Source: a virus. Taken from it: a stretch of 37,852 bases of DNA. This document shows, piece after piece, positions 1 to 37,852 of the stretch. The stretch is from IMG/VR virus record IMGVR_UViG_3300021560_000036, positions 1-37,852 of that record, one strand, 5' to 3'. Position numbers and translations under genes: made by a program. How positions within the stretch are numbered: position 1 is the stretch's first letter; the number at the start of each line of letters is the position of its first letter. Under the pieces are notes generated by a model, which had not been told where the DNA came from, did no database searches, and saw only the letters and a program-made list of their open reading frames with translations.

Positions 1-123
1 AGCGGAAAGGTATAGGAACCTAAGACAATGGGCAAGGATCAAGGAGCTGTTGACGCGTGAGGATGTGGGGGAGATGGAGAAGATGGAGGAGGTGGAAGAA
101 AGAGGAGAGGGAACGGGAAAGGA
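1..123. repeat. Terminal direct repeat, left copy (identical to 37730-37852)
   Basis: Read base by base: the first 123 nt (agcggaaaggtatagg...gggaacgggaaagga) recur exactly as the last 123 nt of the window. Confidence 0.95.
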
Positions 124-160
124 TGTTGAAGTGGATTGCAAAGGGCAAGGGAAAGGATAG
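2..160 (+). CDS. 3' part of a small ORF that reads through the window junction (5' part at 37725-37852)
   Basis: The frame is open from 37686, with a GTG at 37725. Translation is VQAERYRNLRQWARIKELLTREDVGEMEKMEEVEERGEGTGKDVEVDCKGQGKG, ending at TAG 158-160. The next gene starts 5 nt later. Confidence 0.35.
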   Translation, partial: AERYRNLRQWARIKELLTREDVGEMEKMEEVEERGEGTGKDVEVDCKGQGKG

Positions 161-164
161 TTAG

Positions 165-470
165 GTGGCGACGAAGATTAAGGTGCTGGGGACTCCGTTG
201 TTGCAGGTGATTAATGACGAGAGTATCCGGCTGAAGAAGAACCGTACGCTGGATCCGAGGGTGGCCGACGAGTTGGTCGACCCGACCGGGATCCATCTTG
301 TCATCTTCTCAATGGTCCACAATGACAAGGAGATCAGGACACAGTTGATGCTGAAGATGAAGGGAAGCGACGAGCCGCGGAGGGGCTGGCTGGACATGAG
401 CTTCGAGCGGTTCCGGGACCTGCCGGAAGTGGAGGTTCCGATTGGGGATGGGGAACTGAACGGTGGATGA
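165..470 (+). CDS. Hypothetical protein (101 aa)
   Basis: GTG start 7 nt after AAGGA. The composition is non-repetitive and balanced (KVLGTPLLQVINDESIRLKK...). The stop overlaps the next start. Confidence 0.6.
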   Translation: MATKIKVLGTPLLQVINDESIRLKKNRTLDPRVADELVDPTGIHLVIFSMVHNDKEIRTQLMLKMKGSDEPRRGWLDMSFERFRDLPEVEVPIGDGELNGG

Positions 471-774
471 GGATGGAGTTGATGGTGTTGATGGGGATGG
501 TGGGGTGGATGGTGTAGATGATGTGGATGAGGTGGTCCGAGATGGGAGCCAGGTCGACTGGATCTCGATGGACCAGGACGAGATGAGGTTCGAGGTGGAG
601 CGGACGGGCGAGGCGTTGAAGCGGGACCCGGACCTTACCTTCTCGGCCAAGGCGCTGAACGGCCTCGACGTCCAGGTTCACCGCTTCGTCGCGTCGAGGA
701 TCATCCGGAGCTGGAATCACACCGGCAGCGCCCCGAAGAAGCTGAAGGTGACGGTGACGGTAGAGGTGGAGTAG
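463..774 (+). CDS. Hypothetical protein (103 aa) with an Asp/Gly/Val repeat N-terminus
   Basis: GTG start overlaps the upstream stop. The C-terminal two thirds look protein-like (DWISMDQDEMRFEVERTGEALKRDPDLTFSAKALNG...). It is the last plus-strand gene before the convergent terminator. The true start is uncertain. Confidence 0.5.
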   Translation: MDEDGVDGVDGDGGVDGVDDVDEVVRDGSQVDWISMDQDEMRFEVERTGEALKRDPDLTFSAKALNGLDVQVHRFVASRIIRSWNHTGSAPKKLKVTVTVEVE

Positions 775-796
775 GGAAGGGAGAGAGGAAGAGGAA

Positions 797-842
797 AGAA
801 GAAGACCTCCGGGGGGATGGTGTGCCCCGGAGGTCTTCTTCT
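797..842. terminator. Bidirectional hairpin terminator between convergent operons
   Basis: Perfect 18-bp inverted repeat AGAAGAAGACCTCCGGGG / CCCCGGAGGTCTTCTTCT with a 10-nt loop. It lies between the plus-strand gene end (774) and the minus-strand gene end (982). Confidence 0.7.
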
Positions 843-981
843 CTTGTCCCTCTCCCAATCGCAATCGGCCTGTTGTGGTCTGAGCCGATCCGCAGGAAGG
901 TTTTCCCTCTGGGGAGTGTACAGAGGTGGGATGAGAATGTCAAGGGAAGAGTGGAGGGGATTGAGGGGGATTACCTTCTTC

Positions 982-1254
982 CTACTCTTCTTCCTCCTCT
1001 TCTTCGAGCGTGGGGAGGAGGGAGAAGGGGTTGTCGGGGTGGAACTGGGAGTGCTGGTAGTCCCCCTCGAAGTCCTCTTCGGTGATGGTCTCGACGGTGA
1101 TGCGGAAGCGCCTGACCCAGTCCCGGCCGACGCAGCAGAAAGAGATCGGGGTGTCGCGCATCGGGTCATCGGAAAGGAACTCGGTGCGAGTGGGGGCTTG
1201 GTCGCGGACGGCCTGCCAGATGGTGAGGGCGAGGTCGTCAACGTGGATGGTCAT
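982..1254 (-). CDS. Hypothetical protein (90 aa) with a poly-Glu C-terminus
   Basis: ATG start 4 nt after the upstream stop. Protein-like sequence (MTIHVDDLALTIWQAVRDQ...). It is the last gene of the minus-strand module. Confidence 0.55.
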   Translation of the reverse strand: MTIHVDDLALTIWQAVRDQAPTRTEFLSDDPMRDTPISFCCVGRDWVRRFRITVETITEEDFEGDYQHSQFHPDNPFSLLPTLEEEEEEE

Positions 1255-1257
1255 GGG

Positions 1258-1965
1258 TTAGCTCCGATCTGACGCATGGGGAATTGAAGCTGTGTCCATC
1301 GGGATTGGCGCGAGAGCGGCGATAAGGCGCTCGGCGGTACGTCGGCCGATCCCTGGGACGGCCATAAGGTCTTCAGCGGTGCAGGTCCAGGCGATGGGGA
1401 CTCCACCAAAATGTTGATAGATTCGATCAGCCACTTGTGGCCCGACTGCCGGGAAGGACTGGAGGAGGTGACTAGCAAAAGCGCGGGTGGTTGTTCGCCC
1501 CCAACCAGACGAGACTTTAGGTCTTCGATCCAGAGCTGTGTGGTTTGCTTTTCCGAAGTAGATGGCAAGGCTAGTGATAGCCGAAGCTGTATCTTTAGTG
1601 GAGTCGGTGTGGACGACGACGATGGATCGGAGCTGGATTCCTGCCTCGATGGATCGGAGTTGGGCGCGCGTGACTTGGGAGTAGGAGGTTGAGAGAAGGG
1701 ATCCTTCCGTTGTGAAGGAGATCGGGCCTTCGATGATGAGGACTGCTTGCGTGAGGATGAGGGACGCTTCAATTTGGGCTAGCTCCTTTTGAAGACGGCC
1801 ATCCACGAGAGAGTTGAAGAAGTCGTTGATTTCCTTGCGCTGAAAGCCGACGCGAGCGGTCGGTGAGATGGAGAGGAAGTCACAGCCGTTGGACTCACAG
1901 AGCGGGGAGGTTGGTCCGAGGGTTGTGAGGTGGGGGGATTGTTCGGTGGGGGAGCGGAAGATCAT
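1258..1965 (-). CDS. ERCC4 (XPF/Mus81/Hef)-type structure-specific nuclease with a C-terminal helix-hairpin-helix
   Basis: The segment GCDFLSIS...VGFQRKEINDFFNSLVDGRLQKELAQ matches the ERCC4 signature GDXn-ERKxxxD...GRL..Q, with Q in place of E. C-terminal LMAVPGIGRRTAERLIAAL is an HhH motif. Confidence 0.65.
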   Translation of the reverse strand: MIFRSPTEQSPHLTTLGPTSPLCESNGCDFLSISPTARVGFQRKEINDFFNSLVDGRLQKELAQIEASLILTQAVLIIEGPISFTTEGSLLSTSYSQVTRAQLRSIEAGIQLRSIVVVHTDSTKDTASAITSLAIYFGKANHTALDRRPKVSSGWGRTTTRAFASHLLQSFPAVGPQVADRIYQHFGGVPIAWTCTAEDLMAVPGIGRRTAERLIAALAPIPMDTASIPHASDRS

Positions 1966-1986
1966 TGAAGGGGATTGGAGATTGGG

Positions 1987-2352
1987 TTAGTAGACGTGCT
2001 GGGGGTTGTGGCGTGTCTCTGTCTCGATGAACGTGGTGACGAAGTTACCGATGTGGAGAATGCCGTTGCAGTGCTGGAGGTAGGCATGTCCCCGGTCGTC
2101 GGTCTTGGTGACCTGGTTGGGGCAGTAGTCACAGTCGTAGGGGTAGTCGATGTCATCCGGGAGCCAGAAGGCGTGGCAGGTGGAACAAAGGAGGACGCCG
2201 GAGATGGTGCGCCGGATCTCGGTGTAGGGGGATGGGATGGGGTTGGGGTCGGGATCGGTGTCGGAGTTGAGGAGGGGATCGGCGGAAAGGGGATCGGGGT
2301 AGTCGGAGTCGGAGTTGGAGTCAGGGTCGGAGTCGGAGTCGGGGTCGGTCAT
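1987..2352 (-). CDS. Small Cys-rich (zinc-ribbon-like) protein with an Asp/Pro/Ser repeat N-terminus
   Basis: CSTCH...CDYC...HCNG cysteine/histidine pairs. The N-terminal DPDSDSDPDSNSDSD is encoded by the GGAGTC/GGGGTC repeat run at 2270-2345. There is a 4-nt overlap with the upstream gene. Confidence 0.55.
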   Translation of the reverse strand: MTDPDSDSDPDSNSDSDYPDPLSADPLLNSDTDPDPNPIPSPYTEIRRTISGVLLCSTCHAFWLPDDIDYPYDCDYCPNQVTKTDDRGHAYLQHCNGILHIGNFVTTFIETETRHNPQHVY

Positions 2353-2687
2353 TCGGGAGTGGGGAAGAGGGCGACGCAGGGGCAGGGGTAGGAGTACTCG
2401 TTCGCGCCATGGACATAGACGGTGGCCTGGCAGGAGTAGCCGGGGGAGCCGGGTAAGCCGGAGGCGTAGTGGAGGGAAGTGGGATGGGAGCAGATGTCAC
2501 AGTCGGTGGGGAGAGTGGTAGGGGGATCGGTGGGGGGTTCGGGTTCGACTTCGGGATCGGGGGGTTGGGGATCGGTAGGGGGATCGGGAGTTGGTTCGGG
2601 GTCAACGGGGTCAACGGGGTCAACGGGGTCAGTCGTTGTTGATTGTGTTGAGGCAGAGGTGCTCGGTGCTCCACCAGTACCAGCCAT
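2349..2687 (-). CDS. Small Cys-rich protein with a (DPV)n / Pro-rich N-terminus
   Basis: CDIC...C...CPC pattern. The N-terminus contains DPVDPVDPVDP, encoded by a 9-bp tandem repeat. The start is uncertain because it overlaps the upstream ORF by 59 nt. Confidence 0.5.
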   Translation of the reverse strand: MAGTGGAPSTSASTQSTTTDPVDPVDPVDPEPTPDPPTDPQPPDPEVEPEPPTDPPTTLPTDCDICSHPTSLHYASGLPGSPGYSCQATVYVHGANEYSYPCPCVALFPTPE

Positions 2688-2901
2688 CGTTCAGTGTCCT
2701 TTCGCCATAGAGCCAAGCCTGATATGCAAAAGCGTCCTGTTCCCCTTCGGGAACAGTGTTCGAGGGGCCTGATAACGCAGCAAACACAGATGCAGGCATC
2801 CCCACTGTCTGTGCCAATTGAGCGTTCTTAAACTGCCACTTTCCTCCGTATGCAGTCGTAGGGTCAGCATGAGATTCATGATCGGCGATGCACCTGCCCA
2901 T
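2629..2901 (-). CDS. Hypothetical protein (90 aa)
   Basis: Non-repetitive, Trp-rich sequence (AFAYQAWLYGERTLNDGWYWWSTEHLC). Confidence 0.5.
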   Translation of the reverse strand: MGRCIADHESHADPTTAYGGKWQFKNAQLAQTVGMPASVFAALSGPSNTVPEGEQDAFAYQAWLYGERTLNDGWYWWSTEHLCLNTINND

Positions 2902-3008
2902 CGGTGAATGAAGGACCTGGGATTGGGTCGGGATCGAGGAGGGGTGCAGGGGCGGGAGAGCAAGGATGAGCGGGAAGAAGGGGGTAACCAGCCTCCCCGC
3001 GCGCGAGC

Positions 3009-3314
3009 CTATGTCACTGGCCTTCCCTCACCCGCGGGGGGCTCCGGGTTGGCAGGGTTGGCCGGTTCGGTGAGTTCGAGGCGGCACGGCCAGATGTAGT
3101 CGGTCTCGGCGGTCGAGCAGTCCACGCAGTAGGGGTGCCAGGCCCCGATCACCGCTCCCCTGCCGTCGTTGTTGTCGACGTAGGCGGGCGTCCAGTGCGC
3201 GACGTGGCCGTGGGAGAGGACGCGGTCGGGCGGCTTGATGGTGACGTCCTCGGTCAAGGGGAGGGGGGTGAGTTCGGGGAGCGGCGTGGTCATTGGATCT
3301 ATTGGATCTGCCAT
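3009..3314 (-). CDS. Small Cys/His-rich protein (101 aa)
   Basis: SHGHVAHW...HPYCVDC...WPC pattern with a Pro-rich N-terminus. It is in series with the other small Cys-rich ORFs. Confidence 0.5.
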   Translation of the reverse strand: MADPIDPMTTPLPELTPLPLTEDVTIKPPDRVLSHGHVAHWTPAYVDNNDGRGAVIGAWHPYCVDCSTAETDYIWPCRLELTEPANPANPEPPAGEGRPVT

Positions 3315-4081
3315 CCAGCGACTCCTTTCAGATAGGTGAGCGGGAATGAGATCATGGGTTCGCCTATATGGAGAGGTCGTCCACGGTCTTTGACACTGGT
3401 GTAGAGGTACCGTCCTCTGAGGTCTTTATGGAGAAAGAGAGTCGAATCGAATTGGTGCTTGAGTCGCTTCTGCCCACTAGGTTTATGCCCAACTCCTCCA
3501 AACACCGAAATTGTTTCACGATCATCCCCAACGCTGCTCCTGCCGCCACCGCTTCCCGTTGATCGAGCAACCGGATCAGCAGTTGAGCAAGCGATAATGT
3601 GACACGGGGACTTATAGATGAATGGTCGCATAAAGGAAGAGTACAACTTATTGATGTACTTCCAGTCGGTCCACCCTCCGAACTCTGTATCGCGTTGAAG
3701 CTCGGTCTTGACACGGAGGAAGAAGGACCCGGTGTCTTCCCCGAAGACTTCCTGGGTGTAGTACTCCTGGACCGCGGGCCAGGCTTCTGAGGCAAGGTCA
3801 CAGACAAACCAATCATCACGATGGAGCTGAGGGAAGATTTTGGAGAGAGCGTCCCCGTACTCAGGCCACTCATACACCTCGAAGACGCTGATGTTTGAGA
3901 GACCATTGAGCGCGACGGATTTCGTATAGGACTTGTCGTTGTCGATAACGTAGATATGGGAGGGAGACTGAGTAGCGGAAAGCAGCTTGCCGAGTTCGGT
4001 GACGGCGTGGGATTTGCCGCAAGCCGGTTCGGAATAGAGGAGAATCCGTTCGCGCGCGGGAATGGAGGAGATAAAGGGCAT
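3299..4081 (-). CDS. Sak4-like (AAA_24 / RecA-fold) recombination ATPase
   Basis: Walker A is LLYSEPACGKSH. A hydrophobic strand plus Asp (WFVCDLASEAW) serves as Walker B. The length and context (next to a PD-(D/E)xK nuclease) are typical of phage Sak4-type ATPases. Confidence 0.6.
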   Translation of the reverse strand: MPFISSIPARERILLYSEPACGKSHAVTELGKLLSATQSPSHIYVIDNDKSYTKSVALNGLSNISVFEVYEWPEYGDALSKIFPQLHRDDWFVCDLASEAWPAVQEYYTQEVFGEDTGSFFLRVKTELQRDTEFGGWTDWKYINKLYSSFMRPFIYKSPCHIIACSTADPVARSTGSGGGRSSVGDDRETISVFGGVGHKPSGQKRLKHQFDSTLFLHKDLRGRYLYTSVKDRGRPLHIGEPMISFPLTYLKGVAGWQIQ

Positions 4082-4326
4082 TAGTTGTTCCCAGTCCCAC
4101 TCTGATGATGAAGGTGGGAGGGGTGGGAGAGGTCGGAGAGACGGGAGGGGAGGGATGGGTGAGAGGGGTTGGAGCGATAACCGGCCAGAAATCCTTCCAG
4201 ATAGTCGGAATGGCGCTGGCAGATCCGGAAGTCGTCATGGGTTGTATTGGTCGTATTGAGTGTAAGTTCCCCACAGCATTCAGAGAAGTCGGGACAGTTC
4301 TGCTTGAGGGTGAGCCATTCATTCAT
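4081..4326 (-). CDS. Small Cys-rich protein (81 aa)
   Basis: Internal ATG (MNEWLTLKQNCPDFSECCGEL...ICQRH) overlaps the upstream stop by 8 nt. Its stop overlaps the Sak4-like start (TAATG). Confidence 0.45.
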   Translation of the reverse strand: MNEWLTLKQNCPDFSECCGELTLNTTNTTHDDFRICQRHSDYLEGFLAGYRSNPSHPSLPSRLSDLSHPSHLHHQSGTGNN

Positions 4327-5356
4327 TGACGCCTTCCGCAGTAGGTGTGGGAGCGTCGGTTGGAGACGGGACTTTTTCGGCATCTTCGCTCACTTTCTCA
4401 ACTTTCTCAATTGTCAGACGGGATGATGGGACCGAGGTGGCATATCGCTCGTAGATCCCCTCCGACTTCAGATAGGCGGCGACGGAACGGGTGTCGAGAC
4501 GGGTGGTCCGGAACTCTGAGTAGGAGAAGCGGAACTGCCCGACCCGGCCCTTCTGGACATCGGAGGTAGAGATGTTGGCCTTGATCTGAGTCTTGAGCTT
4601 TGCCTCCAGGGATTGGAAGAACAGGACCCGTTCATGGACAGCATCGTAGGAGATGAGGGCGAGTTCGAGTTCGGGGTCGGTGATGGTCTCTTCCTCATGG
4701 AGCGTCCAGTAAGGGCAGTACTTACCCTTGGAGCAGGGAGGAAGATCGCCGGTGTTGTTGTAGGTCTTGAGGTTGGTGTCGTAGGAGGAGATGAGACGGT
4801 AGATGTCAAGCTCCCAACGCCTGATCTCGTCCCGTGTGAACTTCACCTCATGGAGATGCTGCCTGTCTTTGTCGTAGATGGCAAAGATGACCTGCTCTAC
4901 GAGAAAGTCGAACTCCTCGCTCAGACCCATGCAGTAGGCGGCAACCTGATAGAAGTACCCGTTGAATAATGGTAGTACGTCCCACGGTTCAGGAGAGAGG
5001 AACTTCTCGGTGTGATCGTGAGAGAGAGCCTTGATCTCGATGAGGGAGCGGGGTATCGGGACCGCCTTGAATGTAAAGGCGATGCCGTCGACGTGCCCCC
5101 GGACGACCGCACCAGCGACCGTAGCGTTGACTTCCTGTTGGGCGTGCGACACGTTATAGCCCCGGCGGACAAGCATGTCGCGGATGCTGCCCTCAAGGTC
5201 GTTGCCTTCATCAAAGGCGGTCTGGAGGGTAGATGGGATGGGAGAGGGAGGTTGCTGCTGATGTGCGTAGATGAAGGCACGAGGGCATGTAGATAGGGCA
5301 GACGCACGATAGATAGTACTTCCGCCATCCTGATAGACGATAGGCTCATCGGACAT
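4319..5356 (-). CDS. PD-(D/E)xK nuclease, RecB/Cas4-like phage exonuclease
   Basis: Motifs GHVDGIAF (D), LIEIKAL (ExK) and YFYQVAAY (QxxxY). There is an N-terminal Cys (STCPRAF) and a C-terminal CSKGKYC. Confidence 0.65.
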   Translation of the reverse strand: MSDEPIVYQDGGSTIYRASALSTCPRAFIYAHQQQPPSPIPSTLQTAFDEGNDLEGSIRDMLVRRGYNVSHAQQEVNATVAGAVVRGHVDGIAFTFKAVPIPRSLIEIKALSHDHTEKFLSPEPWDVLPLFNGYFYQVAAYCMGLSEEFDFLVEQVIFAIYDKDRQHLHEVKFTRDEIRRWELDIYRLISSYDTNLKTYNNTGDLPPCSKGKYCPYWTLHEEETITDPELELALISYDAVHERVLFFQSLEAKLKTQIKANISTSDVQKGRVGQFRFSYSEFRTTRLDTRSVAAYLKSEGIYERYATSVPSSRLTIEKVEKVSEDAEKVPSPTDAPTPTAEGVNE

Positions 5357-5394
5357 GGGCGTCCTTTCTCAAGATGGTGAGGGGGAGGGAAGGT

Positions 5395-5437
5395 GAGCGG
5401 CCCCCCAGACAACGGAAGGAAAGCCGGGGGGCCGCTC
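5395..5437 (-). other. Intergenic GC-rich hairpin (possible attenuator or RNA-processing site)
   Basis: Perfect 12-bp inverted repeat GAGCGGCCCCCC / GGGGGGCCGCTC with a 19-nt loop, between gene end 5498 and gene start 5356. No U-tract follows on the minus strand. Confidence 0.4.
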
Positions 5438-5497
5438 AGGGGCAACGCTCGGGTTGGGGGAGGAGATGCCACGTCTACCAGCCCTTTCCCCGTTGGC

Positions 5498-6031
5498 TCA
5501 AGCAGCCGACGTTGCCTCCCTCTGGGCAGAGCGAGCGGCGGCGGCGTGCTTGGCTCGCTCTGCGGCCCTCTGAGCCGCTTCCAGACGCTCCGTAAGCTCC
5601 TGGGGCGTGGCGGGGCGTACGAAGCGTGTATGGACCTTCCAGAGGCCTGTGGGGGCATTCTGGGAGTCCCGACCCTCCACAGCGACAACCTCCCAGATCT
5701 GCGCGGGTTGGGTCTTCTTCAGCCGGGTGTTAATTGTACGCGCCCTGACTCGTGCCCGCTTGGCCGCTTCTTTGGAATCTCCGTCGGCGCTGAACTCGTA
5801 GAGTCGTGCCCAACGGCCCGGAGTGTTGACGAGGAAGGCGAGATATTCCTCCCACGCCAGGACGACCTTCTTCTCGCGAGTTGCACGGACGGGCTTTTCG
5901 GGTGGAGCCTCGAAGTCGAGAGACAGACCGTCCAACTCGGGTGAGTCGGGGAGTGAGCTGTAGACGATCTCCAGCTCCTCGGGTAGCGGCTCATCGTCGT
6001 CAAACTCCAACTCGTCGTTCAAATCAGGCAT
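5498..6031 (-). CDS. Hypothetical protein (177 aa) with an acidic N-terminus
   Basis: ATG start. Protein-like middle section (VVLAWEEYLAFLVNTPGRWARLYEF...) and a basic helical C-terminus. Confidence 0.6.
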   Translation of the reverse strand: MPDLNDELEFDDDEPLPEELEIVYSSLPDSPELDGLSLDFEAPPEKPVRATREKKVVLAWEEYLAFLVNTPGRWARLYEFSADGDSKEAAKRARVRARTINTRLKKTQPAQIWEVVAVEGRDSQNAPTGLWKVHTRFVRPATPQELTERLEAAQRAAERAKHAAAARSAQREATSAA

Positions 6032-6053
6032 TGGTGGTTCCCTTCAAACTGGG

Positions 6054-6812
6054 TTACTGATGATGGGTAGCGTAGTACCCGCTGGAGGAACCGTCAATCA
6101 CGGACGAGGCGAGTTGTTCGTCGGTCTGGATGTTCGGGAGTTGCATGGCAGCGGAGATGAAGGTGCCGAAGTCGGCTGAGGAGCGAGCGAGGGCGGTGAG
6201 GGTGGACTCCAGGCTGCCGTTGGAGGGCGTGGATTGGAGGGTGGGTTGGACGGTGGGTTGGAGGGTCTGGGGCGGAGGTTCGGTCGGAGGGTTCTCGGAG
6301 GGTTGGATGACCTCTGCGCCTGCCTTCCCGTCGTCCTTGATGAAGCCGAGGAACTCGACCGGCATGCGACGGATGGTGGCCGGACGTTCTTGACTCTCGC
6401 CACGGGGCGTGAAGGCCGGGACGATCTCCTTCTCCTGCAAGTGCCACTTCGTATCGTTCCAGATGGTCGAGTCGAGTACGTCTTTGTCGAGGAGCCAGTC
6501 TTGACCCTTGGCCTCGATGGAGTCGGCGGCATAGGCGCACCAGCGCGAGAAGGTGGAGCGGTTGTTCGGCTTGGCCTTGTGCGGGTGAGTTGCAGTGATC
6601 CCGTCCGTTGATTCCCACCCCGATCCCATGGACAGGATCTCGCGGGCTTCCTCTTCCTCCTCATCGAAGCCTTCGAGGATGAGAAGGAGCTGTTGGCCGT
6701 TTTGATAGCCGAGGTCGTACCCGAAGGAAGCCTTGAGGATGTTGAAGTCGTACTCTTCGCGTAGACCACTGCCGAACTGAGCGTCGAAGATCGCTCGCTT
6801 TTCCGAAACCAT
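6054..6812 (-). CDS. Hypothetical protein (252 aa); ssDNA-binding role is possible from context only
   Basis: Clean ORF. It sits between the helicase and the nuclease/Sak4 genes, where phage SSBs are often encoded. No motif was recognised. Confidence 0.55.
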   Translation of the reverse strand: MVSEKRAIFDAQFGSGLREEYDFNILKASFGYDLGYQNGQQLLLILEGFDEEEEEAREILSMGSGWESTDGITATHPHKAKPNNRSTFSRWCAYAADSIEAKGQDWLLDKDVLDSTIWNDTKWHLQEKEIVPAFTPRGESQERPATIRRMPVEFLGFIKDDGKAGAEVIQPSENPPTEPPPQTLQPTVQPTLQSTPSNGSLESTLTALARSSADFGTFISAAMQLPNIQTDEQLASSVIDGSSSGYYATHHQ

Positions 6813-6821
6813 TGGGGACTC

Positions 6822-7532
6822 CTATCTTAATGGACCGACGTTAGTGATAACTGCTTCCTTCCACCAGGACGGTAGCAGACCTCGATACCGTCGCCAGATG
6901 TTGTTGTGGAACTGCGTGTCGAGGATGTAGGACTCACAGAAGTCGTCATCAGAGCGCATCCCACGACCGGTCATTTGGACAAGAGACCTTATTGTCTGAA
7001 CGGCGTACCAGAGTTCCCCTCCTCTGACATGGAGGCGAGCAGATACTTGCTTGTCTCCAAGCGAGAGATAAGGGACCTTACAGACGACAATAGCCCGACA
7101 GTCATCTCCGGGAAGATCAATCCCTCGTTCCAGAGATGATGCCAGGAGAACAGCGGCAGGTTGCTGGAGATAACGGTGGATAGCGGGGTCTCGTTCGTAG
7201 GAAGATTCGTAAGCCACTCCGCGAAGTCTTCCAGCGTTTGAATTGACTCGGAGATACCGAGCGAGATCGTAGCTAACCGTGTGTACCAGGACTCGATCGT
7301 TCGGGTGTCGATTGCAGATGATATCGAGGGCAGTAGCGAGAGCTGGATAGGCGGTATCTCGTGTCTTATAGGTAACATTCGCAACTCCGTAGGGATAGAT
7401 GGGACGGAGGGCGGGGGGGAATGTTGATGGTACGGTTACAAGCTGGAAGGGACGAGACCGAGGGAAGCTGCCATTTCCTCGGCCGAAATGATCGTTGCAG
7501 ACATTAAGAGCCATTGTCGACCGTATCGCCAA
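6822..7532 (-). CDS. DinG/XPD-like helicase, C-terminal half (helicase domain 2); -1 frame relative to the N-terminal half
   Basis: Motif V-like SSLERGIDLPGDDCRAIVVCKVPY and motif VI QMTGRGMRSDDD. The meaningful sequence begins about RPFQLVTVPSTFPP, near 7450. Confidence 0.7.
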   Translation of the reverse strand: MAIRSTMALNVCNDHFGRGNGSFPRSRPFQLVTVPSTFPPALRPIYPYGVANVTYKTRDTAYPALATALDIICNRHPNDRVLVHTVSYDLARYLRVNSNAGRLRGVAYESSYERDPAIHRYLQQPAAVLLASSLERGIDLPGDDCRAIVVCKVPYLSLGDKQVSARLHVRGGELWYAVQTIRSLVQMTGRGMRSDDDFCESYILDTQFHNNIWRRYRGLLPSWWKEAVITNVGPLR

Positions 7533-8425
7533 AGATAGTCGTGGGCGTAGGGGGCGACGGAAATGGGCTTAAAGATGACGTCGTTGTCGCGATAGCCGTC
7601 GTACACCCAGTTTCCGGACATAAGACCAGTGAGAGGGTCAAGCAGCCGTCCGAGTTCCCGTGCAAAAGATAGGTGGCGCTTTTGGGCACGTAGTTTGCGA
7701 AGGTCAGGGCTGGGATCAAAAAGATTTCCTTGTTCGTCAAATCTAGCTCGGCCCACAATCTCCGAGCATTCCTGCGCCCAGTCACACCAACTCGCCATGA
7801 CGGTCTTTTTATCGGGGTACGGAAGGCCAAACTCTCGCATCCTTGACTCGGTGATGGAAACCTTGATGAACGACATGAGGACTGATTCGAGGGTGTCTAC
7901 CTCATCAATAACAACGAGATCACGGTTACGGAGGATGCCACCAAAGTTAAGCTCGTATAGCAGATAGAGAGAGTTCGCACAGACGACAGGTGAGAGAAGA
8001 GCATCGTATTTCGCGATCTCGTACGGACAGTCGGCGACAGGGTCGCACCAAGCGCAACGCCAGCCATCGTTAAACTTGCTCCGATTACAGTCCTCACAAG
8101 AGAGTTGGAGGTGAGCTGGACCAGACCGAAATCGTAGAGGATGATTGTGAGTGGGATAATTGGAGCGACCCTTGATAAGAGCAGCCGTAGGAAAATCCTT
8201 TCGGAACTGCTCTTGAAGTGAGAGGGAATGGCAGACATAGAGGGCTCTGGGGGCTAGATGTTGGCGGACGATGTCGGCGATGAGAGTCTTGCCGGAGCCG
8301 GTGGGTGCTTCGAGGAAGACGACCGGGCTGGACCGAAACGCTGCGAGGACATTGGCGATTGCGGTCTCTTGTTGGGGACGGAGTGAGGTGGCCCATGATG
8401 GGAGGGCAGAGAAGGAGAGCTGCAC
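7436..8425 (-). CDS. DinG/XPD-like Fe-S helicase, N-terminal half (helicase domain 1)
   Basis: Walker A EAPTGSGKT, a four-Cys cluster region (CEDC...CAWC...C), Walker B VVIDEVD and motif III LLMSAT. The ORF stops at 7436 right after ...AASLGLVPSSL. Confidence 0.75.
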   Translation of the reverse strand: MQLSFSALPSWATSLRPQQETAIANVLAAFRSSPVVFLEAPTGSGKTLIADIVRQHLAPRALYVCHSLSLQEQFRKDFPTAALIKGRSNYPTHNHPLRFRSGPAHLQLSCEDCNRSKFNDGWRCAWCDPVADCPYEIAKYDALLSPVVCANSLYLLYELNFGGILRNRDLVVIDEVDTLESVLMSFIKVSITESRMREFGLPYPDKKTVMASWCDWAQECSEIVGRARFDEQGNLFDPSPDLRKLRAQKRHLSFARELGRLLDPLTGLMSGNWVYDGYRDNDVIFKPISVAPYAHDYLWRYGRQWLLMSATIISAEEMAASLGLVPSSL

Positions 8426-8430
8426 CCTGG

Positions 8431-8465
8431 GTTGTCAGTCGTCAGTTGTCAGTCGTCAGTCGTCG
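8431..8465. repeat. Heptamer tandem repeat GT(T/C)GTCA x4-5 (14-mer x2) in the RHH-helicase spacer
   Basis: GTTGTCA GTCGTCA GTTGTCA GTCGTCA GTCGTCG. On the minus strand this gives TGA every 7 nt. Confidence 0.85.
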
Positions 8466-9037
8466 TCCGGTTCCCAGTCGATCTTGAGGAGACGGGATTT
8501 AATGAAGGGAGAAATGTGCTCCTCGGCGACAAGTTGCAAGGCGGCGTCGTGGAGTTGCTGAAGGGCGATGCGGTCGTTGCGACACTTGTGACGAGCCTCC
8601 TTGAAACGGTCAACAAGGGAAGCGTTGTCCATCACGGTATCTACCATTGCCATTGACGCATTGACGCGGTCGGAGAAGGCATTGAGACCATCGAGATAGC
8701 CTGATGTAAAGTCGTGCTCAGATTGTCGAACAGTGATGAGTAGGGCGTAGCGGATGAAGTTGGAGAGGGACGGGTAGCGACTGTCAAAGCCACGATGACC
8801 GACGACTTTCTCGATACGACCGAGCGTTTGTGGATCAACCCAGCATTGGATGAGACGGGCCTTCCCGAAGCGCTTGAGGAGACGACCACGGATCTGATCG
8901 TCGTCAGGGTGGAGTTCTTCATCTTGAGTCCGGACGAGGGAGATAAGCTGGTGCGGCGTCATGGAGTCAAAGTCGAGCGGGTCGTCAAGACCGTCCTCGA
9001 ATTGGTTGTTGAAGGCAGTGCGCTTGATCGAAGGCAT
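8456..9037 (-). CDS. Putative ribbon-helix-helix (CopG/Arc-like) DNA-binding protein; first gene of the replication module
   Basis: ATG at 9037, 10 nt after AGGAGG. The segment RLIQCWVDPQTLGRIEKVVGHRG...SLSNFIRYALLITV fits a strand-helix-helix pattern. Confidence 0.45.
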   Translation of the reverse strand: MPSIKRTAFNNQFEDGLDDPLDFDSMTPHQLISLVRTQDEELHPDDDQIRGRLLKRFGKARLIQCWVDPQTLGRIEKVVGHRGFDSRYPSLSNFIRYALLITVRQSEHDFTSGYLDGLNAFSDRVNASMAMVDTVMDNASLVDRFKEARHKCRNDRIALQQLHDAALQLVAEEHISPFIKSRLLKIDWEPDDD

Positions 9038-9061
9038 GGCGAAAAGACCTCCTGGGGAGAA

Positions 9062-9106
9062 AACCACAACATGTGCCCCTCCGAGCCGCCCACAACCACA
9101 ACATGT
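9062..9106. promoter_or_regulatory. Two exact 13-bp direct repeats AACCACAACATGT (9062-9074 and 9094-9106) just upstream of the RHH gene
   Basis: Exact copies with a 32-bp period, lying 25-70 nt upstream of the start codon at 9037. Each ends in the palindrome ACATGT. Confidence 0.5.
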
Positions 9107-9213
9107 AGTGGGTGGGGGGGTGCGTGTGGAGGCGGCAAAAGAGGTCTAATCCCAGGTCAGCGGCCTGTCAAGGGGGGAAAATGTTAGGGAGCAGTTGCCT
9201 GAGCAAGCGCTGA

Positions 9214-9248
9214 GGGGGGAAGGGGAAGGGGAAGGGGAAGGGGAAAGG
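9214..9248 (+). repeat. (GGGGAA)5 microsatellite; a canonical G-quadruplex motif in non-coding DNA
   Basis: GGGGGGAAGGGGAAGGGGAAGGGGAAGGGGAAAGG read directly. It abuts the AT-rich stretch at 9249-9270. Confidence 0.9.
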
Positions 9249-9351
9249 TATCTTTTATTTTAAAGCTTACGCATACTGTCGACCCCTTACTACCACCCTT
9301 ACTACCCTTACTCTTGACCAAACGCTAACACCACACTAACAACACCCTAAC
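9249..9351. repeat. Candidate replication origin: AT-rich stretch plus two sets of triple direct repeats
   Basis: The AT-rich stretch is tatcttttattttaaagctta. CCCTTACT occurs 3 times (9284, 9296, 9305). CTAAC occurs 3 times at an exact 11-bp spacing (9325, 9336, 9347). The region is non-coding and is C-rich on the + strand, unlike the rest of the genome. Confidence 0.45.
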
Positions 9352-9375
9352 ATTTGGAACTTATCCACAGGGTAG

Positions 9376-9657
9376 CTACTCTTGTTCCGAAGACCGCCCA
9401 CCGAGATAGGTAGCGACCGCTCCAATAGACGCACCGATCACCGTTCCGAGGAGTTGGCCCTCAGTCGCAGTGATCTCGAAGGCACGGTCTACCACCGATC
9501 CGATGGATGCGGTGAGGACGGCTGCTGATGCGCCGAAGGCGAGGATGATCGCGACGAGGTCTCGGCCACTGAGGCGATGAAGTTGGTGGTGGTTGTTGTG
9601 GTTGTTACTTCCGTTGTTGGGGTGGGGGTCGTTGGGGTCGAGAGGGCCGTTGGTCAA
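9376..9657 (-). CDS. Holin-like small membrane protein (93 aa, two predicted TM helices)
   Basis: Hydrophobic segments LVAIILAFGASAAVLTASIGSVV and LLGTVIGASIGAVATYLGG. It lies immediately downstream of the endolysin and overlaps it by 4 nt. Confidence 0.55.
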   Translation of the reverse strand: MTNGPLDPNDPHPNNGSNNHNNHHQLHRLSGRDLVAIILAFGASAAVLTASIGSVVDRAFEITATEGQLLGTVIGASIGAVATYLGGRSSEQE

Positions 9658-10403
9658 GTAGCGAGCTTCTGACCGTTCTGACCGTTGGCGGTGATGTTTG
9701 ACCAGCGGTAGGTGCGTGTCATTGGGGTGGAGGCGTCCGCAGGCTTAGTGGTGATTTCCCAAAGGTTGCCTTGGGGATCGACGCCGTAGATGAGGTTGTT
9801 GCCGTCTTTGTCGAGCATGCAGGTAAGGGGCATGAGATCCTCGATTTCTGGATGTGGTGGGGTAGGGGTGGGGGGTTTGGGGGCTGGAGTTGGGTTGGTG
9901 ATGCGGTTGAGGATGGTCTGGCGGTTGTTCTTGCGGAGGTCACAGGGACAGCCGGTGGGGAAGCGACCACCTGGTGCGTTGTCTGAGCCGGGGAGACGAT
10001 GGTAGCCGAAGCCGTGCATACCTTTTTGCTCACAGAGGATGGCGGGCCAGTTATGACGGGCCATGCCCTCGGAATAGAGGGTGGCGAAGGCGTCGATCAT
10101 GGCGTCGGACATTGGGTCGGCATAGGGAGGAGTGGCACAGCCCTGGGTCTCGACGCCGACGTAGTTGACGTTCAGGTCCCGCGCATGCCAGGCGACAACC
10201 GAGGTGTCAACGTACTGTTCGATGTGGCCGGACTGGGTGATGTAGAAGTGGGCGGAAACTTGGGATGAGGGGTCATTGAATCTGGGATAGAGAGTGGAGG
10301 AATCGGTGACCGCATGGTGGATGAGGCAACCGATGTTGGGGGAGAGGGTACCTCCGGTGTTGGTGGTGATTGGTTTGGGGGTTGCACAACTGAACCAGGC
10401 CAT
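9654..10403 (-). CDS. N-acetylmuramoyl-L-alanine amidase endolysin (Amidase_2/PGRP fold) with a Pro-rich linker and C-terminal domain
   Basis: IHHAV...SAHFYI...GHIEQYV...AWHA...NYVGVE...GYH...GCPC matches the T7-lysozyme-type zinc amidase pattern. GGAAGGAGA lies 9 nt upstream of the ATG. Confidence 0.8.
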   Translation of the reverse strand: MAWFSCATPKPITTNTGGTLSPNIGCLIHHAVTDSSTLYPRFNDPSSQVSAHFYITQSGHIEQYVDTSVVAWHARDLNVNYVGVETQGCATPPYADPMSDAMIDAFATLYSEGMARHNWPAILCEQKGMHGFGYHRLPGSDNAPGGRFPTGCPCDLRKNNRQTILNRITNPTPAPKPPTPTPPHPEIEDLMPLTCMLDKDGNNLIYGVDPQGNLWEITTKPADASTPMTRTYRWSNITANGQNGQKLAT

Positions 10404-10705
10404 AAGGGATCGTCTCCTTCCTGTGATGAGGGTGGGGGTGGTGGCGGGTCGACCCAGTTAATGATGTCCGGTTCATCAAGGTAGCCGATGATGTCATCGG
10501 GGTCGAGCTTGAAGTACCGGCAGATGTTGACGAGGTGATGAGGCGGGATCTCCTTACGCCCGAGGGAGTAGGTAGAGAGGGTTGTTGGATGGACCGAACA
10601 TTGACCCGCTACCCACCATTGAGGATGTTCGTCTTGGAGAAGGAGCTTACGGAGCTTGGTGATGCGGTTGGTGTTGGAGCTGGGGTTGAGGTTTGGGTTT
10701 GACAT
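10172..10705 (-). CDS. XRE-family helix-turn-helix regulator. The ORF runs 230 nt into the amidase gene in another frame
   Basis: The HTH_3-like core is LRKLLLQDEHPQWWVAGQCSVHPTTLSTYSLGRKEIPPHHLVNICRYFKL. GGGAG lies 5 nt upstream of the ATG. The tail after about residue 100 is Pro-rich and low-complexity. Confidence 0.65.
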   Translation of the reverse strand: MSNPNLNPSSNTNRITKLRKLLLQDEHPQWWVAGQCSVHPTTLSTYSLGRKEIPPHHLVNICRYFKLDPDDIIGYLDEPDIINWVDPPPPPPSSQEGDDPLWPGSVVQPPNQSPPTPEVPSPPTSVASSTMRSPIPPLSIPDSMTPHPKFPPTSTSPSPATSNSTLTPRLSPGMRGT

Positions 10706-10715
10706 GGCGACTCCC

Positions 10716-10739
10716 GTTGATCGACTGGTTGATCGACTG
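10716..10739. promoter_or_regulatory. Perfect 12-bp tandem repeat GTTGATCGACTG x2 directly upstream of the HTH gene (operator candidate)
   Basis: Read directly. The repeat ends 10 nt from the start codon at 10705. Confidence 0.5.
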
Positions 10740-10846
10740 CTGGCTGAACTGGGAAAATGCGGTACAAGGGCCTGTGCCGTTTGCCCGGTACCTCACCCCT
10801 CGGGGAGGGGTTTGGGAGGCTGAGAGGGGCACAGGGAGGGGCATTT

Positions 10847-13800
10847 TCAGCCTGCGGGGGGAGCGCCGGTGAGGAAGGTAGGAGCGACGCCTGACGCGTA
10901 GGGGAGCGCGAAGAGAGTGGAGGCGGGGTAGCTGTTGCCGGTGGAGGTGTTGTAGGCGTCGGCCTGGGCGATCATGTTGGCGATGTACTGCTTGTCGACC
11001 TCATAGCCTTGGAAGGGGAGGAAGCCGGAGTAGTTGGAGAGCGGGGCCATTGAGTTGGATGCCATGGCCTGGTCGACAGCGGACTTCGCCATTTGGTACT
11101 CGTCAAGGGTACGACGGATTTGGATCTGGCCGATGTTGATCTTGTAGGGGACCCAGGGGACACCGAGGGAGTCGGCGATGAGATAGGGGAGTTTGGAGGG
11201 GGTGGAGCGGGCGGCCTCGCGCATAGCAGAGGTCTTAGAGGCGACCTGGAGGAGGGTATCGATTTGTGGGACGGTGTTCTTGAGGAGGTCGATAGGGAAG
11301 GAGCCGCCTTGGGGATTGGCCGTAGCGGTGCCGTAGAAGGAGTCATAGGTGAGTTCGGGAAAGAGGTCTGGGGAGCCGGAGACCGTGTTGACGTTGAAGG
11401 CGGATTGAAGGGCGGCATCGGCGACGGGGTTGAGGGCGGAGACGAAGCCACCCCAGGTCATGTAGTTGGCGACGTCGCGGAAGGGGTTCCACTGGCGGGT
11501 GTCGAGGACAGCTTGGTCACCGGCGGCGTTGGGTTGGCCGAGGAAGGTGAGACGGAAGAGGTAGTCGGGGAGATGGGAGTCCTCTCCGATGGCCTGGTTG
11601 GCGAGGGTGGCGATGAGGGAGGCGCGGAGGGGGTGATCGGCAGGGTAGGTGACGAGGTAGCGGATGACATGGGCATTCCAGCCCCAGAATGGCATGACAA
11701 AGCGCATGATAGAGCGCTCCATAGGGGACTTGACCTGCATGTCGGCGGCGACCTTGCGGGCGTTTTTCGCACCGTGGTAGTCCTCGGGGGTGGTGTTCCA
11801 GCGGCGGGCCTCGAAGACGTCTTCATCGGTGATAAGAGAGGGGTCGCGGAGTGATCTGTCACGGCCTTCGAGATAGGCGATGGTGCGGTAGAAGTTGGCG
11901 AAGTGTTCGAGGAAGGAGCGGTAGTGGTCGAATGGGGCGAAGATGGCTTTGGAGGTGCGGGCAAGGTTGTCTTCGCGCGCGGCGATGTAGAGCTTGCCGA
12001 GCTTGCGACCGAGGAAGGTGTGGTAGATGGCGAAGGGGTTCTTGACGAGTTCACCCTGGAGGCCTTGTTCGGAGACGCCACGGGAGTAGAAGTAGGGGAG
12101 GTCATTGGCGTTGCGGGACATGGACCAAGCTTGGCGGGAGAAGCGGGTGGGGGAGAGGAAGGGGTGTTGGAGGCGGAGGGCCGTCATGACGCCGGTGCCG
12201 ACGATGATGTGGGCACCGAAACGTGGTGATGCAGCGAGGACGGAGAAGCGGAAGACCTCCATCCCTTTGTCCCAGAGCTTATTGAGTTCGGTGTCTGTGG
12301 ATTTGATGGCCCCGTCGATGAGGTCTTTGTTGTAGTCCTTGATCCAGACCCGGTTGGCGTTGCGAAGGCCTGGGGTGCCGAACTTACGGGAGACGCCGTA
12401 AGGGTTGTAGGGGTCCCATTCGACGTAGCGATTCTTGCGGGCGTAGTTGCGGACGAGTTCGGAGTCTGAGGCGGCAGCGGCCTCTTCGGGGTGGATGGCA
12501 GAGATCTCGTTGCGGGCCATTGTCGCCATCTGTTGGTCGGTGTAGGAGATCTCGCTGTGGAACTCGTTGATGATGTGGTTGATGAGGTCCTGGCGGTAGA
12601 TGGCCATGGCCTCGGCTGGGATGCCGTAACGGGGATCGTAGATGGAGTCGCCGAGGAGGGCGCGTTTGGAGTGCTCGGATTGGAGGTGGGTGAAATGGGA
12701 GGTGGGACCGAGAGTGGGACGGACACGGCCCTTTTGGGATTCGGAGACCGAGGTGACGAAGTAGGGGTTGAGGCCAGCAGCCTTGAAGGAGGAGACGTCT
12801 GACCAGGCTGAGGCTTCGAACTTACGCCATTGGGAGTTGGGGATGAGGGCTTGGACGGCCGGATCGGAGAAGTTGCGGGCGTGGATGGCGCGAAGGCCTG
12901 CCTCGACGGTGGCAGCGTCGATGGGGACGAGGGTACCGTCGCGTTCCTTGCGCTCGAAGAGGTAGTTCTTGTTGACGAGATCGTAGTGGGAGGCGATGTG
13001 TTGGTCGATGATCTGGAAGAGACGGCGCTGGGCGAGATAGGCGAACTGGCCCTGGGTGAGCATGTTCCATTTCTGGTGGTAGAGCTTGGCATAGGTCTGG
13101 GCGCGACGGATTGAGGCAGAGGTTTCCCGCTCGATGCCGGGGAGGGATTGCTGGGCGTCGGAGATCTTGTTGATAGAGTCGCGGGCCGTGGTGAGGGCGG
13201 TGGTGAGAGCGTCGTAGACGGGATCGTCGTGAGGGAGGCGGAGGGTGCGGAGGGAGGTGAGGGCGGCGTTGATGTTGTCGAGGATGGGACCGGCGTATTG
13301 GAAAGAACGGAAGGAGGGGATTTGGTTGATGATGTCGGTGAGGAGGCCGTCCTCAGCGAAAAGGTTGTCCATGCGCTCGTTGAAGCGGCGGGTGGGGGTG
13401 GTGAGGGTAGTGGGGCGACGGGTGTGGAAGTAGTCGGTAGCACGGCGGAGGAGGGTGGAGAGGGAGGCTGATTCGTTTGGGGAGGTGGCAAGGGGAGTAG
13501 GGAGGGGGGTGGTCTCGTCGTTGAGGGCGTGCATGCCGGTGTAGATGTTGCTGACGGTGAGGGCAAAGTTGCCTTGGTTTTTCTGGACCGCAGAGATACG
13601 CTGGTTGTACCGGCGTTCGAACTTGGACCAAGCCCCGTCGACGGTGTCAAAGCCAGGCTCTCCGGTGAAGGCGTTTGTGTATTGTTGGATGTTCTTACGG
13701 ACGAGCCATTGGGCGAGATGGAGGGAGGTGGTACCATCGATGTAGGCCTGGGTGAGGGTCTTGGTCTTTTCGGAGATGTTGGGGTCGGCCATAAAGTCGT

Positions 13801-14749
13801 GGAAGGGGACGGACTTGAGGTCGGAGAGGTTGGAGGGAAGTTCGATCTCACGGGCTGAGGAAATGGTGCCCGAGATGACGTAGTTGCGGGCGATGTTCTG
13901 CTCCTCCTCGGTCATGGAGGAGAGGAGTGAGCCGAGGTGCTCGAAGATAGGGGTACCGGGGGTGGGGTTGGCGAATGAGGCACCGACCTTGTCGACGGCG
14001 TCGGGGAAGGGAGCGACCCGCATCTGGGCGATGGCGGCGGAGTTGGGGCGGAGGATGTTGTCTTGTTGGGATTTGAGCTTGCCCATCTTGCCGAGGACGG
14101 TCGTGCCGTAGTCGCGGAGTGAGGCGATGGTCTTGATGTTGTCCGCGGCCTTGGTGAAGCCCGCGTTGAGGGAACGGGAGAGGGGGTGGTCGGGGATGCG
14201 GTCGAGGGTGTCGGCAGCGGCAACGGCCCCCATCTGGCGGAGGGAGGTGGCCCCGATGTCGGCGATCTTGCCGATACCCCCGAAGTCGAGCATGTCCGAG
14301 ACGGGGTGCTGGGCGAGGAACTGACGGCCCTTCGGGGAAAAGAGGGAGGTGACGTCGGTGTAGCCGGGAATGAGCTGGACGGCAGGCCCCCAGTTGCCGT
14401 GCGCGGCCTGGTAGGCGTCGTGCCAGAGCTGGGTGGGGGCGTGAAAGAGGCCGGTGACGATGCCCTGGACATCGCTGCGGATGGCGTTGAAGGGGTTGTG
14501 GAAGACCGAGGGGGCGGTGTCGGCGGGGGTGCGGAAGGGGTTCTGCCCAGCCTTTAAGGAGAGGAGAACGTCGAAGGCTTCCGTATCCGACATGGGATTG
14601 GTAAAGCCCTGGGGGTTGGTCATCCGGTTGTAGTCGTACCGGACGGCCTGAGCGAAGGCGGAGATAGGGATGTTATTGGCTTGTGCCCAACCCTTACGTT
14701 CGTTCCAGTGTTGGACGAACGTGGCGACCTTGGGTTGGGGAGAGGCCAA
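10847..14749 (-). CDS. Giant virion-associated protein (1300 aa), putative internal/ejection protein
   Basis: Single uninterrupted, non-repetitive ORF. TTG start 7 nt after GGAGG. It sits at the distal end of the structural operon. No catalytic motif was recognised. Confidence 0.75.
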   Translation of the reverse strand: MASPQPKVATFVQHWNERKGWAQANNIPISAFAQAVRYDYNRMTNPQGFTNPMSDTEAFDVLLSLKAGQNPFRTPADTAPSVFHNPFNAIRSDVQGIVTGLFHAPTQLWHDAYQAAHGNWGPAVQLIPGYTDVTSLFSPKGRQFLAQHPVSDMLDFGGIGKIADIGATSLRQMGAVAAADTLDRIPDHPLSRSLNAGFTKAADNIKTIASLRDYGTTVLGKMGKLKSQQDNILRPNSAAIAQMRVAPFPDAVDKVGASFANPTPGTPIFEHLGSLLSSMTEEEQNIARNYVISGTISSAREIELPSNLSDLKSVPFHDFMADPNISEKTKTLTQAYIDGTTSLHLAQWLVRKNIQQYTNAFTGEPGFDTVDGAWSKFERRYNQRISAVQKNQGNFALTVSNIYTGMHALNDETTPLPTPLATSPNESASLSTLLRRATDYFHTRRPTTLTTPTRRFNERMDNLFAEDGLLTDIINQIPSFRSFQYAGPILDNINAALTSLRTLRLPHDDPVYDALTTALTTARDSINKISDAQQSLPGIERETSASIRRAQTYAKLYHQKWNMLTQGQFAYLAQRRLFQIIDQHIASHYDLVNKNYLFERKERDGTLVPIDAATVEAGLRAIHARNFSDPAVQALIPNSQWRKFEASAWSDVSSFKAAGLNPYFVTSVSESQKGRVRPTLGPTSHFTHLQSEHSKRALLGDSIYDPRYGIPAEAMAIYRQDLINHIINEFHSEISYTDQQMATMARNEISAIHPEEAAAASDSELVRNYARKNRYVEWDPYNPYGVSRKFGTPGLRNANRVWIKDYNKDLIDGAIKSTDTELNKLWDKGMEVFRFSVLAASPRFGAHIIVGTGVMTALRLQHPFLSPTRFSRQAWSMSRNANDLPYFYSRGVSEQGLQGELVKNPFAIYHTFLGRKLGKLYIAAREDNLARTSKAIFAPFDHYRSFLEHFANFYRTIAYLEGRDRSLRDPSLITDEDVFEARRWNTTPEDYHGAKNARKVAADMQVKSPMERSIMRFVMPFWGWNAHVIRYLVTYPADHPLRASLIATLANQAIGEDSHLPDYLFRLTFLGQPNAAGDQAVLDTRQWNPFRDVANYMTWGGFVSALNPVADAALQSAFNVNTVSGSPDLFPELTYDSFYGTATANPQGGSFPIDLLKNTVPQIDTLLQVASKTSAMREAARSTPSKLPYLIADSLGVPWVPYKINIGQIQIRRTLDEYQMAKSAVDQAMASNSMAPLSNYSGFLPFQGYEVDKQYIANMIAQADAYNTSTGNSYPASTLFALPYASGVAPTFLTGAPPAG

Positions 14750-15616
14750 TTAGAAGCCTCCGGTATGATTGAGGATGTTTTGGGTGAGGGTGTCTTGGGA
14801 GTAGGAGGGGGAGGGGGTGGGGGTGGTGGAGGCTTGGGCGGCTTGGGCGGCAGCGGAGGCTGGGTTGGTAGCGCCGGGTGAGGAAGGGGGAAGGGGGTTG
14901 AAGACGCCTGGAGTGGCACCGGTACGCTCGGCAGCGAGTTGGAGATAGAGCTGGGAGAGGAAGTTGGCCTGGTCGGTGGCGGCTGGGGCTGGTTGGGCAG
15001 CGGAGGTGGAGGTGGGATAGGCGAGCATGGCCTCCATACCCTTGAGGAGGGCCTGGGTCGGTTCGAGGGTGGAGACGGCGTGGAGGAGGCCACGGAGACC
15101 GAGTTGGTAGTCCTGGGCTGAGTTGTGGAGGGTAGTGGCGATCTCGGCGGGTAGGGAGGAGGGGGATGGTGGGTGAGCGGCAAGGGATTGGAAGTAGGCG
15201 GTGTCGGTAGGGGAGGAAAGGGAGTTGATCATTGGGTTGAAGACTTTGTTGGCGATCTGCTGGAAGGTGAGGGGTTCGGGGGGCTGGGTGGGGGTGGTGG
15301 CCTTAGTGGTGGATCTGAGAGGGGGGAAGGGGGCTTGTTGGGGGCGATTGGGGTCGTTGTTGTAGAGGCCCTTGAGGATGTCGTTGAAGAAGTTGAACTG
15401 CTGATAGGGGTAGTGGCCGGTACCGGGGTCGGTGACGGTCTGACCGGTGGGGAAGTTGTCAGCAGTGGCGAGACCTTGGGCCTGTTGCTCGATTGGCTTG
15501 GAGGCAGAGATGGTGCCACGGGCGACGTCTTCTCCGGCGTGCTCGAACCAGCCCCCGACGGCCTTGGCGGGACGGGAGATGAAGTGACCGATAGATGGGA
15601 ACAGTCCGGTAGCCAT
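14750..15616 (-). CDS. Hypothetical virion protein (288 aa)
   Basis: ATG overlaps the upstream stop. The composition is Pro/Ala/Thr-rich but non-periodic. Confidence 0.6.
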   Translation of the reverse strand: MATGLFPSIGHFISRPAKAVGGWFEHAGEDVARGTISASKPIEQQAQGLATADNFPTGQTVTDPGTGHYPYQQFNFFNDILKGLYNNDPNRPQQAPFPPLRSTTKATTPTQPPEPLTFQQIANKVFNPMINSLSSPTDTAYFQSLAAHPPSPSSLPAEIATTLHNSAQDYQLGLRGLLHAVSTLEPTQALLKGMEAMLAYPTSTSAAQPAPAATDQANFLSQLYLQLAAERTGATPGVFNPLPPSSPGATNPASAAAQAAQASTTPTPSPSYSQDTLTQNILNHTGGF

Positions 15617-16977
15617 TACTTCTTACCCTTCGCCGGTGCAACCTTCTTCCACTGTCCTGATGCGATCCCGGCCTGCATGATGGAGTTGATGAGGTTGTTG
15701 ACGAACTGACCCTTGTTCTGCTGGAAGGCAAGGGCAATTTGTGCCTGGACCTGTTGCTGGGAGGTGTTCGTCGCGGCGGCGAACTGGGCGATGGACTGCT
15801 TGGTCTGTTCCTTGCTGAGACCCGTTTGGCGTTGCGCGATGGCGAGGCCTTGTTCTTGAGCCTGGATCTGCTTCTGTGAGTACTGATATTGCTTCTGTTC
15901 GGCCTTTTGACCGAGAGCAGCGGACTTGAGACCGGCCTTACCGGCCTTCTGCTGCTGCTGATACTGAGCTGTCTCGCCCTTCTGACCGAGCTGGGCCTGA
16001 AGTTGCTGGGCCTGGAGGTTAGAGAGCTGGTTTTGATAAGCAGAGACCTCGGCAGCTTGTTGGGTAGCGGCCTCTTGACGCTGCTGTTCGAGCTGTTGGC
16101 CCTGGAGGGTGTTCTGTTGTTGGGCGTAGCCGTACTGTTGGGCCTCTTGGGAGGTATTGAGCTTAGCCTGACCGGAGTTGAGGGCACCGGAGGCGGCTGC
16201 TGAGGAGGCGAGTTGGGGGAGAGCGAACTGGTGCTGGGCTTGGATGTTGGCGAGTTGTTCGGAGAGGCCGGTTTTTGAGAGGGAGTACATGGAATTGGGG
16301 TCATTCGGGTCCCATTGTTGCCCGTAACCCGCGACTTCGGCCTGTTGCTGGGTGGTCAGTTCGCCGATATTGGAGGACATCTGCTGCTGTTGGGAGCTGT
16401 ACTGCTGTTGTTCAAGCTGCTGAAGATAGGGGTTGAGGCCGTATTTGGCGACGAGTTGGTCCGGTGACATGCCGGAGGACTGGTCCTTGTTGAACTGGGC
16501 CTGATCGAAGTTGGCACCGGTTGAGCCTTGATAAAGGCCGGTCTGGAGGCCTTGTTGAATGTTGAACTGTTGTTGCTGGACGGACTGGAGTTGGGGGTTG
16601 AGAGCGGCCTGTTGACGGGCCATACGCTGCTGGATGGCGATCTGCTGAGCGGAGAGGCCGATGCCCTGGAGCTGGAGGTTGGCTGCGGCCTGTTGCTGTT
16701 GGACGGCCTGCCCGGCCTGGACGGCCGAGGTGAAGGCCTCGGACTGGAGGGCCTGACCCTGGGCGGCGGACTGCCCGGCCGCGAAGCTCCCCCCGGCAAG
16801 GAGGGTGTTCCACAGCCCGGCATCGGGGCCGGAGACACCGGGGACGGACTGAGGGTTGACCGGATTGCCCGAGGAGAGGGCCTGGAGGATGGGGTTGAAG
16901 GAGGAGAGCGGGCCACCTCCGCTACCGAAGGAGAGGGCAGCCGGAGTGGGACTGGCGGGCTGTCCGGACTGGGCCAT
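15616..16977 (-). CDS. Gln-rich coiled-coil protein (453 aa), putative internal/ejection protein
   Basis: Very Gln-rich, helical-looking sequence (QQQAAANLQLQGIGLSAQQIAIQQRMARQQ...) with a Lys-rich C-terminus. It is in series with the structural genes. Confidence 0.65.
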   Translation of the reverse strand: MAQSGQPASPTPAALSFGSGGGPLSSFNPILQALSSGNPVNPQSVPGVSGPDAGLWNTLLAGGSFAAGQSAAQGQALQSEAFTSAVQAGQAVQQQQAAANLQLQGIGLSAQQIAIQQRMARQQAALNPQLQSVQQQQFNIQQGLQTGLYQGSTGANFDQAQFNKDQSSGMSPDQLVAKYGLNPYLQQLEQQQYSSQQQQMSSNIGELTTQQQAEVAGYGQQWDPNDPNSMYSLSKTGLSEQLANIQAQHQFALPQLASSAAASGALNSGQAKLNTSQEAQQYGYAQQQNTLQGQQLEQQRQEAATQQAAEVSAYQNQLSNLQAQQLQAQLGQKGETAQYQQQQKAGKAGLKSAALGQKAEQKQYQYSQKQIQAQEQGLAIAQRQTGLSKEQTKQSIAQFAAATNTSQQQVQAQIALAFQQNKGQFVNNLINSIMQAGIASGQWKKVAPAKGKK

Positions 16978-16983
16978 GGCGGG

Positions 16984-17664
16984 CTAGCTGCCGAACCCGG
17001 CGTAGAGCCAACCCGGCACCCAATTCCCCTGCATCGCGAACTGACCGGCGTTGTCGGTCCAGTTGCGGGAGTCGGTGACGAGGGTGGCGAGGCCCTCCTC
17101 GTAGAGGGTCTTGTCGTCCTGCCAGACCGGGTCACCGGCCTTGCGACGGGCGCAGTAGCGGCAGTAGGCGCGAAGGACGGGTTCGTAGCCCTCGGGGATG
17201 TCGATGGTATCGGTGGTGTTGGCGACGGGGATGGGGAGACGGTAGTACCAGAAGGCGAGTTGACCGATTTGGGAGGGGACGGGGAAGAGCTGGACCATGA
17301 TAAAGGGGGGTTGGGACCAGGTGGTGTAGTAGAGGGGGTAGGTCGCGGGGGTGGACTGATTGACCCACCAGATGCCGTTGAGTTCTTGACGGCCTTTGTA
17401 GGAAAGGGGGTAGATCTGGGAGGGGTCGTTGGGTGAGTAGGTGACTTCGTGAAGGCGGATGGCGTCGGAGGGAGCGGCATAGCGGGCGACGTTGGCCGCA
17501 CAGGAAGTTTGAGCGTATTCCATGAGACATTCTGCACGACGCGCGATGTCGAGCTGCGCGTCGTTCATCCAGACGAGGTAGTCGGCGGTCTGCCAGTAGA
17601 TGCCGGTGGGGTCGTCAAGGTCAATGCGGAGGTTGATGATCTCCTGGGCGACGGTCGTGGGCAT
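16984..17664 (-). CDS. Virion structural protein (226 aa), adaptor/tail-associated candidate
   Basis: GGAGG lies 10 nt upstream of the ATG. Globular, Trp/Tyr-rich sequence. No motif was recognised. Confidence 0.6.
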   Translation of the reverse strand: MPTTVAQEIINLRIDLDDPTGIYWQTADYLVWMNDAQLDIARRAECLMEYAQTSCAANVARYAAPSDAIRLHEVTYSPNDPSQIYPLSYKGRQELNGIWWVNQSTPATYPLYYTTWSQPPFIMVQLFPVPSQIGQLAFWYYRLPIPVANTTDTIDIPEGYEPVLRAYCRYCARRKAGDPVWQDDKTLYEEGLATLVTDSRNWTDNAGQFAMQGNWVPGWLYAGFGS

Positions 17665-17667
17665 TGG

Positions 17668-17889
17668 TCACTGCCTCCGGGACTTTCTGGGGCCGTATCG
17701 TGCCATGTTCTGTGCGTAATGTCGAGAGTGCTTGGCGCGCGGGGCGGCGGAATTGGCGATGCGGATGGCGGAGGACTCGGATTTGCCCGAGGCGAGGGCC
17801 TTGTCGGCGATTTCCGCCCACGCGCGCCGCTGCGTGGATGTACGGAGGGACTTGTTGTGGCGAGAGGCGTCTGATGATGTCCAGGGCAT
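17668..17889 (-). CDS. Small highly basic protein (73 aa)
   Basis: MPWTSSDASRHNKSLRTSTQRRAWAEIADKALASGKSESSAIRIANSAA... has about 16 Arg+Lys versus 4 Asp+Glu. It is tightly packed between structural genes. Confidence 0.5.
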   Translation of the reverse strand: MPWTSSDASRHNKSLRTSTQRRAWAEIADKALASGKSESSAIRIANSAAPRAKHSRHYAQNMARYGPRKSRRQ

Positions 17890-17907
17890 GGGGTGTCCTA
17901 AGTGGAT

Positions 17908-18546
17908 TTAGGTCAAACCGAGGTAGCGGACGGTGACGGAGGTGACATCTGGCCGATTGTTGAAGATCGGAAGGGCCAGAGCCGCTGAGTTGGCCTGATA
18001 GATGGTAAAACTGATGAGATCACCGGGATTGAGGAAGACGATGTCGTTGAGATAAGCCCCGGCGAAGTTCTGGGCACCTGCTCCACCGGGAACGGTGTCG
18101 AATTCGAGGGCATTCGCCCCGTTGACCCGCACGAAAAGGCTGAACGTGAGCCAGCCACCGCTGACCGGGACGCCTCCAGTGTTGAAAGTGGCCTTGACCT
18201 TGAACTCGTAGAGGCCGTATTGAGGGATGGTGAGCTGGCCAAGGGCGGATCCGAAGAGGGTTGTGAACTGGAGTTGTTGGTATTTGCTGCCGATAAGGCC
18301 CTTGTAGGTGTTGATGAGGGCGGAATCGAGGGCAAACCCGGTGACGGTGTTGTGGGCGGGGGAAAAAGCGGTTACCGGAAAGAGTTTAACCATCCACGGC
18401 TGGTTGATGCGGTCGCGACGGGTGGATGTCTGGTTCTGGGAGGCCTGTTTTTGGAGCTGGAGGTTGGGTGTAGTGTTGATTTGAGGGGCGACTTGTTGCG
18501 CGACAACGGCAGGGATGGCGGTGAGGGCGTTGGATTGGACAGGCAT
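17908..18546 (-). CDS. Tail fibre/needle-like protein (212 aa) with a possible C1q/TNF-like jelly-roll C-terminal domain
   Basis: GLYEFKVKATFNTGG...FSLFVRVNG...AYLNDIVFLNPGDLISFTIYQ resembles the C1q pattern G.Y.F...v.L..NG......L..GD.v. Confidence 0.4.
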   Translation of the reverse strand: MPVQSNALTAIPAVVAQQVAPQINTTPNLQLQKQASQNQTSTRRDRINQPWMVKLFPVTAFSPAHNTVTGFALDSALINTYKGLIGSKYQQLQFTTLFGSALGQLTIPQYGLYEFKVKATFNTGGVPVSGGWLTFSLFVRVNGANALEFDTVPGGAGAQNFAGAYLNDIVFLNPGDLISFTIYQANSAALALPIFNNRPDVTSVTVRYLGLT

Positions 18547-18551
18547 GGTGG

Positions 18552-20309
18552 TTAGATGTTCCTCGGGAGCGGGGCGACAGAGCGGTACTTGATCTCGATG
18601 GATTCGATGATGGGGGTGGGGAGGAAGGACGGGCCGACGCCGAGGGTGAGCTGCTGAACCCAGCCGAGCTGTAGGATGATGACGTCGGTTTGGAACTTGC
18701 AGGTGAGGATTTCGCGGTTAAAGTTGGTGTTCGTGACGGCCCAGGTTGAGGACGTCCCGACGGCGCCCTGGATGCCGAGGACGTTGGCCGTCATCGTGCC
18801 CTGACCCTGCATGACGATGTTGATTTCCTGGACCTCGACGAGATCGTCGAAGGAGAATTGGATCGGGTTGGTCTCGTAGAAGGAGTGGTAGAAGCCGGTG
18901 GGGGGCCCAGACTGGGTGAAGGCCATGTCGAAGCAATAGATGGTCGCGACGAGGTTGTTGGCGCCGAGGTTGGAGGGCGCACCCATGTAGACAGCGGCAA
19001 TGTCGCCGAAGACGCCGTTGACGGAGGAGGTGTTGCCGTTGAGGGTGGAGTAGAAGTAGGGACAGAAGGTGGTACCGGCAACTGAACTGACAGAGGCCCA
19101 GGGGGGAAGCCGCCACCAGGAGTCGGTGGGGATGTCGTAGAAGAAGCCACCGTCGAAGAAGATCTTGTTGGAGTAGTACTCGACGTTGTAGAAGTTCGGG
19201 AAGCGGACGTTGGAGGGGAAGACGTAGTTGGCGGCGGCGTTCTCCGGCCAGAGGGAGTCGTTGAGCTGGGCGGAGATCTTGGTGGCGGAGGCACCGCCGT
19301 TCCAGGCCCAGACACCGTTGCCCGCAGAGCGGTAGACGAGGCCGATGGGGGTCATACGGGCCTGACCAATGAGGCCGTTGGTGCCTGCGACGGTGGGGAT
19401 GACGGTAATGGAAGGGTTGAAGATGTCGCCGGAAGCGATGACCCCGCCGCGGTTGGTCTTGACGAAGAAGTACTCGTTGGTCGCGTACTGGCCCCAGGCA
19501 CCGAAGGACGCGGGGTTGTCGTAGTCGATGAGGGTCTTCTGGGTGCCGATGGTGAGGTTGGAGGCGGTGCCGATGGAGGGATCGGTGTAGGAGATCGTGT
19601 TCCAGATCTGGGTGGTGGCGGTACCGGAAGGGACCCAAGGGAGGACGATGCCACCCTCGATCAGCCAGACGCGTCCGCCACCGGGAATCGCCCAGCCGTT
19701 ACAGGGAAAGCCGCGGAGGAGCCCGGTGGTGGCCCCGTTAGCAGTAGACCAGACGATGCCTCCGGTGCCGTCATGGTAGAAGGGCGTGGAGAAGACAACG
19801 TACTCGCCGAACGCGGGGGTGGCGTTGACAAGGGTGGTGTGGAAGGGGAAGGTAGGGAAAGCGACGTCGATACCCGCACCCGCCGAGCCGTTGTAGGCAC
19901 CGGTGAAGCCAGCAGTGATCGCCCCCATACCGTCGTTGCGGACGACCCCGCCGTGCGCGGTGTGAGCGGCGTCGAGGCAGTTGATCTGCGTCCAGTGGTT
20001 GTTGTCATAGCCGAGGAAGTTGTTGATGATCCCACCGACCGCACAGCCATTGGTGATATCGGGGAGGGAAGGGACGGGAGCACCGACGACTTGGGCGACC
20101 GATGGCCCGAGGAGGAGGCCACCGTTGGGGAGCGCCATGACGCCGTAGGAGTTGGCGGAGAGAGAAATGGATTGGTTGGCATTCGGCACCCAGACGGAGG
20201 AGGACTGGGAGATGGTATCGGTGTTCTTCTGGGAGCGGATACCGGATGTGAAGTCAGAGATCTTGAGGACTTGGAGTGAGCCCTCTGAGCGCGTGAACTG
20301 ACCCGGCAT
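18552..20309 (-). CDS. Large tail/hub-sized structural protein (585 aa)
   Basis: Gly/Asn/Thr/aromatic-rich, beta-type sequence downstream of the connector-sized genes. No motif was recognised. Confidence 0.65.
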   Translation of the reverse strand: MPGQFTRSEGSLQVLKISDFTSGIRSQKNTDTISQSSSVWVPNANQSISLSANSYGVMALPNGGLLLGPSVAQVVGAPVPSLPDITNGCAVGGIINNFLGYDNNHWTQINCLDAAHTAHGGVVRNDGMGAITAGFTGAYNGSAGAGIDVAFPTFPFHTTLVNATPAFGEYVVFSTPFYHDGTGGIVWSTANGATTGLLRGFPCNGWAIPGGGRVWLIEGGIVLPWVPSGTATTQIWNTISYTDPSIGTASNLTIGTQKTLIDYDNPASFGAWGQYATNEYFFVKTNRGGVIASGDIFNPSITVIPTVAGTNGLIGQARMTPIGLVYRSAGNGVWAWNGGASATKISAQLNDSLWPENAAANYVFPSNVRFPNFYNVEYYSNKIFFDGGFFYDIPTDSWWRLPPWASVSSVAGTTFCPYFYSTLNGNTSSVNGVFGDIAAVYMGAPSNLGANNLVATIYCFDMAFTQSGPPTGFYHSFYETNPIQFSFDDLVEVQEINIVMQGQGTMTANVLGIQGAVGTSSTWAVTNTNFNREILTCKFQTDVIILQLGWVQQLTLGVGPSFLPTPIIESIEIKYRSVAPLPRNI

Positions 20310-20312
20310 GGG

Positions 20313-20654
20313 CTAGATGAACGTGATCTCGTATTGGAAGGTACCGGAACCGGTGGGATTGAGAGGGAAGTTGGAGGAGCCGGAAGGGAAGGAGTGGAGG
20401 AAGGGGAGTGAGGGTGAGATGGCGAGGGTGGCGAGGGTGAGAGTGGTGGCGAAGGGGGAGACGGGGACGATGAGGCAGGAGACGGCACCGGTCGGGATGT
20501 TGACGGTGCCGGAGGTGTTACCCGCGATGGAGATGTCCTGGATGCCGCCGATGTTGGCGTTGGCGTTGGAGAGAGAGACGTAGATCTTCTTCGGCCCGCC
20601 AGAGGGGATGTTCCAGACCTGTCCCTGGATGGTGAGGAGGTTGGAGGCGACCAT
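20313..20654 (-). CDS. Small beta-rich structural protein (113 aa)
   Basis: Clean ORF (MVASNLLTIQGQVWNIPSGGPKKIYVSLSNANANIGG...) ending 4 nt before the next gene. Confidence 0.55.
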   Translation of the reverse strand: MVASNLLTIQGQVWNIPSGGPKKIYVSLSNANANIGGIQDISIAGNTSGTVNIPTGAVSCLIVPVSPFATTLTLATLAISPSLPFLHSFPSGSSNFPLNPTGSGTFQYEITFI

Positions 20655-20659
20655 GGTGA

Positions 20660-20830
20660 CTAGACCATGTGAGAGGGAAGGGAACTGCGGCCGCGAGAGC
20701 GGGTGGCATGGGGACGGTAGCGGGCGTTGGAGGCCTTGGAGGCTCTGGAGGCCTTTCTGGCGATGGCGATCTGCTTACGGGTATTCCCTCCAGAGGCGTT
20801 ATATGGCCGCTTGTGCGATGTCCTGGGCAT
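20660..20830 (-). CDS. Small highly basic protein (56 aa)
   Basis: MPRTSHKRPYNASGGNTRKQIAIARKASRASKASNARYRP... has about 14 Arg+Lys and no acidic residues. It is below the ORF-track length cut-off as a stand-alone gene and overlaps the upstream gene by 32 nt. Confidence 0.35.
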   Translation of the reverse strand: MPRTSHKRPYNASGGNTRKQIAIARKASRASKASNARYRPHATRSRGRSSLPSHMV

Positions 20831-21149
20831 CGGTTCCCTTTCTCGATGGAAGGTTGATGAGGAGGATGATGAGGTTCCGTTCCTCGCGAAGGGCTTCGAG
20901 GCGAGCACGGGTTTCAAGGACCGAGGCAGTGAGATGGTAGGTGGCGAGTTCGACGTCGCGTTGTTTGGCGGCAACGGTCTCTTCGGGGGAGTCGAGGTAG
21001 GCCTCGCCCTTGGTGCGGGTCTCGTCGGCTTGCATCTGCCAGTAGGACTGGGTGAGGGAGGCGATCTCGTCAACCACCTCAGCGAGACGATTGAGGAGGG
21101 GGAAGAGGGGATAGGACGGGTAGTGGGGGATGTTCGGAGAGAGCGGCAT
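20799..21149 (-). CDS. Coiled-coil protein (116 aa), head-completion/connector candidate
   Basis: Internal ATG 10 nt after AAGGA. Helical sequence (LNRLAEVVDEIASLTQSYWQMQADETRTKGEAYL...). Confidence 0.5.
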   Translation of the reverse strand: MPLSPNIPHYPSYPLFPLLNRLAEVVDEIASLTQSYWQMQADETRTKGEAYLDSPEETVAAKQRDVELATYHLTASVLETRARLEALREERNLIILLINLPSRKGTDAQDIAQAAI

Positions 21150-21185
21150 TGGTGTGTATCCTTGGTGTCCTTTGTCTGACGTAGA

Positions 21186-21228
21186 ACGACCCCCACCAAA
21201 GAAGTGAGCAGACTTTGGTGAGGGTCGT
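21186..21228 (-). terminator. Intergenic hairpin after the capsid gene block (possible partial terminator)
   Basis: ACGACCCCCACCAAAG / CTTTGGTGAGGGTCGT forms a stem of about 14 bp with one bulge on each side and an 11-nt loop. It lies between gene end 21250 and gene start 21149. The U-tract is weak. Confidence 0.4.
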
Positions 21229-21249
21229 CCCAGGGCAGGGCTGGTTGGG

Positions 21250-21873
21250 TCAGCCCGTACGACGAGCAGTCCCCCTATTGATGGTTTGCTGGGTTGCTGG
21301 AAGGTCAGGCGTATCCTCTGCAACCTGCTCGCCCGTCTGCCCTGTGATGGGATTGGCAGGGTGTTGTTTGAGGACCTGCTCCATGACGATCATCTTCTTC
21401 CTCATGGCGTCGAGCTGACGCTGGAGCATGGCATTCTGTGACTGGTCGGTGGTGTCCGGGGAGAATCGGTCGCAGAAGGGATCGTCACAGGGGAAGATGA
21501 TGGGTTCCGGGGAGTCGTCGGCTGGGTTGGAGACGGTGACTCGGGGGATGACGTCGAGGAGGGTCTGGCGCTCGGCTGAATCGATGTGAGATGGAGCGTT
21601 GACGTTGTCGGTGTAGAGGCCGTAGATGATGGCGAGACGACAGATCTCCTCATAGCGGGAGGGGACATCGATGGGGATTCCACCCTCTTCGGGCTGGATG
21701 CGAGAGCGGATCGGTCCCGAGCGTGGGTCGCCGAGTCGGTTGATGACCGCATCGAAAGGGACGAGGCGGGTCTGACCCGGTGGGATTGAGACACGTTGGG
21801 AGTTGAACGAGAAGAGGTAGGTGGAGTTCTCGGAGTCGTTGGTGACCTGGAGGAGGCTGTCGTAGGAGGGCAT
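21250..21873 (-). CDS. Hypothetical head-associated protein (207 aa)
   Basis: This is only the C-terminal 207 codons of the 609-aa track ORF. It starts at MPSYDSLLQVTNDSENSTYLF..., 10 nt after the upstream stop. The rest of that ORF is out-of-frame capsid gene. Confidence 0.55.
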   Translation of the reverse strand: MPSYDSLLQVTNDSENSTYLFSFNSQRVSIPPGQTRLVPFDAVINRLGDPRSGPIRSRIQPEEGGIPIDVPSRYEEICRLAIIYGLYTDNVNAPSHIDSAERQTLLDVIPRVTVSNPADDSPEPIIFPCDDPFCDRFSPDTTDQSQNAMLQRQLDAMRKKMIVMEQVLKQHPANPITGQTGEQVAEDTPDLPATQQTINRGTARRTG

Positions 21874-21883
21874 TGGTGCGTCC

Positions 21884-22315
21884 TTACATCTTCCCGACCC
21901 AGGCCCAGTAGAGCGCGCCACCGGCCGACTGGGCCTGGATGGCGATGCCCCAGTTGGAGCCGATGGTGGCCGAGGCAGCCGCGGTGAGGCCATTCGCGCC
22001 GATGGCAAAGGCCGCACCCGCCGCGACCGACGCGCCACCGGCAACCTGAGTGAGGCCGACACAGGAGACGCGGAGGGGCTGGCCCGCGGCGGAGGCGGAG
22101 TCGAGGGCGAAGCCACCGGCCTGCGCGATCTGGGCGACACCGGCTGCGGTGGCGACGAGCTGACCCGCGGTGTTGATGGTGAAGGCGACCGCGGTGCCGA
22201 TGACCACCGCCCCACCAGAGATGGCGACGACTTCGAGGCGGGCCGGGGTGATGAGATTGTCTTGGCCCGCCGAGTTGAAGGCGATATTTGGGTTTTCGAT
22301 CTGGGCGAGACCCAT
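21884..22315 (-). CDS. Head decoration-like protein (143 aa, Ala/Gly-rich, DUF2190-like pattern)
   Basis: It lies immediately downstream of the major capsid gene. The Ala/Gly/Val-rich beta-type sequence is typical of small capsid decoration proteins. Confidence 0.45.
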   Translation of the reverse strand: MGLAQIENPNIAFNSAGQDNLITPARLEVVAISGGAVVIGTAVAFTINTAGQLVATAAGVAQIAQAGGFALDSASAAGQPLRVSCVGLTQVAGGASVAAGAAFAIGANGLTAAASATIGSNWGIAIQAQSAGGALYWAWVGKM

Positions 22316-22327
22316 GAGGTGACCTTT

Positions 22328-23326
22328 CTACGAGGCGATCTTGGTGAACTTGCCGGACAGAGAGACGTTGGAGAAGATGATGTTCCCGGCCCAGAGGAGC
22401 TTCGCGACCATGGCGTCCTGGTTGATGGCGGTCTGGAAGTCTTCGAGCGTGAAGTTCGCCTTGGGGGAGACGTAGAGGAACATGAAGTCCTCGTTGATGA
22501 AGTAGACGTTCCCGGTCGGCGTGCCACCGGCTGGGCCGACAAAGCCCGGCGCGGTGGAGATGTGGGAGTCAACGGTGAAGGGGACGCCATCGAAGAGGAG
22601 GTTCGTGAAGCCTGCCGCCGCGAGCTGTTCGTCCTGGCCTCCCGGTTGGGAGGGGAAGCGCTGGACGGAGGTGTTGAGGGTGTAGAAGAAGTTGTACGCG
22701 GACTGGGTGCCGACGATGATCGTCGGGTGACGGCCACCCTGCGTACAGTTTCCCATGAGGGCCTGGTAGGCGGTGAGTGAGGACGCAGCGGTGGCGTTGT
22801 CGATCTTGGACTTCCACCACGGGTAGGTGGTCCGGGAGAGACCGCCGTAGGTGCCGAGGATCGTGCCGTCGTCCACTGCGCCGATGAGGCCGTCAATGTG
22901 GAGCTGGTTGGTGACGCCGTCCGACCAGACACCGTTGCCAAGCTGGTCGGAGAGTTCCATCTCAGCCTGCGCGAAGTAGACGTTGAGGAAGTTGGCGATG
23001 GCGTCGGGAGCGTCGGTCTTGATGAGGGTGAGGCCGTCAACGGTGATCGGGACGTAGTACTGCCGCCACTGCCAGGCACCGTTCAAGATGGTGTCAGAGG
23101 GCGCGATGTTGAGGGTCTGGAAGCCGGAGTACGGGCCTCCAGCCGCCATCTTCGCGTACATGAGCGGCTGCTCGACCTGGTAACCACCCTGGACGATACG
23201 CCGGTTGGCGGAGTTCAGGCGGTGGAAGAAGAGGTTCGAGAGGTAGACGTTGTCGGCGATTTGCGGGACGATGTAACGCCGGGAGATTGACGTTACGACG
23301 TCGGTTCCGACAGGAGTGACGGCCAT
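22328..23326 (-). CDS. Major capsid protein (332 aa)
   Basis: The size, the position after the scaffold gene and the sequence character (YIVPQIADNVYLSNLFFHRLN..., ...LEDFQTAINQDAMVAKLLWAGNIIF) are typical of phage major capsid proteins. Confidence 0.75.
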   Translation of the reverse strand: MAVTPVGTDVVTSISRRYIVPQIADNVYLSNLFFHRLNSANRRIVQGGYQVEQPLMYAKMAAGGPYSGFQTLNIAPSDTILNGAWQWRQYYVPITVDGLTLIKTDAPDAIANFLNVYFAQAEMELSDQLGNGVWSDGVTNQLHIDGLIGAVDDGTILGTYGGLSRTTYPWWKSKIDNATAASSLTAYQALMGNCTQGGRHPTIIVGTQSAYNFFYTLNTSVQRFPSQPGGQDEQLAAAGFTNLLFDGVPFTVDSHISTAPGFVGPAGGTPTGNVYFINEDFMFLYVSPKANFTLEDFQTAINQDAMVAKLLWAGNIIFSNVSLSGKFTKIAS

Positions 23327-23332
23327 TTGGGG

Positions 23333-24274
23333 TTACCTTTCTCCGATTGCTTCGGCAAGTTCGGCGATCATCGCTTGGTTGCGCTCTTCACGCGTCATTG
23401 ACTCTGGCGGACGAGTGGTACGAGGAGCTGACTGACGACCGGAGATGGAGGCGAGCTTCTGCTCCTTACGGCGCTGGGCAGAGGCACGGGTCTTGTTATC
23501 AGCCTCGACGCCCTGGAGATAGGCCTCACGGAGCGTGGGGTTGGACCAAAAGGCAGCGTCGAGTGCGCCGATCACCGAGTCGTAGACAGACTTGCCTTGG
23601 TTACGGAGGGCGAGGCCAACACCGGTCTGTGCGGCGGAAAGGCGGAGGGATTCCATCTTGGAGTTGTCGAGGCGGTACTTGGACTGGTAGTCCTCGCAGG
23701 CCTTCTCCACGAAGGAGGCGGTCTCGACGTTCTCGCGACGGACAAGTTCGAGGCGCTGGGCCTCGACCATCTGGGAGAGCTGGGCGTAATTGTCCCAGAG
23801 GACGCGAATGTTGGGGTCGTCTAGGTCGAGATCGGGGGGTGGGGTCGGGGCCTCGGAAACGTCGGCGAGGGCTGGAGATGGAGAATTGGGAGGAAAGGTT
23901 GAGGCCTGCTGTCGAGCTTGTTCCAGCGCCTGTGAGGCGGAGCGTGTCGACTCGATAAGAGATCCGTCCAGGTATTCACGAAGACGGAGGAGATCGGCGA
24001 GTTCGGCGTGGGTGAAGGAAGTGCCGTTGATGTCAACGGTGGCTTCGGATGGTTCGGGGGAGGGGGAGGGGGAGGTGGAGGTGGAGGGGGAGGTGGAAGG
24101 CTCGTCGTCGGGTTCATCGTCTCCCCCTTCGTCCGGCTCGTCGTCGGGGAGTGGCTCGTCTTCGGGTTCGGAATCGGGAAGGGGTTCGGAATCGGGAGTG
24201 GTGGTCTCGGACTCGAACTGGGCGAAGAGGGCGCGGAGTTGGGCGTCTTCCTCGGGCGGGATGGTGGCGGGCAT
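23333..24274 (-). CDS. Scaffolding protein (313 aa)
   Basis: Acidic, helical and low in aromatics. It lies directly upstream of the capsid gene. The N-terminal acidic/Pro-Ser repeat region is encoded by G-tract repeats at 24056-24100. Confidence 0.6.
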   Translation of the reverse strand: MPATIPPEEDAQLRALFAQFESETTTPDSEPLPDSEPEDEPLPDDEPDEGGDDEPDDEPSTSPSTSTSPSPSPEPSEATVDINGTSFTHAELADLLRLREYLDGSLIESTRSASQALEQARQQASTFPPNSPSPALADVSEAPTPPPDLDLDDPNIRVLWDNYAQLSQMVEAQRLELVRRENVETASFVEKACEDYQSKYRLDNSKMESLRLSAAQTGVGLALRNQGKSVYDSVIGALDAAFWSNPTLREAYLQGVEADNKTRASAQRRKEQKLASISGRQSAPRTTRPPESMTREERNQAMIAELAEAIGER

Positions 24275-24699
24275 CAGGCACCGGCTTTCTGGGCGATCAT
24301 GCGACGGAGTTCATCGGGGTTGGGAGCGGGGGCGAGGGGCGTGACACCGTTCGGTCCGGGCGGACCGGCGAGCTGAGCACCGGGAGGAGGTCCGGCACCT
24401 GGCGGCAAGCCTCCAGGCGGTCCTCCGGGAAGGGGACCGGCACCGGCACCAGGGGGCGGCGGACCACCGGGGCCACCCGCTGCCGGAGGCAGACCGGCCC
24501 CAGGGGGTGCTGGGGGCTGCCCTCCAGGCCCACCAGGCGGCGACATTCCGCCCCCCGCCCCCTGACGCATCCGCCCGACGATGACCCCCTGGAGCGTGGT
24601 GAGGAAGGGGAGGTCGGCGTCGGGTGCAACCATGGCCTGTGAGATGTCCGAGACGATCTTGCCGAGCGCCTCGGTCATGGTGGAAGGGGGAGCAGCCAT
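24274..24699 (-). CDS. Gly/Pro-rich protein (141 aa)
   Basis: An ordered N-terminus (MTEALGKIVSDISQAMVAPDADLPFLTTLQGVIVGRM) and C-terminus flank a long GPPG-type tract. The stop overlaps the scaffold start. Confidence 0.5.
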   Translation of the reverse strand: MAAPPSTMTEALGKIVSDISQAMVAPDADLPFLTTLQGVIVGRMRQGAGGGMSPPGGPGGQPPAPPGAGLPPAAGGPGGPPPPGAGAGPLPGGPPGGLPPGAGPPPGAQLAGPPGPNGVTPLAPAPNPDELRRMIAQKAGA

Positions 24700-24714
24700 G
24701 GTGAGCGGGGTGGG

Positions 24715-24843
24715 TTACTTGGAGTAAGGGGTGGCGGGCTTGTTGACTTCCTTCGAGGCAGGGTCGTTGCCAAAGCTGCCGGAAGTCTGGCCCTGCTTGA
24801 TGATCGGGGCCTTGGAGCCACGGTTGCCGGTGTTGTTTGCCAT
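24715..24843 (-). CDS. Small protein (42 aa)
   Basis: ATG at 24843 lies 11 nt after AAAGGAG. Translation is MANNTGNRGSKAPIIKQGQTSGSFGNDPASKEVNKPATPYSK. The upstream part of the 85-aa track ORF is G-tract repeat. Confidence 0.4.
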   Translation of the reverse strand: MANNTGNRGSKAPIIKQGQTSGSFGNDPASKEVNKPATPYSK

Positions 24844-24903
24844 CAGTGACGGACTCCTTTGCGTGGGATACGCCTGGAGGGCTTTGGTGGGTGGGAGATC
24901 ATA

Positions 24904-24951
24904 GGGAGTGGGTGGGAGTGGGTTGATGTGGTGGGAGTGGGTGGGAGTGGG
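24904..24951 (+). repeat. Two exact copies of GGGAGTGGGTGGGAGTGGG (24904-24922 and 24933-24951); each is a four-tract G-quadruplex motif
   Basis: Read directly in non-coding DNA. The 16-mer GGGAGTGGGTGGGAGT recurs at 35001-35016. Confidence 0.9.
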
Positions 24952-25096
24952 AGCGGGGACCGGGGGCCGCACGAACGCGCAGTGATCGGAAGGATTGAGA
25001 CCCCCGGCCCATCCGCTCTGTGGACTACTTCCGGCGACCGTGCCGCCCGTGCCGACGAGCCAAGGGGATCACCTCCTCTGCGGTCGAAATCAACGT

Positions 25097-25333
25097 CTAG
25101 AGCTGCCTTCTGTGCTTGTAGGGATCGGGAATGGGGCCGTCATCTGCGAACTCACAGGTGTTGCGGCGGTAATGAAGGATCTTGTAGTCCATGTCGGTGT
25201 CGTCGTCGTCGTTGTCCGAGTAGGTGTTGAGACCGAGACGACCGTGGCCAATGGCGATGACGCCGGGGTCACACTCCTCGAAGTCGTCGCGGAGATCGGG
25301 AGTGGACCGGCCGTCCTCGTAGAAGTTCGGCAT
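25097..25333 (-). CDS. Hypothetical acidic protein (78 aa)
   Basis: Protein-like sequence (MPNFYEDGRSTPDLRDDFEECDPGVIAIGHGRLGLNTY...). Confidence 0.5.
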   Translation of the reverse strand: MPNFYEDGRSTPDLRDDFEECDPGVIAIGHGRLGLNTYSDNDDDDTDMDYKILHYRRNTCEFADDGPIPDPYKHRRQL

Positions 25334-25418
25334 TACGCGGAAGGTACGGGGACGGGGATGGAAAAGTCAATGGGGATGTTTGTACAAGGGGGTAGGATGG
25401 TGGGGATAGTTATCTTGG

Positions 25419-25592
25419 TCATCGTCTCCCTCCACGGACTCGATTCAGGCGTGGGTTGCGCTTGCGGGCCGATTTGCCAGCACGACGGGTAGAGGCAGCG
25501 AGCATGGCACCGGCTTGATCCTTACTGACCCCTTCACGCTTCGCGATGTCAGACTGAACGGCCTTGAAACCGGGATGGGACTTGCGAGCCAT
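25419..25592 (-). CDS. Small highly basic protein (57 aa); not in the ORF track because it is under 60 aa
   Basis: My own translation is MARKSHPGFKAVQSDIAKREGVSKDQAGAMLAASTRRAGKSARKRNPRLNRVRGGRR. The ATG overlaps the portal stop (TAATG). Confidence 0.5.
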   Translation of the reverse strand: MARKSHPGFKAVQSDIAKREGVSKDQAGAMLAASTRRAGKSARKRNPRLNRVRGGRR

Positions 25593-27451
25593 TAGGTGTT
25601 CCTTCCTGCCGAGACACGTTTGCCCGGACCGCGTTGGGATTGTTGATGGGCGAGGGCTTGCTGCTGCTCTTTTTGTTCCATGCGCTGGTTAATGAGCTGT
25701 GCGCCGGGATAGTTATGCGTCTGGAGGACGGCGAGACGGTCGATTGCGCCCATCGCGAAGAGGGTGTCGGCCTCGGCGATGCGTGATTGGCGGGAGGTGG
25801 GGTTGTTCGCGCCCGCGTCGATGAAGATGGAGAAGCGGAAGGGGAGCGAACCCTCGTCGGAGGTGCCGTAGAAGTGGCGCGCAGAGAGCTGGAGGGAGGC
25901 CTGTTCGCCCTCAGGACCGACAATGGCGACGACGCGGGGGGTCGTGTAGTTCTCGGTGATGAGTTCGGCGATGAGTTCACCTGCGGTGCGGAGGCAGTCT
26001 TCGAGATTTCGCATGGCCTGGCGAACGCGGACGAAGCCGGACTCCTGGGAGGCGGCGACCGAAGCGGACGGGGTGCGGGCCGGAGGGGGTTGGCCCTTGG
26101 TGACCGAGGAGAGGCCGGAGATGTTCTCCATGCGCTGGATCCAGAACTGGATCAAGTCGCCGATGAACTGCGGCATGTTGGGAGGATTGAGCCAAGATGG
26201 TTGGTTGGGGGAGGCGTTTGGGCCACCCTTAAGGCGGAGACGCTGCCCGGGCCGGTTGATGATGGCGGTACGGGAGATGCCGGAGTCATCCGGCTCCATG
26301 AAGATCGGGTTGCCGATAAGTTCGGCGTTGGACTGCATCGCACCGAGCAGGCGGTTGATGGCGATCTGGGCGGGTGCGAGGTGGGAAACGAGGGAGACGC
26401 CCCAGAACTCACCGACGTCATCGAAGCAGTAGCGGGTGTAGGGGTGACGTCCCGTGCCCCAGAGGTCCTTGGCGTGCTCGTCCATGAGGATGACACCGGA
26501 GCAGACGACGACGACCCGCCATTCGTCGTAGACGACGGGGTCGGGATAGGCGTAGTTGGGGTTGGGGGGTTCCTTGACGGGGGACTCGTCTAGGGGTTCG
26601 ACTCGGTTTTCTCGGATCCAGAATTCGTGGACGATGACGCCGTCTGAGACTGCCGCGCGAGTGCGGCGGCCCTGACCAGGGCGGCCAAAAGTTCCAGGCG
26701 CTGATGCTCCGAAATTGGACTTTGGATAGGAACCGGACTGGGGGAGCTGTCCTGGGTTGGTCTTGGGGTATTGGTCCGCGTCGTAGAGCGACGGTGGCGA
26801 GTCGAAGTCCGTGCCGGGGCCTTGGGCGAGGGAAGCTTCATTAGCAATGATCTCATCATACGCCAGGGGGAAACGGCGTTGGACTTCTTCGAAGGAGAGT
26901 CGTTGGACTTCGACAAAGTACTGCGCGTCTTTCATGGATGAGGAGTTGGGATCGGGATAGAAAGACCAGGGGGAGATGCGGCGAAAGACGGCGTCTCCGA
27001 GACCGTCATGGAGGCCTGAGTCCCAGACGGTCTTGAGGATGCCGCAGCCGTAGAGGGCGGCATCCCAGCAGGAGAGGTAGATCTCGTCATCGAGGTTGTT
27101 GTTCAGCCAGTTGGACTGGAGAATGTTTTCGAGGTCGTTGGAGAGTTTGTTGAGCCAGTCTGCGTAGAGGGTGTGGGGATCGGCTGCGGCGGAGCAGGAG
27201 AAGATGACGGCTTGGTCGGTCATCCAGGCGATGAGAGAGGAGATGATGGGGAAGATTTCCGAGGAGGTGGGGGACGGCATCCAGTTGGCGGTGCGGGCCT
27301 CCGACCACATCTTGTTGTTGACAAGAAGGTAGTTACGCCGCCACTCCTCATAGTGGCGGGTCTTCCGCATGCGGGCGTTGGAATAGAGGGTTTCGAGCTT
27401 GGAGACAAGTTCGAGATCGGAGAGTGAGGCGGTCTCGACGGTGGTTGCCAT
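25592..27451 (-). CDS. Portal protein (619 aa)
   Basis: The size, the position just after the terminase genes and the N-terminal pattern (LETLYSNARMRKTRHYEEWRRNYLLVNNKMW) are typical of portal proteins. Confidence 0.8.
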   Translation of the reverse strand: MATTVETASLSDLELVSKLETLYSNARMRKTRHYEEWRRNYLLVNNKMWSEARTANWMPSPTSSEIFPIISSLIAWMTDQAVIFSCSAAADPHTLYADWLNKLSNDLENILQSNWLNNNLDDEIYLSCWDAALYGCGILKTVWDSGLHDGLGDAVFRRISPWSFYPDPNSSSMKDAQYFVEVQRLSFEEVQRRFPLAYDEIIANEASLAQGPGTDFDSPPSLYDADQYPKTNPGQLPQSGSYPKSNFGASAPGTFGRPGQGRRTRAAVSDGVIVHEFWIRENRVEPLDESPVKEPPNPNYAYPDPVVYDEWRVVVVCSGVILMDEHAKDLWGTGRHPYTRYCFDDVGEFWGVSLVSHLAPAQIAINRLLGAMQSNAELIGNPIFMEPDDSGISRTAIINRPGQRLRLKGGPNASPNQPSWLNPPNMPQFIGDLIQFWIQRMENISGLSSVTKGQPPPARTPSASVAASQESGFVRVRQAMRNLEDCLRTAGELIAELITENYTTPRVVAIVGPEGEQASLQLSARHFYGTSDEGSLPFRFSIFIDAGANNPTSRQSRIAEADTLFAMGAIDRLAVLQTHNYPGAQLINQRMEQKEQQQALAHQQSQRGPGKRVSAGRNT

Positions 27452-27456
27452 CGGGG

Positions 27457-27846
27457 TTAGATGCCCCCGGTCTCCGAGGCGTGAACCTCACGGAGTTGGT
27501 CGTAGGTAGGGGAGTCGTGGTGCTGGCGGTGGTAGTCGTCCATGGACTCATCGGTTGCACCGAAGGCATCACGGTCGGCGATGTCGATGGGGACGTAGTT
27601 GTGGGGGATACCGGTACGTTCGGTGGCGGAGTCGGAAGCGGCTTTCAGGCCTTCAAGGAAGTCCTGGCGTGAGGAGACGTGGCGACCGAGGGAGACGTTG
27701 AAGTGGGGGGTGAAGGGGGCTGGCTTGTAGAAGGTGTAGCGGCGATGGAGGGAGATGGTACAGAGGGTGCAGGTTGGAGGAGTCGAGTTGTCGGTGGTGG
27801 TGGTGAGGGCATGGCACTTGGGACAACGCCACTCGTAAAGGGGCAT
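27457..27846 (-). CDS. FmdB-type zinc-ribbon protein (129 aa)
   Basis: The N-terminus MPLYEWRCPKCH...CTLC matches the MPxYEYxCxxC...CPxC zinc-ribbon family signature. Confidence 0.6.
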   Translation of the reverse strand: MPLYEWRCPKCHALTTTTDNSTPPTCTLCTISLHRRYTFYKPAPFTPHFNVSLGRHVSSRQDFLEGLKAASDSATERTGIPHNYVPIDIADRDAFGATDESMDDYHRQHHDSPTYDQLREVHASETGGI

Positions 27847-27879
27847 ACCGGGTGAGTATGGCGGGAGGGGGGAGTGGTG

Positions 27880-29568
27880 TCAAGCGAATTGGGATGGGAA
27901 TGGGGAGGGGGACGGGGATGGGTAGGGGGATTGGGGCCAAGCGTCGTAGGGAGGGGTACCGCCGATGTCGGTGCCGGGGAATGGACGATCCTCCATCATC
28001 TGTACAGGGCCTTCGGTAAGAGTGCAGATGACCGAGATGGTGAGTCCCATTACGGCGTCGTCGTACTTCCACTGTCCCCGTGCATTACCCATTTCACCGT
28101 TCGCGAGCACGACGTAGTTCCGCATCTGGTGATAGGTCTCGGTGTCGTGGATGATGAGAGAGTTGTCGTAGAGGAGACGGACGACGTTGCCAATAGCCCA
28201 GTGCTTGCGTTGGTAGTTGGTCGACCAGCCGTAGATGTTCATGGCGATGGCTGAGGTCCCACCACGGTCGGCACGCCGGAACTTCCAGAGCTTCGGGTAG
28301 TTCATCTTGATGAGAGCGGCGATGGTGGCGTAACCGGGTCCTTCCATCTCGGGGGCAAGTTCGGCGATGTTGTAGTAGTAGCCGATCTTGGCCATCTCGT
28401 CGGCAAAGGTGACGGGGTCAATCTTTCCGTGCCAGACGGCGACCTGTTCGAAGGTGTTGCGGTTGAGGACTTGAATGCAGGCGTTGTCGCCGAGGGTGGT
28501 ACGGGAGGGGTCACCGGCAACCATGTAGGTGCCGTATTGGCGGTCGGAGGATGGGTAGCGGAAGACGGTGAGATGGCCAAGGGGGTCTTCGTAGAACTGG
28601 AAGCGACCGTTGATCTCTAGGACTTCCCCCTTGATACCATCCATCGGCCGATAGGCTTTCTCAAGCTTGTCGAGGGGGAAGACGTTGCGTCCAGTAGTAA
28701 GGAAAGCCTCCTCAGCAGTCGCAGGGTACTCCTGACAGAAATACGCTTCGTCACCATGACAGAGAGATGGTATGGCATAACGTCGCCATTCGATGTGCTC
28801 CAGATCGGCCCCAAGCCGGACAAGGCGTCGTTCAGCTTGGTCAAGGTCAGGCCGCTTAGCATTAATGGTGGTGAGTGGAAGCGCATATTCGTAGTGATGA
28901 AGCCAAGAAAAGAACAGCGGAACGTAATCGTTAATACCGGCGACAGCATCTTCCCACGCGCCATGGAACCAATTTCCCACGCCATTAGCCGTTGATTCAA
29001 GGATGACAATGGTGCCTCGTTTGTTGGGGATGGTCTGTCGGAGACCGGTCATGAGGGTTTCGGGGTCGTCCCAGAAGGCGCACTCGGTAGCGTGGAGGGC
29101 TTGGAGGGTGCGGCCACGGCCGGATTTGACGTTCTTGGCGGTGGCGATACGGACGGACGATCCATGTTCCCATTGCATCCGGCGCTGGGTGGTGGAGCGA
29201 AGACGGTAGAAGTCCTTGTACGGCCAGTTCTCCCAGAACATGACGTTCTTCTCGAAGGCGGACTGGGAGGTGTCGGTCTCGTGGGCGATGACGAGGGCAT
29301 TGGTACCGGGGAAGACGAACCCCCAGTTGAACAGGACCGCCTCGGTGATAGTGGTGATGCCGAGTTGTCGGGCCTTTAAGACGGCGATTCGGACGGGTTG
29401 CTGGAGGATGTTGTGTTGCCGCTCGACCTCTTTGATGAGGATGCGTTGTGCCCAGGCGAAGTCGTAGTCCCGGCCGTAGGGGTTGGAGAGATTGATGTTC
29501 TCGATGGTGGCATCTTTAGAGCTGATGACGAGCTTTTCAATAAGGGGTGTGAGAGAGAGGCGGCGCAT
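27880..29568 (-). CDS. terL: Terminase large subunit (562 aa)
   Basis: Deviant Walker A VLKARQLGITT (compare T4 gp17 SRQLGKT). A Walker B-like LVIAHE and a nuclease-half pattern ILESTANG are present. It lies upstream of the portal gene. Confidence 0.85.
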   Translation of the reverse strand: MRRLSLTPLIEKLVISSKDATIENINLSNPYGRDYDFAWAQRILIKEVERQHNILQQPVRIAVLKARQLGITTITEAVLFNWGFVFPGTNALVIAHETDTSQSAFEKNVMFWENWPYKDFYRLRSTTQRRMQWEHGSSVRIATAKNVKSGRGRTLQALHATECAFWDDPETLMTGLRQTIPNKRGTIVILESTANGVGNWFHGAWEDAVAGINDYVPLFFSWLHHYEYALPLTTINAKRPDLDQAERRLVRLGADLEHIEWRRYAIPSLCHGDEAYFCQEYPATAEEAFLTTGRNVFPLDKLEKAYRPMDGIKGEVLEINGRFQFYEDPLGHLTVFRYPSSDRQYGTYMVAGDPSRTTLGDNACIQVLNRNTFEQVAVWHGKIDPVTFADEMAKIGYYYNIAELAPEMEGPGYATIAALIKMNYPKLWKFRRADRGGTSAIAMNIYGWSTNYQRKHWAIGNVVRLLYDNSLIIHDTETYHQMRNYVVLANGEMGNARGQWKYDDAVMGLTISVICTLTEGPVQMMEDRPFPGTDIGGTPPYDAWPQSPYPSPSPSPFPSQFA

Positions 29569-29968
29569 CGGGGGTGTCCTCGGTGATGAGCTGGATGGGG
29601 GAGTCGGGGGTGGAGTCGTCGCCCTGGGTGTCGGAGAGTTCGATCAGTTCCCGGAACTCCGAGGTGAGTTCCTGCATCTCCTTCGGGGACTTGGAGCCGA
29701 GAAGGCCGCGCATGATCGAGATCATCATGCGGATGAGCTGCATCTTGGCGGCTGGGGTTCCGGTCTCCAGCATCTCGATACCCTTCTCATAGGCCCGCCA
29801 GGCGAGGCGGTTGAGGGCACCGACCGCGTCGTTCTGGTCGATGTCGACGTGGAGGGTGTTGCGAAGGGCGTAGAGGTCTTCGATCTCGACGTCGAGCACG
29901 TCCGCGACCGTGGGGACGTCGATGCCCCGGACGAGCATCCGGGCGGCGATGTCACTGAGGGTTGCCAT
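29537..29968 (-). CDS. Putative terminase small subunit (143 aa)
   Basis: Internal ATG at 29968. The N-terminus is HTH-like (LSDIAARMLVRGIDVPTVADVLDV). It lies immediately upstream of the large subunit and overlaps it. Confidence 0.5.
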   Translation of the reverse strand: MATLSDIAARMLVRGIDVPTVADVLDVEIEDLYALRNTLHVDIDQNDAVGALNRLAWRAYEKGIEMLETGTPAAKMQLIRMMISIMRGLLGSKSPKEMQELTSEFRELIELSDTQGDDSTPDSPIQLITEDTPDAPPLSHTPY

Positions 29969-30164
29969 GGAGGGAGGGTGGGGGTTGGGAAGGGGATTGG
30001 GAAGGGGATTGGGATGGGGATTGGGGTTGGCCGTCGTAGGCCCGGCGCTCGACCGAGAAGGTGAGGTCGACGCCATAGGCATCAGCGAGGGCAATAGCCG
30101 GGGTGCGGTCCTCGTAGGGGATGATGAAGGAGGCCTGAAGATCCCCGTTCGGTAAGAACTTCAT
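29952..30164 (-). CDS. Small protein (70 aa) or the C-terminal domain of the long frame-A ORF
   Basis: MKFLPNGDLQASFIIPYEDRTPAIALADAYGVDLTFSVERRAYDG is followed by a PQSPSQSPSQ tail encoded by the G-tract repeat at 29969-30030. Confidence 0.4.
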   Translation of the reverse strand: MKFLPNGDLQASFIIPYEDRTPAIALADAYGVDLTFSVERRAYDGQPQSPSQSPSQSPSQPPPSLHGNPQ

Positions 30165-30238
30165 GTCCCGGAGGTGGGCGTGGAAGGAGGTTGAGGCGAA
30201 GTGACCCTGCTTTCGGACCGGGGCGGAGTTGATCCGGC

Positions 30239-30646
30239 CTAACCCTCTTGTTGGTTCGGCAAGGTCGACTCGTGGTCCGAGAAGCCGGAGGGATTCGATT
30301 CCCTTTCGTCTAATGCGTGGAGCTGGCGGGTTCGCTCGCTGTCCTCGTACTCCTCGGTCGTTGTCGCCAGGCGGGTCTGGTAGAAGAGGATCCGGCGATC
30401 CAGCTCCTCCTGCTCGCGTCGGAGGGTCTCCTCCATGGCGAGCGGCATCATCGTCGGGTCCTGCCAGGCCGGGGAGATTGGGGAGGTTGGGGAGCCGGTG
30501 CGGGCGTCTGCGGGGCTTCCCGGCTGCGGGAAGGCCCGAGAGCTTGCGCGGGGGTCTGACGGGTCCAGGGCCTCCAGGTCCTCCGGGTACTCCAGTCTGA
30601 GGCTGCGGAGCACCAACTTCTCCAGAAACTCCGTCCGCACGATCAC
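30239..30646 (-). CDS. Coiled-coil protein (about 135 aa) in the +1 frame relative to the leader ORF
   Basis: GTG at 30646 follows GGAGGGGGG. The sequence is protein-like (VIVRTEFLEKLVLRSLRLEYPEDLEAL...MEETLRREQEELDRRILFYQTRLATTTEEYEDSERTRQLHALDE). Confidence 0.4.
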   Translation of the reverse strand: MIVRTEFLEKLVLRSLRLEYPEDLEALDPSDPRASSRAFPQPGSPADARTGSPTSPISPAWQDPTMMPLAMEETLRREQEELDRRILFYQTRLATTTEEYEDSERTRQLHALDERESNPSGFSDHESTLPNQQEG

Positions 30647-30647
30647 G

Positions 30648-30842
30648 CCCCCCTCCGATTCCCCCAATCCCCCGCTCGATCTCGGCCAACTGCCGCTCGA
30701 TTTCACGCTCCTCCCACTCGCTCGCCCATCCTGCCTCCCCATTCTCCATCTCACCGCTATCCACGTCCCCATCCCAGCCACTACCACTGCCACCACCACT
30801 GCCAATATCACTACCACTATCCATGTCGAAGTCGGCATCCAT
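30648..30842 (-). CDS. Acidic leader ORF segment (first 65 codons). The same frame stays open down to 29952
   Basis: ATG at 30842 lies 4 nt after GGAGG. Translation begins MDADFDMDSGSDIGSGGGSGSGWDGDVDSGEMENGEAGWASEWEEREIERQLAEIERG. Downstream this frame turns into Pro/Gly/Arg low-complexity sequence. Confidence 0.4.
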
Positions 30843-30920
30843 CTTCCCTCCGTACAAATTGCACGGTCGATTCGGTCACTTGCCGTTTATTTGCCGCTCA
30901 TTTCAAACATTTCGCCCCGC

Positions 30921-30950
30921 ATTCTGACCATCTTCCCACCCCCCTGTCAA
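30921..30950 (-). promoter_or_regulatory. Candidate sigma70-type promoter for the late operon
   Basis: On the minus strand: TTGACA (30950-30945), an 18-nt spacer, then CAGAAT (30926-30921). This is about 70-80 nt upstream of the first late ORF. Confidence 0.3.
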
Positions 30951-31060
30951 TCTCTCTCTCTCCCCTCCAGGACCCCAAAATCCACTGTCCGTTGAGGCCC
31001 GCTCTATCGCTGGGGGGGAGGCAGGGCGTGGGGCTTTGGGATTGTTGTGTGTGCAAACAG

Positions 31061-31109
31061 TGCGTGTACAGGCAAGGGGGAGAGCGCGGGAAGGTTGCTT
31101 GTACAAGGG
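31061..31109. promoter_or_regulatory. Two copies of a TGYNTGTACA(N0-3)AGGG motif in the divergent control region
   Basis: tgcgTGTACAggcAAGGGggagag at 31061 and tgctTGTACAAGGGagag at 31096. Related copies occur at 10757-10770 and 25375-25390. Confidence 0.4.
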
Positions 31110-31168
31110 AGAGTCCCCCGGAGGGTGCATGGTCATGCAAGGGGATGGGTGAATATACCTAATAGTTT

Positions 31169-31206
31169 GTTCATCTATCGTTCACTTGAATGTTACCTGC
31201 TGTTCA
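31169..31206. promoter_or_regulatory. Phased GTTCA repeats in the AT-rich stretch upstream of the first early gene
   Basis: GTTCA occurs at 31169, 31180 and 31202 (spacings of 11 and 22 bp). The inverted TGAAC occurs twice at 31281 and 31290. Confidence 0.4.
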
Positions 31207-31276
31207 TGTTCCCGTGAGACAATCACAGGTGATCCGCACGGGTGGCGGGAACAGGCGAACCGGGGAAGGAGGTGAC

Positions 31277-31843
31277 ATGGTGAACATGGTGAACGTGGAG
31301 CGCGGCGAACAGGGTGCGTGGCACGCGGTGACCGGGGGGGACTTCGGTGACCGCGTGGCGCGCATCGTGCGCGTCGCGACAACGGAAGGAACGGACATGA
31401 GTGAATCAACAGCAGTAGCGGACGTGGTCGAGCTTCACGCGGACGAGCTATCAGAGACGGTAGCGAGTCTGGAGAGCATGCTTGCCGCGAAGCTCGCGGC
31501 CGGTGGGGCCGATGCGTCCAAGCTCTCGACGGGTGGGATGAGCGTCAAACTGATGCGAGCCCAAGCCGCGATCCGGAGCACTTGCGAGATCCTCGCCGAT
31601 GGGTTTGGGGAGTACGTGAGGACACTTCCCGCCCTCCCGGAGGATTTCAAGCTGGCGTTCGGGCCGATCACGGTCCCCGAGCCCTTGGACTTCTCCTCAA
31701 AGCGGGGGAGCGACAAAGACCAGCTCGAAACGTGGCTGAGCAAAGTGATCCCGCTCGGCCACGAGGACTACCGGTGGACGGTCAATCACCTGGGGCGCAA
31801 TGACCAGCTTCAGGCGAGCATCACGCGCAAGCGCGGACACTGA
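31277..31843 (+). CDS. Hypothetical early protein (188 aa)
   Basis: ATG directly follows GGAAGGAGGTGAC. A 9-bp duplication ATGGTGAAC x2 sits at the start. An alternative start is at 31397. Confidence 0.55.
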   Translation: MVNMVNVERGEQGAWHAVTGGDFGDRVARIVRVATTEGTDMSESTAVADVVELHADELSETVASLESMLAAKLAAGGADASKLSTGGMSVKLMRAQAAIRSTCEILADGFGEYVRTLPALPEDFKLAFGPITVPEPLDFSSKRGSDKDQLETWLSKVIPLGHEDYRWTVNHLGRNDQLQASITRKRGH

Positions 31844-31862
31844 GAGGGCTGGAAGTGCCATC

Positions 31863-31911
31863 GGCCCGGCTCCGGGGAGTGATCCCCGGAGCCGGGCCTC
31901 TTGGCATTTTT
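31863..31911 (+). terminator. Rho-independent terminator
   Basis: Perfect 15-bp stem GGCCCGGCTCCGGGG / CCCCGGAGCCGGGCC with a 6-nt loop, followed by TCTTGGCATTTTT. Confidence 0.8.
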
Positions 31912-32006
31912 GGACGGGTGGAAGGGATGGGGAAAGCAGGATCAAGTAAGCGCCGGAGTCGGTGAGTCGGTGAGTTGTGGAACGGGAGAACGGAAGGAGT
32001 TGGGGA

Positions 32007-32144
32007 ATGGCGTTAGTTGGGGTGTTGGTGTTCATCTTCGCAAGCTGGATGTGTTGGGCTTGGATCCAGGCGATGGGTGAGAGTGTCGCGAGTTGGTGGC
32101 GCGACAAGCAGGAGAAGGTGAAGGGGAAGGGGGAAGTGAGATGA
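32007..32144 (+). CDS. Small single-pass membrane protein (45 aa); not in the ORF track
   Basis: My own translation is MALVGVLVFIFASWMCWAWIQAMGESVASWWRDKQEKVKGKGEVR. GGAAGGAG lies 8 nt upstream. The stop overlaps the next ATG (ATGA). Confidence 0.5.
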   Translation: MALVGVLVFIFASWMCWAWIQAMGESVASWWRDKQEKVKGKGEVR

Positions 32145-32329
32145 AATGTCCGGAGTGTGGTGGGTTTGTGAGCCGCAGGGAGTTGAAGAGCGGCATGCAG
32201 AGTTGCTGTGGTGGGGACTTCGAGAAGCACGCGAAGGACGCGAGGGTTGCCGAGATTGTGTATTTGGATGAGGCGAGGAGGGTGAGAAGGGCAAAGGCGA
32301 CTGAGTTGTTCGACCAGGACGCGAGGTAA
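32141..32329 (+). CDS. Small zinc-ribbon protein (62 aa)
   Basis: MKCPECGG...CCGG pattern. It is translationally coupled to the upstream small ORF. Confidence 0.5.
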   Translation: MKCPECGGFVSRRELKSGMQSCCGGDFEKHAKDARVAEIVYLDEARRVRRAKATELFDQDAR

Positions 32330-32334
32330 AGTCA

Positions 32335-32406
32335 GATCCGTTCGTCTAGTGGTGAGGACGGCAGATTTTCAATCTGCAAACATGGGTTCGACTCCCATAC
32401 GGATCA
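32335..32406 (+). tRNA. tRNA-Glu(UUC): tRNA-Glu, anticodon UUC (72 nt, no encoded CCA)
   Basis: Cloverleaf folded by hand. The acceptor stem is GATCCGT/ACGGATC. The D arm is GTCT-AGTGGTGA-GGAC. The anticodon arm is GCAGA-TTTTCAA-TCTGC. The variable loop is AAAC. The T arm is ATGGG-TTCGACT-CCCAT. The discriminator is A. Confidence 0.88.
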
Positions 32407-32422
32407 CTGAGTTGGTACAGTC

Positions 32423-32487
32423 GGGAGGGTCAAGCGGTGTTCTTCCGTGCCGGTGTGACCCTCCCGCCTGTGCCAACTTGGCACAGG
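32423..32487 (+). ncRNA. Two tandem hairpins between the tRNA and the next gene (structured leader or processing element)
   Basis: The first hairpin is GGGAGGGTCA (32423-32432) paired with TGACCCTCCC (32456-32465). The second is CCTGTGCC-aactt-GGCACAGG (32467-32487). The RBS of the next gene follows. Confidence 0.4.
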
Positions 32488-32515
32488 TAGATGGTAACAA
32501 CGGAAGGAGTTTGTA

Positions 32516-32959
32516 ATGGCGAAGTACTCGACCAGAGATGGACGGGTGATCGTGGAGACGACGGACGAAGAGGATGTCGTCATCATGCTGACCGAGTTCA
32601 TCGTGGATATGGACGATCCCGCTACCTATGCGAGAGCCCAGATGCTGAAGATGGGGACGGGGTTGGCGAACATCTTCAGTGTTCTGGAGATGTCCCTCTG
32701 CCAGGAGTACGGGGAGGGAGCGCACAACGCGCTGAAGGCCGTGCTGATGAAGCGGCAGTCGGTGTGTGAGAGGGGAAGCCAGATGTTGGGCGTTCCCGAG
32801 GACGATGTGGAGTTCGTACGGGAGACGGCGAACTCCGTGGCCGAGATGCGTGTCCATGGGGATGCGCTGAAGGGGAAGCAGGTGAGTCAAGCGGAACGTG
32901 AGATCGAGAAGAAGGTGAACGATCTCGATTTCGGTAGGGACCTCCCCGGTTATTTGTGA
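32516..32959 (+). CDS. Hypothetical acidic early protein (147 aa)
   Basis: GGAAGGAG lies 7 nt upstream of the ATG. The sequence is protein-like. Confidence 0.65.
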   Translation: MAKYSTRDGRVIVETTDEEDVVIMLTEFIVDMDDPATYARAQMLKMGTGLANIFSVLEMSLCQEYGEGAHNALKAVLMKRQSVCERGSQMLGVPEDDVEFVRETANSVAEMRVHGDALKGKQVSQAEREIEKKVNDLDFGRDLPGYL

Positions 32960-33105
32960 TTGGGGCGGCACATCGGCCGCATCCATGCGTGAGTGTGGGT
33001 GCGGCCTCTTGTGCTGGGTGGTCCAGCACGCGGCACGGAGGGATCCGTGTTGTGGGTAATGCGGCGTACTCTCCGTGCCATCCAAACGGAAGAGGGAAAC
33101 AGGAG

Positions 33106-34662
33106 ATGCCAAAAGTTCAGTTGCAGTACAGCGAAGAAGAGCGGACACTCCAGCAGATCCGTGAATTGTTGGCGGCGGCGAGTGGAAACTTGAAGCAGGA
33201 CGACGACGTTATCTTCGAGGGCCGGAAGTATGTATTGCCGGAGCGAGAAGAGAGCAAGCGGACTGCCGGTATCCATTTGATCGAGATGGCCGACGAAGAA
33301 GAGGAGCGGCAGCGATTCTCACGGGAGTACAAGTACCGTCCATGGGATGGAGCTGTGGCGACTCAGCGGGTGTTGGTGAAGGCATACGGCCACATGCACC
33401 AGCGGAACAGCCTGTTTCAGATGGCGGAGACGCGAGAAGTTCAGGTTGGGCCGGACGAGTTGATCAGCGTGCCGTGGGGCGAGTTTGACGTTCCAGGGCT
33501 GGATGGCGTGGTGTTCGTGTCGATGGCGGCGAGCGGGGACAATGGACCCGTGTACCTACTGTCAGCAACGGGACCACGCCGTTTCCGAGACGAGATCAAC
33601 GGTGTTTTCAACTTGGTGCAGGAAGAACTTGAAGAGAGTTCGATCTACCGTGGCAAGGCGTTCAACGGTGCCGAGAACCCAGACTTCTTGGATCTAGGGA
33701 AGTTCGATCCCTCGAAGGTGGTGTACTCGGAGGAAGTGTTGACCGAGTTGGACGCCAATGTCTGGTGCTTGATCCGATACCCGGAGCAGAACCGGGAGCT
33801 GGGTTTGCCGTTGAAGAGGGCCGTGGTGTTTGAGGGTCCGTACGGGACTGGGAAGACACTCGGCGCAAAGTTGACCGCGAAGGTTGCGGTGGACAACGGC
33901 TGGACGTTCATTTTCGTGAGACCAGGAATTGACGATCTCCGGGTGGCATTTCAGACGGCGAAGTTGTATGCGCCGTGTGTGGTGCATGTCGAGGATGTCG
34001 AGACACTTGGCGGATATGGTGGCAGTAGGGACCATATGAGCCGGGTGCTGGACATGTTCGACGGGATCGACACGAAGGACTCGGATGTCATCTGCGTGGC
34101 GACGACAAACCACAAGGAGGAGATCCACGCCGGGATGTTGAGGCCGGGAAGGATCGACGGTGTGATCCATATCGGAGCGCTGGACGCTGCGGGGATACGG
34201 AGGCTTGTTGAAGTCTCAGTGTTGCCGGGGCAACTGGAGGAAGAGATGGATTGGGCTGCCATTGCGGTTGCGATGGACGGCTACATGCCAGCTTTCGCGA
34301 AGGAGGCGATCAACCGGGCGCAGCGGTACATGCTCAGAAGGAACAAGGGCAAGATTGGACCGCTAGCGACGAGTGATTTCGTCCACGCCGCGAGGGGGCT
34401 GAGAACTCAGTTCGAGTTGCAGCAGAGTGCGAAGGACAAGCCAGAGGACAAGGGCTTGGACGGGTATGTGCGGGAGATGCTTGATGAGATCGTCACGGCC
34501 GCAAGTGATGGTATCAGGGAGGAGCTACCGGACATGGACAGTGCTGCGAGCGAGATTGTTGACCAGGTCCAGGGCAACACCCAGAGCGATATGAGGGAGT
34601 TGCTGAACGAGACGTCGGTGTATGACCAGAACGGAGAGTACTCCGGGAACTTGTCGGTCTGA
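33106..34662 (+). CDS. Classical-clade AAA+ ATPase (FtsH/Cdc48-like ATPase module, 518 aa) with unknown N- and C-terminal domains
   Basis: Walker A is VVFEGPYGTGKTLGAKL. The Walker B region is APCVVHVEDVETL (compare FtsH APCIIFIDEIDAV). Sensor 1 is ICVATTNH. The second region of homology is MLRPGRIDGVIHIG. Confidence 0.85.
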   Translation: MPKVQLQYSEEERTLQQIRELLAAASGNLKQDDDVIFEGRKYVLPEREESKRTAGIHLIEMADEEEERQRFSREYKYRPWDGAVATQRVLVKAYGHMHQRNSLFQMAETREVQVGPDELISVPWGEFDVPGLDGVVFVSMAASGDNGPVYLLSATGPRRFRDEINGVFNLVQEELEESSIYRGKAFNGAENPDFLDLGKFDPSKVVYSEEVLTELDANVWCLIRYPEQNRELGLPLKRAVVFEGPYGTGKTLGAKLTAKVAVDNGWTFIFVRPGIDDLRVAFQTAKLYAPCVVHVEDVETLGGYGGSRDHMSRVLDMFDGIDTKDSDVICVATTNHKEEIHAGMLRPGRIDGVIHIGALDAAGIRRLVEVSVLPGQLEEEMDWAAIAVAMDGYMPAFAKEAINRAQRYMLRRNKGKIGPLATSDFVHAARGLRTQFELQQSAKDKPEDKGLDGYVREMLDEIVTAASDGIREELPDMDSAASEIVDQVQGNTQSDMRELLNETSVYDQNGEYSGNLSV

Positions 34663-34672
34663 TGGTCTAAGG

Positions 34673-34713
34673 ACACAGGATTGCCCCTCGCGATGCGGGG
34701 GGTTTTCCTGTGT
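34673..34713 (+). terminator. Rho-independent terminator (nested hairpin)
   Basis: The outer stem is ACACAGGA/TCCTGTGT. The inner stem is CCCCTCGC-gat-GCGGGGGG, followed by TTTT. Confidence 0.7.
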
Positions 34714-34719
34714 TGTTAG

Positions 34720-34992
34720 ATGGATGGGATGGGAGTGAGTGGGATGGGTGAGTATGAGGATTACCCGGTGAGGGAACTGATCGCCGGAGCCAACGAAGCA
34801 GTGATGAAGGCCGCGCAGGAGGGGATTGAGGCGCATGTGTACTTCAAGGCAACCTGCCCGAAGTGTGGGGAACGGTGTGTGTTCAGCGTCGCGGACACGG
34901 TGTTCGAGCAGATGGAGTGCAGCGCGTGCGGATGGGAGTTCCCGTTTGTAGAGGGGAACTACATGCTGGTGTACGGCGGAGAACTGCCGTGA
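34720..34992 (+). CDS. Zinc-ribbon protein (90 aa or less; start uncertain, alternative ATG at 34744)
   Basis: CPKCGERC...CSACG are two CxxC pairs. The N-terminus is G-tract repeat. Confidence 0.55.
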   Translation: MDGMGVSGMGEYEDYPVRELIAGANEAVMKAAQEGIEAHVYFKATCPKCGERCVFSVADTVFEQMECSACGWEFPFVEGNYMLVYGGELP

Positions 34993-35954
34993 GTGGGGTT
35001 GGGAGTGGGTGGGAGTCGGGAGTAAGTGTCAGGCCCGAGGACGTCCCCAAGCTGAGGGAGTTGTTGGTTGGGGATTGGAGTGAGGGTGGGGTATTGGCCG
35101 AGATCGCCCCGATCTTGAATGTGAGTGGGGACGTGAATGAGTACTTCGCCGATGAGGAAAGGTTCTGGGCCGAGAAGGCGGACCTATGGTTTGTCGGTGA
35201 GGAGATGTGCGCGTTACTGGAGCACGCGAGGACAGAACTCCCCCCGACGACGTTGACAAGTGGGTTGGTGACCCATGATGGGAGTTACCGGAGTGCGGGG
35301 CTGGTGGTGTTCGCCGACCCGATTTTCGGGATGAGTGCGAAGCCTGATGAGCCGCCGATTCCGGTTGGAGCGATGACCTGGCACCCTGCCGAGTATTCCG
35401 GGTGGAATGCGGGGAGGGGGAGGATGGGGCTGAGTATTTTGCTGTACTTCGTTGAGCCGGGGGAGAAGCGGTTATTGCCGCTCGGTCGGGTGAGTTGGCT
35501 GGAGGGCGAGGACACCGATGCGCTATTAGGCGGGTTGAGTGAGTTGCAGGAAGCATCGATGGCCGAGGATCGAAGGACACTGGCCGCGATGCTGTTATTG
35601 GCGAGTCAGCCCGGTGTGGCGGAAGTGGGGGAGAAGCTGCCTCCGAGACAACAGAGGAGAGAGGCAGAGAGGAAGGGGAGGAAACTCAGCCCGGTGAGGG
35701 TGATCCGGCTGAGAGCTGCCGTGGAAAGGGAGAGGAGTGGGAGAGGGGATGGGAGTGGGAGTGGGGATGGAGATGGAGAAGGAGGGAGGAAGAGGGAGTA
35801 CCACCAGAGATGGGTGGTGACGGGGCATTGGCGGCAACAGGCGTACGGGAAGGGCTGGACACTACGACGTCCGAGATGGATCGCACCGTATGTGAAGGGC
35901 CCGAAGGAGGCGCCGATGGACACGAGGCCCACGGTAAAGGCATGGGTGAAATAG
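34989..35954 (+). CDS. Hypothetical protein (about 321 aa) with a basic C-terminal WVVTGHWRQQAYGKGW..RRPRWIAPYVKGP motif
   Basis: GTG overlaps the upstream stop (GTGA). The body of the protein looks protein-like. An internal GDGSGSGDGDGEGG repeat is present. Confidence 0.55.
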   Translation: MSGVGSGWESGVSVRPEDVPKLRELLVGDWSEGGVLAEIAPILNVSGDVNEYFADEERFWAEKADLWFVGEEMCALLEHARTELPPTTLTSGLVTHDGSYRSAGLVVFADPIFGMSAKPDEPPIPVGAMTWHPAEYSGWNAGRGRMGLSILLYFVEPGEKRLLPLGRVSWLEGEDTDALLGGLSELQEASMAEDRRTLAAMLLLASQPGVAEVGEKLPPRQQRREAERKGRKLSPVRVIRLRAAVERERSGRGDGSGSGDGDGEGGRKREYHQRWVVTGHWRQQAYGKGWTLRRPRWIAPYVKGPKEAPMDTRPTVKAWVK

Positions 35955-35964
35955 GAGATAACAC

Positions 35965-36156
35965 ATGACAAGAGTGACGATGGTGGTTTGCGACCTGTGC
36001 AAGACGTCGTTCAGAGAGTCAAACATGACGGTGACAATGACGATCCGTCGCGGGTTCAGCGGTGATCCACAGGAGATGGACCTCTGTGAGGACTGTTTCC
36101 AGGGGTTGCAGGAATGGATTGGGAAGAGGAAGGAGAAGGGGATGGGGAAGGGATGA
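35965..36156 (+). CDS. Small zinc-binding protein (63 aa)
   Basis: AGGAGA lies 6 nt upstream of the ATG. CDLC...CEDC pairs are present. The C-terminal KEKGMGKG tail is encoded by the 26-nt repeat. Confidence 0.6.
   Translation: MTRVTMVVCDLCKTSFRESNMTVTMTIRRGFSGDPQEMDLCEDCFQGLQEWIGKRKEKGMGKG
36128..36153 (+). repeat. 26-nt exact repeat GGAAGGAGAAGGGGATGGGGAAGGGA (second copy at 37692-37717)
   Basis: Compared base by base. Both copies encode a KEKGMGKG C-terminal tail. Confidence 0.9.
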
Positions 36157-36785
36157 AGAGGAGGAGGGCTGGAGTGGCAAGACGTCGTTCTCCGATGAGG
36201 GTGAGGGAGGCTGGAGGCGAGACTGAGTGGTGGAGAAACCCGCCCTACACGTTAATGCTGATGGCCGAGTTGTGGGCAATGGGTGGGGTGTATCGGTCAA
36301 GGAACTGCACCAGGGAGATCATCGAAGCCGCAAACACAAGGGCAGACGGGTTCGGGATCAAGCCTATCTCGAAGAGTACGCACAGCGGGACGATGACGTA
36401 CTTGCAGAGGCAGGAGCTGGTGGAGTGCAAGTTCGAGCGGGTCAGCGAGAGGACGAACAACAAGCGCATCGTTGAGACCAAGCTCACGGCGAAGGCAAAG
36501 GAGAAGTTCGGGGCGGCCATCCAGGAATACCTGAACCAAGAGGGGATGCCGATTGGTGAGACGGAGATCGGGATGGGGATCGGGATGGGAGTTGGGAAAA
36601 TTGGGGTAGTTGGAATCGGAGCTGCCCTTGTCGCTGTGAACGGGAAAGGAGAAGGAGAAGGGGAAGGGGAAGTGGAGGTGATGGAGGAGCTGAGGTCGGA
36701 GAACGTCATCCTCCGTCGAACACTGGTGAAGGTGGTTGGGAAGCTGGATCCGGCTCAGATCATTGAACTGATTATCGAAAGGTAA
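36153..36785 (+). CDS. Winged-helix (MarR/PadR-like) DNA-binding protein with a Gly-repeat/hydrophobic segment and a C-terminal coiled coil
   Basis: The ATG overlaps the upstream stop (ATGA). TMTYLQRQELVECKFERVSERTNNKRIVETKLTAKAKEKF fits the wHTH recognition-helix plus wing pattern. Confidence 0.45.
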   Translation: MKRRRAGVARRRSPMRVREAGGETEWWRNPPYTLMLMAELWAMGGVYRSRNCTREIIEAANTRADGFGIKPISKSTHSGTMTYLQRQELVECKFERVSERTNNKRIVETKLTAKAKEKFGAAIQEYLNQEGMPIGETEIGMGIGMGVGKIGVVGIGAALVAVNGKGEGEGEGEVEVMEELRSENVILRRTLVKVVGKLDPAQIIELIIER

Positions 36786-36791
36786 GTGAGC

Positions 36792-37115
36792 ATGCCAGGA
36801 CACGCGAAGAACGTCCCGACTGCGGTGAGACGTGCGAGTGACAATAGCGTCTTCTGCCGGGCTATTGGTCATGCGTGGGTGAAGTTCCCGACCGATGACT
36901 GGGAGCCACAGCTAGCGAGCTTGCAGTACAAGCCAATGTCGTTCCAGTGCCAGAACTGTGGGACGGTGAGGCGAGATCTGTGGCAGAGGGGGAGCGGAAT
37001 ATTGCAGAACCGGGTGTATGTGTACCCGGATGGGTATGTGTTAGGGCATTTGAATCACGGTGAAAGGACCGCGAAGGAGACGTTCAGGGCCGAGTTCATT
37101 GAACGAGAGGAGTAG
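36792..37115 (+). CDS. Hypothetical Cys/His protein (107 aa)
   Basis: C..GHAW...CQNCG pattern. The sequence is protein-like. Confidence 0.55.
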   Translation: MPGHAKNVPTAVRRASDNSVFCRAIGHAWVKFPTDDWEPQLASLQYKPMSFQCQNCGTVRRDLWQRGSGILQNRVYVYPDGYVLGHLNHGERTAKETFRAEFIEREE

Positions 37116-37117
37116 AG

Positions 37118-37276
37118 ATGGAAGATGGGAATGGGGAGTGGAAGGATGTGGCGAACCCACGGAAGAGGGACGAAGACAAGGACGAGTCCATCTGCCAGAA
37201 CTGTGGGGCCAAAATCTACGCCGACCCCGAGTTGGGTTGGTGTCATGTCGCGAGTGAGAAAGTGGAATGCCCATGA
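37118..37276 (+). CDS. Small zinc-ribbon protein (52 aa); not in the ORF track
   Basis: My own translation is MEDGNGEWKDVANPRKRDEDKDESICQNCGAKIYADPELGWCHVASEKVECP. GAGAGGAG lies 5 nt upstream of the ATG. Confidence 0.5.
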   Translation: MEDGNGEWKDVANPRKRDEDKDESICQNCGAKIYADPELGWCHVASEKVECP

Positions 37277-37617
37277 GTGACTTGAGTGACTTGAGTGACC
37301 CGAATGAATGGGGCCTCGATTCCCTCCCCCCACGCCGGAAGGTAGGCGATGAAATCAGGCGGAAGATAGAGGCACTGAAGAAGAGTCCCGGCTGGTGGAT
37401 TCTGTATGGCCAGGAAATGCACCCGAGTAACGCTGCCAAGTTGAGGAAGCGTTTTCCGGGGATTGAAGTTGCGACCAGGAATCAGACGTTCGACGGAGAG
37501 AGGTTCGTGTGTGATGTCTACGTCAGGTGGCCAAGAGGAGAGGGAGAGGGAGAGGGAGAGGCGGACGGAGGAGGAGAGGGACCTCTACCGGGCGAAGGGA
37601 TTGCTGAGACACGCTGA
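37273..37617 (+). CDS. Hypothetical protein (114 aa)
   Basis: ATGA overlap with the upstream stop. The core is protein-like (GWWILYGQEMHPSNAAKLRKRFPGIEVATRNQTFDGERFVCDVYVRW). The C-terminal GEGEGEGE tail overlaps the next ORF. Confidence 0.5.
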   Translation: MSDLSDLSDPNEWGLDSLPPRRKVGDEIRRKIEALKKSPGWWILYGQEMHPSNAAKLRKRFPGIEVATRNQTFDGERFVCDVYVRWPRGEGEGEGEADGGGEGPLPGEGIAETR

Positions 37618-37744
37618 GACGTTGGTGTCGGCTGCGTTACAGGACATTGACGTGGTGACGGAATTGGTGAGAAAGTGGGAGTTGAGGAAGGGGAAGGAGA
37701 AGGGGATGGGGAAGGGAATGGGGAGTGCAAGCGGAAAGGTATAG
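37514..37744 (+). CDS. Coiled-coil protein (76 aa)
   Basis: MSTSGGQEERERERERRTEEERDLYRAKGLLRHAETLVSAALQDIDVVTELVRKWEL... ends in the KEKGMGKGMG tail. Confidence 0.45.
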   Translation: MSTSGGQEERERERERRTEEERDLYRAKGLLRHAETLVSAALQDIDVVTELVRKWELRKGKEKGMGKGMGSASGKV

Positions 37745-37852
37745 GAACCTAAGACAATGGGCAAGGATCAAGGAGCTGTTGACGCGTGAGGATGTGGGGG
37801 AGATGGAGAAGATGGAGGAGGTGGAAGAAAGAGGAGAGGGAACGGGAAAGGA
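37725..37852 (+). CDS. 5' part of the junction-spanning small ORF (continues at 2-160)
   Basis: See feature 2-160. The reading frame is continuous only if the two window ends are joined through the 123-bp repeat. Confidence 0.35.
   Translation, partial: MQAERYRNLRQWARIKELLTREDVGEMEKMEEVEERGEGTGK
37730..37852. repeat. Terminal direct repeat, right copy
   Basis: Identical to 1-123. Confidence 0.95.

Follow-up and report, generated by a model that had tools for sequence, protein, structure and literature searches.

Genes and features of the genome

The stretch of DNA analysed here (37,852 nt, referred to as the window) begins and ends with the same 123 nt and represents, in circularised form, the complete genome of a soil phage, 37,729 bp long. 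The portal, the adaptor, the genome size and a conserved gene order (portal, adaptor, major capsid protein and large terminase) place it in an uncultured podovirus-like family of about 36–38 kb with a P22/SU10-type portal and an SU10-type adaptor, binned with Acidimicrobiales. Among cultured phages the best portal match reaches only 22% identity. Our gene list matches the genes called independently by the depositor, and genes on both strands have homology support: the portal, the major capsid protein and the large terminase on the minus strand, and the AAA ATPase, phrog_15934 and phrog_4480 on the plus strand. The features are collected in Table 1.

Table 1. Coordinates of blocks, genes and sites in the window
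Feature	Position	Strand	Remarks
Last two plus-block genes, past the circular junction	165..774	plus	
Minus-strand gene block	982..30164	minus	coding strands C-rich
Recombination and lysis genes	0.98–10.4 kb	minus	part of minus block
ERCC4-HhH nuclease	1258–1965		within minus block
Recombination and helicase module	3299..8425	minus	
Sak4-like annealing ATPase	3299–4081	minus	
Cas4/RecE-like exonuclease	4319–5356	minus	
Split DinG/XPD-like helicase	6822–7532 plus 7436–8425	minus	
Structural and packaging genes	10.8–30.2 kb	minus	part of minus block
SU10-type adaptor	16984–17664		PF24175
Portal		minus	PF16510 and PF23899
Major head (capsid) protein, large terminase		minus	PHROG matches
First leftward gene	30239–30838	minus	product with N-terminal membrane helix
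Reversed-sign segment, the sole sizeable one	30571..31008 (438 nt)		C 193, G 64; skew −0.50
Promoter-like site	30950–30921	minus	upstream of 30239–30838
Plus-strand gene block, presumed early	31277..37617	plus	coding strands G-rich
tRNA-Glu(UUC)	32335..32407	plus	in plus block
AAA ATPase	33106–34662	plus	within plus block

Genes on the minus strand take up 73.5% of the genome and those on the plus strand 16.5%, a division of the coding sequence (82:18) that agrees with the share of about 80% assigned to the minus strand in the initial annotation. The plus block wraps the circular junction, running from 31.2 kb to 0.77 kb, and the purine-rich spacers around its last two genes (1–164 and 471–567) have a GC skew of +0.71. 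Proteins of this block, which also hosts the tRNA-Glu(UUC) gene, contain 9.8% Glu. A DNA polymerase, a primase, a (rolling-circle) initiator and a replication origin were looked for in the genome and none was recognised; no gene diagnostic of the mode of replication was found among the genome's genes.

Extent of the G excess and its relation to gene orientation

The window contains 7,417 A, 8,270 C, 14,494 G and 7,671 T (GC 0.601), with G about 75% above C on the plus strand, a GC skew of +0.273; purines make up 57.8% of that strand and the whole-window AT skew is −0.017. The GC skew was positive in 74 of 75 windows of 500 nt. When the sequence was divided into 60-nt rows (n = 630), G exceeded C in 552, fell below it in 62 and was at least twice as frequent in 263. 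The G excess of the plus strand is real and far beyond chance. Hand counts made earlier, which had given G above C in nearly all sampled rows, were reproduced in 14 of 14 cases (for example G27/C9 in row 19001, G23/C6 in row 8101 and G27/C12 in row 33421), and the three rows described as near parity (5101, 5161 and 26401) gave G/C counts of 19/18, 19/19 and 19/20.

At codon position 3 the plus-strand skew was +0.50 in minus-strand genes and +0.32 in plus-strand genes; this common sign in both blocks, with no block-level flip at the divergence point, bears out the claim that the skew does not follow transcription. Fourfold-degenerate sites gave +0.66 in minus-strand genes (95% CI 0.64–0.69, n = 5188) and +0.44 in plus-strand genes (95% CI 0.37–0.50, n = 935), and non-coding DNA gave +0.25 in the minus block and +0.42 in the plus block, where all segments were positive on the plus strand (14/14 and 9/9, respectively). 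Single genes with at least 60 fourfold sites were positive in 32 of 33 cases, the exception being the first leftward gene (30239–30838). Within the minus block the fourfold skew was +0.56 in recombination and lysis genes and +0.73 in structural and packaging genes. Recombination genes are usually early or middle genes; here their plus-strand skew (+0.35 to +0.88) had the sign of the late genes on the same strand. Synonymous six-fold codon families also followed the strand, with Arg CGN:AGR counts of 457:39 in minus-strand genes versus 80:80 in plus-strand genes, and Ser TCN:AGY counts of 664:61 versus 35:70. These data support the conclusion that the skew goes with the DNA strand and not with gene direction. 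Decomposition yielded a strand term with G:C odds of about 3.6 and a coding term of about 1.4; the conserved genome architecture leaves gene class and strand almost wholly confounded.

Amino-acid composition differed between the proteins of the two strands (chi-square, p = 7e-55). Plus-strand proteins were enriched in E, M, K, V, C, R and G, minus-strand proteins in N, Q, P, T, Y and S, and enrichment correlated with the G-minus-C content of codon positions 1–2 (Spearman rho 0.67); functional class is confounded with strand in this comparison. The initial annotation had described plus-strand proteins as rich in G, E, V, R, D and W and the two halves of the proteome as reshaped. The enrichment in G, E, V and R was found, D and W were barely enriched, and the shift, present as a whole, was overstated for conserved proteins, since the composition of the conserved portal protein hardly differs from that of low-skew orthologues. 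Long spurious ORFs with G-rich first codon positions lie on the plus strand inside the minus block, as had been described.

Relatives, known systems and base spectrum

In 80 loci from other phage families the whole-locus skew averaged +0.03 (SD 0.057), and a value near 0.27 was found elsewhere only in the window's own relative L001/L104 (+0.255 over 28.9 kb, with a fourfold skew of +0.48 in both orientations). L087 and L088 showed the same pattern in weaker form. The P22/SU10-type family as a whole averages only 0.05, in the same direction as the window, which is extreme among about 88 loci. Within the clade the skew is graded from −0.04 to +0.27 among genomes with 65–78% portal identity, and it rises with GC content (r = 0.83, n = 8). 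The trait is restricted to a small clade and shared only with the closest relatives. Among the unrelated phage loci, which carry related AAA-ATPase genes, 39 have genes in both orientations, and in 27 of these the skew flipped with gene direction.

A preference for C-ending codons on the coding strand was observed across the window's family and in unrelated phages. In L174, a distant member of the family, G-ending codons are avoided whichever way the genes point and the skew flips with gene direction; the pattern of the window is therefore not ordinary codon usage. Skew linked to gene orientation, through codon usage or Szybalski-type purine loading, is known from phages such as T7, whose genes all lie on one strand. 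The window shares with it the C-ending fourfold preference (odds of about 1.4), but orientation-linked skew flips with gene direction whereas the dominant component in the window does not, and in 82% of the coding sequence the sense strand runs counter to purine loading.

A single-signed skew is an accepted signature of one-directional replication (PMC7162821, PMC7858055), seen in Pseudoalteromonas chromids (PMC7858055) and in about 30% of huge phages (PMC7162821). The window resembles such replicons in that its skew is single-signed around the replicon and independent of gene orientation; its AT tendency is opposite (T does not outnumber A on the G-rich strand), and its mode of replication is one that we only infer. 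Phage P2, for which a nick at the replication origin is annotated in GenBank, gave fourfold skews of +0.03, +0.13 and +0.20 with the same sign in both orientations, and its genome-wide skew of 0.05 is about five times weaker than that of the window (0.27). Alphaproteobacterial chromosome windows show a skew of ±0.03, about one-tenth of the value found here (PMC9836097). The heavy and light strands of vertebrate mitochondrial DNA are similar to the window in the size of the fourfold GC skew, in the effects on codons and amino acids, and in a G/A ratio that exceeds C/T on the G-rich strand. In vertebrate mitochondria, which replicate by strand displacement, the G-rich strand is also T-rich and the skew grades with single-stranded time, whereas the G-rich strand of the window is poor in T and loaded with purines, and its skew is without a gradient. 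The mitochondrial asymmetry is also treated in PMC3269012.

At fourfold sites on the plus strand T was the rarest base (0.09–0.12) and A was at least as common as T, with AT skews, (A−T)/(A+T), of +0.29 and +0.11; an excess of keto bases (G+T) on the G-rich strand was looked for at these sites and not found. The G/A ratio was 3.79 versus 3.53 in the two gene classes and the C/T ratio 1.40 versus 1.72, with overlapping confidence intervals in both cases. A G/A ratio above C/T is the direction expected for an excess of C-to-T and A-to-G change on the plus strand. The purine excess (2- to 3.7-fold) is unexplained by transitions alone and needs asymmetric transversions or selection; since purines as a whole accumulate on the plus strand, the spectrum is not that of plain cytosine deamination. 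No positional gradient of skew with distance from the putative switch point was detected with all genes (rho 0.28, p = 0.12) or with minus-strand genes only (Spearman rho 0.16, p = 0.42). A long-lived single-stranded intermediate would, if mitochondrial DNA is a guide, be expected to leave a G+T-rich strand and such a gradient. A simple model of deamination in single-stranded DNA thus misfits: the G-rich strand is A-rich and not T-rich, the gradient is missing, and one segment of 438 nt, with a gene, has the opposite sign. In the initial proposal of a strand-asymmetric replication or mutation process, the orientation independence of the skew was upheld, and the single-stranded intermediate named among its candidates was not.

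The reversed segment spans the 5′ part of the first leftward gene, its leader and the promoter-like site. The switch of sign is sharp at about 31008, and the reversed zone extends about 60–100 nt upstream of the promoter-like site. The cumulative skew has its minimum at 31008 and its maximum at 30570, a layout that might be expected if an origin and a terminus lay side by side. The zone is absent from L001/L104 and in the window coincides with one gene.

Candidate causes and their meaning

Strand-asymmetric mutation pressure tied to one-directional replication, together with a modest preference for C-ending codons, is the most likely cause, with a probability that we put at about one-half. Under one-directional theta or rolling-circle replication the plus strand would always be the same kind of product and template, so that the two strands would always be copied differently, and the resulting pressure would push A, T and C all towards G on the plus strand. 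The C-ending preference, acting on every coding strand, would be superimposed on this effect, strengthening it in minus-strand genes, which hold 82% of the coding sequence, and offsetting part of it in plus-strand genes. Replication is the probable source of the asymmetry by inference. In bacteria and mitochondria G accumulates on the strand that spends more time single-stranded; by this rule the fork would run from left to right in window coordinates. Several observations go against the proposed cause. A fork in that direction would meet 82% of the coding sequence head-on, and T is not in excess of A on the G-rich strand, the classical signature being a G+T-rich strand. The unexplained purine excess, the missing gradient, the failure to recognise a polymerase, primase, initiator or origin, the G-rich coding strand of the first leftward gene (also in L086) and the confounding of gene class with strand count against it as well. 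More tentatively, and with odds that we consider low, a replication or repair regime may have evolved recently in this small clade of soil tailed dsDNA phages, giving one strand a mitochondrial-like load of G and purines with a non-classical spectrum. Such a regime might involve strand-biased T-to-G and C-to-T-to-G flux, for example through oxidised dGTP entering the continuously made strand preferentially.

In five genomes (the window, L083, L084, L085 and L086) the coding strand of the first leftward gene is itself G-rich. This leaves room for a different explanation, which we regard as unlikely. Transcripts leaving the divergent promoter region in both directions would be G-rich in sense and all others C-rich, for RNA-level or transcription-linked reasons, and the uniform plus-strand sign would be a by-product of the fixed gene layout. 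It is favoured by the gene at 30239–30838 and its leader, which have a promoter-like site upstream and are G-rich in sense (plus-strand skew −0.50 over 438 nt), and by the homologues in L083–L086, where G is at least as frequent as C at fourfold sites (+0.07 to +0.33) and the neighbouring genes are C-rich; L086 shows this although its genome is without global skew. The stronger skew of structural than of recombination and lysis genes also suggests an expression-linked component. However, two forces of opposite sign would have to be amplified together in the same lineages, the reversed zone reaches upstream of the promoter-like site, the early block of L174 is not G3-rich, and the recombination genes behave as late genes. 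The minus-block spacers are C-rich in sense too (14/14), and translational selection therefore cannot be the late-gene force. Transcription-linked asymmetry, moreover, makes sense strands G-rich, and in its known forms gives no C-rich sense strand over 82% of the coding sequence.

Selection on a strand-level property of the sequence, instead of mutation bias, appears less likely still. C-rich late transcripts from a G-rich template might be kept because they form weak R-loops and little RNA self-structure, especially under head-on replication; G-rich RNA favours R-loops (PMC3787257), and C-rich transcripts would disfavour them. Alternatively, G-runs or G-quadruplex motifs might be maintained on one strand: we counted 35 G-quadruplex-type motifs on the plus strand and none on the minus strand, with 18.8 ± 3.5 in mononucleotide shuffles, although this excess is only about two-fold and the null is weak. 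In-frame G-rich hexamer and nonamer repeats on the plus strand in both gene classes, and a purine excess that transitions alone do not explain, point the same way. Against selection, fourfold sites show the effect most strongly and non-coding DNA less so, its strength varies by degrees among close relatives and follows GC content as a drifting mutational equilibrium would, and no function can be assigned to it. An assembly or sequencing artefact or a chimeric contig, suggested by the terminal 123-nt repeat, an assembler overlap in the k141 MEGAHIT source contig, is effectively refuted by independent recovery (a Logan contig with a 100% match over 8,580 nt, and an ENA contig with 3 mismatches in 14.7 kb), by intact genes with homology to a large family and by the same skew in a 70%-identical relative from a different sample.

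The kind of phenomenon is already known, and the window is an unusually strong case of it. Strand asymmetry is routinely used to infer the replication of uncultured phages and plasmids, and here it is clean and extreme, with both gene orientations on one replicon, so that strand mutation effects can be separated quantitatively from codon usage. Such skew yields long spurious antisense ORFs and opposite codon usage in early and late genes, and it can mislead gene callers, host prediction from codon usage and composition-based binning. The G-rich, A-rich and T-poor composition does not match the deamination model, and would point to another strand-biased process or to selection against G-rich late transcripts. 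Close relatives range from no skew to very strong skew; if a recently evolved replication or repair regime is responsible, the trait would be labile enough (−0.04 to +0.27) for its genetic cause to be mapped.

Compositional asymmetry of the two strands

The + strand of the window contains 14,494 G and 8,270 C, which corresponds to a GC skew, (G-C)/(G+C), of +0.273. The skew was positive in 74 of 75 windows of 500 nt, and G exceeded C in 552 of 630 rows of 60 nt; every row counted by hand for the initial annotation was reproduced, the three near-parity rows included. That annotation had described the + strand as G-rich whatever the direction of the genes, and our measurements bore this out. At fourfold-degenerate codon third positions the + strand composition was A.164, C.125, G.621 and T.090 in minus genes (n = 5188, skew +0.66) and A.149, C.206, G.525 and T.120 in plus genes (n = 935, skew +0.44). 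Of the genes offering 60 or more fourfold sites (33 in all), 32 gave positive values. Non-coding DNA showed a skew of +0.42 in the plus block. In the minus block its skew was +0.25, and each of the 14 segments there was positive against the pull of Shine-Dalgarno sequences. Since both gene blocks and the non-coding DNA were positive, the sign of the skew does not flip at the divergence point at block level. The choice within six-fold codon families gives the same strand signal without the use of third positions: the ratio of CGN to AGR codons for arginine was 457:39 in minus genes and 80:80 in plus genes, and that of TCN to AGY codons for serine was 664:61 and 35:70, respectively. The asymmetry is real, very strong and rare.

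Amino-acid usage differed between the strands in the expected direction (chi-square p = 7e-55), with E, M, K, V, C, R and G enriched in plus proteins and N, Q, P, T, Y and S in minus proteins. The difference correlated with the G-minus-C of codon positions 1-2 (Spearman rho 0.67), in a comparison of plus and minus proteins that is confounded with protein function. The description of a reshaped proteome was, however, overstated: the conserved portal is close in residue composition to its low-skew orthologues (PTASHQ.363 vs.351 in L086; GVEDRW.323 vs.324). Most of the effect probably falls on proteins of low conservation and on low-complexity linkers encoded by in-frame G-rich hexamer repeats. 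Short, in-frame, G-rich tandem repeats (period 6, 9 or 12 nt) are numerous on the + strand in genes of both orientations, and C-rich ones are confined to the segment of reversed skew. Glutamate makes up 9.8% of plus-block proteins vs 4.7% of minus-strand proteins, and the tRNA-Glu(UUC) of the early block was detected by ARAGORN and Rfam (68 bits).

The genome and its relatives

The first and last 123 nt of the window are identical, and the contig from which it derives, 37,870 nt long, was assembled with MEGAHIT (k141). For these two reasons we take the sequence to be a complete genome in circularised form, 37,729 bp long, in which the terminal duplication is an assembler k-mer overlap and no evidence for a direct terminal repeat. 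Minus genes account for 82% of the coding sequence.

Features of the window
Feature	Position	Strand	Remarks
Terminal duplication	1-123; 37730-37852		
P22/SU10-type portal, SU10-type adaptor, major capsid protein, large terminase		-	
Recombination/helicase module		-	ERCC4-HhH nuclease, Sak4-like ATPase, Cas4/RecE-like exonuclease, split DinG/XPD-like helicase
Helicase ORFs	6822-7532; 7436-8425	-	overlap 97 nt
Amidase endolysin		-	
Mostly unannotated block	31.2 kb across junction to 0.77 kb	+	presumably early genes; AAA ATPase, tRNA-Glu
tRNA-Glu(UUC)	32335-32407	+	
340-aa early protein	34932-35954	+	
Three small early ORFs	34744-34992; 165-470; 568-774	+	unannotated
First leftward gene	30239-30838	-	small protein with N-terminal membrane helix
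Reversed-skew segment	30571-31008		438 nt
C-rich tandem repeats	30564-30819		
G-rich tandem repeats (examples)	9216-9245; 24056-24097; 27891-27935; 29979-30030; 35728-35799; 37686-37724	+	
Second C-rich patch	9248-9501		
Glycine-zipper membrane protein gene	9376-9657		
20-nt direct repeat	31060-31079; 31125-31144		80% identical, 65 nt apart

The phage falls within a large family of uncultured phages whose genomes measure about 36-38 kb. A nucleotide search of cultured phages (megablast) returned no match to the window and the best portal protein match among them had 22% identity, so the phage has no cultured model or relative. Its host is probably a member of the Acidimicrobiia; two family members were found in Acidimicrobiales metagenome bins. 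Scans of viral and metagenome contigs with single proteins gave no matches, and the relatives were found by alignment-based scans of contigs. The nearest distinct relative shows 78% portal identity, and same-strain contigs differ by 0-3 nt. The relatives come from a JGI metagenome series, which we take to be soil and peat, and on that basis thermophily has no support as a cause of the skew. The DinG/XPD-like helicase is divided between two overlapping ORFs, with the ResIII/DEAD part N-terminal and the Helicase_C_2 part C-terminal; the split looks conserved, as separate ORFs are also present in the relatives L087 and L088. The 340-aa early protein carries PF26125 (AcrVA2-like) in the precomputed annotation. 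For the longer version of this ORF our own Pfam scan at E<=0.01 was empty, and PHROGs assigned phrog_15934, of unknown function.

GC skew in the clade of the window (L-numbers are loci of relatives)
Genome	Portal identity	GC skew	Fourfold skew
Window	100%	+0.27	
L082	78%	+0.12	
L088	about 78%	+0.10	
L083	75%	+0.09	
L001+L104	70%	+0.255	+0.48 in both orientations
L084+L087	68%	+0.15	
L085	67%	+0.15	
L086	65%	-0.035	

Within the clade the skew varies by degrees and is labile in evolution. Portal similarity does not predict it, but higher GC content goes with higher skew (r = 0.83, n = 8 non-independent points). L088 shares a contig with portal P0003 and is from a sample other than that of L082. 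Compared with L086, the window has a larger share of G on the + strand (.383 against.253) and smaller shares of C, T and A, each lower by 0.03-0.05. At late-gene fourfold sites the window has 27% of the L086 value for T, 47% for C and 61% for A, T showing the largest proportional drop on the + strand. The three small early ORFs, one of them with a weak zinc-ribbon match, have homologues in the high-skew L104 and not in the moderate-skew L087 or L088; they are the sole gene-content correlate of the two high-skew genomes, one too weak to be interpreted.

Among 80 same-family IMG/VR loci the skew of the corresponding strand averaged 0.05, the sole strong value being that of L001 (0.23). The controls, 80 loci of other phage families with a homologous AAA ATPase, had a mean whole-locus skew of +0.03 (SD 0.057) with one outlier of +0.288, L104, the opposite end of the contig that carries L001. 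Of the 39 control loci carrying genes in both directions, 27 showed a fourfold skew that flips with orientation, coding strands being slightly C-rich. G-ending codons were avoided in both orientations in L174 (QGNH01001354.1), a family member at 54% identity, which makes the avoidance a codon-usage effect. Strong avoidance of G-ending fourfold codons was seen in all four lower-GC family members (L174, L002, L003 and L006, GC about 0.48), of which only L174 has both directions; it mimics the late-gene skew of the window without a genome-wide skew. Since the controls flip and L174 avoids G-endings, the family and neighbouring phages have an ordinary preference for C-ending codons on coding strands, to which the clade of the window adds a DNA-strand term. 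The fourfold G:C odds were 4.97 in minus genes and 2.55 in plus genes, and a two-factor split gave about 3.6 for strand and about 1.4 for coding. In the family at large about 58% of fourfold codons end in a pyrimidine, a baseline that the coding term matches.

A probable replication-linked asymmetry

The best available interpretation is a strand-level, probably replication-linked asymmetry. In its simplest form, replication would treat the two strands differently round the whole circle and so exert a strand-asymmetric mutation pressure. A skew of a single sign is an accepted mark of one-directional replication (PMC7162821, PMC7858055). Phage P2, for which a nick at the replication origin is annotated in GenBank, shows a skew of the same sign in both gene orientations, but at about one-fifth of the strength found in the window. 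Searches of the window with Pfam, PHROGs, NCBIfam and PDB sequences detected recombination/helicase genes only, and no polymerase, primase, initiator or origin. Proteins without annotation include those encoded at 5498-6031, 6054-6812, 8456-9067, 31277-31843 and 36195-36785.

Of the strand-asymmetric processes proposed in the initial annotation, replication-linked asymmetry is kept. The more specific proposal of a long-lived single-stranded intermediate, when coupled to deamination, has no support in the base spectrum or in the distribution of the skew along the window, which lacks a gradient. A context-specific deaminase footprint was rejected: TC is not depleted (observed/expected 1.21) and, with base composition allowed for, no dinucleotide in the window showed a strong strand-specific deficit. 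On the + strand, G/A (about 3.5-3.8) exceeded C/T (about 1.4-1.7) similarly in both gene classes, the direction expected if this strand has more C-to-T and A-to-G change; the + strand would then be the one more often single-stranded. In bacteria and mitochondria G accumulates on the strand that spends more time single-stranded, and by that rule the fork would move from left to right, meeting most genes head-on. Three findings do not fit the simple form of this interpretation: the missing replication genes and origin, the flat course of the skew along the window, and the overall purine excess of the + strand. The R:Y ratios of the + strand at fourfold sites were 3.7 and 2.1, with T the rarest base, and the genome is 57.8% purine. 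Because transitions alone cannot give an overall purine excess, strand-biased transversions or selection are required. For example, oxidised dGTP entering preferentially into one nascent strand would cause T-to-G change and raise the GC content, as seen.

The reversed segment and competing explanations

The only reversed-skew segment of note contains 193 C and 64 G (skew -0.50), switches sharply at about 31008 and spans a promoter-like site together with the leader and 5' part of the first leftward gene. Cumulative skew reaches its lowest value at 31008 and its highest at 30570, which formally resembles an origin with an adjacent terminus, a model for one-directionally replicating chromids (PMC7858055). 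This attractive reading was not adopted, because the reversed zone is missing in the other high-skew genome (L001/L104), where the first leftward gene is also absent, and because the homologue of that gene in L086 has a G-rich coding strand without a global skew.

The G-rich coding strand of these homologues, found in L083, L084, L085 and L086, is the main support for the explanation that we rank second, namely that RNAs from the divergent promoter region have a G-rich sense sequence whichever way they run. It would require two opposing forces to have been amplified jointly, the recombination genes would have to count as late genes, and the C-rich sense spacers of the minus block would be left unexplained; the early block of L174 does not support it either. 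As a third possibility, selection may favour C-rich late transcripts (weak R-loops or RNA structure) or G-runs on one strand, consistent with the count of G-quadruplex-type motifs, of which the + strand has 35, against about 19 expected, and the minus strand none.

Several other features were observed in these regions. A single 227-aa ORF of L083 matches both the first leftward gene and 29952-30164 (-), which differ in frame, and a split or frameshift near 30320-30340 may have affected the window gene. The divergent intergenic region contains the direct repeat GTGCRTGKWCAKGCAAGGGG and several TGTACA-containing palindromes, possible operator or origin elements. The second, smaller C-rich patch (net C excess 42 over 253 nt) comprises the spacer upstream and the start of the glycine-zipper gene, and adjoins a (GGGGAA)5 repeat.

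The asymmetry of the window is an extreme, atypical form of a known phenomenon and not a new kind.

Follow-up and report, generated by a model that had tools for sequence, protein, structure and literature searches.

A probable early-control region and candidate replication origin between the late and early gene units of an uncultivated podovirus-like phage

The gap at positions 9038–9375 of the window, the whole 37,852-nt stretch of viral DNA analysed here, contains a predicted sigma-70-type promoter and a repeat-rich architecture with phage-specific repeats, and both the promoter and the architecture are conserved in related phages. On balance, we lean toward the view that the gap is a composite early-control region between the co-directional late and early gene units, with a possible origin of replication in it. 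Its assignment as an early promoter/operator region is quite probable, because the promoter recurs in relatives and the repeats adjoin and follow TTGACA. The proposal that the gap also serves as a replication origin is more tentative; the gap is the best candidate origin in the genome, plausible but unproven.

The source of the window is an uncultivated podovirus-like phage. The window has a 123-bp exact terminal repeat, located away from the gap, and the unique genome length is therefore about 37.7 kb. Its phage genes include those for a P22-like portal, a terminase, and an Amidase_2 endolysin, together with one tRNA-Glu. The nearest cultured phages show only about 25% identity or less in the helicase and the portal. 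Most of the genes are on the minus strand, and a plus-strand module occupies ~31.2–37.7 kb. Read in the gene sense (minus), the structural genes are followed by a 1300-aa protein, an HTH protein, the endolysin (9654–10403), a 93-aa membrane protein, the gap, the 193-aa protein gene, and then the early genes, which encode an XPD/DinG-like helicase split in two ORFs, a Cas4-like exonuclease, a Sak4-like protein, and an ERCC4 nuclease (Table 1). The membrane-protein gene, downstream of the endolysin, is the last of the late/lysis unit and borders the gap. The original prediction had placed the gap between the lysis and replication modules, with a helicase after the first gene, and the gene content on both sides agrees with this: the endolysin and the membrane protein lie upstream, and the split helicase lies downstream of the 193-aa gene together with the Cas4-like, Sak4-like, and ERCC4 genes. 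The absence of a credible ORF from the gap was likewise confirmed; we found only a 45-aa TTG ORF (9184–9321, minus), ahead of which no Shine-Dalgarno sequence was seen on reading the sequence, and short plus-strand ORFs. A DNA polymerase, a primase, or a known replication initiator was not found among the window's proteins, and the scanned ORFs gave no sign of an integrase.

Table 1. Features in and around the gap, with positions in the window.
Feature	Position	Strand	Remarks
193-aa protein gene	8456–9037	-	first of the early/replication unit; candidate reader of the repeats
Shine-Dalgarno AGGAGG	9048–9053	-	10 nt before the ATG at 9037; spacing equal in L001
Operator-like leader element	9062–9113	.	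ACATGTTGTGGTT twice, 32 bp apart, plus overlapping inverted copy at 9101–9113
Predicted sigma-70-type early promoter, TTGACA-17 nt-TAGACC	9143–9171	-	predicted transcription start near 9136
Inverted copy of the distal-array motif	9179–9196	+	AAATGTTAGGG at 9179–9189, ends 7 bp upstream of the -35
Perfect (GGGGAA)5, gene sense (TTCCCC)5	9216–9245	+	45–79 bp upstream of the -35
AT-rich tract, candidate DNA-unwinding element	9245–9275	.	includes the genome's least stable 20-bp duplex (9249–9269)
Direct triplet of AGTAAGGG (plus strand: CCCTTACT)	9284–9312	-	spacing 12 and 9 bp
Direct triplet of the 11-bp unit GTTAGnGTGnT (plus strand: CTAAC)	9319–9351	-	one-helical-turn phasing
Perfect DnaA box TTATCCACA (TGTGGATAA in gene sense)	9361–9369	+	7 nt after the membrane-protein gene stop codon
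Membrane protein gene, 93 aa	9376–9657	-	weak glycine-zipper transmembrane match; holin-like by position

The N-terminal half of the helicase has 518 metagenomic homologs, many of them on contigs of 35–39 kb. Among the loci compared (8 via a protein collection, 80 from viral contigs, three short ones), about 30 have an ortholog of the ~190-aa protein, identified with an HMM, immediately ahead of the helicase. All of the eight close relatives (8/8) have a gap of 170–414 bp between the lysis genes and the ~190-aa gene.

The perfect minus-strand TTGACA of the original prediction is present at 9166–9171. The -10-like TAGACC (9143–9148) follows it after 17 nt, lacking the final T of TAnnnT, and a T-rich lead-in precedes the -35, as in relatives. 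A generic promoter/terminator scan gave no promoter at threshold in the gap and predicted a single weak hairpin that covers the Shine-Dalgarno sequence. The same arrangement, TTGACA (or a near match)-N17/18-TAGnnT/TATnnT, was found in L002, L003, L005, L020, L022, L024, L120, and L122, where it lies 51–83 nt upstream of the ortholog start with a T-rich stretch ahead of the -35. When a strict sense-strand pattern (TTGAC-N16-18-TAnnnT) was applied, 7 of the 39 matches fell at -160 to -30, an interval that accounts for 1.3% of the sequence (P=7e-7). The recurrence of the promoter upstream of the orthologous gene gives good support to the promoter/operator half of the earlier interpretation. The window promoter is 134 nt from the ATG, compared with 51–83 nt in most relatives. 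In L001, TTGCTT-18-TAGGCT was read by eye at about -130; the leader that comes after it is strongly structured (z=-4.5). The RNA fold of the window's leader is no better than that of shuffles (z=-0.9), and the 13-mer/palindrome in the leader is therefore read as a DNA site rather than an RNA structure. A structured RNA or a DNA hairpin was also considered for the gap and dropped, given the leader value, a z of -0.6 for the DNA of the distal half, and the lack of an Rfam match. At the gathering score, Rfam gave nothing in the gap, the sole match in the window being the tRNA at 32335–32406, and at a permissive threshold the gap gave only a chance match (13.5 bits, E=0.71).

The repeats reported in the original prediction are all present, with small corrections, and are more than chance would give; several further elements accompany them. 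The two exact 13-bp repeats, AACCACAACATGT, lie at 9062–9074 and 9094–9106 with a period of 32 bp. A third copy, inverted and with 2 mismatches, occupies 9101–9113 and overlaps the second, and the two together form a 20-bp palindrome with the centre ACATGT. As for (GGGGAA)5, the exact array runs from 9216 to 9245, and the wider extent originally given (9214–9248) takes in the flanking G and AGG. The array could form a G-quadruplex on the plus strand and is one of 5 four-G-run motifs; the genome has 33 canonical G-quadruplex motifs on the plus strand and none on the minus strand, and with 33 such motifs a special G-quadruplex element is not indicated. There are 95 tandem-repeat calls in the genome, and G-rich hexamer repeats are common. 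L123, an independent assembly of the same phage, is identical to the window over 9037–9245 and stops exactly at the hexamer array; because the break is located at a 30-bp perfect tandem repeat, it looks like an assembly artefact. The AT-rich stretch was found at 9249–9269 (86% A+T). The CCCTTACT triplet starts at 9284, 9296, and 9305; the window contains five copies of this motif, compared with 0.70 expected, and three of the five are in the gap. The CTAAC triplet with an exact 11-bp spacing occurs only once in the window and in none of 100 shuffles. The inverted copy near the promoter, AAATGTTAGGG at 9179–9189, matches the complement of 9345–9355 at 11 of 11 positions, with 18-nt arms that are 83% complementary; we estimate that about 0.014 exact 11-mer inverted pairs are expected in 338 bp. 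The plus strand is C-rich and G-poor over 9250–9370, as had been noticed (41 C and 9 G, skew -0.64); so low a value is reached in just 0.18% of 121-bp segments. Direct repeats of 8-mers cover 97 nt of the gap, compared with 21.6 ± 15.4 nt in shuffles, and 22 of the 218 tiles of the gap's size in the window reach this coverage. The DnaA box, the inverted 13-mer copy with its palindrome, the -10-like TAGACC, and the inverted 11-mer by the -35 go beyond the original prediction. No DNA matches to phage records or plasmid records were found.

The conservation of the repeat architecture, which had been suggested as a check, is seen in most relatives: the repeat-rich gap recurs, and the motifs differ by phage. 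Ahead of the promoter, each phage has a private short motif whose copies are direct, inverted, or both. The motifs are AGATATCC/GGATATCT in L001 (~9 copies), TTAACTGTTTACG in L002, GGAACTTCC in L004, TAGACC in L024, CCCCGTCAC in L030, and GTGTAGAC in L120. The repeat coverage is 3.5–5 sd above that of shuffles in the window, L001, L002, L004, L006, and L008, and weaker in L003, L005, and L007. L005 and L122 have GTTATACNGTTA twice at equal spacing in gaps whose remaining sequence aligns poorly, and their 190-aa proteins, which are 40% identical, have QFNxKxD in common in the putative recognition strand. The 190-aa proteins of L002 and L120 are 51% identical, yet their repeat motifs differ. The evidence for co-variation of protein and repeat is therefore mixed, and the co-variation is no more than suggestive.

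Two proteins encoded near the gap were considered as readers of the repeats. The nearby HTH protein is conserved (43–54%) with a near-invariant recognition helix and is therefore an unlikely reader of variable repeats; the variable 190-aa protein is the likelier one. Orthologs of the 193-aa protein are 13–25% identical, indicating fast evolution. In its layout, a basic RG(R/K) arm precedes a short strand and two helices, which are separated by a conserved DPRY loop and followed by a long helical tail. Searches against Pfam, PHROG, NCBIfam, and PDB gave no match. A database search for close relatives of the protein returned only itself, and the viral contigs gave none; an alignment query led to 3 proteins and an exhaustive HMMER search to 6. 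The protein had been labelled RHH-like. The sequence pattern fits this label, but no confirmation was obtained from Pfam, a PDB profile search, hhalign (probability 0.5%, E=0.12, against hand-entered sequences of Arc, Mnt, CopG, and omega), or AlphaFold2 (pLDDT 48).

These observations lead us to propose the following scheme, in which the pairing of proteins with repeats, the autoregulation, and the origin activity are inferred. Host RNA polymerase would start at TTGACA-17-TAGACC (9171–9143) and transcribe the early unit. The first product, the putative DNA-binding 193-aa protein, would then bind the phage-specific repeats, the predicted sites being those of the GTTAG type (three distal and one inverted by the -35), the 13-mer/palindrome in the leader, and probably the AGTAAGGG triplet. 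Binding to the repeats would feed back on the promoter, possibly via DNA looping. The distal half, in which the DnaA box is followed by both triplet arrays and then by the DNA of the genome that melts most easily, may act as a recruitment site for the host replisome, which would be needed because the phage is without its own polymerase.

Several features of the distal half are consistent with an origin, and the gap as a whole stands ahead of the replication and recombination genes of a phage that would depend on the host replisome. The perfect DnaA box is the sole copy in 37.8 kb, compared with 0.10 expected. The syntenic gap of L006 has two tandem perfect DnaA boxes, oriented as in the window, and CCCTGTGGATAA is common to both phages. 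Of the six perfect boxes across 30 loci, three fall within the upstream 450 nt (P=0.0013), effectively representing two independent events, and only two of the 30 loci (the window and L006) have a perfect box in the gap. One-mismatch boxes showed no upstream enrichment in relatives (1/79). DnaA boxes as a family trait were rejected on these two counts. The boxes of L006 may be an operator motif of that phage rather than a site of DnaA recruitment, because they are placed where other phages have private repeats. The AT tract at 9249–9269 is the least stable 20-bp duplex of the genome (z=4.3), and 9243–9343 is its least stable 100-bp stretch; a comparable second unstable AT-rich site was found at 31149–31211, in a divergent gap. 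Direct repeats with near-helical phasing, as iteron origins require, are also present (GTTAG three times at 11 bp and AGTAAGGG three times at 9–12 bp). No gene beside the repeats was found to encode a cognate initiator of the known kinds (winged-helix Rep or lambda O-like). A 568-aa ATPase encoded on the plus strand was examined as an alternative initiator and rejected; this protein, the sole large ATPase, is Cdc48/FtsH-like and lies ~24 kb from the gap on the opposite strand. A skew extremum at the gap, which had been put forward as a check, was not observed, since the raw cumulative GC skew rises monotonically. After genome-wide detrending, the cumulative GC skew is lowest at 9501 and the keto skew at 9581, and the AT skew peaks at 9582. 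These extrema are ~130–210 bp from the gap, and their site is also the boundary of two differently composed gene modules. The origin half of the original prediction thus gains from the DnaA box, the least stable duplex, and the architecture shared by relatives, but not from the raw skew.

The same data can be read as transcriptional control only, that is, an early promoter with multi-site operators for phage and host regulators, akin to the sub-site arrays of RHH repressors such as omega or MetJ, in a phage whose replication starts elsewhere or by recombination. The arrays of relatives sit directly upstream of the -35, and host LexA boxes are enriched in the syntenic gap. The consensus of the Cheo-type LexA box is GAAC-N4-GTTC. 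Four of the six perfect boxes are in the syntenic gap (P=5.6e-5), in L002, L003, and L122, and one-mismatch boxes occur in L005, L011, and L012; the upstream 450 nt of the window contains no LexA box, even with one mismatch allowed. The Cas4-like, Sak4-like, and ERCC4 genes of the early module fit recombination-dependent replication, and the raw GC skew is in line with this reading as well. Control alone, however, leaves the single DnaA box unexplained. It also leaves unexplained the least stable AT tract, which lies 113–134 nt upstream of the predicted transcription start, farther out than an UP element would. The host replisome would still need a recruitment site, and no better candidate was found. 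Considering these points, we regard control without an origin as a serious possibility, albeit one that we would not bet on. A more specific form of the origin proposal seems unlikely to us. In this form, the initiator would be not a winged-helix Rep but the fast-evolving RHH-like protein with its AT-hook-like arm; acting on very short iterons of several classes together with host DnaA, it would melt the AT tract, pass the DNA on to host replication proteins and/or the phage's split helicase, and repress its own promoter via the inverted site by the -35.

The position of the gap between the lysis and early genes of a largely one-directional genome would also suit a concatemer junction or packaging site with physical genome ends, as in T7-like phages, and contigs of the distant relatives L024, L027, L030, and L087 end ~0.3–1.4 kb upstream of the helicase. 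The contig starts of about 11 close relatives, however, cluster 20–24.6 kb upstream of the helicase, corresponding to ~30.5–32 kb in the window. The window assembles through the gap and has its 123-bp terminal repeat elsewhere, the break of L123 at the 30-bp perfect tandem repeat is an apparent artefact of assembly, and the P22-like portal points to a headful mechanism whose packaging site would be near the terminase genes. A packaging site in the gap is therefore very improbable. Slightly less probable still is a plasmid-style partition site, a centromere of tandem repeats on which a ParR/ParG/omega-like RHH protein would act so that an extrachromosomal prophage is maintained. The gap does have short, near-helically phased direct repeats ahead of the gene for a small, putatively RHH-like protein, and the ORFs scanned include no integrase, but the gene is followed by a helicase instead of a ParA- or ParM-type ATPase, and the sole AAA protein is the distant Cdc48/FtsH-like one on the other strand. 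The least probable reading, that the promoter alone is functional and the repeats are a largely non-functional slippage spacer, draws on the 95 tandem-repeat calls, the 33 one-strand G-quadruplex motifs, and the 22 of 218 tiles that equal the gap's direct-repeat coverage, but it is hard to reconcile with four motif classes, some of them exactly phased, with the exact inverted 11-mer by the -35, with the recurrence of the repeat-rich layout in most relatives, and with the retention of GTTATACNGTTA between the diverged gaps of L005 and L122.

The composite early-control region that we favour is an ordinary kind of phage control region, found here in an unstudied lineage. The early promoter, the likely operators, and the origin candidate provide testable handles, namely a predicted transcription start, protein-DNA pairs, and a replication fragment. 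In addition, the LexA and DnaA boxes may offer clues to the hosts and, in some relatives, to SOS-linked control.

The gap can be compared with three kinds of known systems. The oriV of RK2 is composed of DnaA boxes, iterons, and an unwinding element (PMC4980987). With its DnaA box, phased repeats, and AT element, which follow one another in the same order, the gap is similar to iteron theta origins (RK2 oriV; P1 oriR, pSC101, and F ori2; lambda ori among phages). A further likeness, shared with iteron origins that have an autoregulated rep gene, is that the next gene's promoter comes after these elements and has an inverted repeat copy at its side. Inverted partial iterons are located at the rep promoters of F and pSC101. 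The gap differs from iteron origins in its repeat cores of 5–11 bp, compared with iterons of 17–22 bp, in having several repeat classes and a single DnaA box, and in its neighbouring protein, which shows no similarity to winged-helix Rep or lambda O; the lambda origin, unlike the gap, lies inside the O gene. Host LexA controls phage early promoters in GIL01 and CTXphi. L002, L003, and L122 resemble these phages in having GAAC-N4-GTTC near the same promoter in the syntenic gap, whereas the window, which is without a LexA box, has a different palindrome, CCACWACATGTWGTGG. RHH repressors bind tandem sub-sites, examples being omega of pSM19035 on 7-bp heptads, MetJ on 8-bp metboxes, Arc/Mnt of P22, and ParR/parC of R1. 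The 193-aa protein is longer than these repressors, with a helical C-terminal part of ~100 residues and a conserved DPRY insertion between the helices. It resembles them in sequence pattern, with a basic N-terminal arm, a predicted strand, and two predicted helices, and the gap resembles their operators in its short sub-sites, present in two to five direct and inverted copies upstream of or overlapping the predicted sigma-70 promoter of the putative binder's own gene. As with RHH repressors, both the protein and the sites turn over fast between relatives.

The strand asymmetry of the window is extreme and extends over its whole length; 33 canonical G-quadruplex motifs are found on the + strand and none on the minus strand. 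Because the GC skew is positive nearly throughout the window, including over the + strand genes at 32956–35954, it is not simply tied to the coding strand. In three regions of the window the 121-bp GC skew falls below -0.3: 30555–31029, 3437–3605, and the non-coding island 5' of the first early gene. The first of these lies in the divergent gap listed in the table below, which also contains the least stable 30–60-mers of the genome in terms of duplex stability (31149–31211) and the minimum of the detrended AT skew (31215). In addition, the contig starts of approximately 11 close relatives correspond roughly to this gap, which may contain the physical ends or the packaging site and is also an alternative candidate for the origin.

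The termini of the window carry an exact direct repeat of 123 bp (1–123 and 37730–37852), which is either an overlap from circular assembly or a real terminal repeat. An independent assembly of the same phage (L123; 15,975 bp, SRR6831574) begins at window position 9245, exactly at the (TTCCCC)5 array of the island, a perfect tandem repeat at which the k-mer assembly probably broke.

Features of the window outside the island
Feature	Position	Strand	Remarks
XPD/DinG-like helicase	6822–8425	minus	two ORFs
Helicase N half	7436–8425	minus	first ORF of the split helicase
Helicase_C_2 half	6822–7532	minus	second ORF of the split helicase
Small Cro/C1-type HTH protein	10403–10705	minus	between the 1300-aa protein and endolysin genes
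Divergent gap	about 30500–32000		separates the late genes (minus strand) from the module on the + strand
tRNA-Glu (UUC) gene	32335–32407		
568-aa classical AAA+ ATPase	32956–34662	+	best similarity to Cdc48/p97 D2 and FtsH ATPase domains

In the relatives, the gap 5' of the ~190-aa gene (the ortholog of the first early gene) shows an enrichment of Cheo-type LexA boxes (GAAC-N4-GTTC; P = 5.6e-5) close to the early promoter. The loci L002, L003, and L122 carry such boxes, and copies with one mismatch are present in L005, L011, and L012. This suggests control linked to the SOS response and hosts whose LexA recognizes this motif; a search for it in the window found none. In the leader of the ortholog in L001, the closest relative among viral contigs, a very stable RNA hairpin is predicted at 7350–7450 (-60 kcal/mol, z = -4.5), together with a second predicted hairpin over the Shine-Dalgarno sequence. 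RNA folding of the window leader found no counterpart of these hairpins.

The two helicase ORFs of the window overlap by 97 nt in different frames. The halves are also separate in most relatives, frequently with a small ORF or two in between, and fused forms (520–566 aa) are a minority among the homologs. Four cysteines are invariant in the window and L001–L008, and they likely bind an Fe-S cluster.

The HTH protein is well conserved among the relatives, with 43–54% identity and a nearly invariant recognition helix, and its position in the terminal part of the late operon is unusual for a regulator. Two inverted repeats look like terminators: one of 23 nt and 91% complementarity (32410–32478) directly after the tRNA gene, and a perfect one of 16 nt (31863–31898) just past the ORF at 31190–31843. 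The 568-aa ATPase is a member of phrog_10440, a family without an assigned function. Its resemblance to Cdc48/p97 D2 and FtsH reached E = 5e-33 in the PDB search, and the model of the anti-phage ATPase IteA matched it weakly.

Follow-up and report, generated by a model that had tools for sequence, protein, structure and literature searches.

Coding microsatellites and low-complexity regions arise by replication slippage, and functional oligomers such as Chi sites and the FtsK KOPS (GGGNAGGG) are strand-skewed. In bacteria, the G-rich strand is the leading strand, and the classic signature of cytosine deamination is an excess of T over A on the G-rich strand. Strand-specific codon usage caused by replication skew has been described in Borrelia burgdorferi and Chlamydia muridarum (PMC2089121), and the skew pattern of unidirectional and rolling-circle replication has also been reported (PMC3269016). 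Putative G-quadruplex (G4) sequences of the form (G3+N1-7)x4 are catalogued in viral and bacterial genomes (e.g. PMC6572409, PMC5117502).

Here, we describe a window of 37,852 nt, the whole stretch of DNA analysed, which is the complete, circularly assembled genome (approximately 37.7 kb) of a tailed phage with a P22/SU10-type portal. The window ends are identical over 123 nt, which together with the 18 nt by which the contig (37,870 nt) exceeds the window amount to 141 nt; this looks like an assembler k-mer overlap. Megablast over 12.8 kb detected no DNA similarity to known phages, the portal gave only tblastn matches of about 21% identity or less, and no relatives of the AAA ATPase were found in viral contigs. 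In the literature collection searched, no paper was found on this phage group or on G4 surveys of tailed phages. The G-tract repeats found in this genome look like a side effect of a G-rich strand and slippage, not dedicated G-quadruplex signals, and the orientation-independent skew of the phage clade is a more notable feature than the repeats themselves.

Strand asymmetry of the genome

Across positions 1 to 37,852, the + strand contains 38.3% G and 21.8% C, a skew of 0.27. The cumulative GC skew rises monotonically around the circular map without a turn, and 36 of the 37 1-kb windows showed a positive skew, the sole negative one corresponding to a single outlier gene. Of the 54 genes, 53 agree in the + strand sign of their skew at third codon positions, in either gene direction, and the non-coding DNA shares this sign (skew 0.21). 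The earlier note had read the strand lock of the repeats as a sign that a DNA structure is maintained, a conclusion that a genome-wide lock does not support. The single compositional exception is a - strand gene (30239-30838) with the opposite third-position sign, which carries repeats that are C-rich on the + strand.

The bias peaks at silent four-fold sites, where its coding sense flips with gene orientation: C reaches 0.63 and G 0.12 in minus-strand genes, while G reaches 0.51 and C 0.19 in plus-strand genes. On the G-rich strand, A is at least as frequent as T at these sites. Amino-acid usage is also shifted, with minus-strand genes richer in Pro, Ser, Thr and Gln, and plus-strand genes richer in Gly, Glu, Arg and Val. 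That the second module is oriented along the + strand is secure, given the match of its AAA ATPase to phrog_10440 (E 2e-72) and a tRNA-Glu on the + strand. The same sign at four-fold sites, independent of gene orientation, was seen in two relatives.

A transcription-coupled origin of the skew was ruled out because its sign remains constant whatever the gene orientation, and translational codon selection was ruled out because the two gene sets favour opposite synonymous codons. The monotonic rise leaves no polarity switch of the kind produced by bidirectional theta replication with an origin and a terminus. No Rep/HUH protein, primase or polymerase was identified in the proteins scanned against Pfam and PHROGs, with at most one of the two libraries covering several small ORFs and a few structural proteins; many small ORFs gave no hits in these scans, and no replication origin was identified in the genome. 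A recombination set is encoded by the phage itself, comprising a Sak4-like protein, a Cas4/RecE-like exonuclease and an ERCC4 nuclease. Polarising substitutions at four-fold sites of the portal, major head protein and TerL genes left only 25 usable sites owing to saturation, and 7 of the 11 polarised changes were A->G on the + strand, too few to use. Separately, a programmed frameshift at the G7 run 7413-7419 in the split helicase was rejected, as the overlap between its two ORFs does not include this run.

From composition only, we infer an asymmetric replication mode of the rolling-circle or unidirectional kind, in which one strand would be leading or displaced over the entire circular genome and which would impose a strand-specific mutation pressure. 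Since no polymerase, primase or Rep was found in the proteins scanned, the phage DNA would presumably be copied by the host replisome. Counting against this explanation, about 80% of the genes would be transcribed head-on to the forks if the G-rich strand is the leading one, as in bacteria, which is unusual, and the excess or parity of A over T at four-fold sites differs from the T excess of cytosine deamination.

Tandem arrays and the peptides they encode

Tandem Repeats Finder identified 40 merged arrays, where dinucleotide shuffles gave 2.0±1.1 and codon-order shuffles 10.0±1.9. The density is 10.6 arrays per 10 kb, against 0-5.5 in relatives; it exceeds the expectation from codon-order shuffles 4 times and the density in relatives 2-10 times. 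Periods were divisible by 3 in 45 of the 54 repeat rows, and short head-to-tail units in frame occur above chance, as in slippage-type coding repeats. Most of the non-triplet periods were observed in gaps or at gene junctions (8431-8464, 9325-9352, 16941-16985 and 34989-35028), and three inside ORFs (6284-6304, 24904-24951 and 31956-31975); the coding arrays are overwhelmingly multiples of 3 and do not resemble a phase-variable contingency locus. By strand composition, 24 arrays are G-rich on the + strand (G at least 0.40, C at most 0.15) and 4 are C-rich (975-1005, 9284-9306, 9325-9352 and 30777-30819). The proposal that the repeats are always G-rich on the + strand held for canonical G4 motifs but was not absolute for tandem arrays. 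The repeat units are heterogeneous and share no common word. Under a maximal-order Markov model, no 8-mer stands out, and the search for a Chi/KOPS-like skewed oligomer gave top z values of 3.8-7.0 for words unrelated to the arrays. Among strand-skewed k-mers none was dominant, the top z being about 5.

All arrays described below are given on the + strand. The TerL-tail array (27886-27936) has 8 tracts of at least three G, and its - strand encodes the C-terminal tail QSPYPSPSPSPFPSQ of TerL. The G runs of this array are intact and the loops vary. TerL is 562 aa long, against 543-550 aa in those four relatives whose TerL is complete. In an alignment with five relatives, nearly the whole tail falls in gaps, and the C-terminal TerL tails of the relatives are also variable and unconserved. 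A 70-aa protein (29952-30164, - strand) ends in a (QSPS)n tail encoded by 3.8 copies of GGGGATTGGGAA (29972-30030), an array that overlaps the start of the next gene (29537-29968); the tail aligned to gaps in three relatives (L004, L005 and L006). A 313-aa protein, probably the scaffold, whose gene adjoins the major head protein gene, carries STSPSTSTSPSPSP in its acidic N-terminal region, encoded by seven copies of GGGGGA (24056-24097); this array was partly gapped in five relatives. At 24904-24966, 4.9 copies of GGGAGTGGGT with two G4 motifs encode the N-terminal peptide PPVPAPTPTHSHHINPLPPTP of an 85-aa protein (24715-24972, - strand), which falls wholly or mostly in gaps in 4 of 5 relatives, the fifth (L005) having an unrelated 15-residue stretch.

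A G4 motif with eight copies of AGTCGG (2227-2348) encodes DPDSDSDPDSNSDSDYPDP...PDPNPIPSP in the N-terminal region of a 121-aa protein (1987-2352, - strand), and two G4 motifs at 2553-2631, including 3.9 copies of CGGGGTCAA (100% perfect), encode DPVDPVDPVDPEPTPDPPTDPQPPDP in the N-terminal region of a 112-aa protein. An 81-aa protein (4081-4326, - strand) has 6.9 copies of GGTGGGAGG (4113-4174) close to its C-terminus. A linker (TLQPTVQPTLQ) of a 252-aa protein is encoded by 3.8 copies of GTTGGAGGGTGG and an 11-nt repeat (6219-6304), and the C-terminal AAQAAQASTTPTPSPSYSQDTLTQ tail of a 288-aa protein by a G-tract motif with 15-nt and 9-nt arrays (14770-14851). The perfect (GGGGAA)x5 at 9214-9245 lies in a 338-nt non-coding gap and is one of the few non-coding G4 motifs.

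In the plus-strand module, a G4 motif at 34726-34748 encodes GMGVSGMG at the N-terminus of a 90-aa zinc-ribbon-like protein. A G-rich array with a 17-nt period (34989-35028; peptide GVGSGWESG) lies at the junction of the genes at 34720-34992 and 34989/34863-35954, and six copies of GGGAGAGGGAGT (35728-35799) encode a GRGDGSGSGDGDGEGG linker in a phrog_15934 protein. At 36116-36152, 3.1 copies of GGATGGGGAAGG are read in two frames: one gives a 63-aa protein its C-terminal tail (KGMGKG), and the other gives an overlapping 223-aa protein its N-terminus (EEEGEGDGEG). The latter plus-strand protein also contains GMGIGMGVGKIG and GKGEGEGEGE segments encoded by two arrays at 36566-36672. A 77-aa protein carries two arrays: 7.5 copies of GGAGAG (37537-37581), which encode EERERERERR near the N-terminus and are G-rich without making up a canonical G4 motif, and 3.2 copies of GGAAGGGGATGG (37686-37724) encoding the C-terminal tail KGKEKGMGKGMG. 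Finally, a plus-strand 103-aa protein carries DEDGVDGVDGDGGVDGVDDVDEVV at its N-terminus, encoded by an array of G, T and A with 27-nt and 9-nt periods and 0% C (466-535), which shows that the plus-strand module wraps around the window ends.

Runs of at least three P-x units numbered 12 in minus-strand genes and 0 in plus-strand genes, whereas G-x runs of the same kind numbered 5 and 8, respectively (Fisher p=0.0016). This bears out the idea in the earlier note that the strand of the repeats is set by the DNA and not by the peptide, and replication slippage, one of the candidates it listed, is the best-supported mechanism. We consider it fairly probable that strand mutation bias, slippage and selective filtering together explain the G-tract repeats at gene ends. 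Short proto-repeats would be common on a G-rich background, and slippage would expand them into tandem units of 6-18 nt. Selection would then remove any array that disrupts a reading frame or a folded domain, so that the survivors would be in frame and located at tolerant N- and C-termini, in linkers and in a few spacers; this filter would produce the gene-boundary pattern. Minus-strand genes read the same G-rich DNA as P-x tails, and plus-strand genes read it as G-x or G-E tails. The array density is high, and an extra driver, such as G4-promoted slippage or selection, may therefore contribute.

The in-frame periods and the location of the repeats at termini and linkers would also be expected under protein-level selection for flexible disordered tails and linkers, with the strand bias setting the cheapest residues (Pro/Ser on the minus strand and Gly/Glu on the plus strand). 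Several proteins contain long low-complexity segments, and the variable TerL tails of the relatives are compatible with such selection. However, the orthologues lack the tails, which are therefore dispensable, and Pro-rich and Gly-rich tails differ physically, yet the choice between them tracks the strand only. Repeats are also present in non-coding DNA (the array at 9214-9245) and in two overlapping frames (that at 36116-36152). For these reasons, we regard this explanation as unlikely.

G-quadruplex motifs, gene ends and relatives

Canonical G4 motifs, defined as at least four tracts of at least three G with loops of 1-7 nt, numbered 33 on the + strand and 0 on the - strand, and G4Hunter at a threshold of 2.0 gave 51 and 3 regions, respectively. 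The G-tract clusters reported in the earlier note are real: on the + strand, all 16 intervals are rich in G (49-76%) and poor in C (0-14%), with 3-12 tracts of at least three G in each and 8 in the focal site (27891-27936). Their reported clustering at gene ends also survives control for composition. On a gene map built from our own ORF calls and codon scores, checked by homology and distinct from a curated annotation, 18 of the 33 motifs are no more than 75 nt from a gene boundary, compared with 5.5±1.9 (maximum 11) in 300 within-gene codon-order shuffles, a 3.3-fold enrichment. A binomial test against the positional background supported this enrichment (p=0.001), and the interior motifs were at expectation (15 against 10.7±2.8 in codon-order shuffles).

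The strand split itself follows from base composition, which alone predicts one of this kind: composition-preserving shuffles gave 14-19 motifs on the G strand and 0.06-0.23 on the C strand. The total of 33 exceeds these shuffles, and the excess comes from low-complexity repeats that are in frame and encode P-x in minus-strand genes or G-x in those on the plus strand. With protein sequence and codon usage held fixed, no G4 excess was found; synonymous-codon shuffling within genes gave 28.7±2.8 motifs (p about 0.08), and no selection for G4 is thus seen at silent sites. Long G runs are depleted, with 121 runs of at least 5 against 156 expected and 27 runs of at least 6 against 55. On our gene map 31 of the 33 motifs are coding, or 32 once the ORF at 6822-7532 is counted. 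A canonical motif is present in 10 of the 24 G-rich arrays, more than half of which lack four G3 tracts. The ViennaRNA G-quadruplex model assigned -14 to -54 kcal/mol to nine + strand segments and about 0 to their complements; on this prediction, the repeat sequences are probably capable of G4 folding, which would be a by-product.

The window was compared with seven relatives whose portals share 65-78% identity with its own. Over 13-16 kb each, the relatives have a GC content of 52-57%, a skew magnitude of about 0.04-0.15, 0-2 motifs and 0-3.3 arrays per 10 kb, while the equivalent 15.2 kb of the window has 62% GC, a skew of 0.25, 8 motifs and 7.9 arrays per 10 kb. The presence or absence of arrays differs between the window and these relatives, and gene order is collinear across the array sites. 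Each G-rich array that could be aligned to orthologues fell wholly or almost wholly in gaps in every one of these. G4 conservation was examined at four G-tract sites, and the orthologous positions were wholly or largely gapped. As judged from these alignments, the alignable repeats are lineage-specific insertions.

These results bear directly on the possibility that one-strand G-quadruplexes are selected at gene boundaries, where they would pause or regulate replication, transcription or packaging. The enrichment near gene ends, the excess over composition shuffles, the stable folds predicted for the + strand but not for its complement, and the retention of G runs with variable loops in the TerL array are all consistent with it. 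Against it, the signal disappears when protein sequence and codon usage are held constant, the aligned relatives lack the arrays or are largely gapped where these would lie, nearly all motifs are coding and not in spacers, more than half of the G-rich arrays lack the required tracts, and long G runs are depleted. Furthermore, in about 80% of genes the motifs are on the template strand, and in the others they are on the coding strand and in the mRNA; a single transcriptional or translational role is therefore not coherent. The maintained structure advocated in the earlier note is not supported, given the genome-wide lock, the synonymous shuffle, the gapped orthologues, the few motifs in relatives, the small share of G-rich arrays with a canonical motif and the heterogeneous units, and we judge this explanation quite improbable; nothing in the sequence analysis indicates that G4 folding is a selected function.

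Recombination hot spots at module boundaries, which would promote mosaic exchange between phages, had also been suggested, and no specific evidence for them was found. DNA homology to relatives does end at gene ends, where the arrays are located (TerL alignments, for example, stop at about 28000), and the phage encodes the recombination proteins described above. Nonetheless, the heterogeneous units offer no shared sequence to pair between loci or genomes, the relatives lack the arrays and thus provide no partner sequence, gene order is conserved across the array sites, and homology decay at protein termini is generic. This role appears very unlikely.

An assembly or sequencing artefact, such as mis-assembly of G-rich low-complexity DNA, can practically be dismissed: the lineage was sampled once, with the six array-bearing proteins found in the 90% protein clusters all being singletons among 15 billion sequences, but the sole second copy, a separately assembled 8,580-bp Logan contig (L002, SRR6831574), is 100% identical across five arrays, the reading frames are open through the arrays, and the genome-wide skew is shared, more weakly, by relatives from other samples. 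Flank-anchored patterns searched for copy-number variants gave 0 matches in metagenome and viral contigs.

Under the combination of strand mutation bias, slippage and selective filtering, G-quadruplex folding would be a by-product that may raise the slippage rate. A more far-reaching version, which we consider rather doubtful, is that one strand is single-stranded or leading genome-wide in this phage clade, head-on to most genes, and that G4-promoted slippage in the most skewed lineage creates Pro- and Gly-rich termini de novo. If true, this would be a natural case of DNA-structure-driven mutation reshaping a viral proteome.

Comparison with known systems

Several consequences extend beyond this genome. 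A G4 distribution restricted to one strand can come entirely from base composition, and the right null model for G4 is a synonymous-codon shuffle and not a comparison of strand counts. A dsDNA phage with 63% C or 51% G at silent sites according to gene strand alone is a useful specimen, in which the mutation bias is strong enough to alter amino-acid usage and the chemistry of protein tails. If confirmed, the clade would provide a compact system for studying the imprint of replication mode on codon usage and proteome composition, and the skew could be used to infer the replication mechanisms of uncultured phages.

Like Chi sites and KOPS, the phage repeats are G-rich, strand-polarised and co-oriented over the whole replicon. 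Unlike them, no phage word rises above Markov expectation and the array units are unrelated. The phage satisfies the G4 definition of the catalogues at 33 sites, with an in-silico predicted fold; in contrast to the sequences catalogued there, its motifs are unconserved, within the range predicted from protein and codon bias, and mostly coding.

The monotonic skew over the whole replicon matches the unidirectional or rolling-circle pattern (PMC3269016). The circular assembly and the P22-type portal fit concatemer-based headful packaging. No Rep/HUH initiator was found in the phage proteins scanned and no origin was identified; lambda-like late sigma replication does not require Rep.

As in Borrelia and Chlamydia, G exceeds C on one replication strand, most strongly at third codon positions, and the preferred synonymous codons are opposite between genes of the two strands, which also differ in the amino acids they use. 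The phage differs in that its circular map has no polarity switch and hence no two replichores, that its silent sites combine A at or above T with G above C instead of T above A, and that most genes of its 37.7-kb replicon lie on the C-rich strand. The arrays resemble slippage microsatellites, with which they share units of 6-18 nt, imperfect copies, in-gene periods divisible by 3, a location at protein termini and linkers, and lineage-specific presence. They depart from these in a density that is unusually high for a phage and in their polarity, 24 G-rich arrays against 4 C-rich.

Distribution of G-tract motifs and repeat arrays

The intervals that an earlier note had described as G-tract repeats at gene junctions were each found to be G-rich and C-poor, with 3–12 tracts of three or more Gs. 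Across the window, the canonical putative G-quadruplex (G4) motif, (G3+N1-7)x4, was identified 33 times on the plus strand and never on the minus strand, and G4Hunter (≥2.0) returned 51 versus 3 regions. According to our own gene map, which sets the gene boundaries and coding status used here, 31 of the 33 motifs are coding; as the note had also described for the repeats, translation gives P-x-P-x peptides where the gene is on the minus strand and G-x-G-x peptides where it is on the plus strand. Eighteen motifs are found no more than 75 nt from a gene end, against 5.5±1.9 (maximum 11) in codon-order shuffles that keep the composition of each gene, while the 15 interior motifs are as expected from such shuffles (10.7±2.8). 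Additionally, Tandem Repeats Finder yielded 40 merged arrays, compared with 2.0±1.1 in dinucleotide and 10.0±1.9 in codon-order shuffles. The G-tract pattern is genuine and is concentrated at gene ends beyond what chance would give.

The claim that the repeats are always G-rich on the plus strand holds for the motifs but not for the arrays, of which 24 are G-rich and 4 C-rich on this strand. One exception, absent from the earlier list, is the C-rich array at 975-1005 (CTTCTTCCTACT, 2.6 copies), which encodes the poly-Glu C-terminal tail of the minus-strand gene 982-1254. Repeat periods are divisible by 3 in 45 of 54 repeat rows; non-triplet periods are mostly located in gaps or at gene junctions, with three inside ORFs (6284-6304, 24904-24951 and 31956-31975). 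The units vary between sites (GGGATG, GGGGAA, GGGGGA, GGGAGT, CGGGGTCAA, AGTCGG and others), and no shared k-mer was prominent against a Markov model.

Runs of (P-x)≥3 were observed 12 times in minus-strand and 0 times in plus-strand genes, and runs of (G-x)≥3 5 and 8 times, respectively (Fisher p=0.0016). Amino acid usage follows the same division, with proline at 7.4% versus 3.9% and glycine at 7.0% versus 11.0%. Since the peptide type tracks the strand and the periods are mostly in frame, the repeat pattern is set by the DNA and not by the peptide, as previously argued. Located between the genes for the portal and the scaffold-like protein is a 141-aa protein (24274-24699, minus strand) in which a core of roughly 75 aa is nearly all Pro, Gly and Ala (P 24%, G 22%); in contrast to the one-sided tails elsewhere, this core draws on C-rich as well as G-rich codons.

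Strand composition and the G-quadruplex reading

The strand lock is a feature of the window as a whole, not of the repeats in particular. On the plus strand, G makes up 38.3% of the bases and C 21.8%. Of the 37 1-kb windows, 36 have a positive GC skew, and the cumulative curve rises without any turn. At four-fold sites, read in the coding sense, the composition is 63% C and 12% G in minus-strand genes and 51% G and 19% C in plus-strand genes. In plus-strand terms, the third-position skew is positive in 53 of 54 genes, and the skew of non-coding DNA is 0.21. Even mononucleotide, dinucleotide and local shuffles contain 14–19 motifs on the plus strand and 0.06–0.23 on the minus strand, so the 33:0 split follows from composition. 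G runs showed no enrichment relative to shuffles, and long runs were depleted.

The sole gene with the opposite third-position sign (30239-30838, minus strand) also explains the sole negative 1-kb window. It encodes an N-terminal transmembrane helix, carries repeats that are C-rich on the plus strand (30656-30702 and 30777-30819), and may have been acquired or inverted recently. In addition, a 227-aa protein of the related phage contig L004 is matched by a second frame on the minus strand, 29952-30857 (E 5e-22).

The earlier note took the strand lock as a sign that the DNA or a DNA structure is maintained, with G4 among the candidates. In-silico prediction assigns G4 folds to the G-rich segments as single strands, and they can probably fold in this way. 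Under synonymous permutation within genes, which holds proteins and codon usage fixed, 28.7±2.8 motifs were retained against the 33 observed (p about 0.08), whereas codon-order permutation lowered the count to 16.2±3.3; the motif excess therefore stems from the order of amino acids, namely peptide repeats of low complexity, and not from choices at silent sites. A canonical motif is present in 10 of the 24 G-rich arrays, and 12 of the 33 motifs are located in arrays. Nothing indicates that G4 folding is what is maintained, and a selected structure behind the strand lock is unsupported. Recombination hot spots at module boundaries, another of the proposals, find no support in the data either.

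Genome content and comparison with relatives

The window is a tailed phage. Its minus strand encodes a P22/SU10-type portal (25592-27451; Pfam E 3e-31), a large terminase (TerL, 27880-29568) and a major head protein (22328-23326; phrog_9953, E 2e-52), and an AAA ATPase is located on the plus strand (32956-34662; phrog_10440, E 2e-72). An amidase endolysin was also identified, together with a recombination set comprising an ERCC4+HhH nuclease (1258-1965), a Sak4-like protein (3299-4081) and a Cas4/RecE-like exonuclease (4319-5356). An XPD/DinG-like helicase (phrog_2488; 6822-8425, minus strand) is split between two ORFs that overlap and use different frames, a DEAD/ResIII half (7436-8425) and a Helicase_C_2 half (6822-7532), which are likewise called as two genes in the related contigs L018 and L019. 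Both ARAGORN and Rfam detected a plus-strand tRNA-Glu (anticodon TTC, 32335-32407); Glu makes up 10% of residues in plus-strand genes. Genes occupy the minus strand from about 982 to 30838 and the plus strand from about 30992 to the window end, wrapping round to 774. The first and last 123 nt (1-123 and 37730-37852) are identical, and the source contig (37,870 nt) is 18 nt longer than the window, giving a 141-nt overlap. This looks like the assembler k-mer overlap that circular assemblies typically leave, as opposed to a terminal repeat of biological origin, and the unique genome is thus about 37.7 kb. A megablast search with 12.8 kb found no DNA-level similarity to known phages.

Between two minus-strand genes, a 338-nt non-coding gap (9038-9375) displays an origin- or promoter-like layout. 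It contains AACCACAACATGT twice (9062 and 9094), a perfect (GGGGAA)x5 (9216-9245), an AT-rich stretch, and then C/A-rich direct repeats, namely CCCTTACTACC x2 (9284-9306) and CTAACA-type units (9325-9352), with a local switch from G-rich to C-rich composition.

Hundreds of portal homologues occur in metagenomes, many on contigs of about 36–38 kb. Seven relatives (portal identity 65–78%) were compared across the corresponding structural region, some 15 kb long, where their GC content is 52–57% versus 62% in the window. The skew sign is the same in 6 of the 7, at a magnitude of 0.09–0.15 versus 0.25; motifs number 0–2 versus 8, and arrays 0–3.3 versus 7.9 per 10 kb. The C-terminus of TerL reads AWPA or AFPA in L003 and L004, the closest relatives, and AWPQSPYPSPSPSPFPSQFA in the window, so the array encoding this tail (27886-27936) is an insertion of about 15 codons in a terminus that varies in any case. 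Furthermore, the tail of a 70-aa protein (29952-30164) lies opposite gaps in all three relatives aligned, the array of the 313-aa scaffold-like protein (24056-24097) is partly gapped in five, and the N-terminal array of an 85-aa protein (24715-24972) is gapped in 4 of 5. In two relatives, for which the oppositely oriented module was covered as well, four-fold G is 0.47 and 0.40 in plus-strand genes, and four-fold C is 0.43 and 0.35 in minus-strand genes; a skew independent of gene orientation is therefore a trait of the clade, with the window as its extreme. Relatives at about 42–58% identity show little of it. No closer relatives or population variants were present in the metagenome and viral collections searched, and polarisation of substitutions was defeated by saturation.

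Three portal relatives at 42–43% identity (L020, L021 and L023; contigs of about 18–36 kb) were binned in Acidimicrobiales or Acidimicrobiaceae MAGs, and AAA-ATPase homologues bear Acidimicrobiia names. Phage-contig binning being unreliable, this is a weak hint that the wider family infects actinobacteria.

Replication and the origin of the repeats

Strand-specific mutational pressure tied to replication fits the skew best. Among the proteins scanned with Pfam or PHROGs, none was recognised as a DNA polymerase, primase or Rep initiator, and replication is presumably carried out by the host replisome with the phage ERCC4/HhH, Sak4-like and Cas4/RecE-like proteins. Because no Rep, polymerase or origin was found, we infer the replication mode, as we do the direction of fork movement. 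In rolling-circle replication, the whole strand is leading and the cumulative skew rises continuously (review, PMC3269016). Poor fits to the mechanism are the silent sites of the G-rich strand, with A≥T and not T>A, and the head-on orientation that most genes would have if the G-rich strand is leading. Transcription-coupled bias and translational selection are excluded, as the sign of the skew is independent of gene direction.

On this skewed background, slippage would expand G-rich proto-repeats, and purifying selection would then spare arrays only where they keep the reading frame and lie in tolerant termini, linkers or spacers. Slippage was a candidate in the earlier note and stands as the likely mechanism, given the in-frame periods, the array excess over both shuffles and the gaps in relatives; copy number would presumably still be changing. 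We regard the repeats as a by-product, specific to this lineage, of an unusually strong strand bias that does not depend on gene orientation. Such a bias in a phage clade is a more interesting feature than the repeats, and it is a known kind of phenomenon; in Chlamydia and Borrelia, replication skew is so strong that codon usage differs between the strands (PMC2089121).
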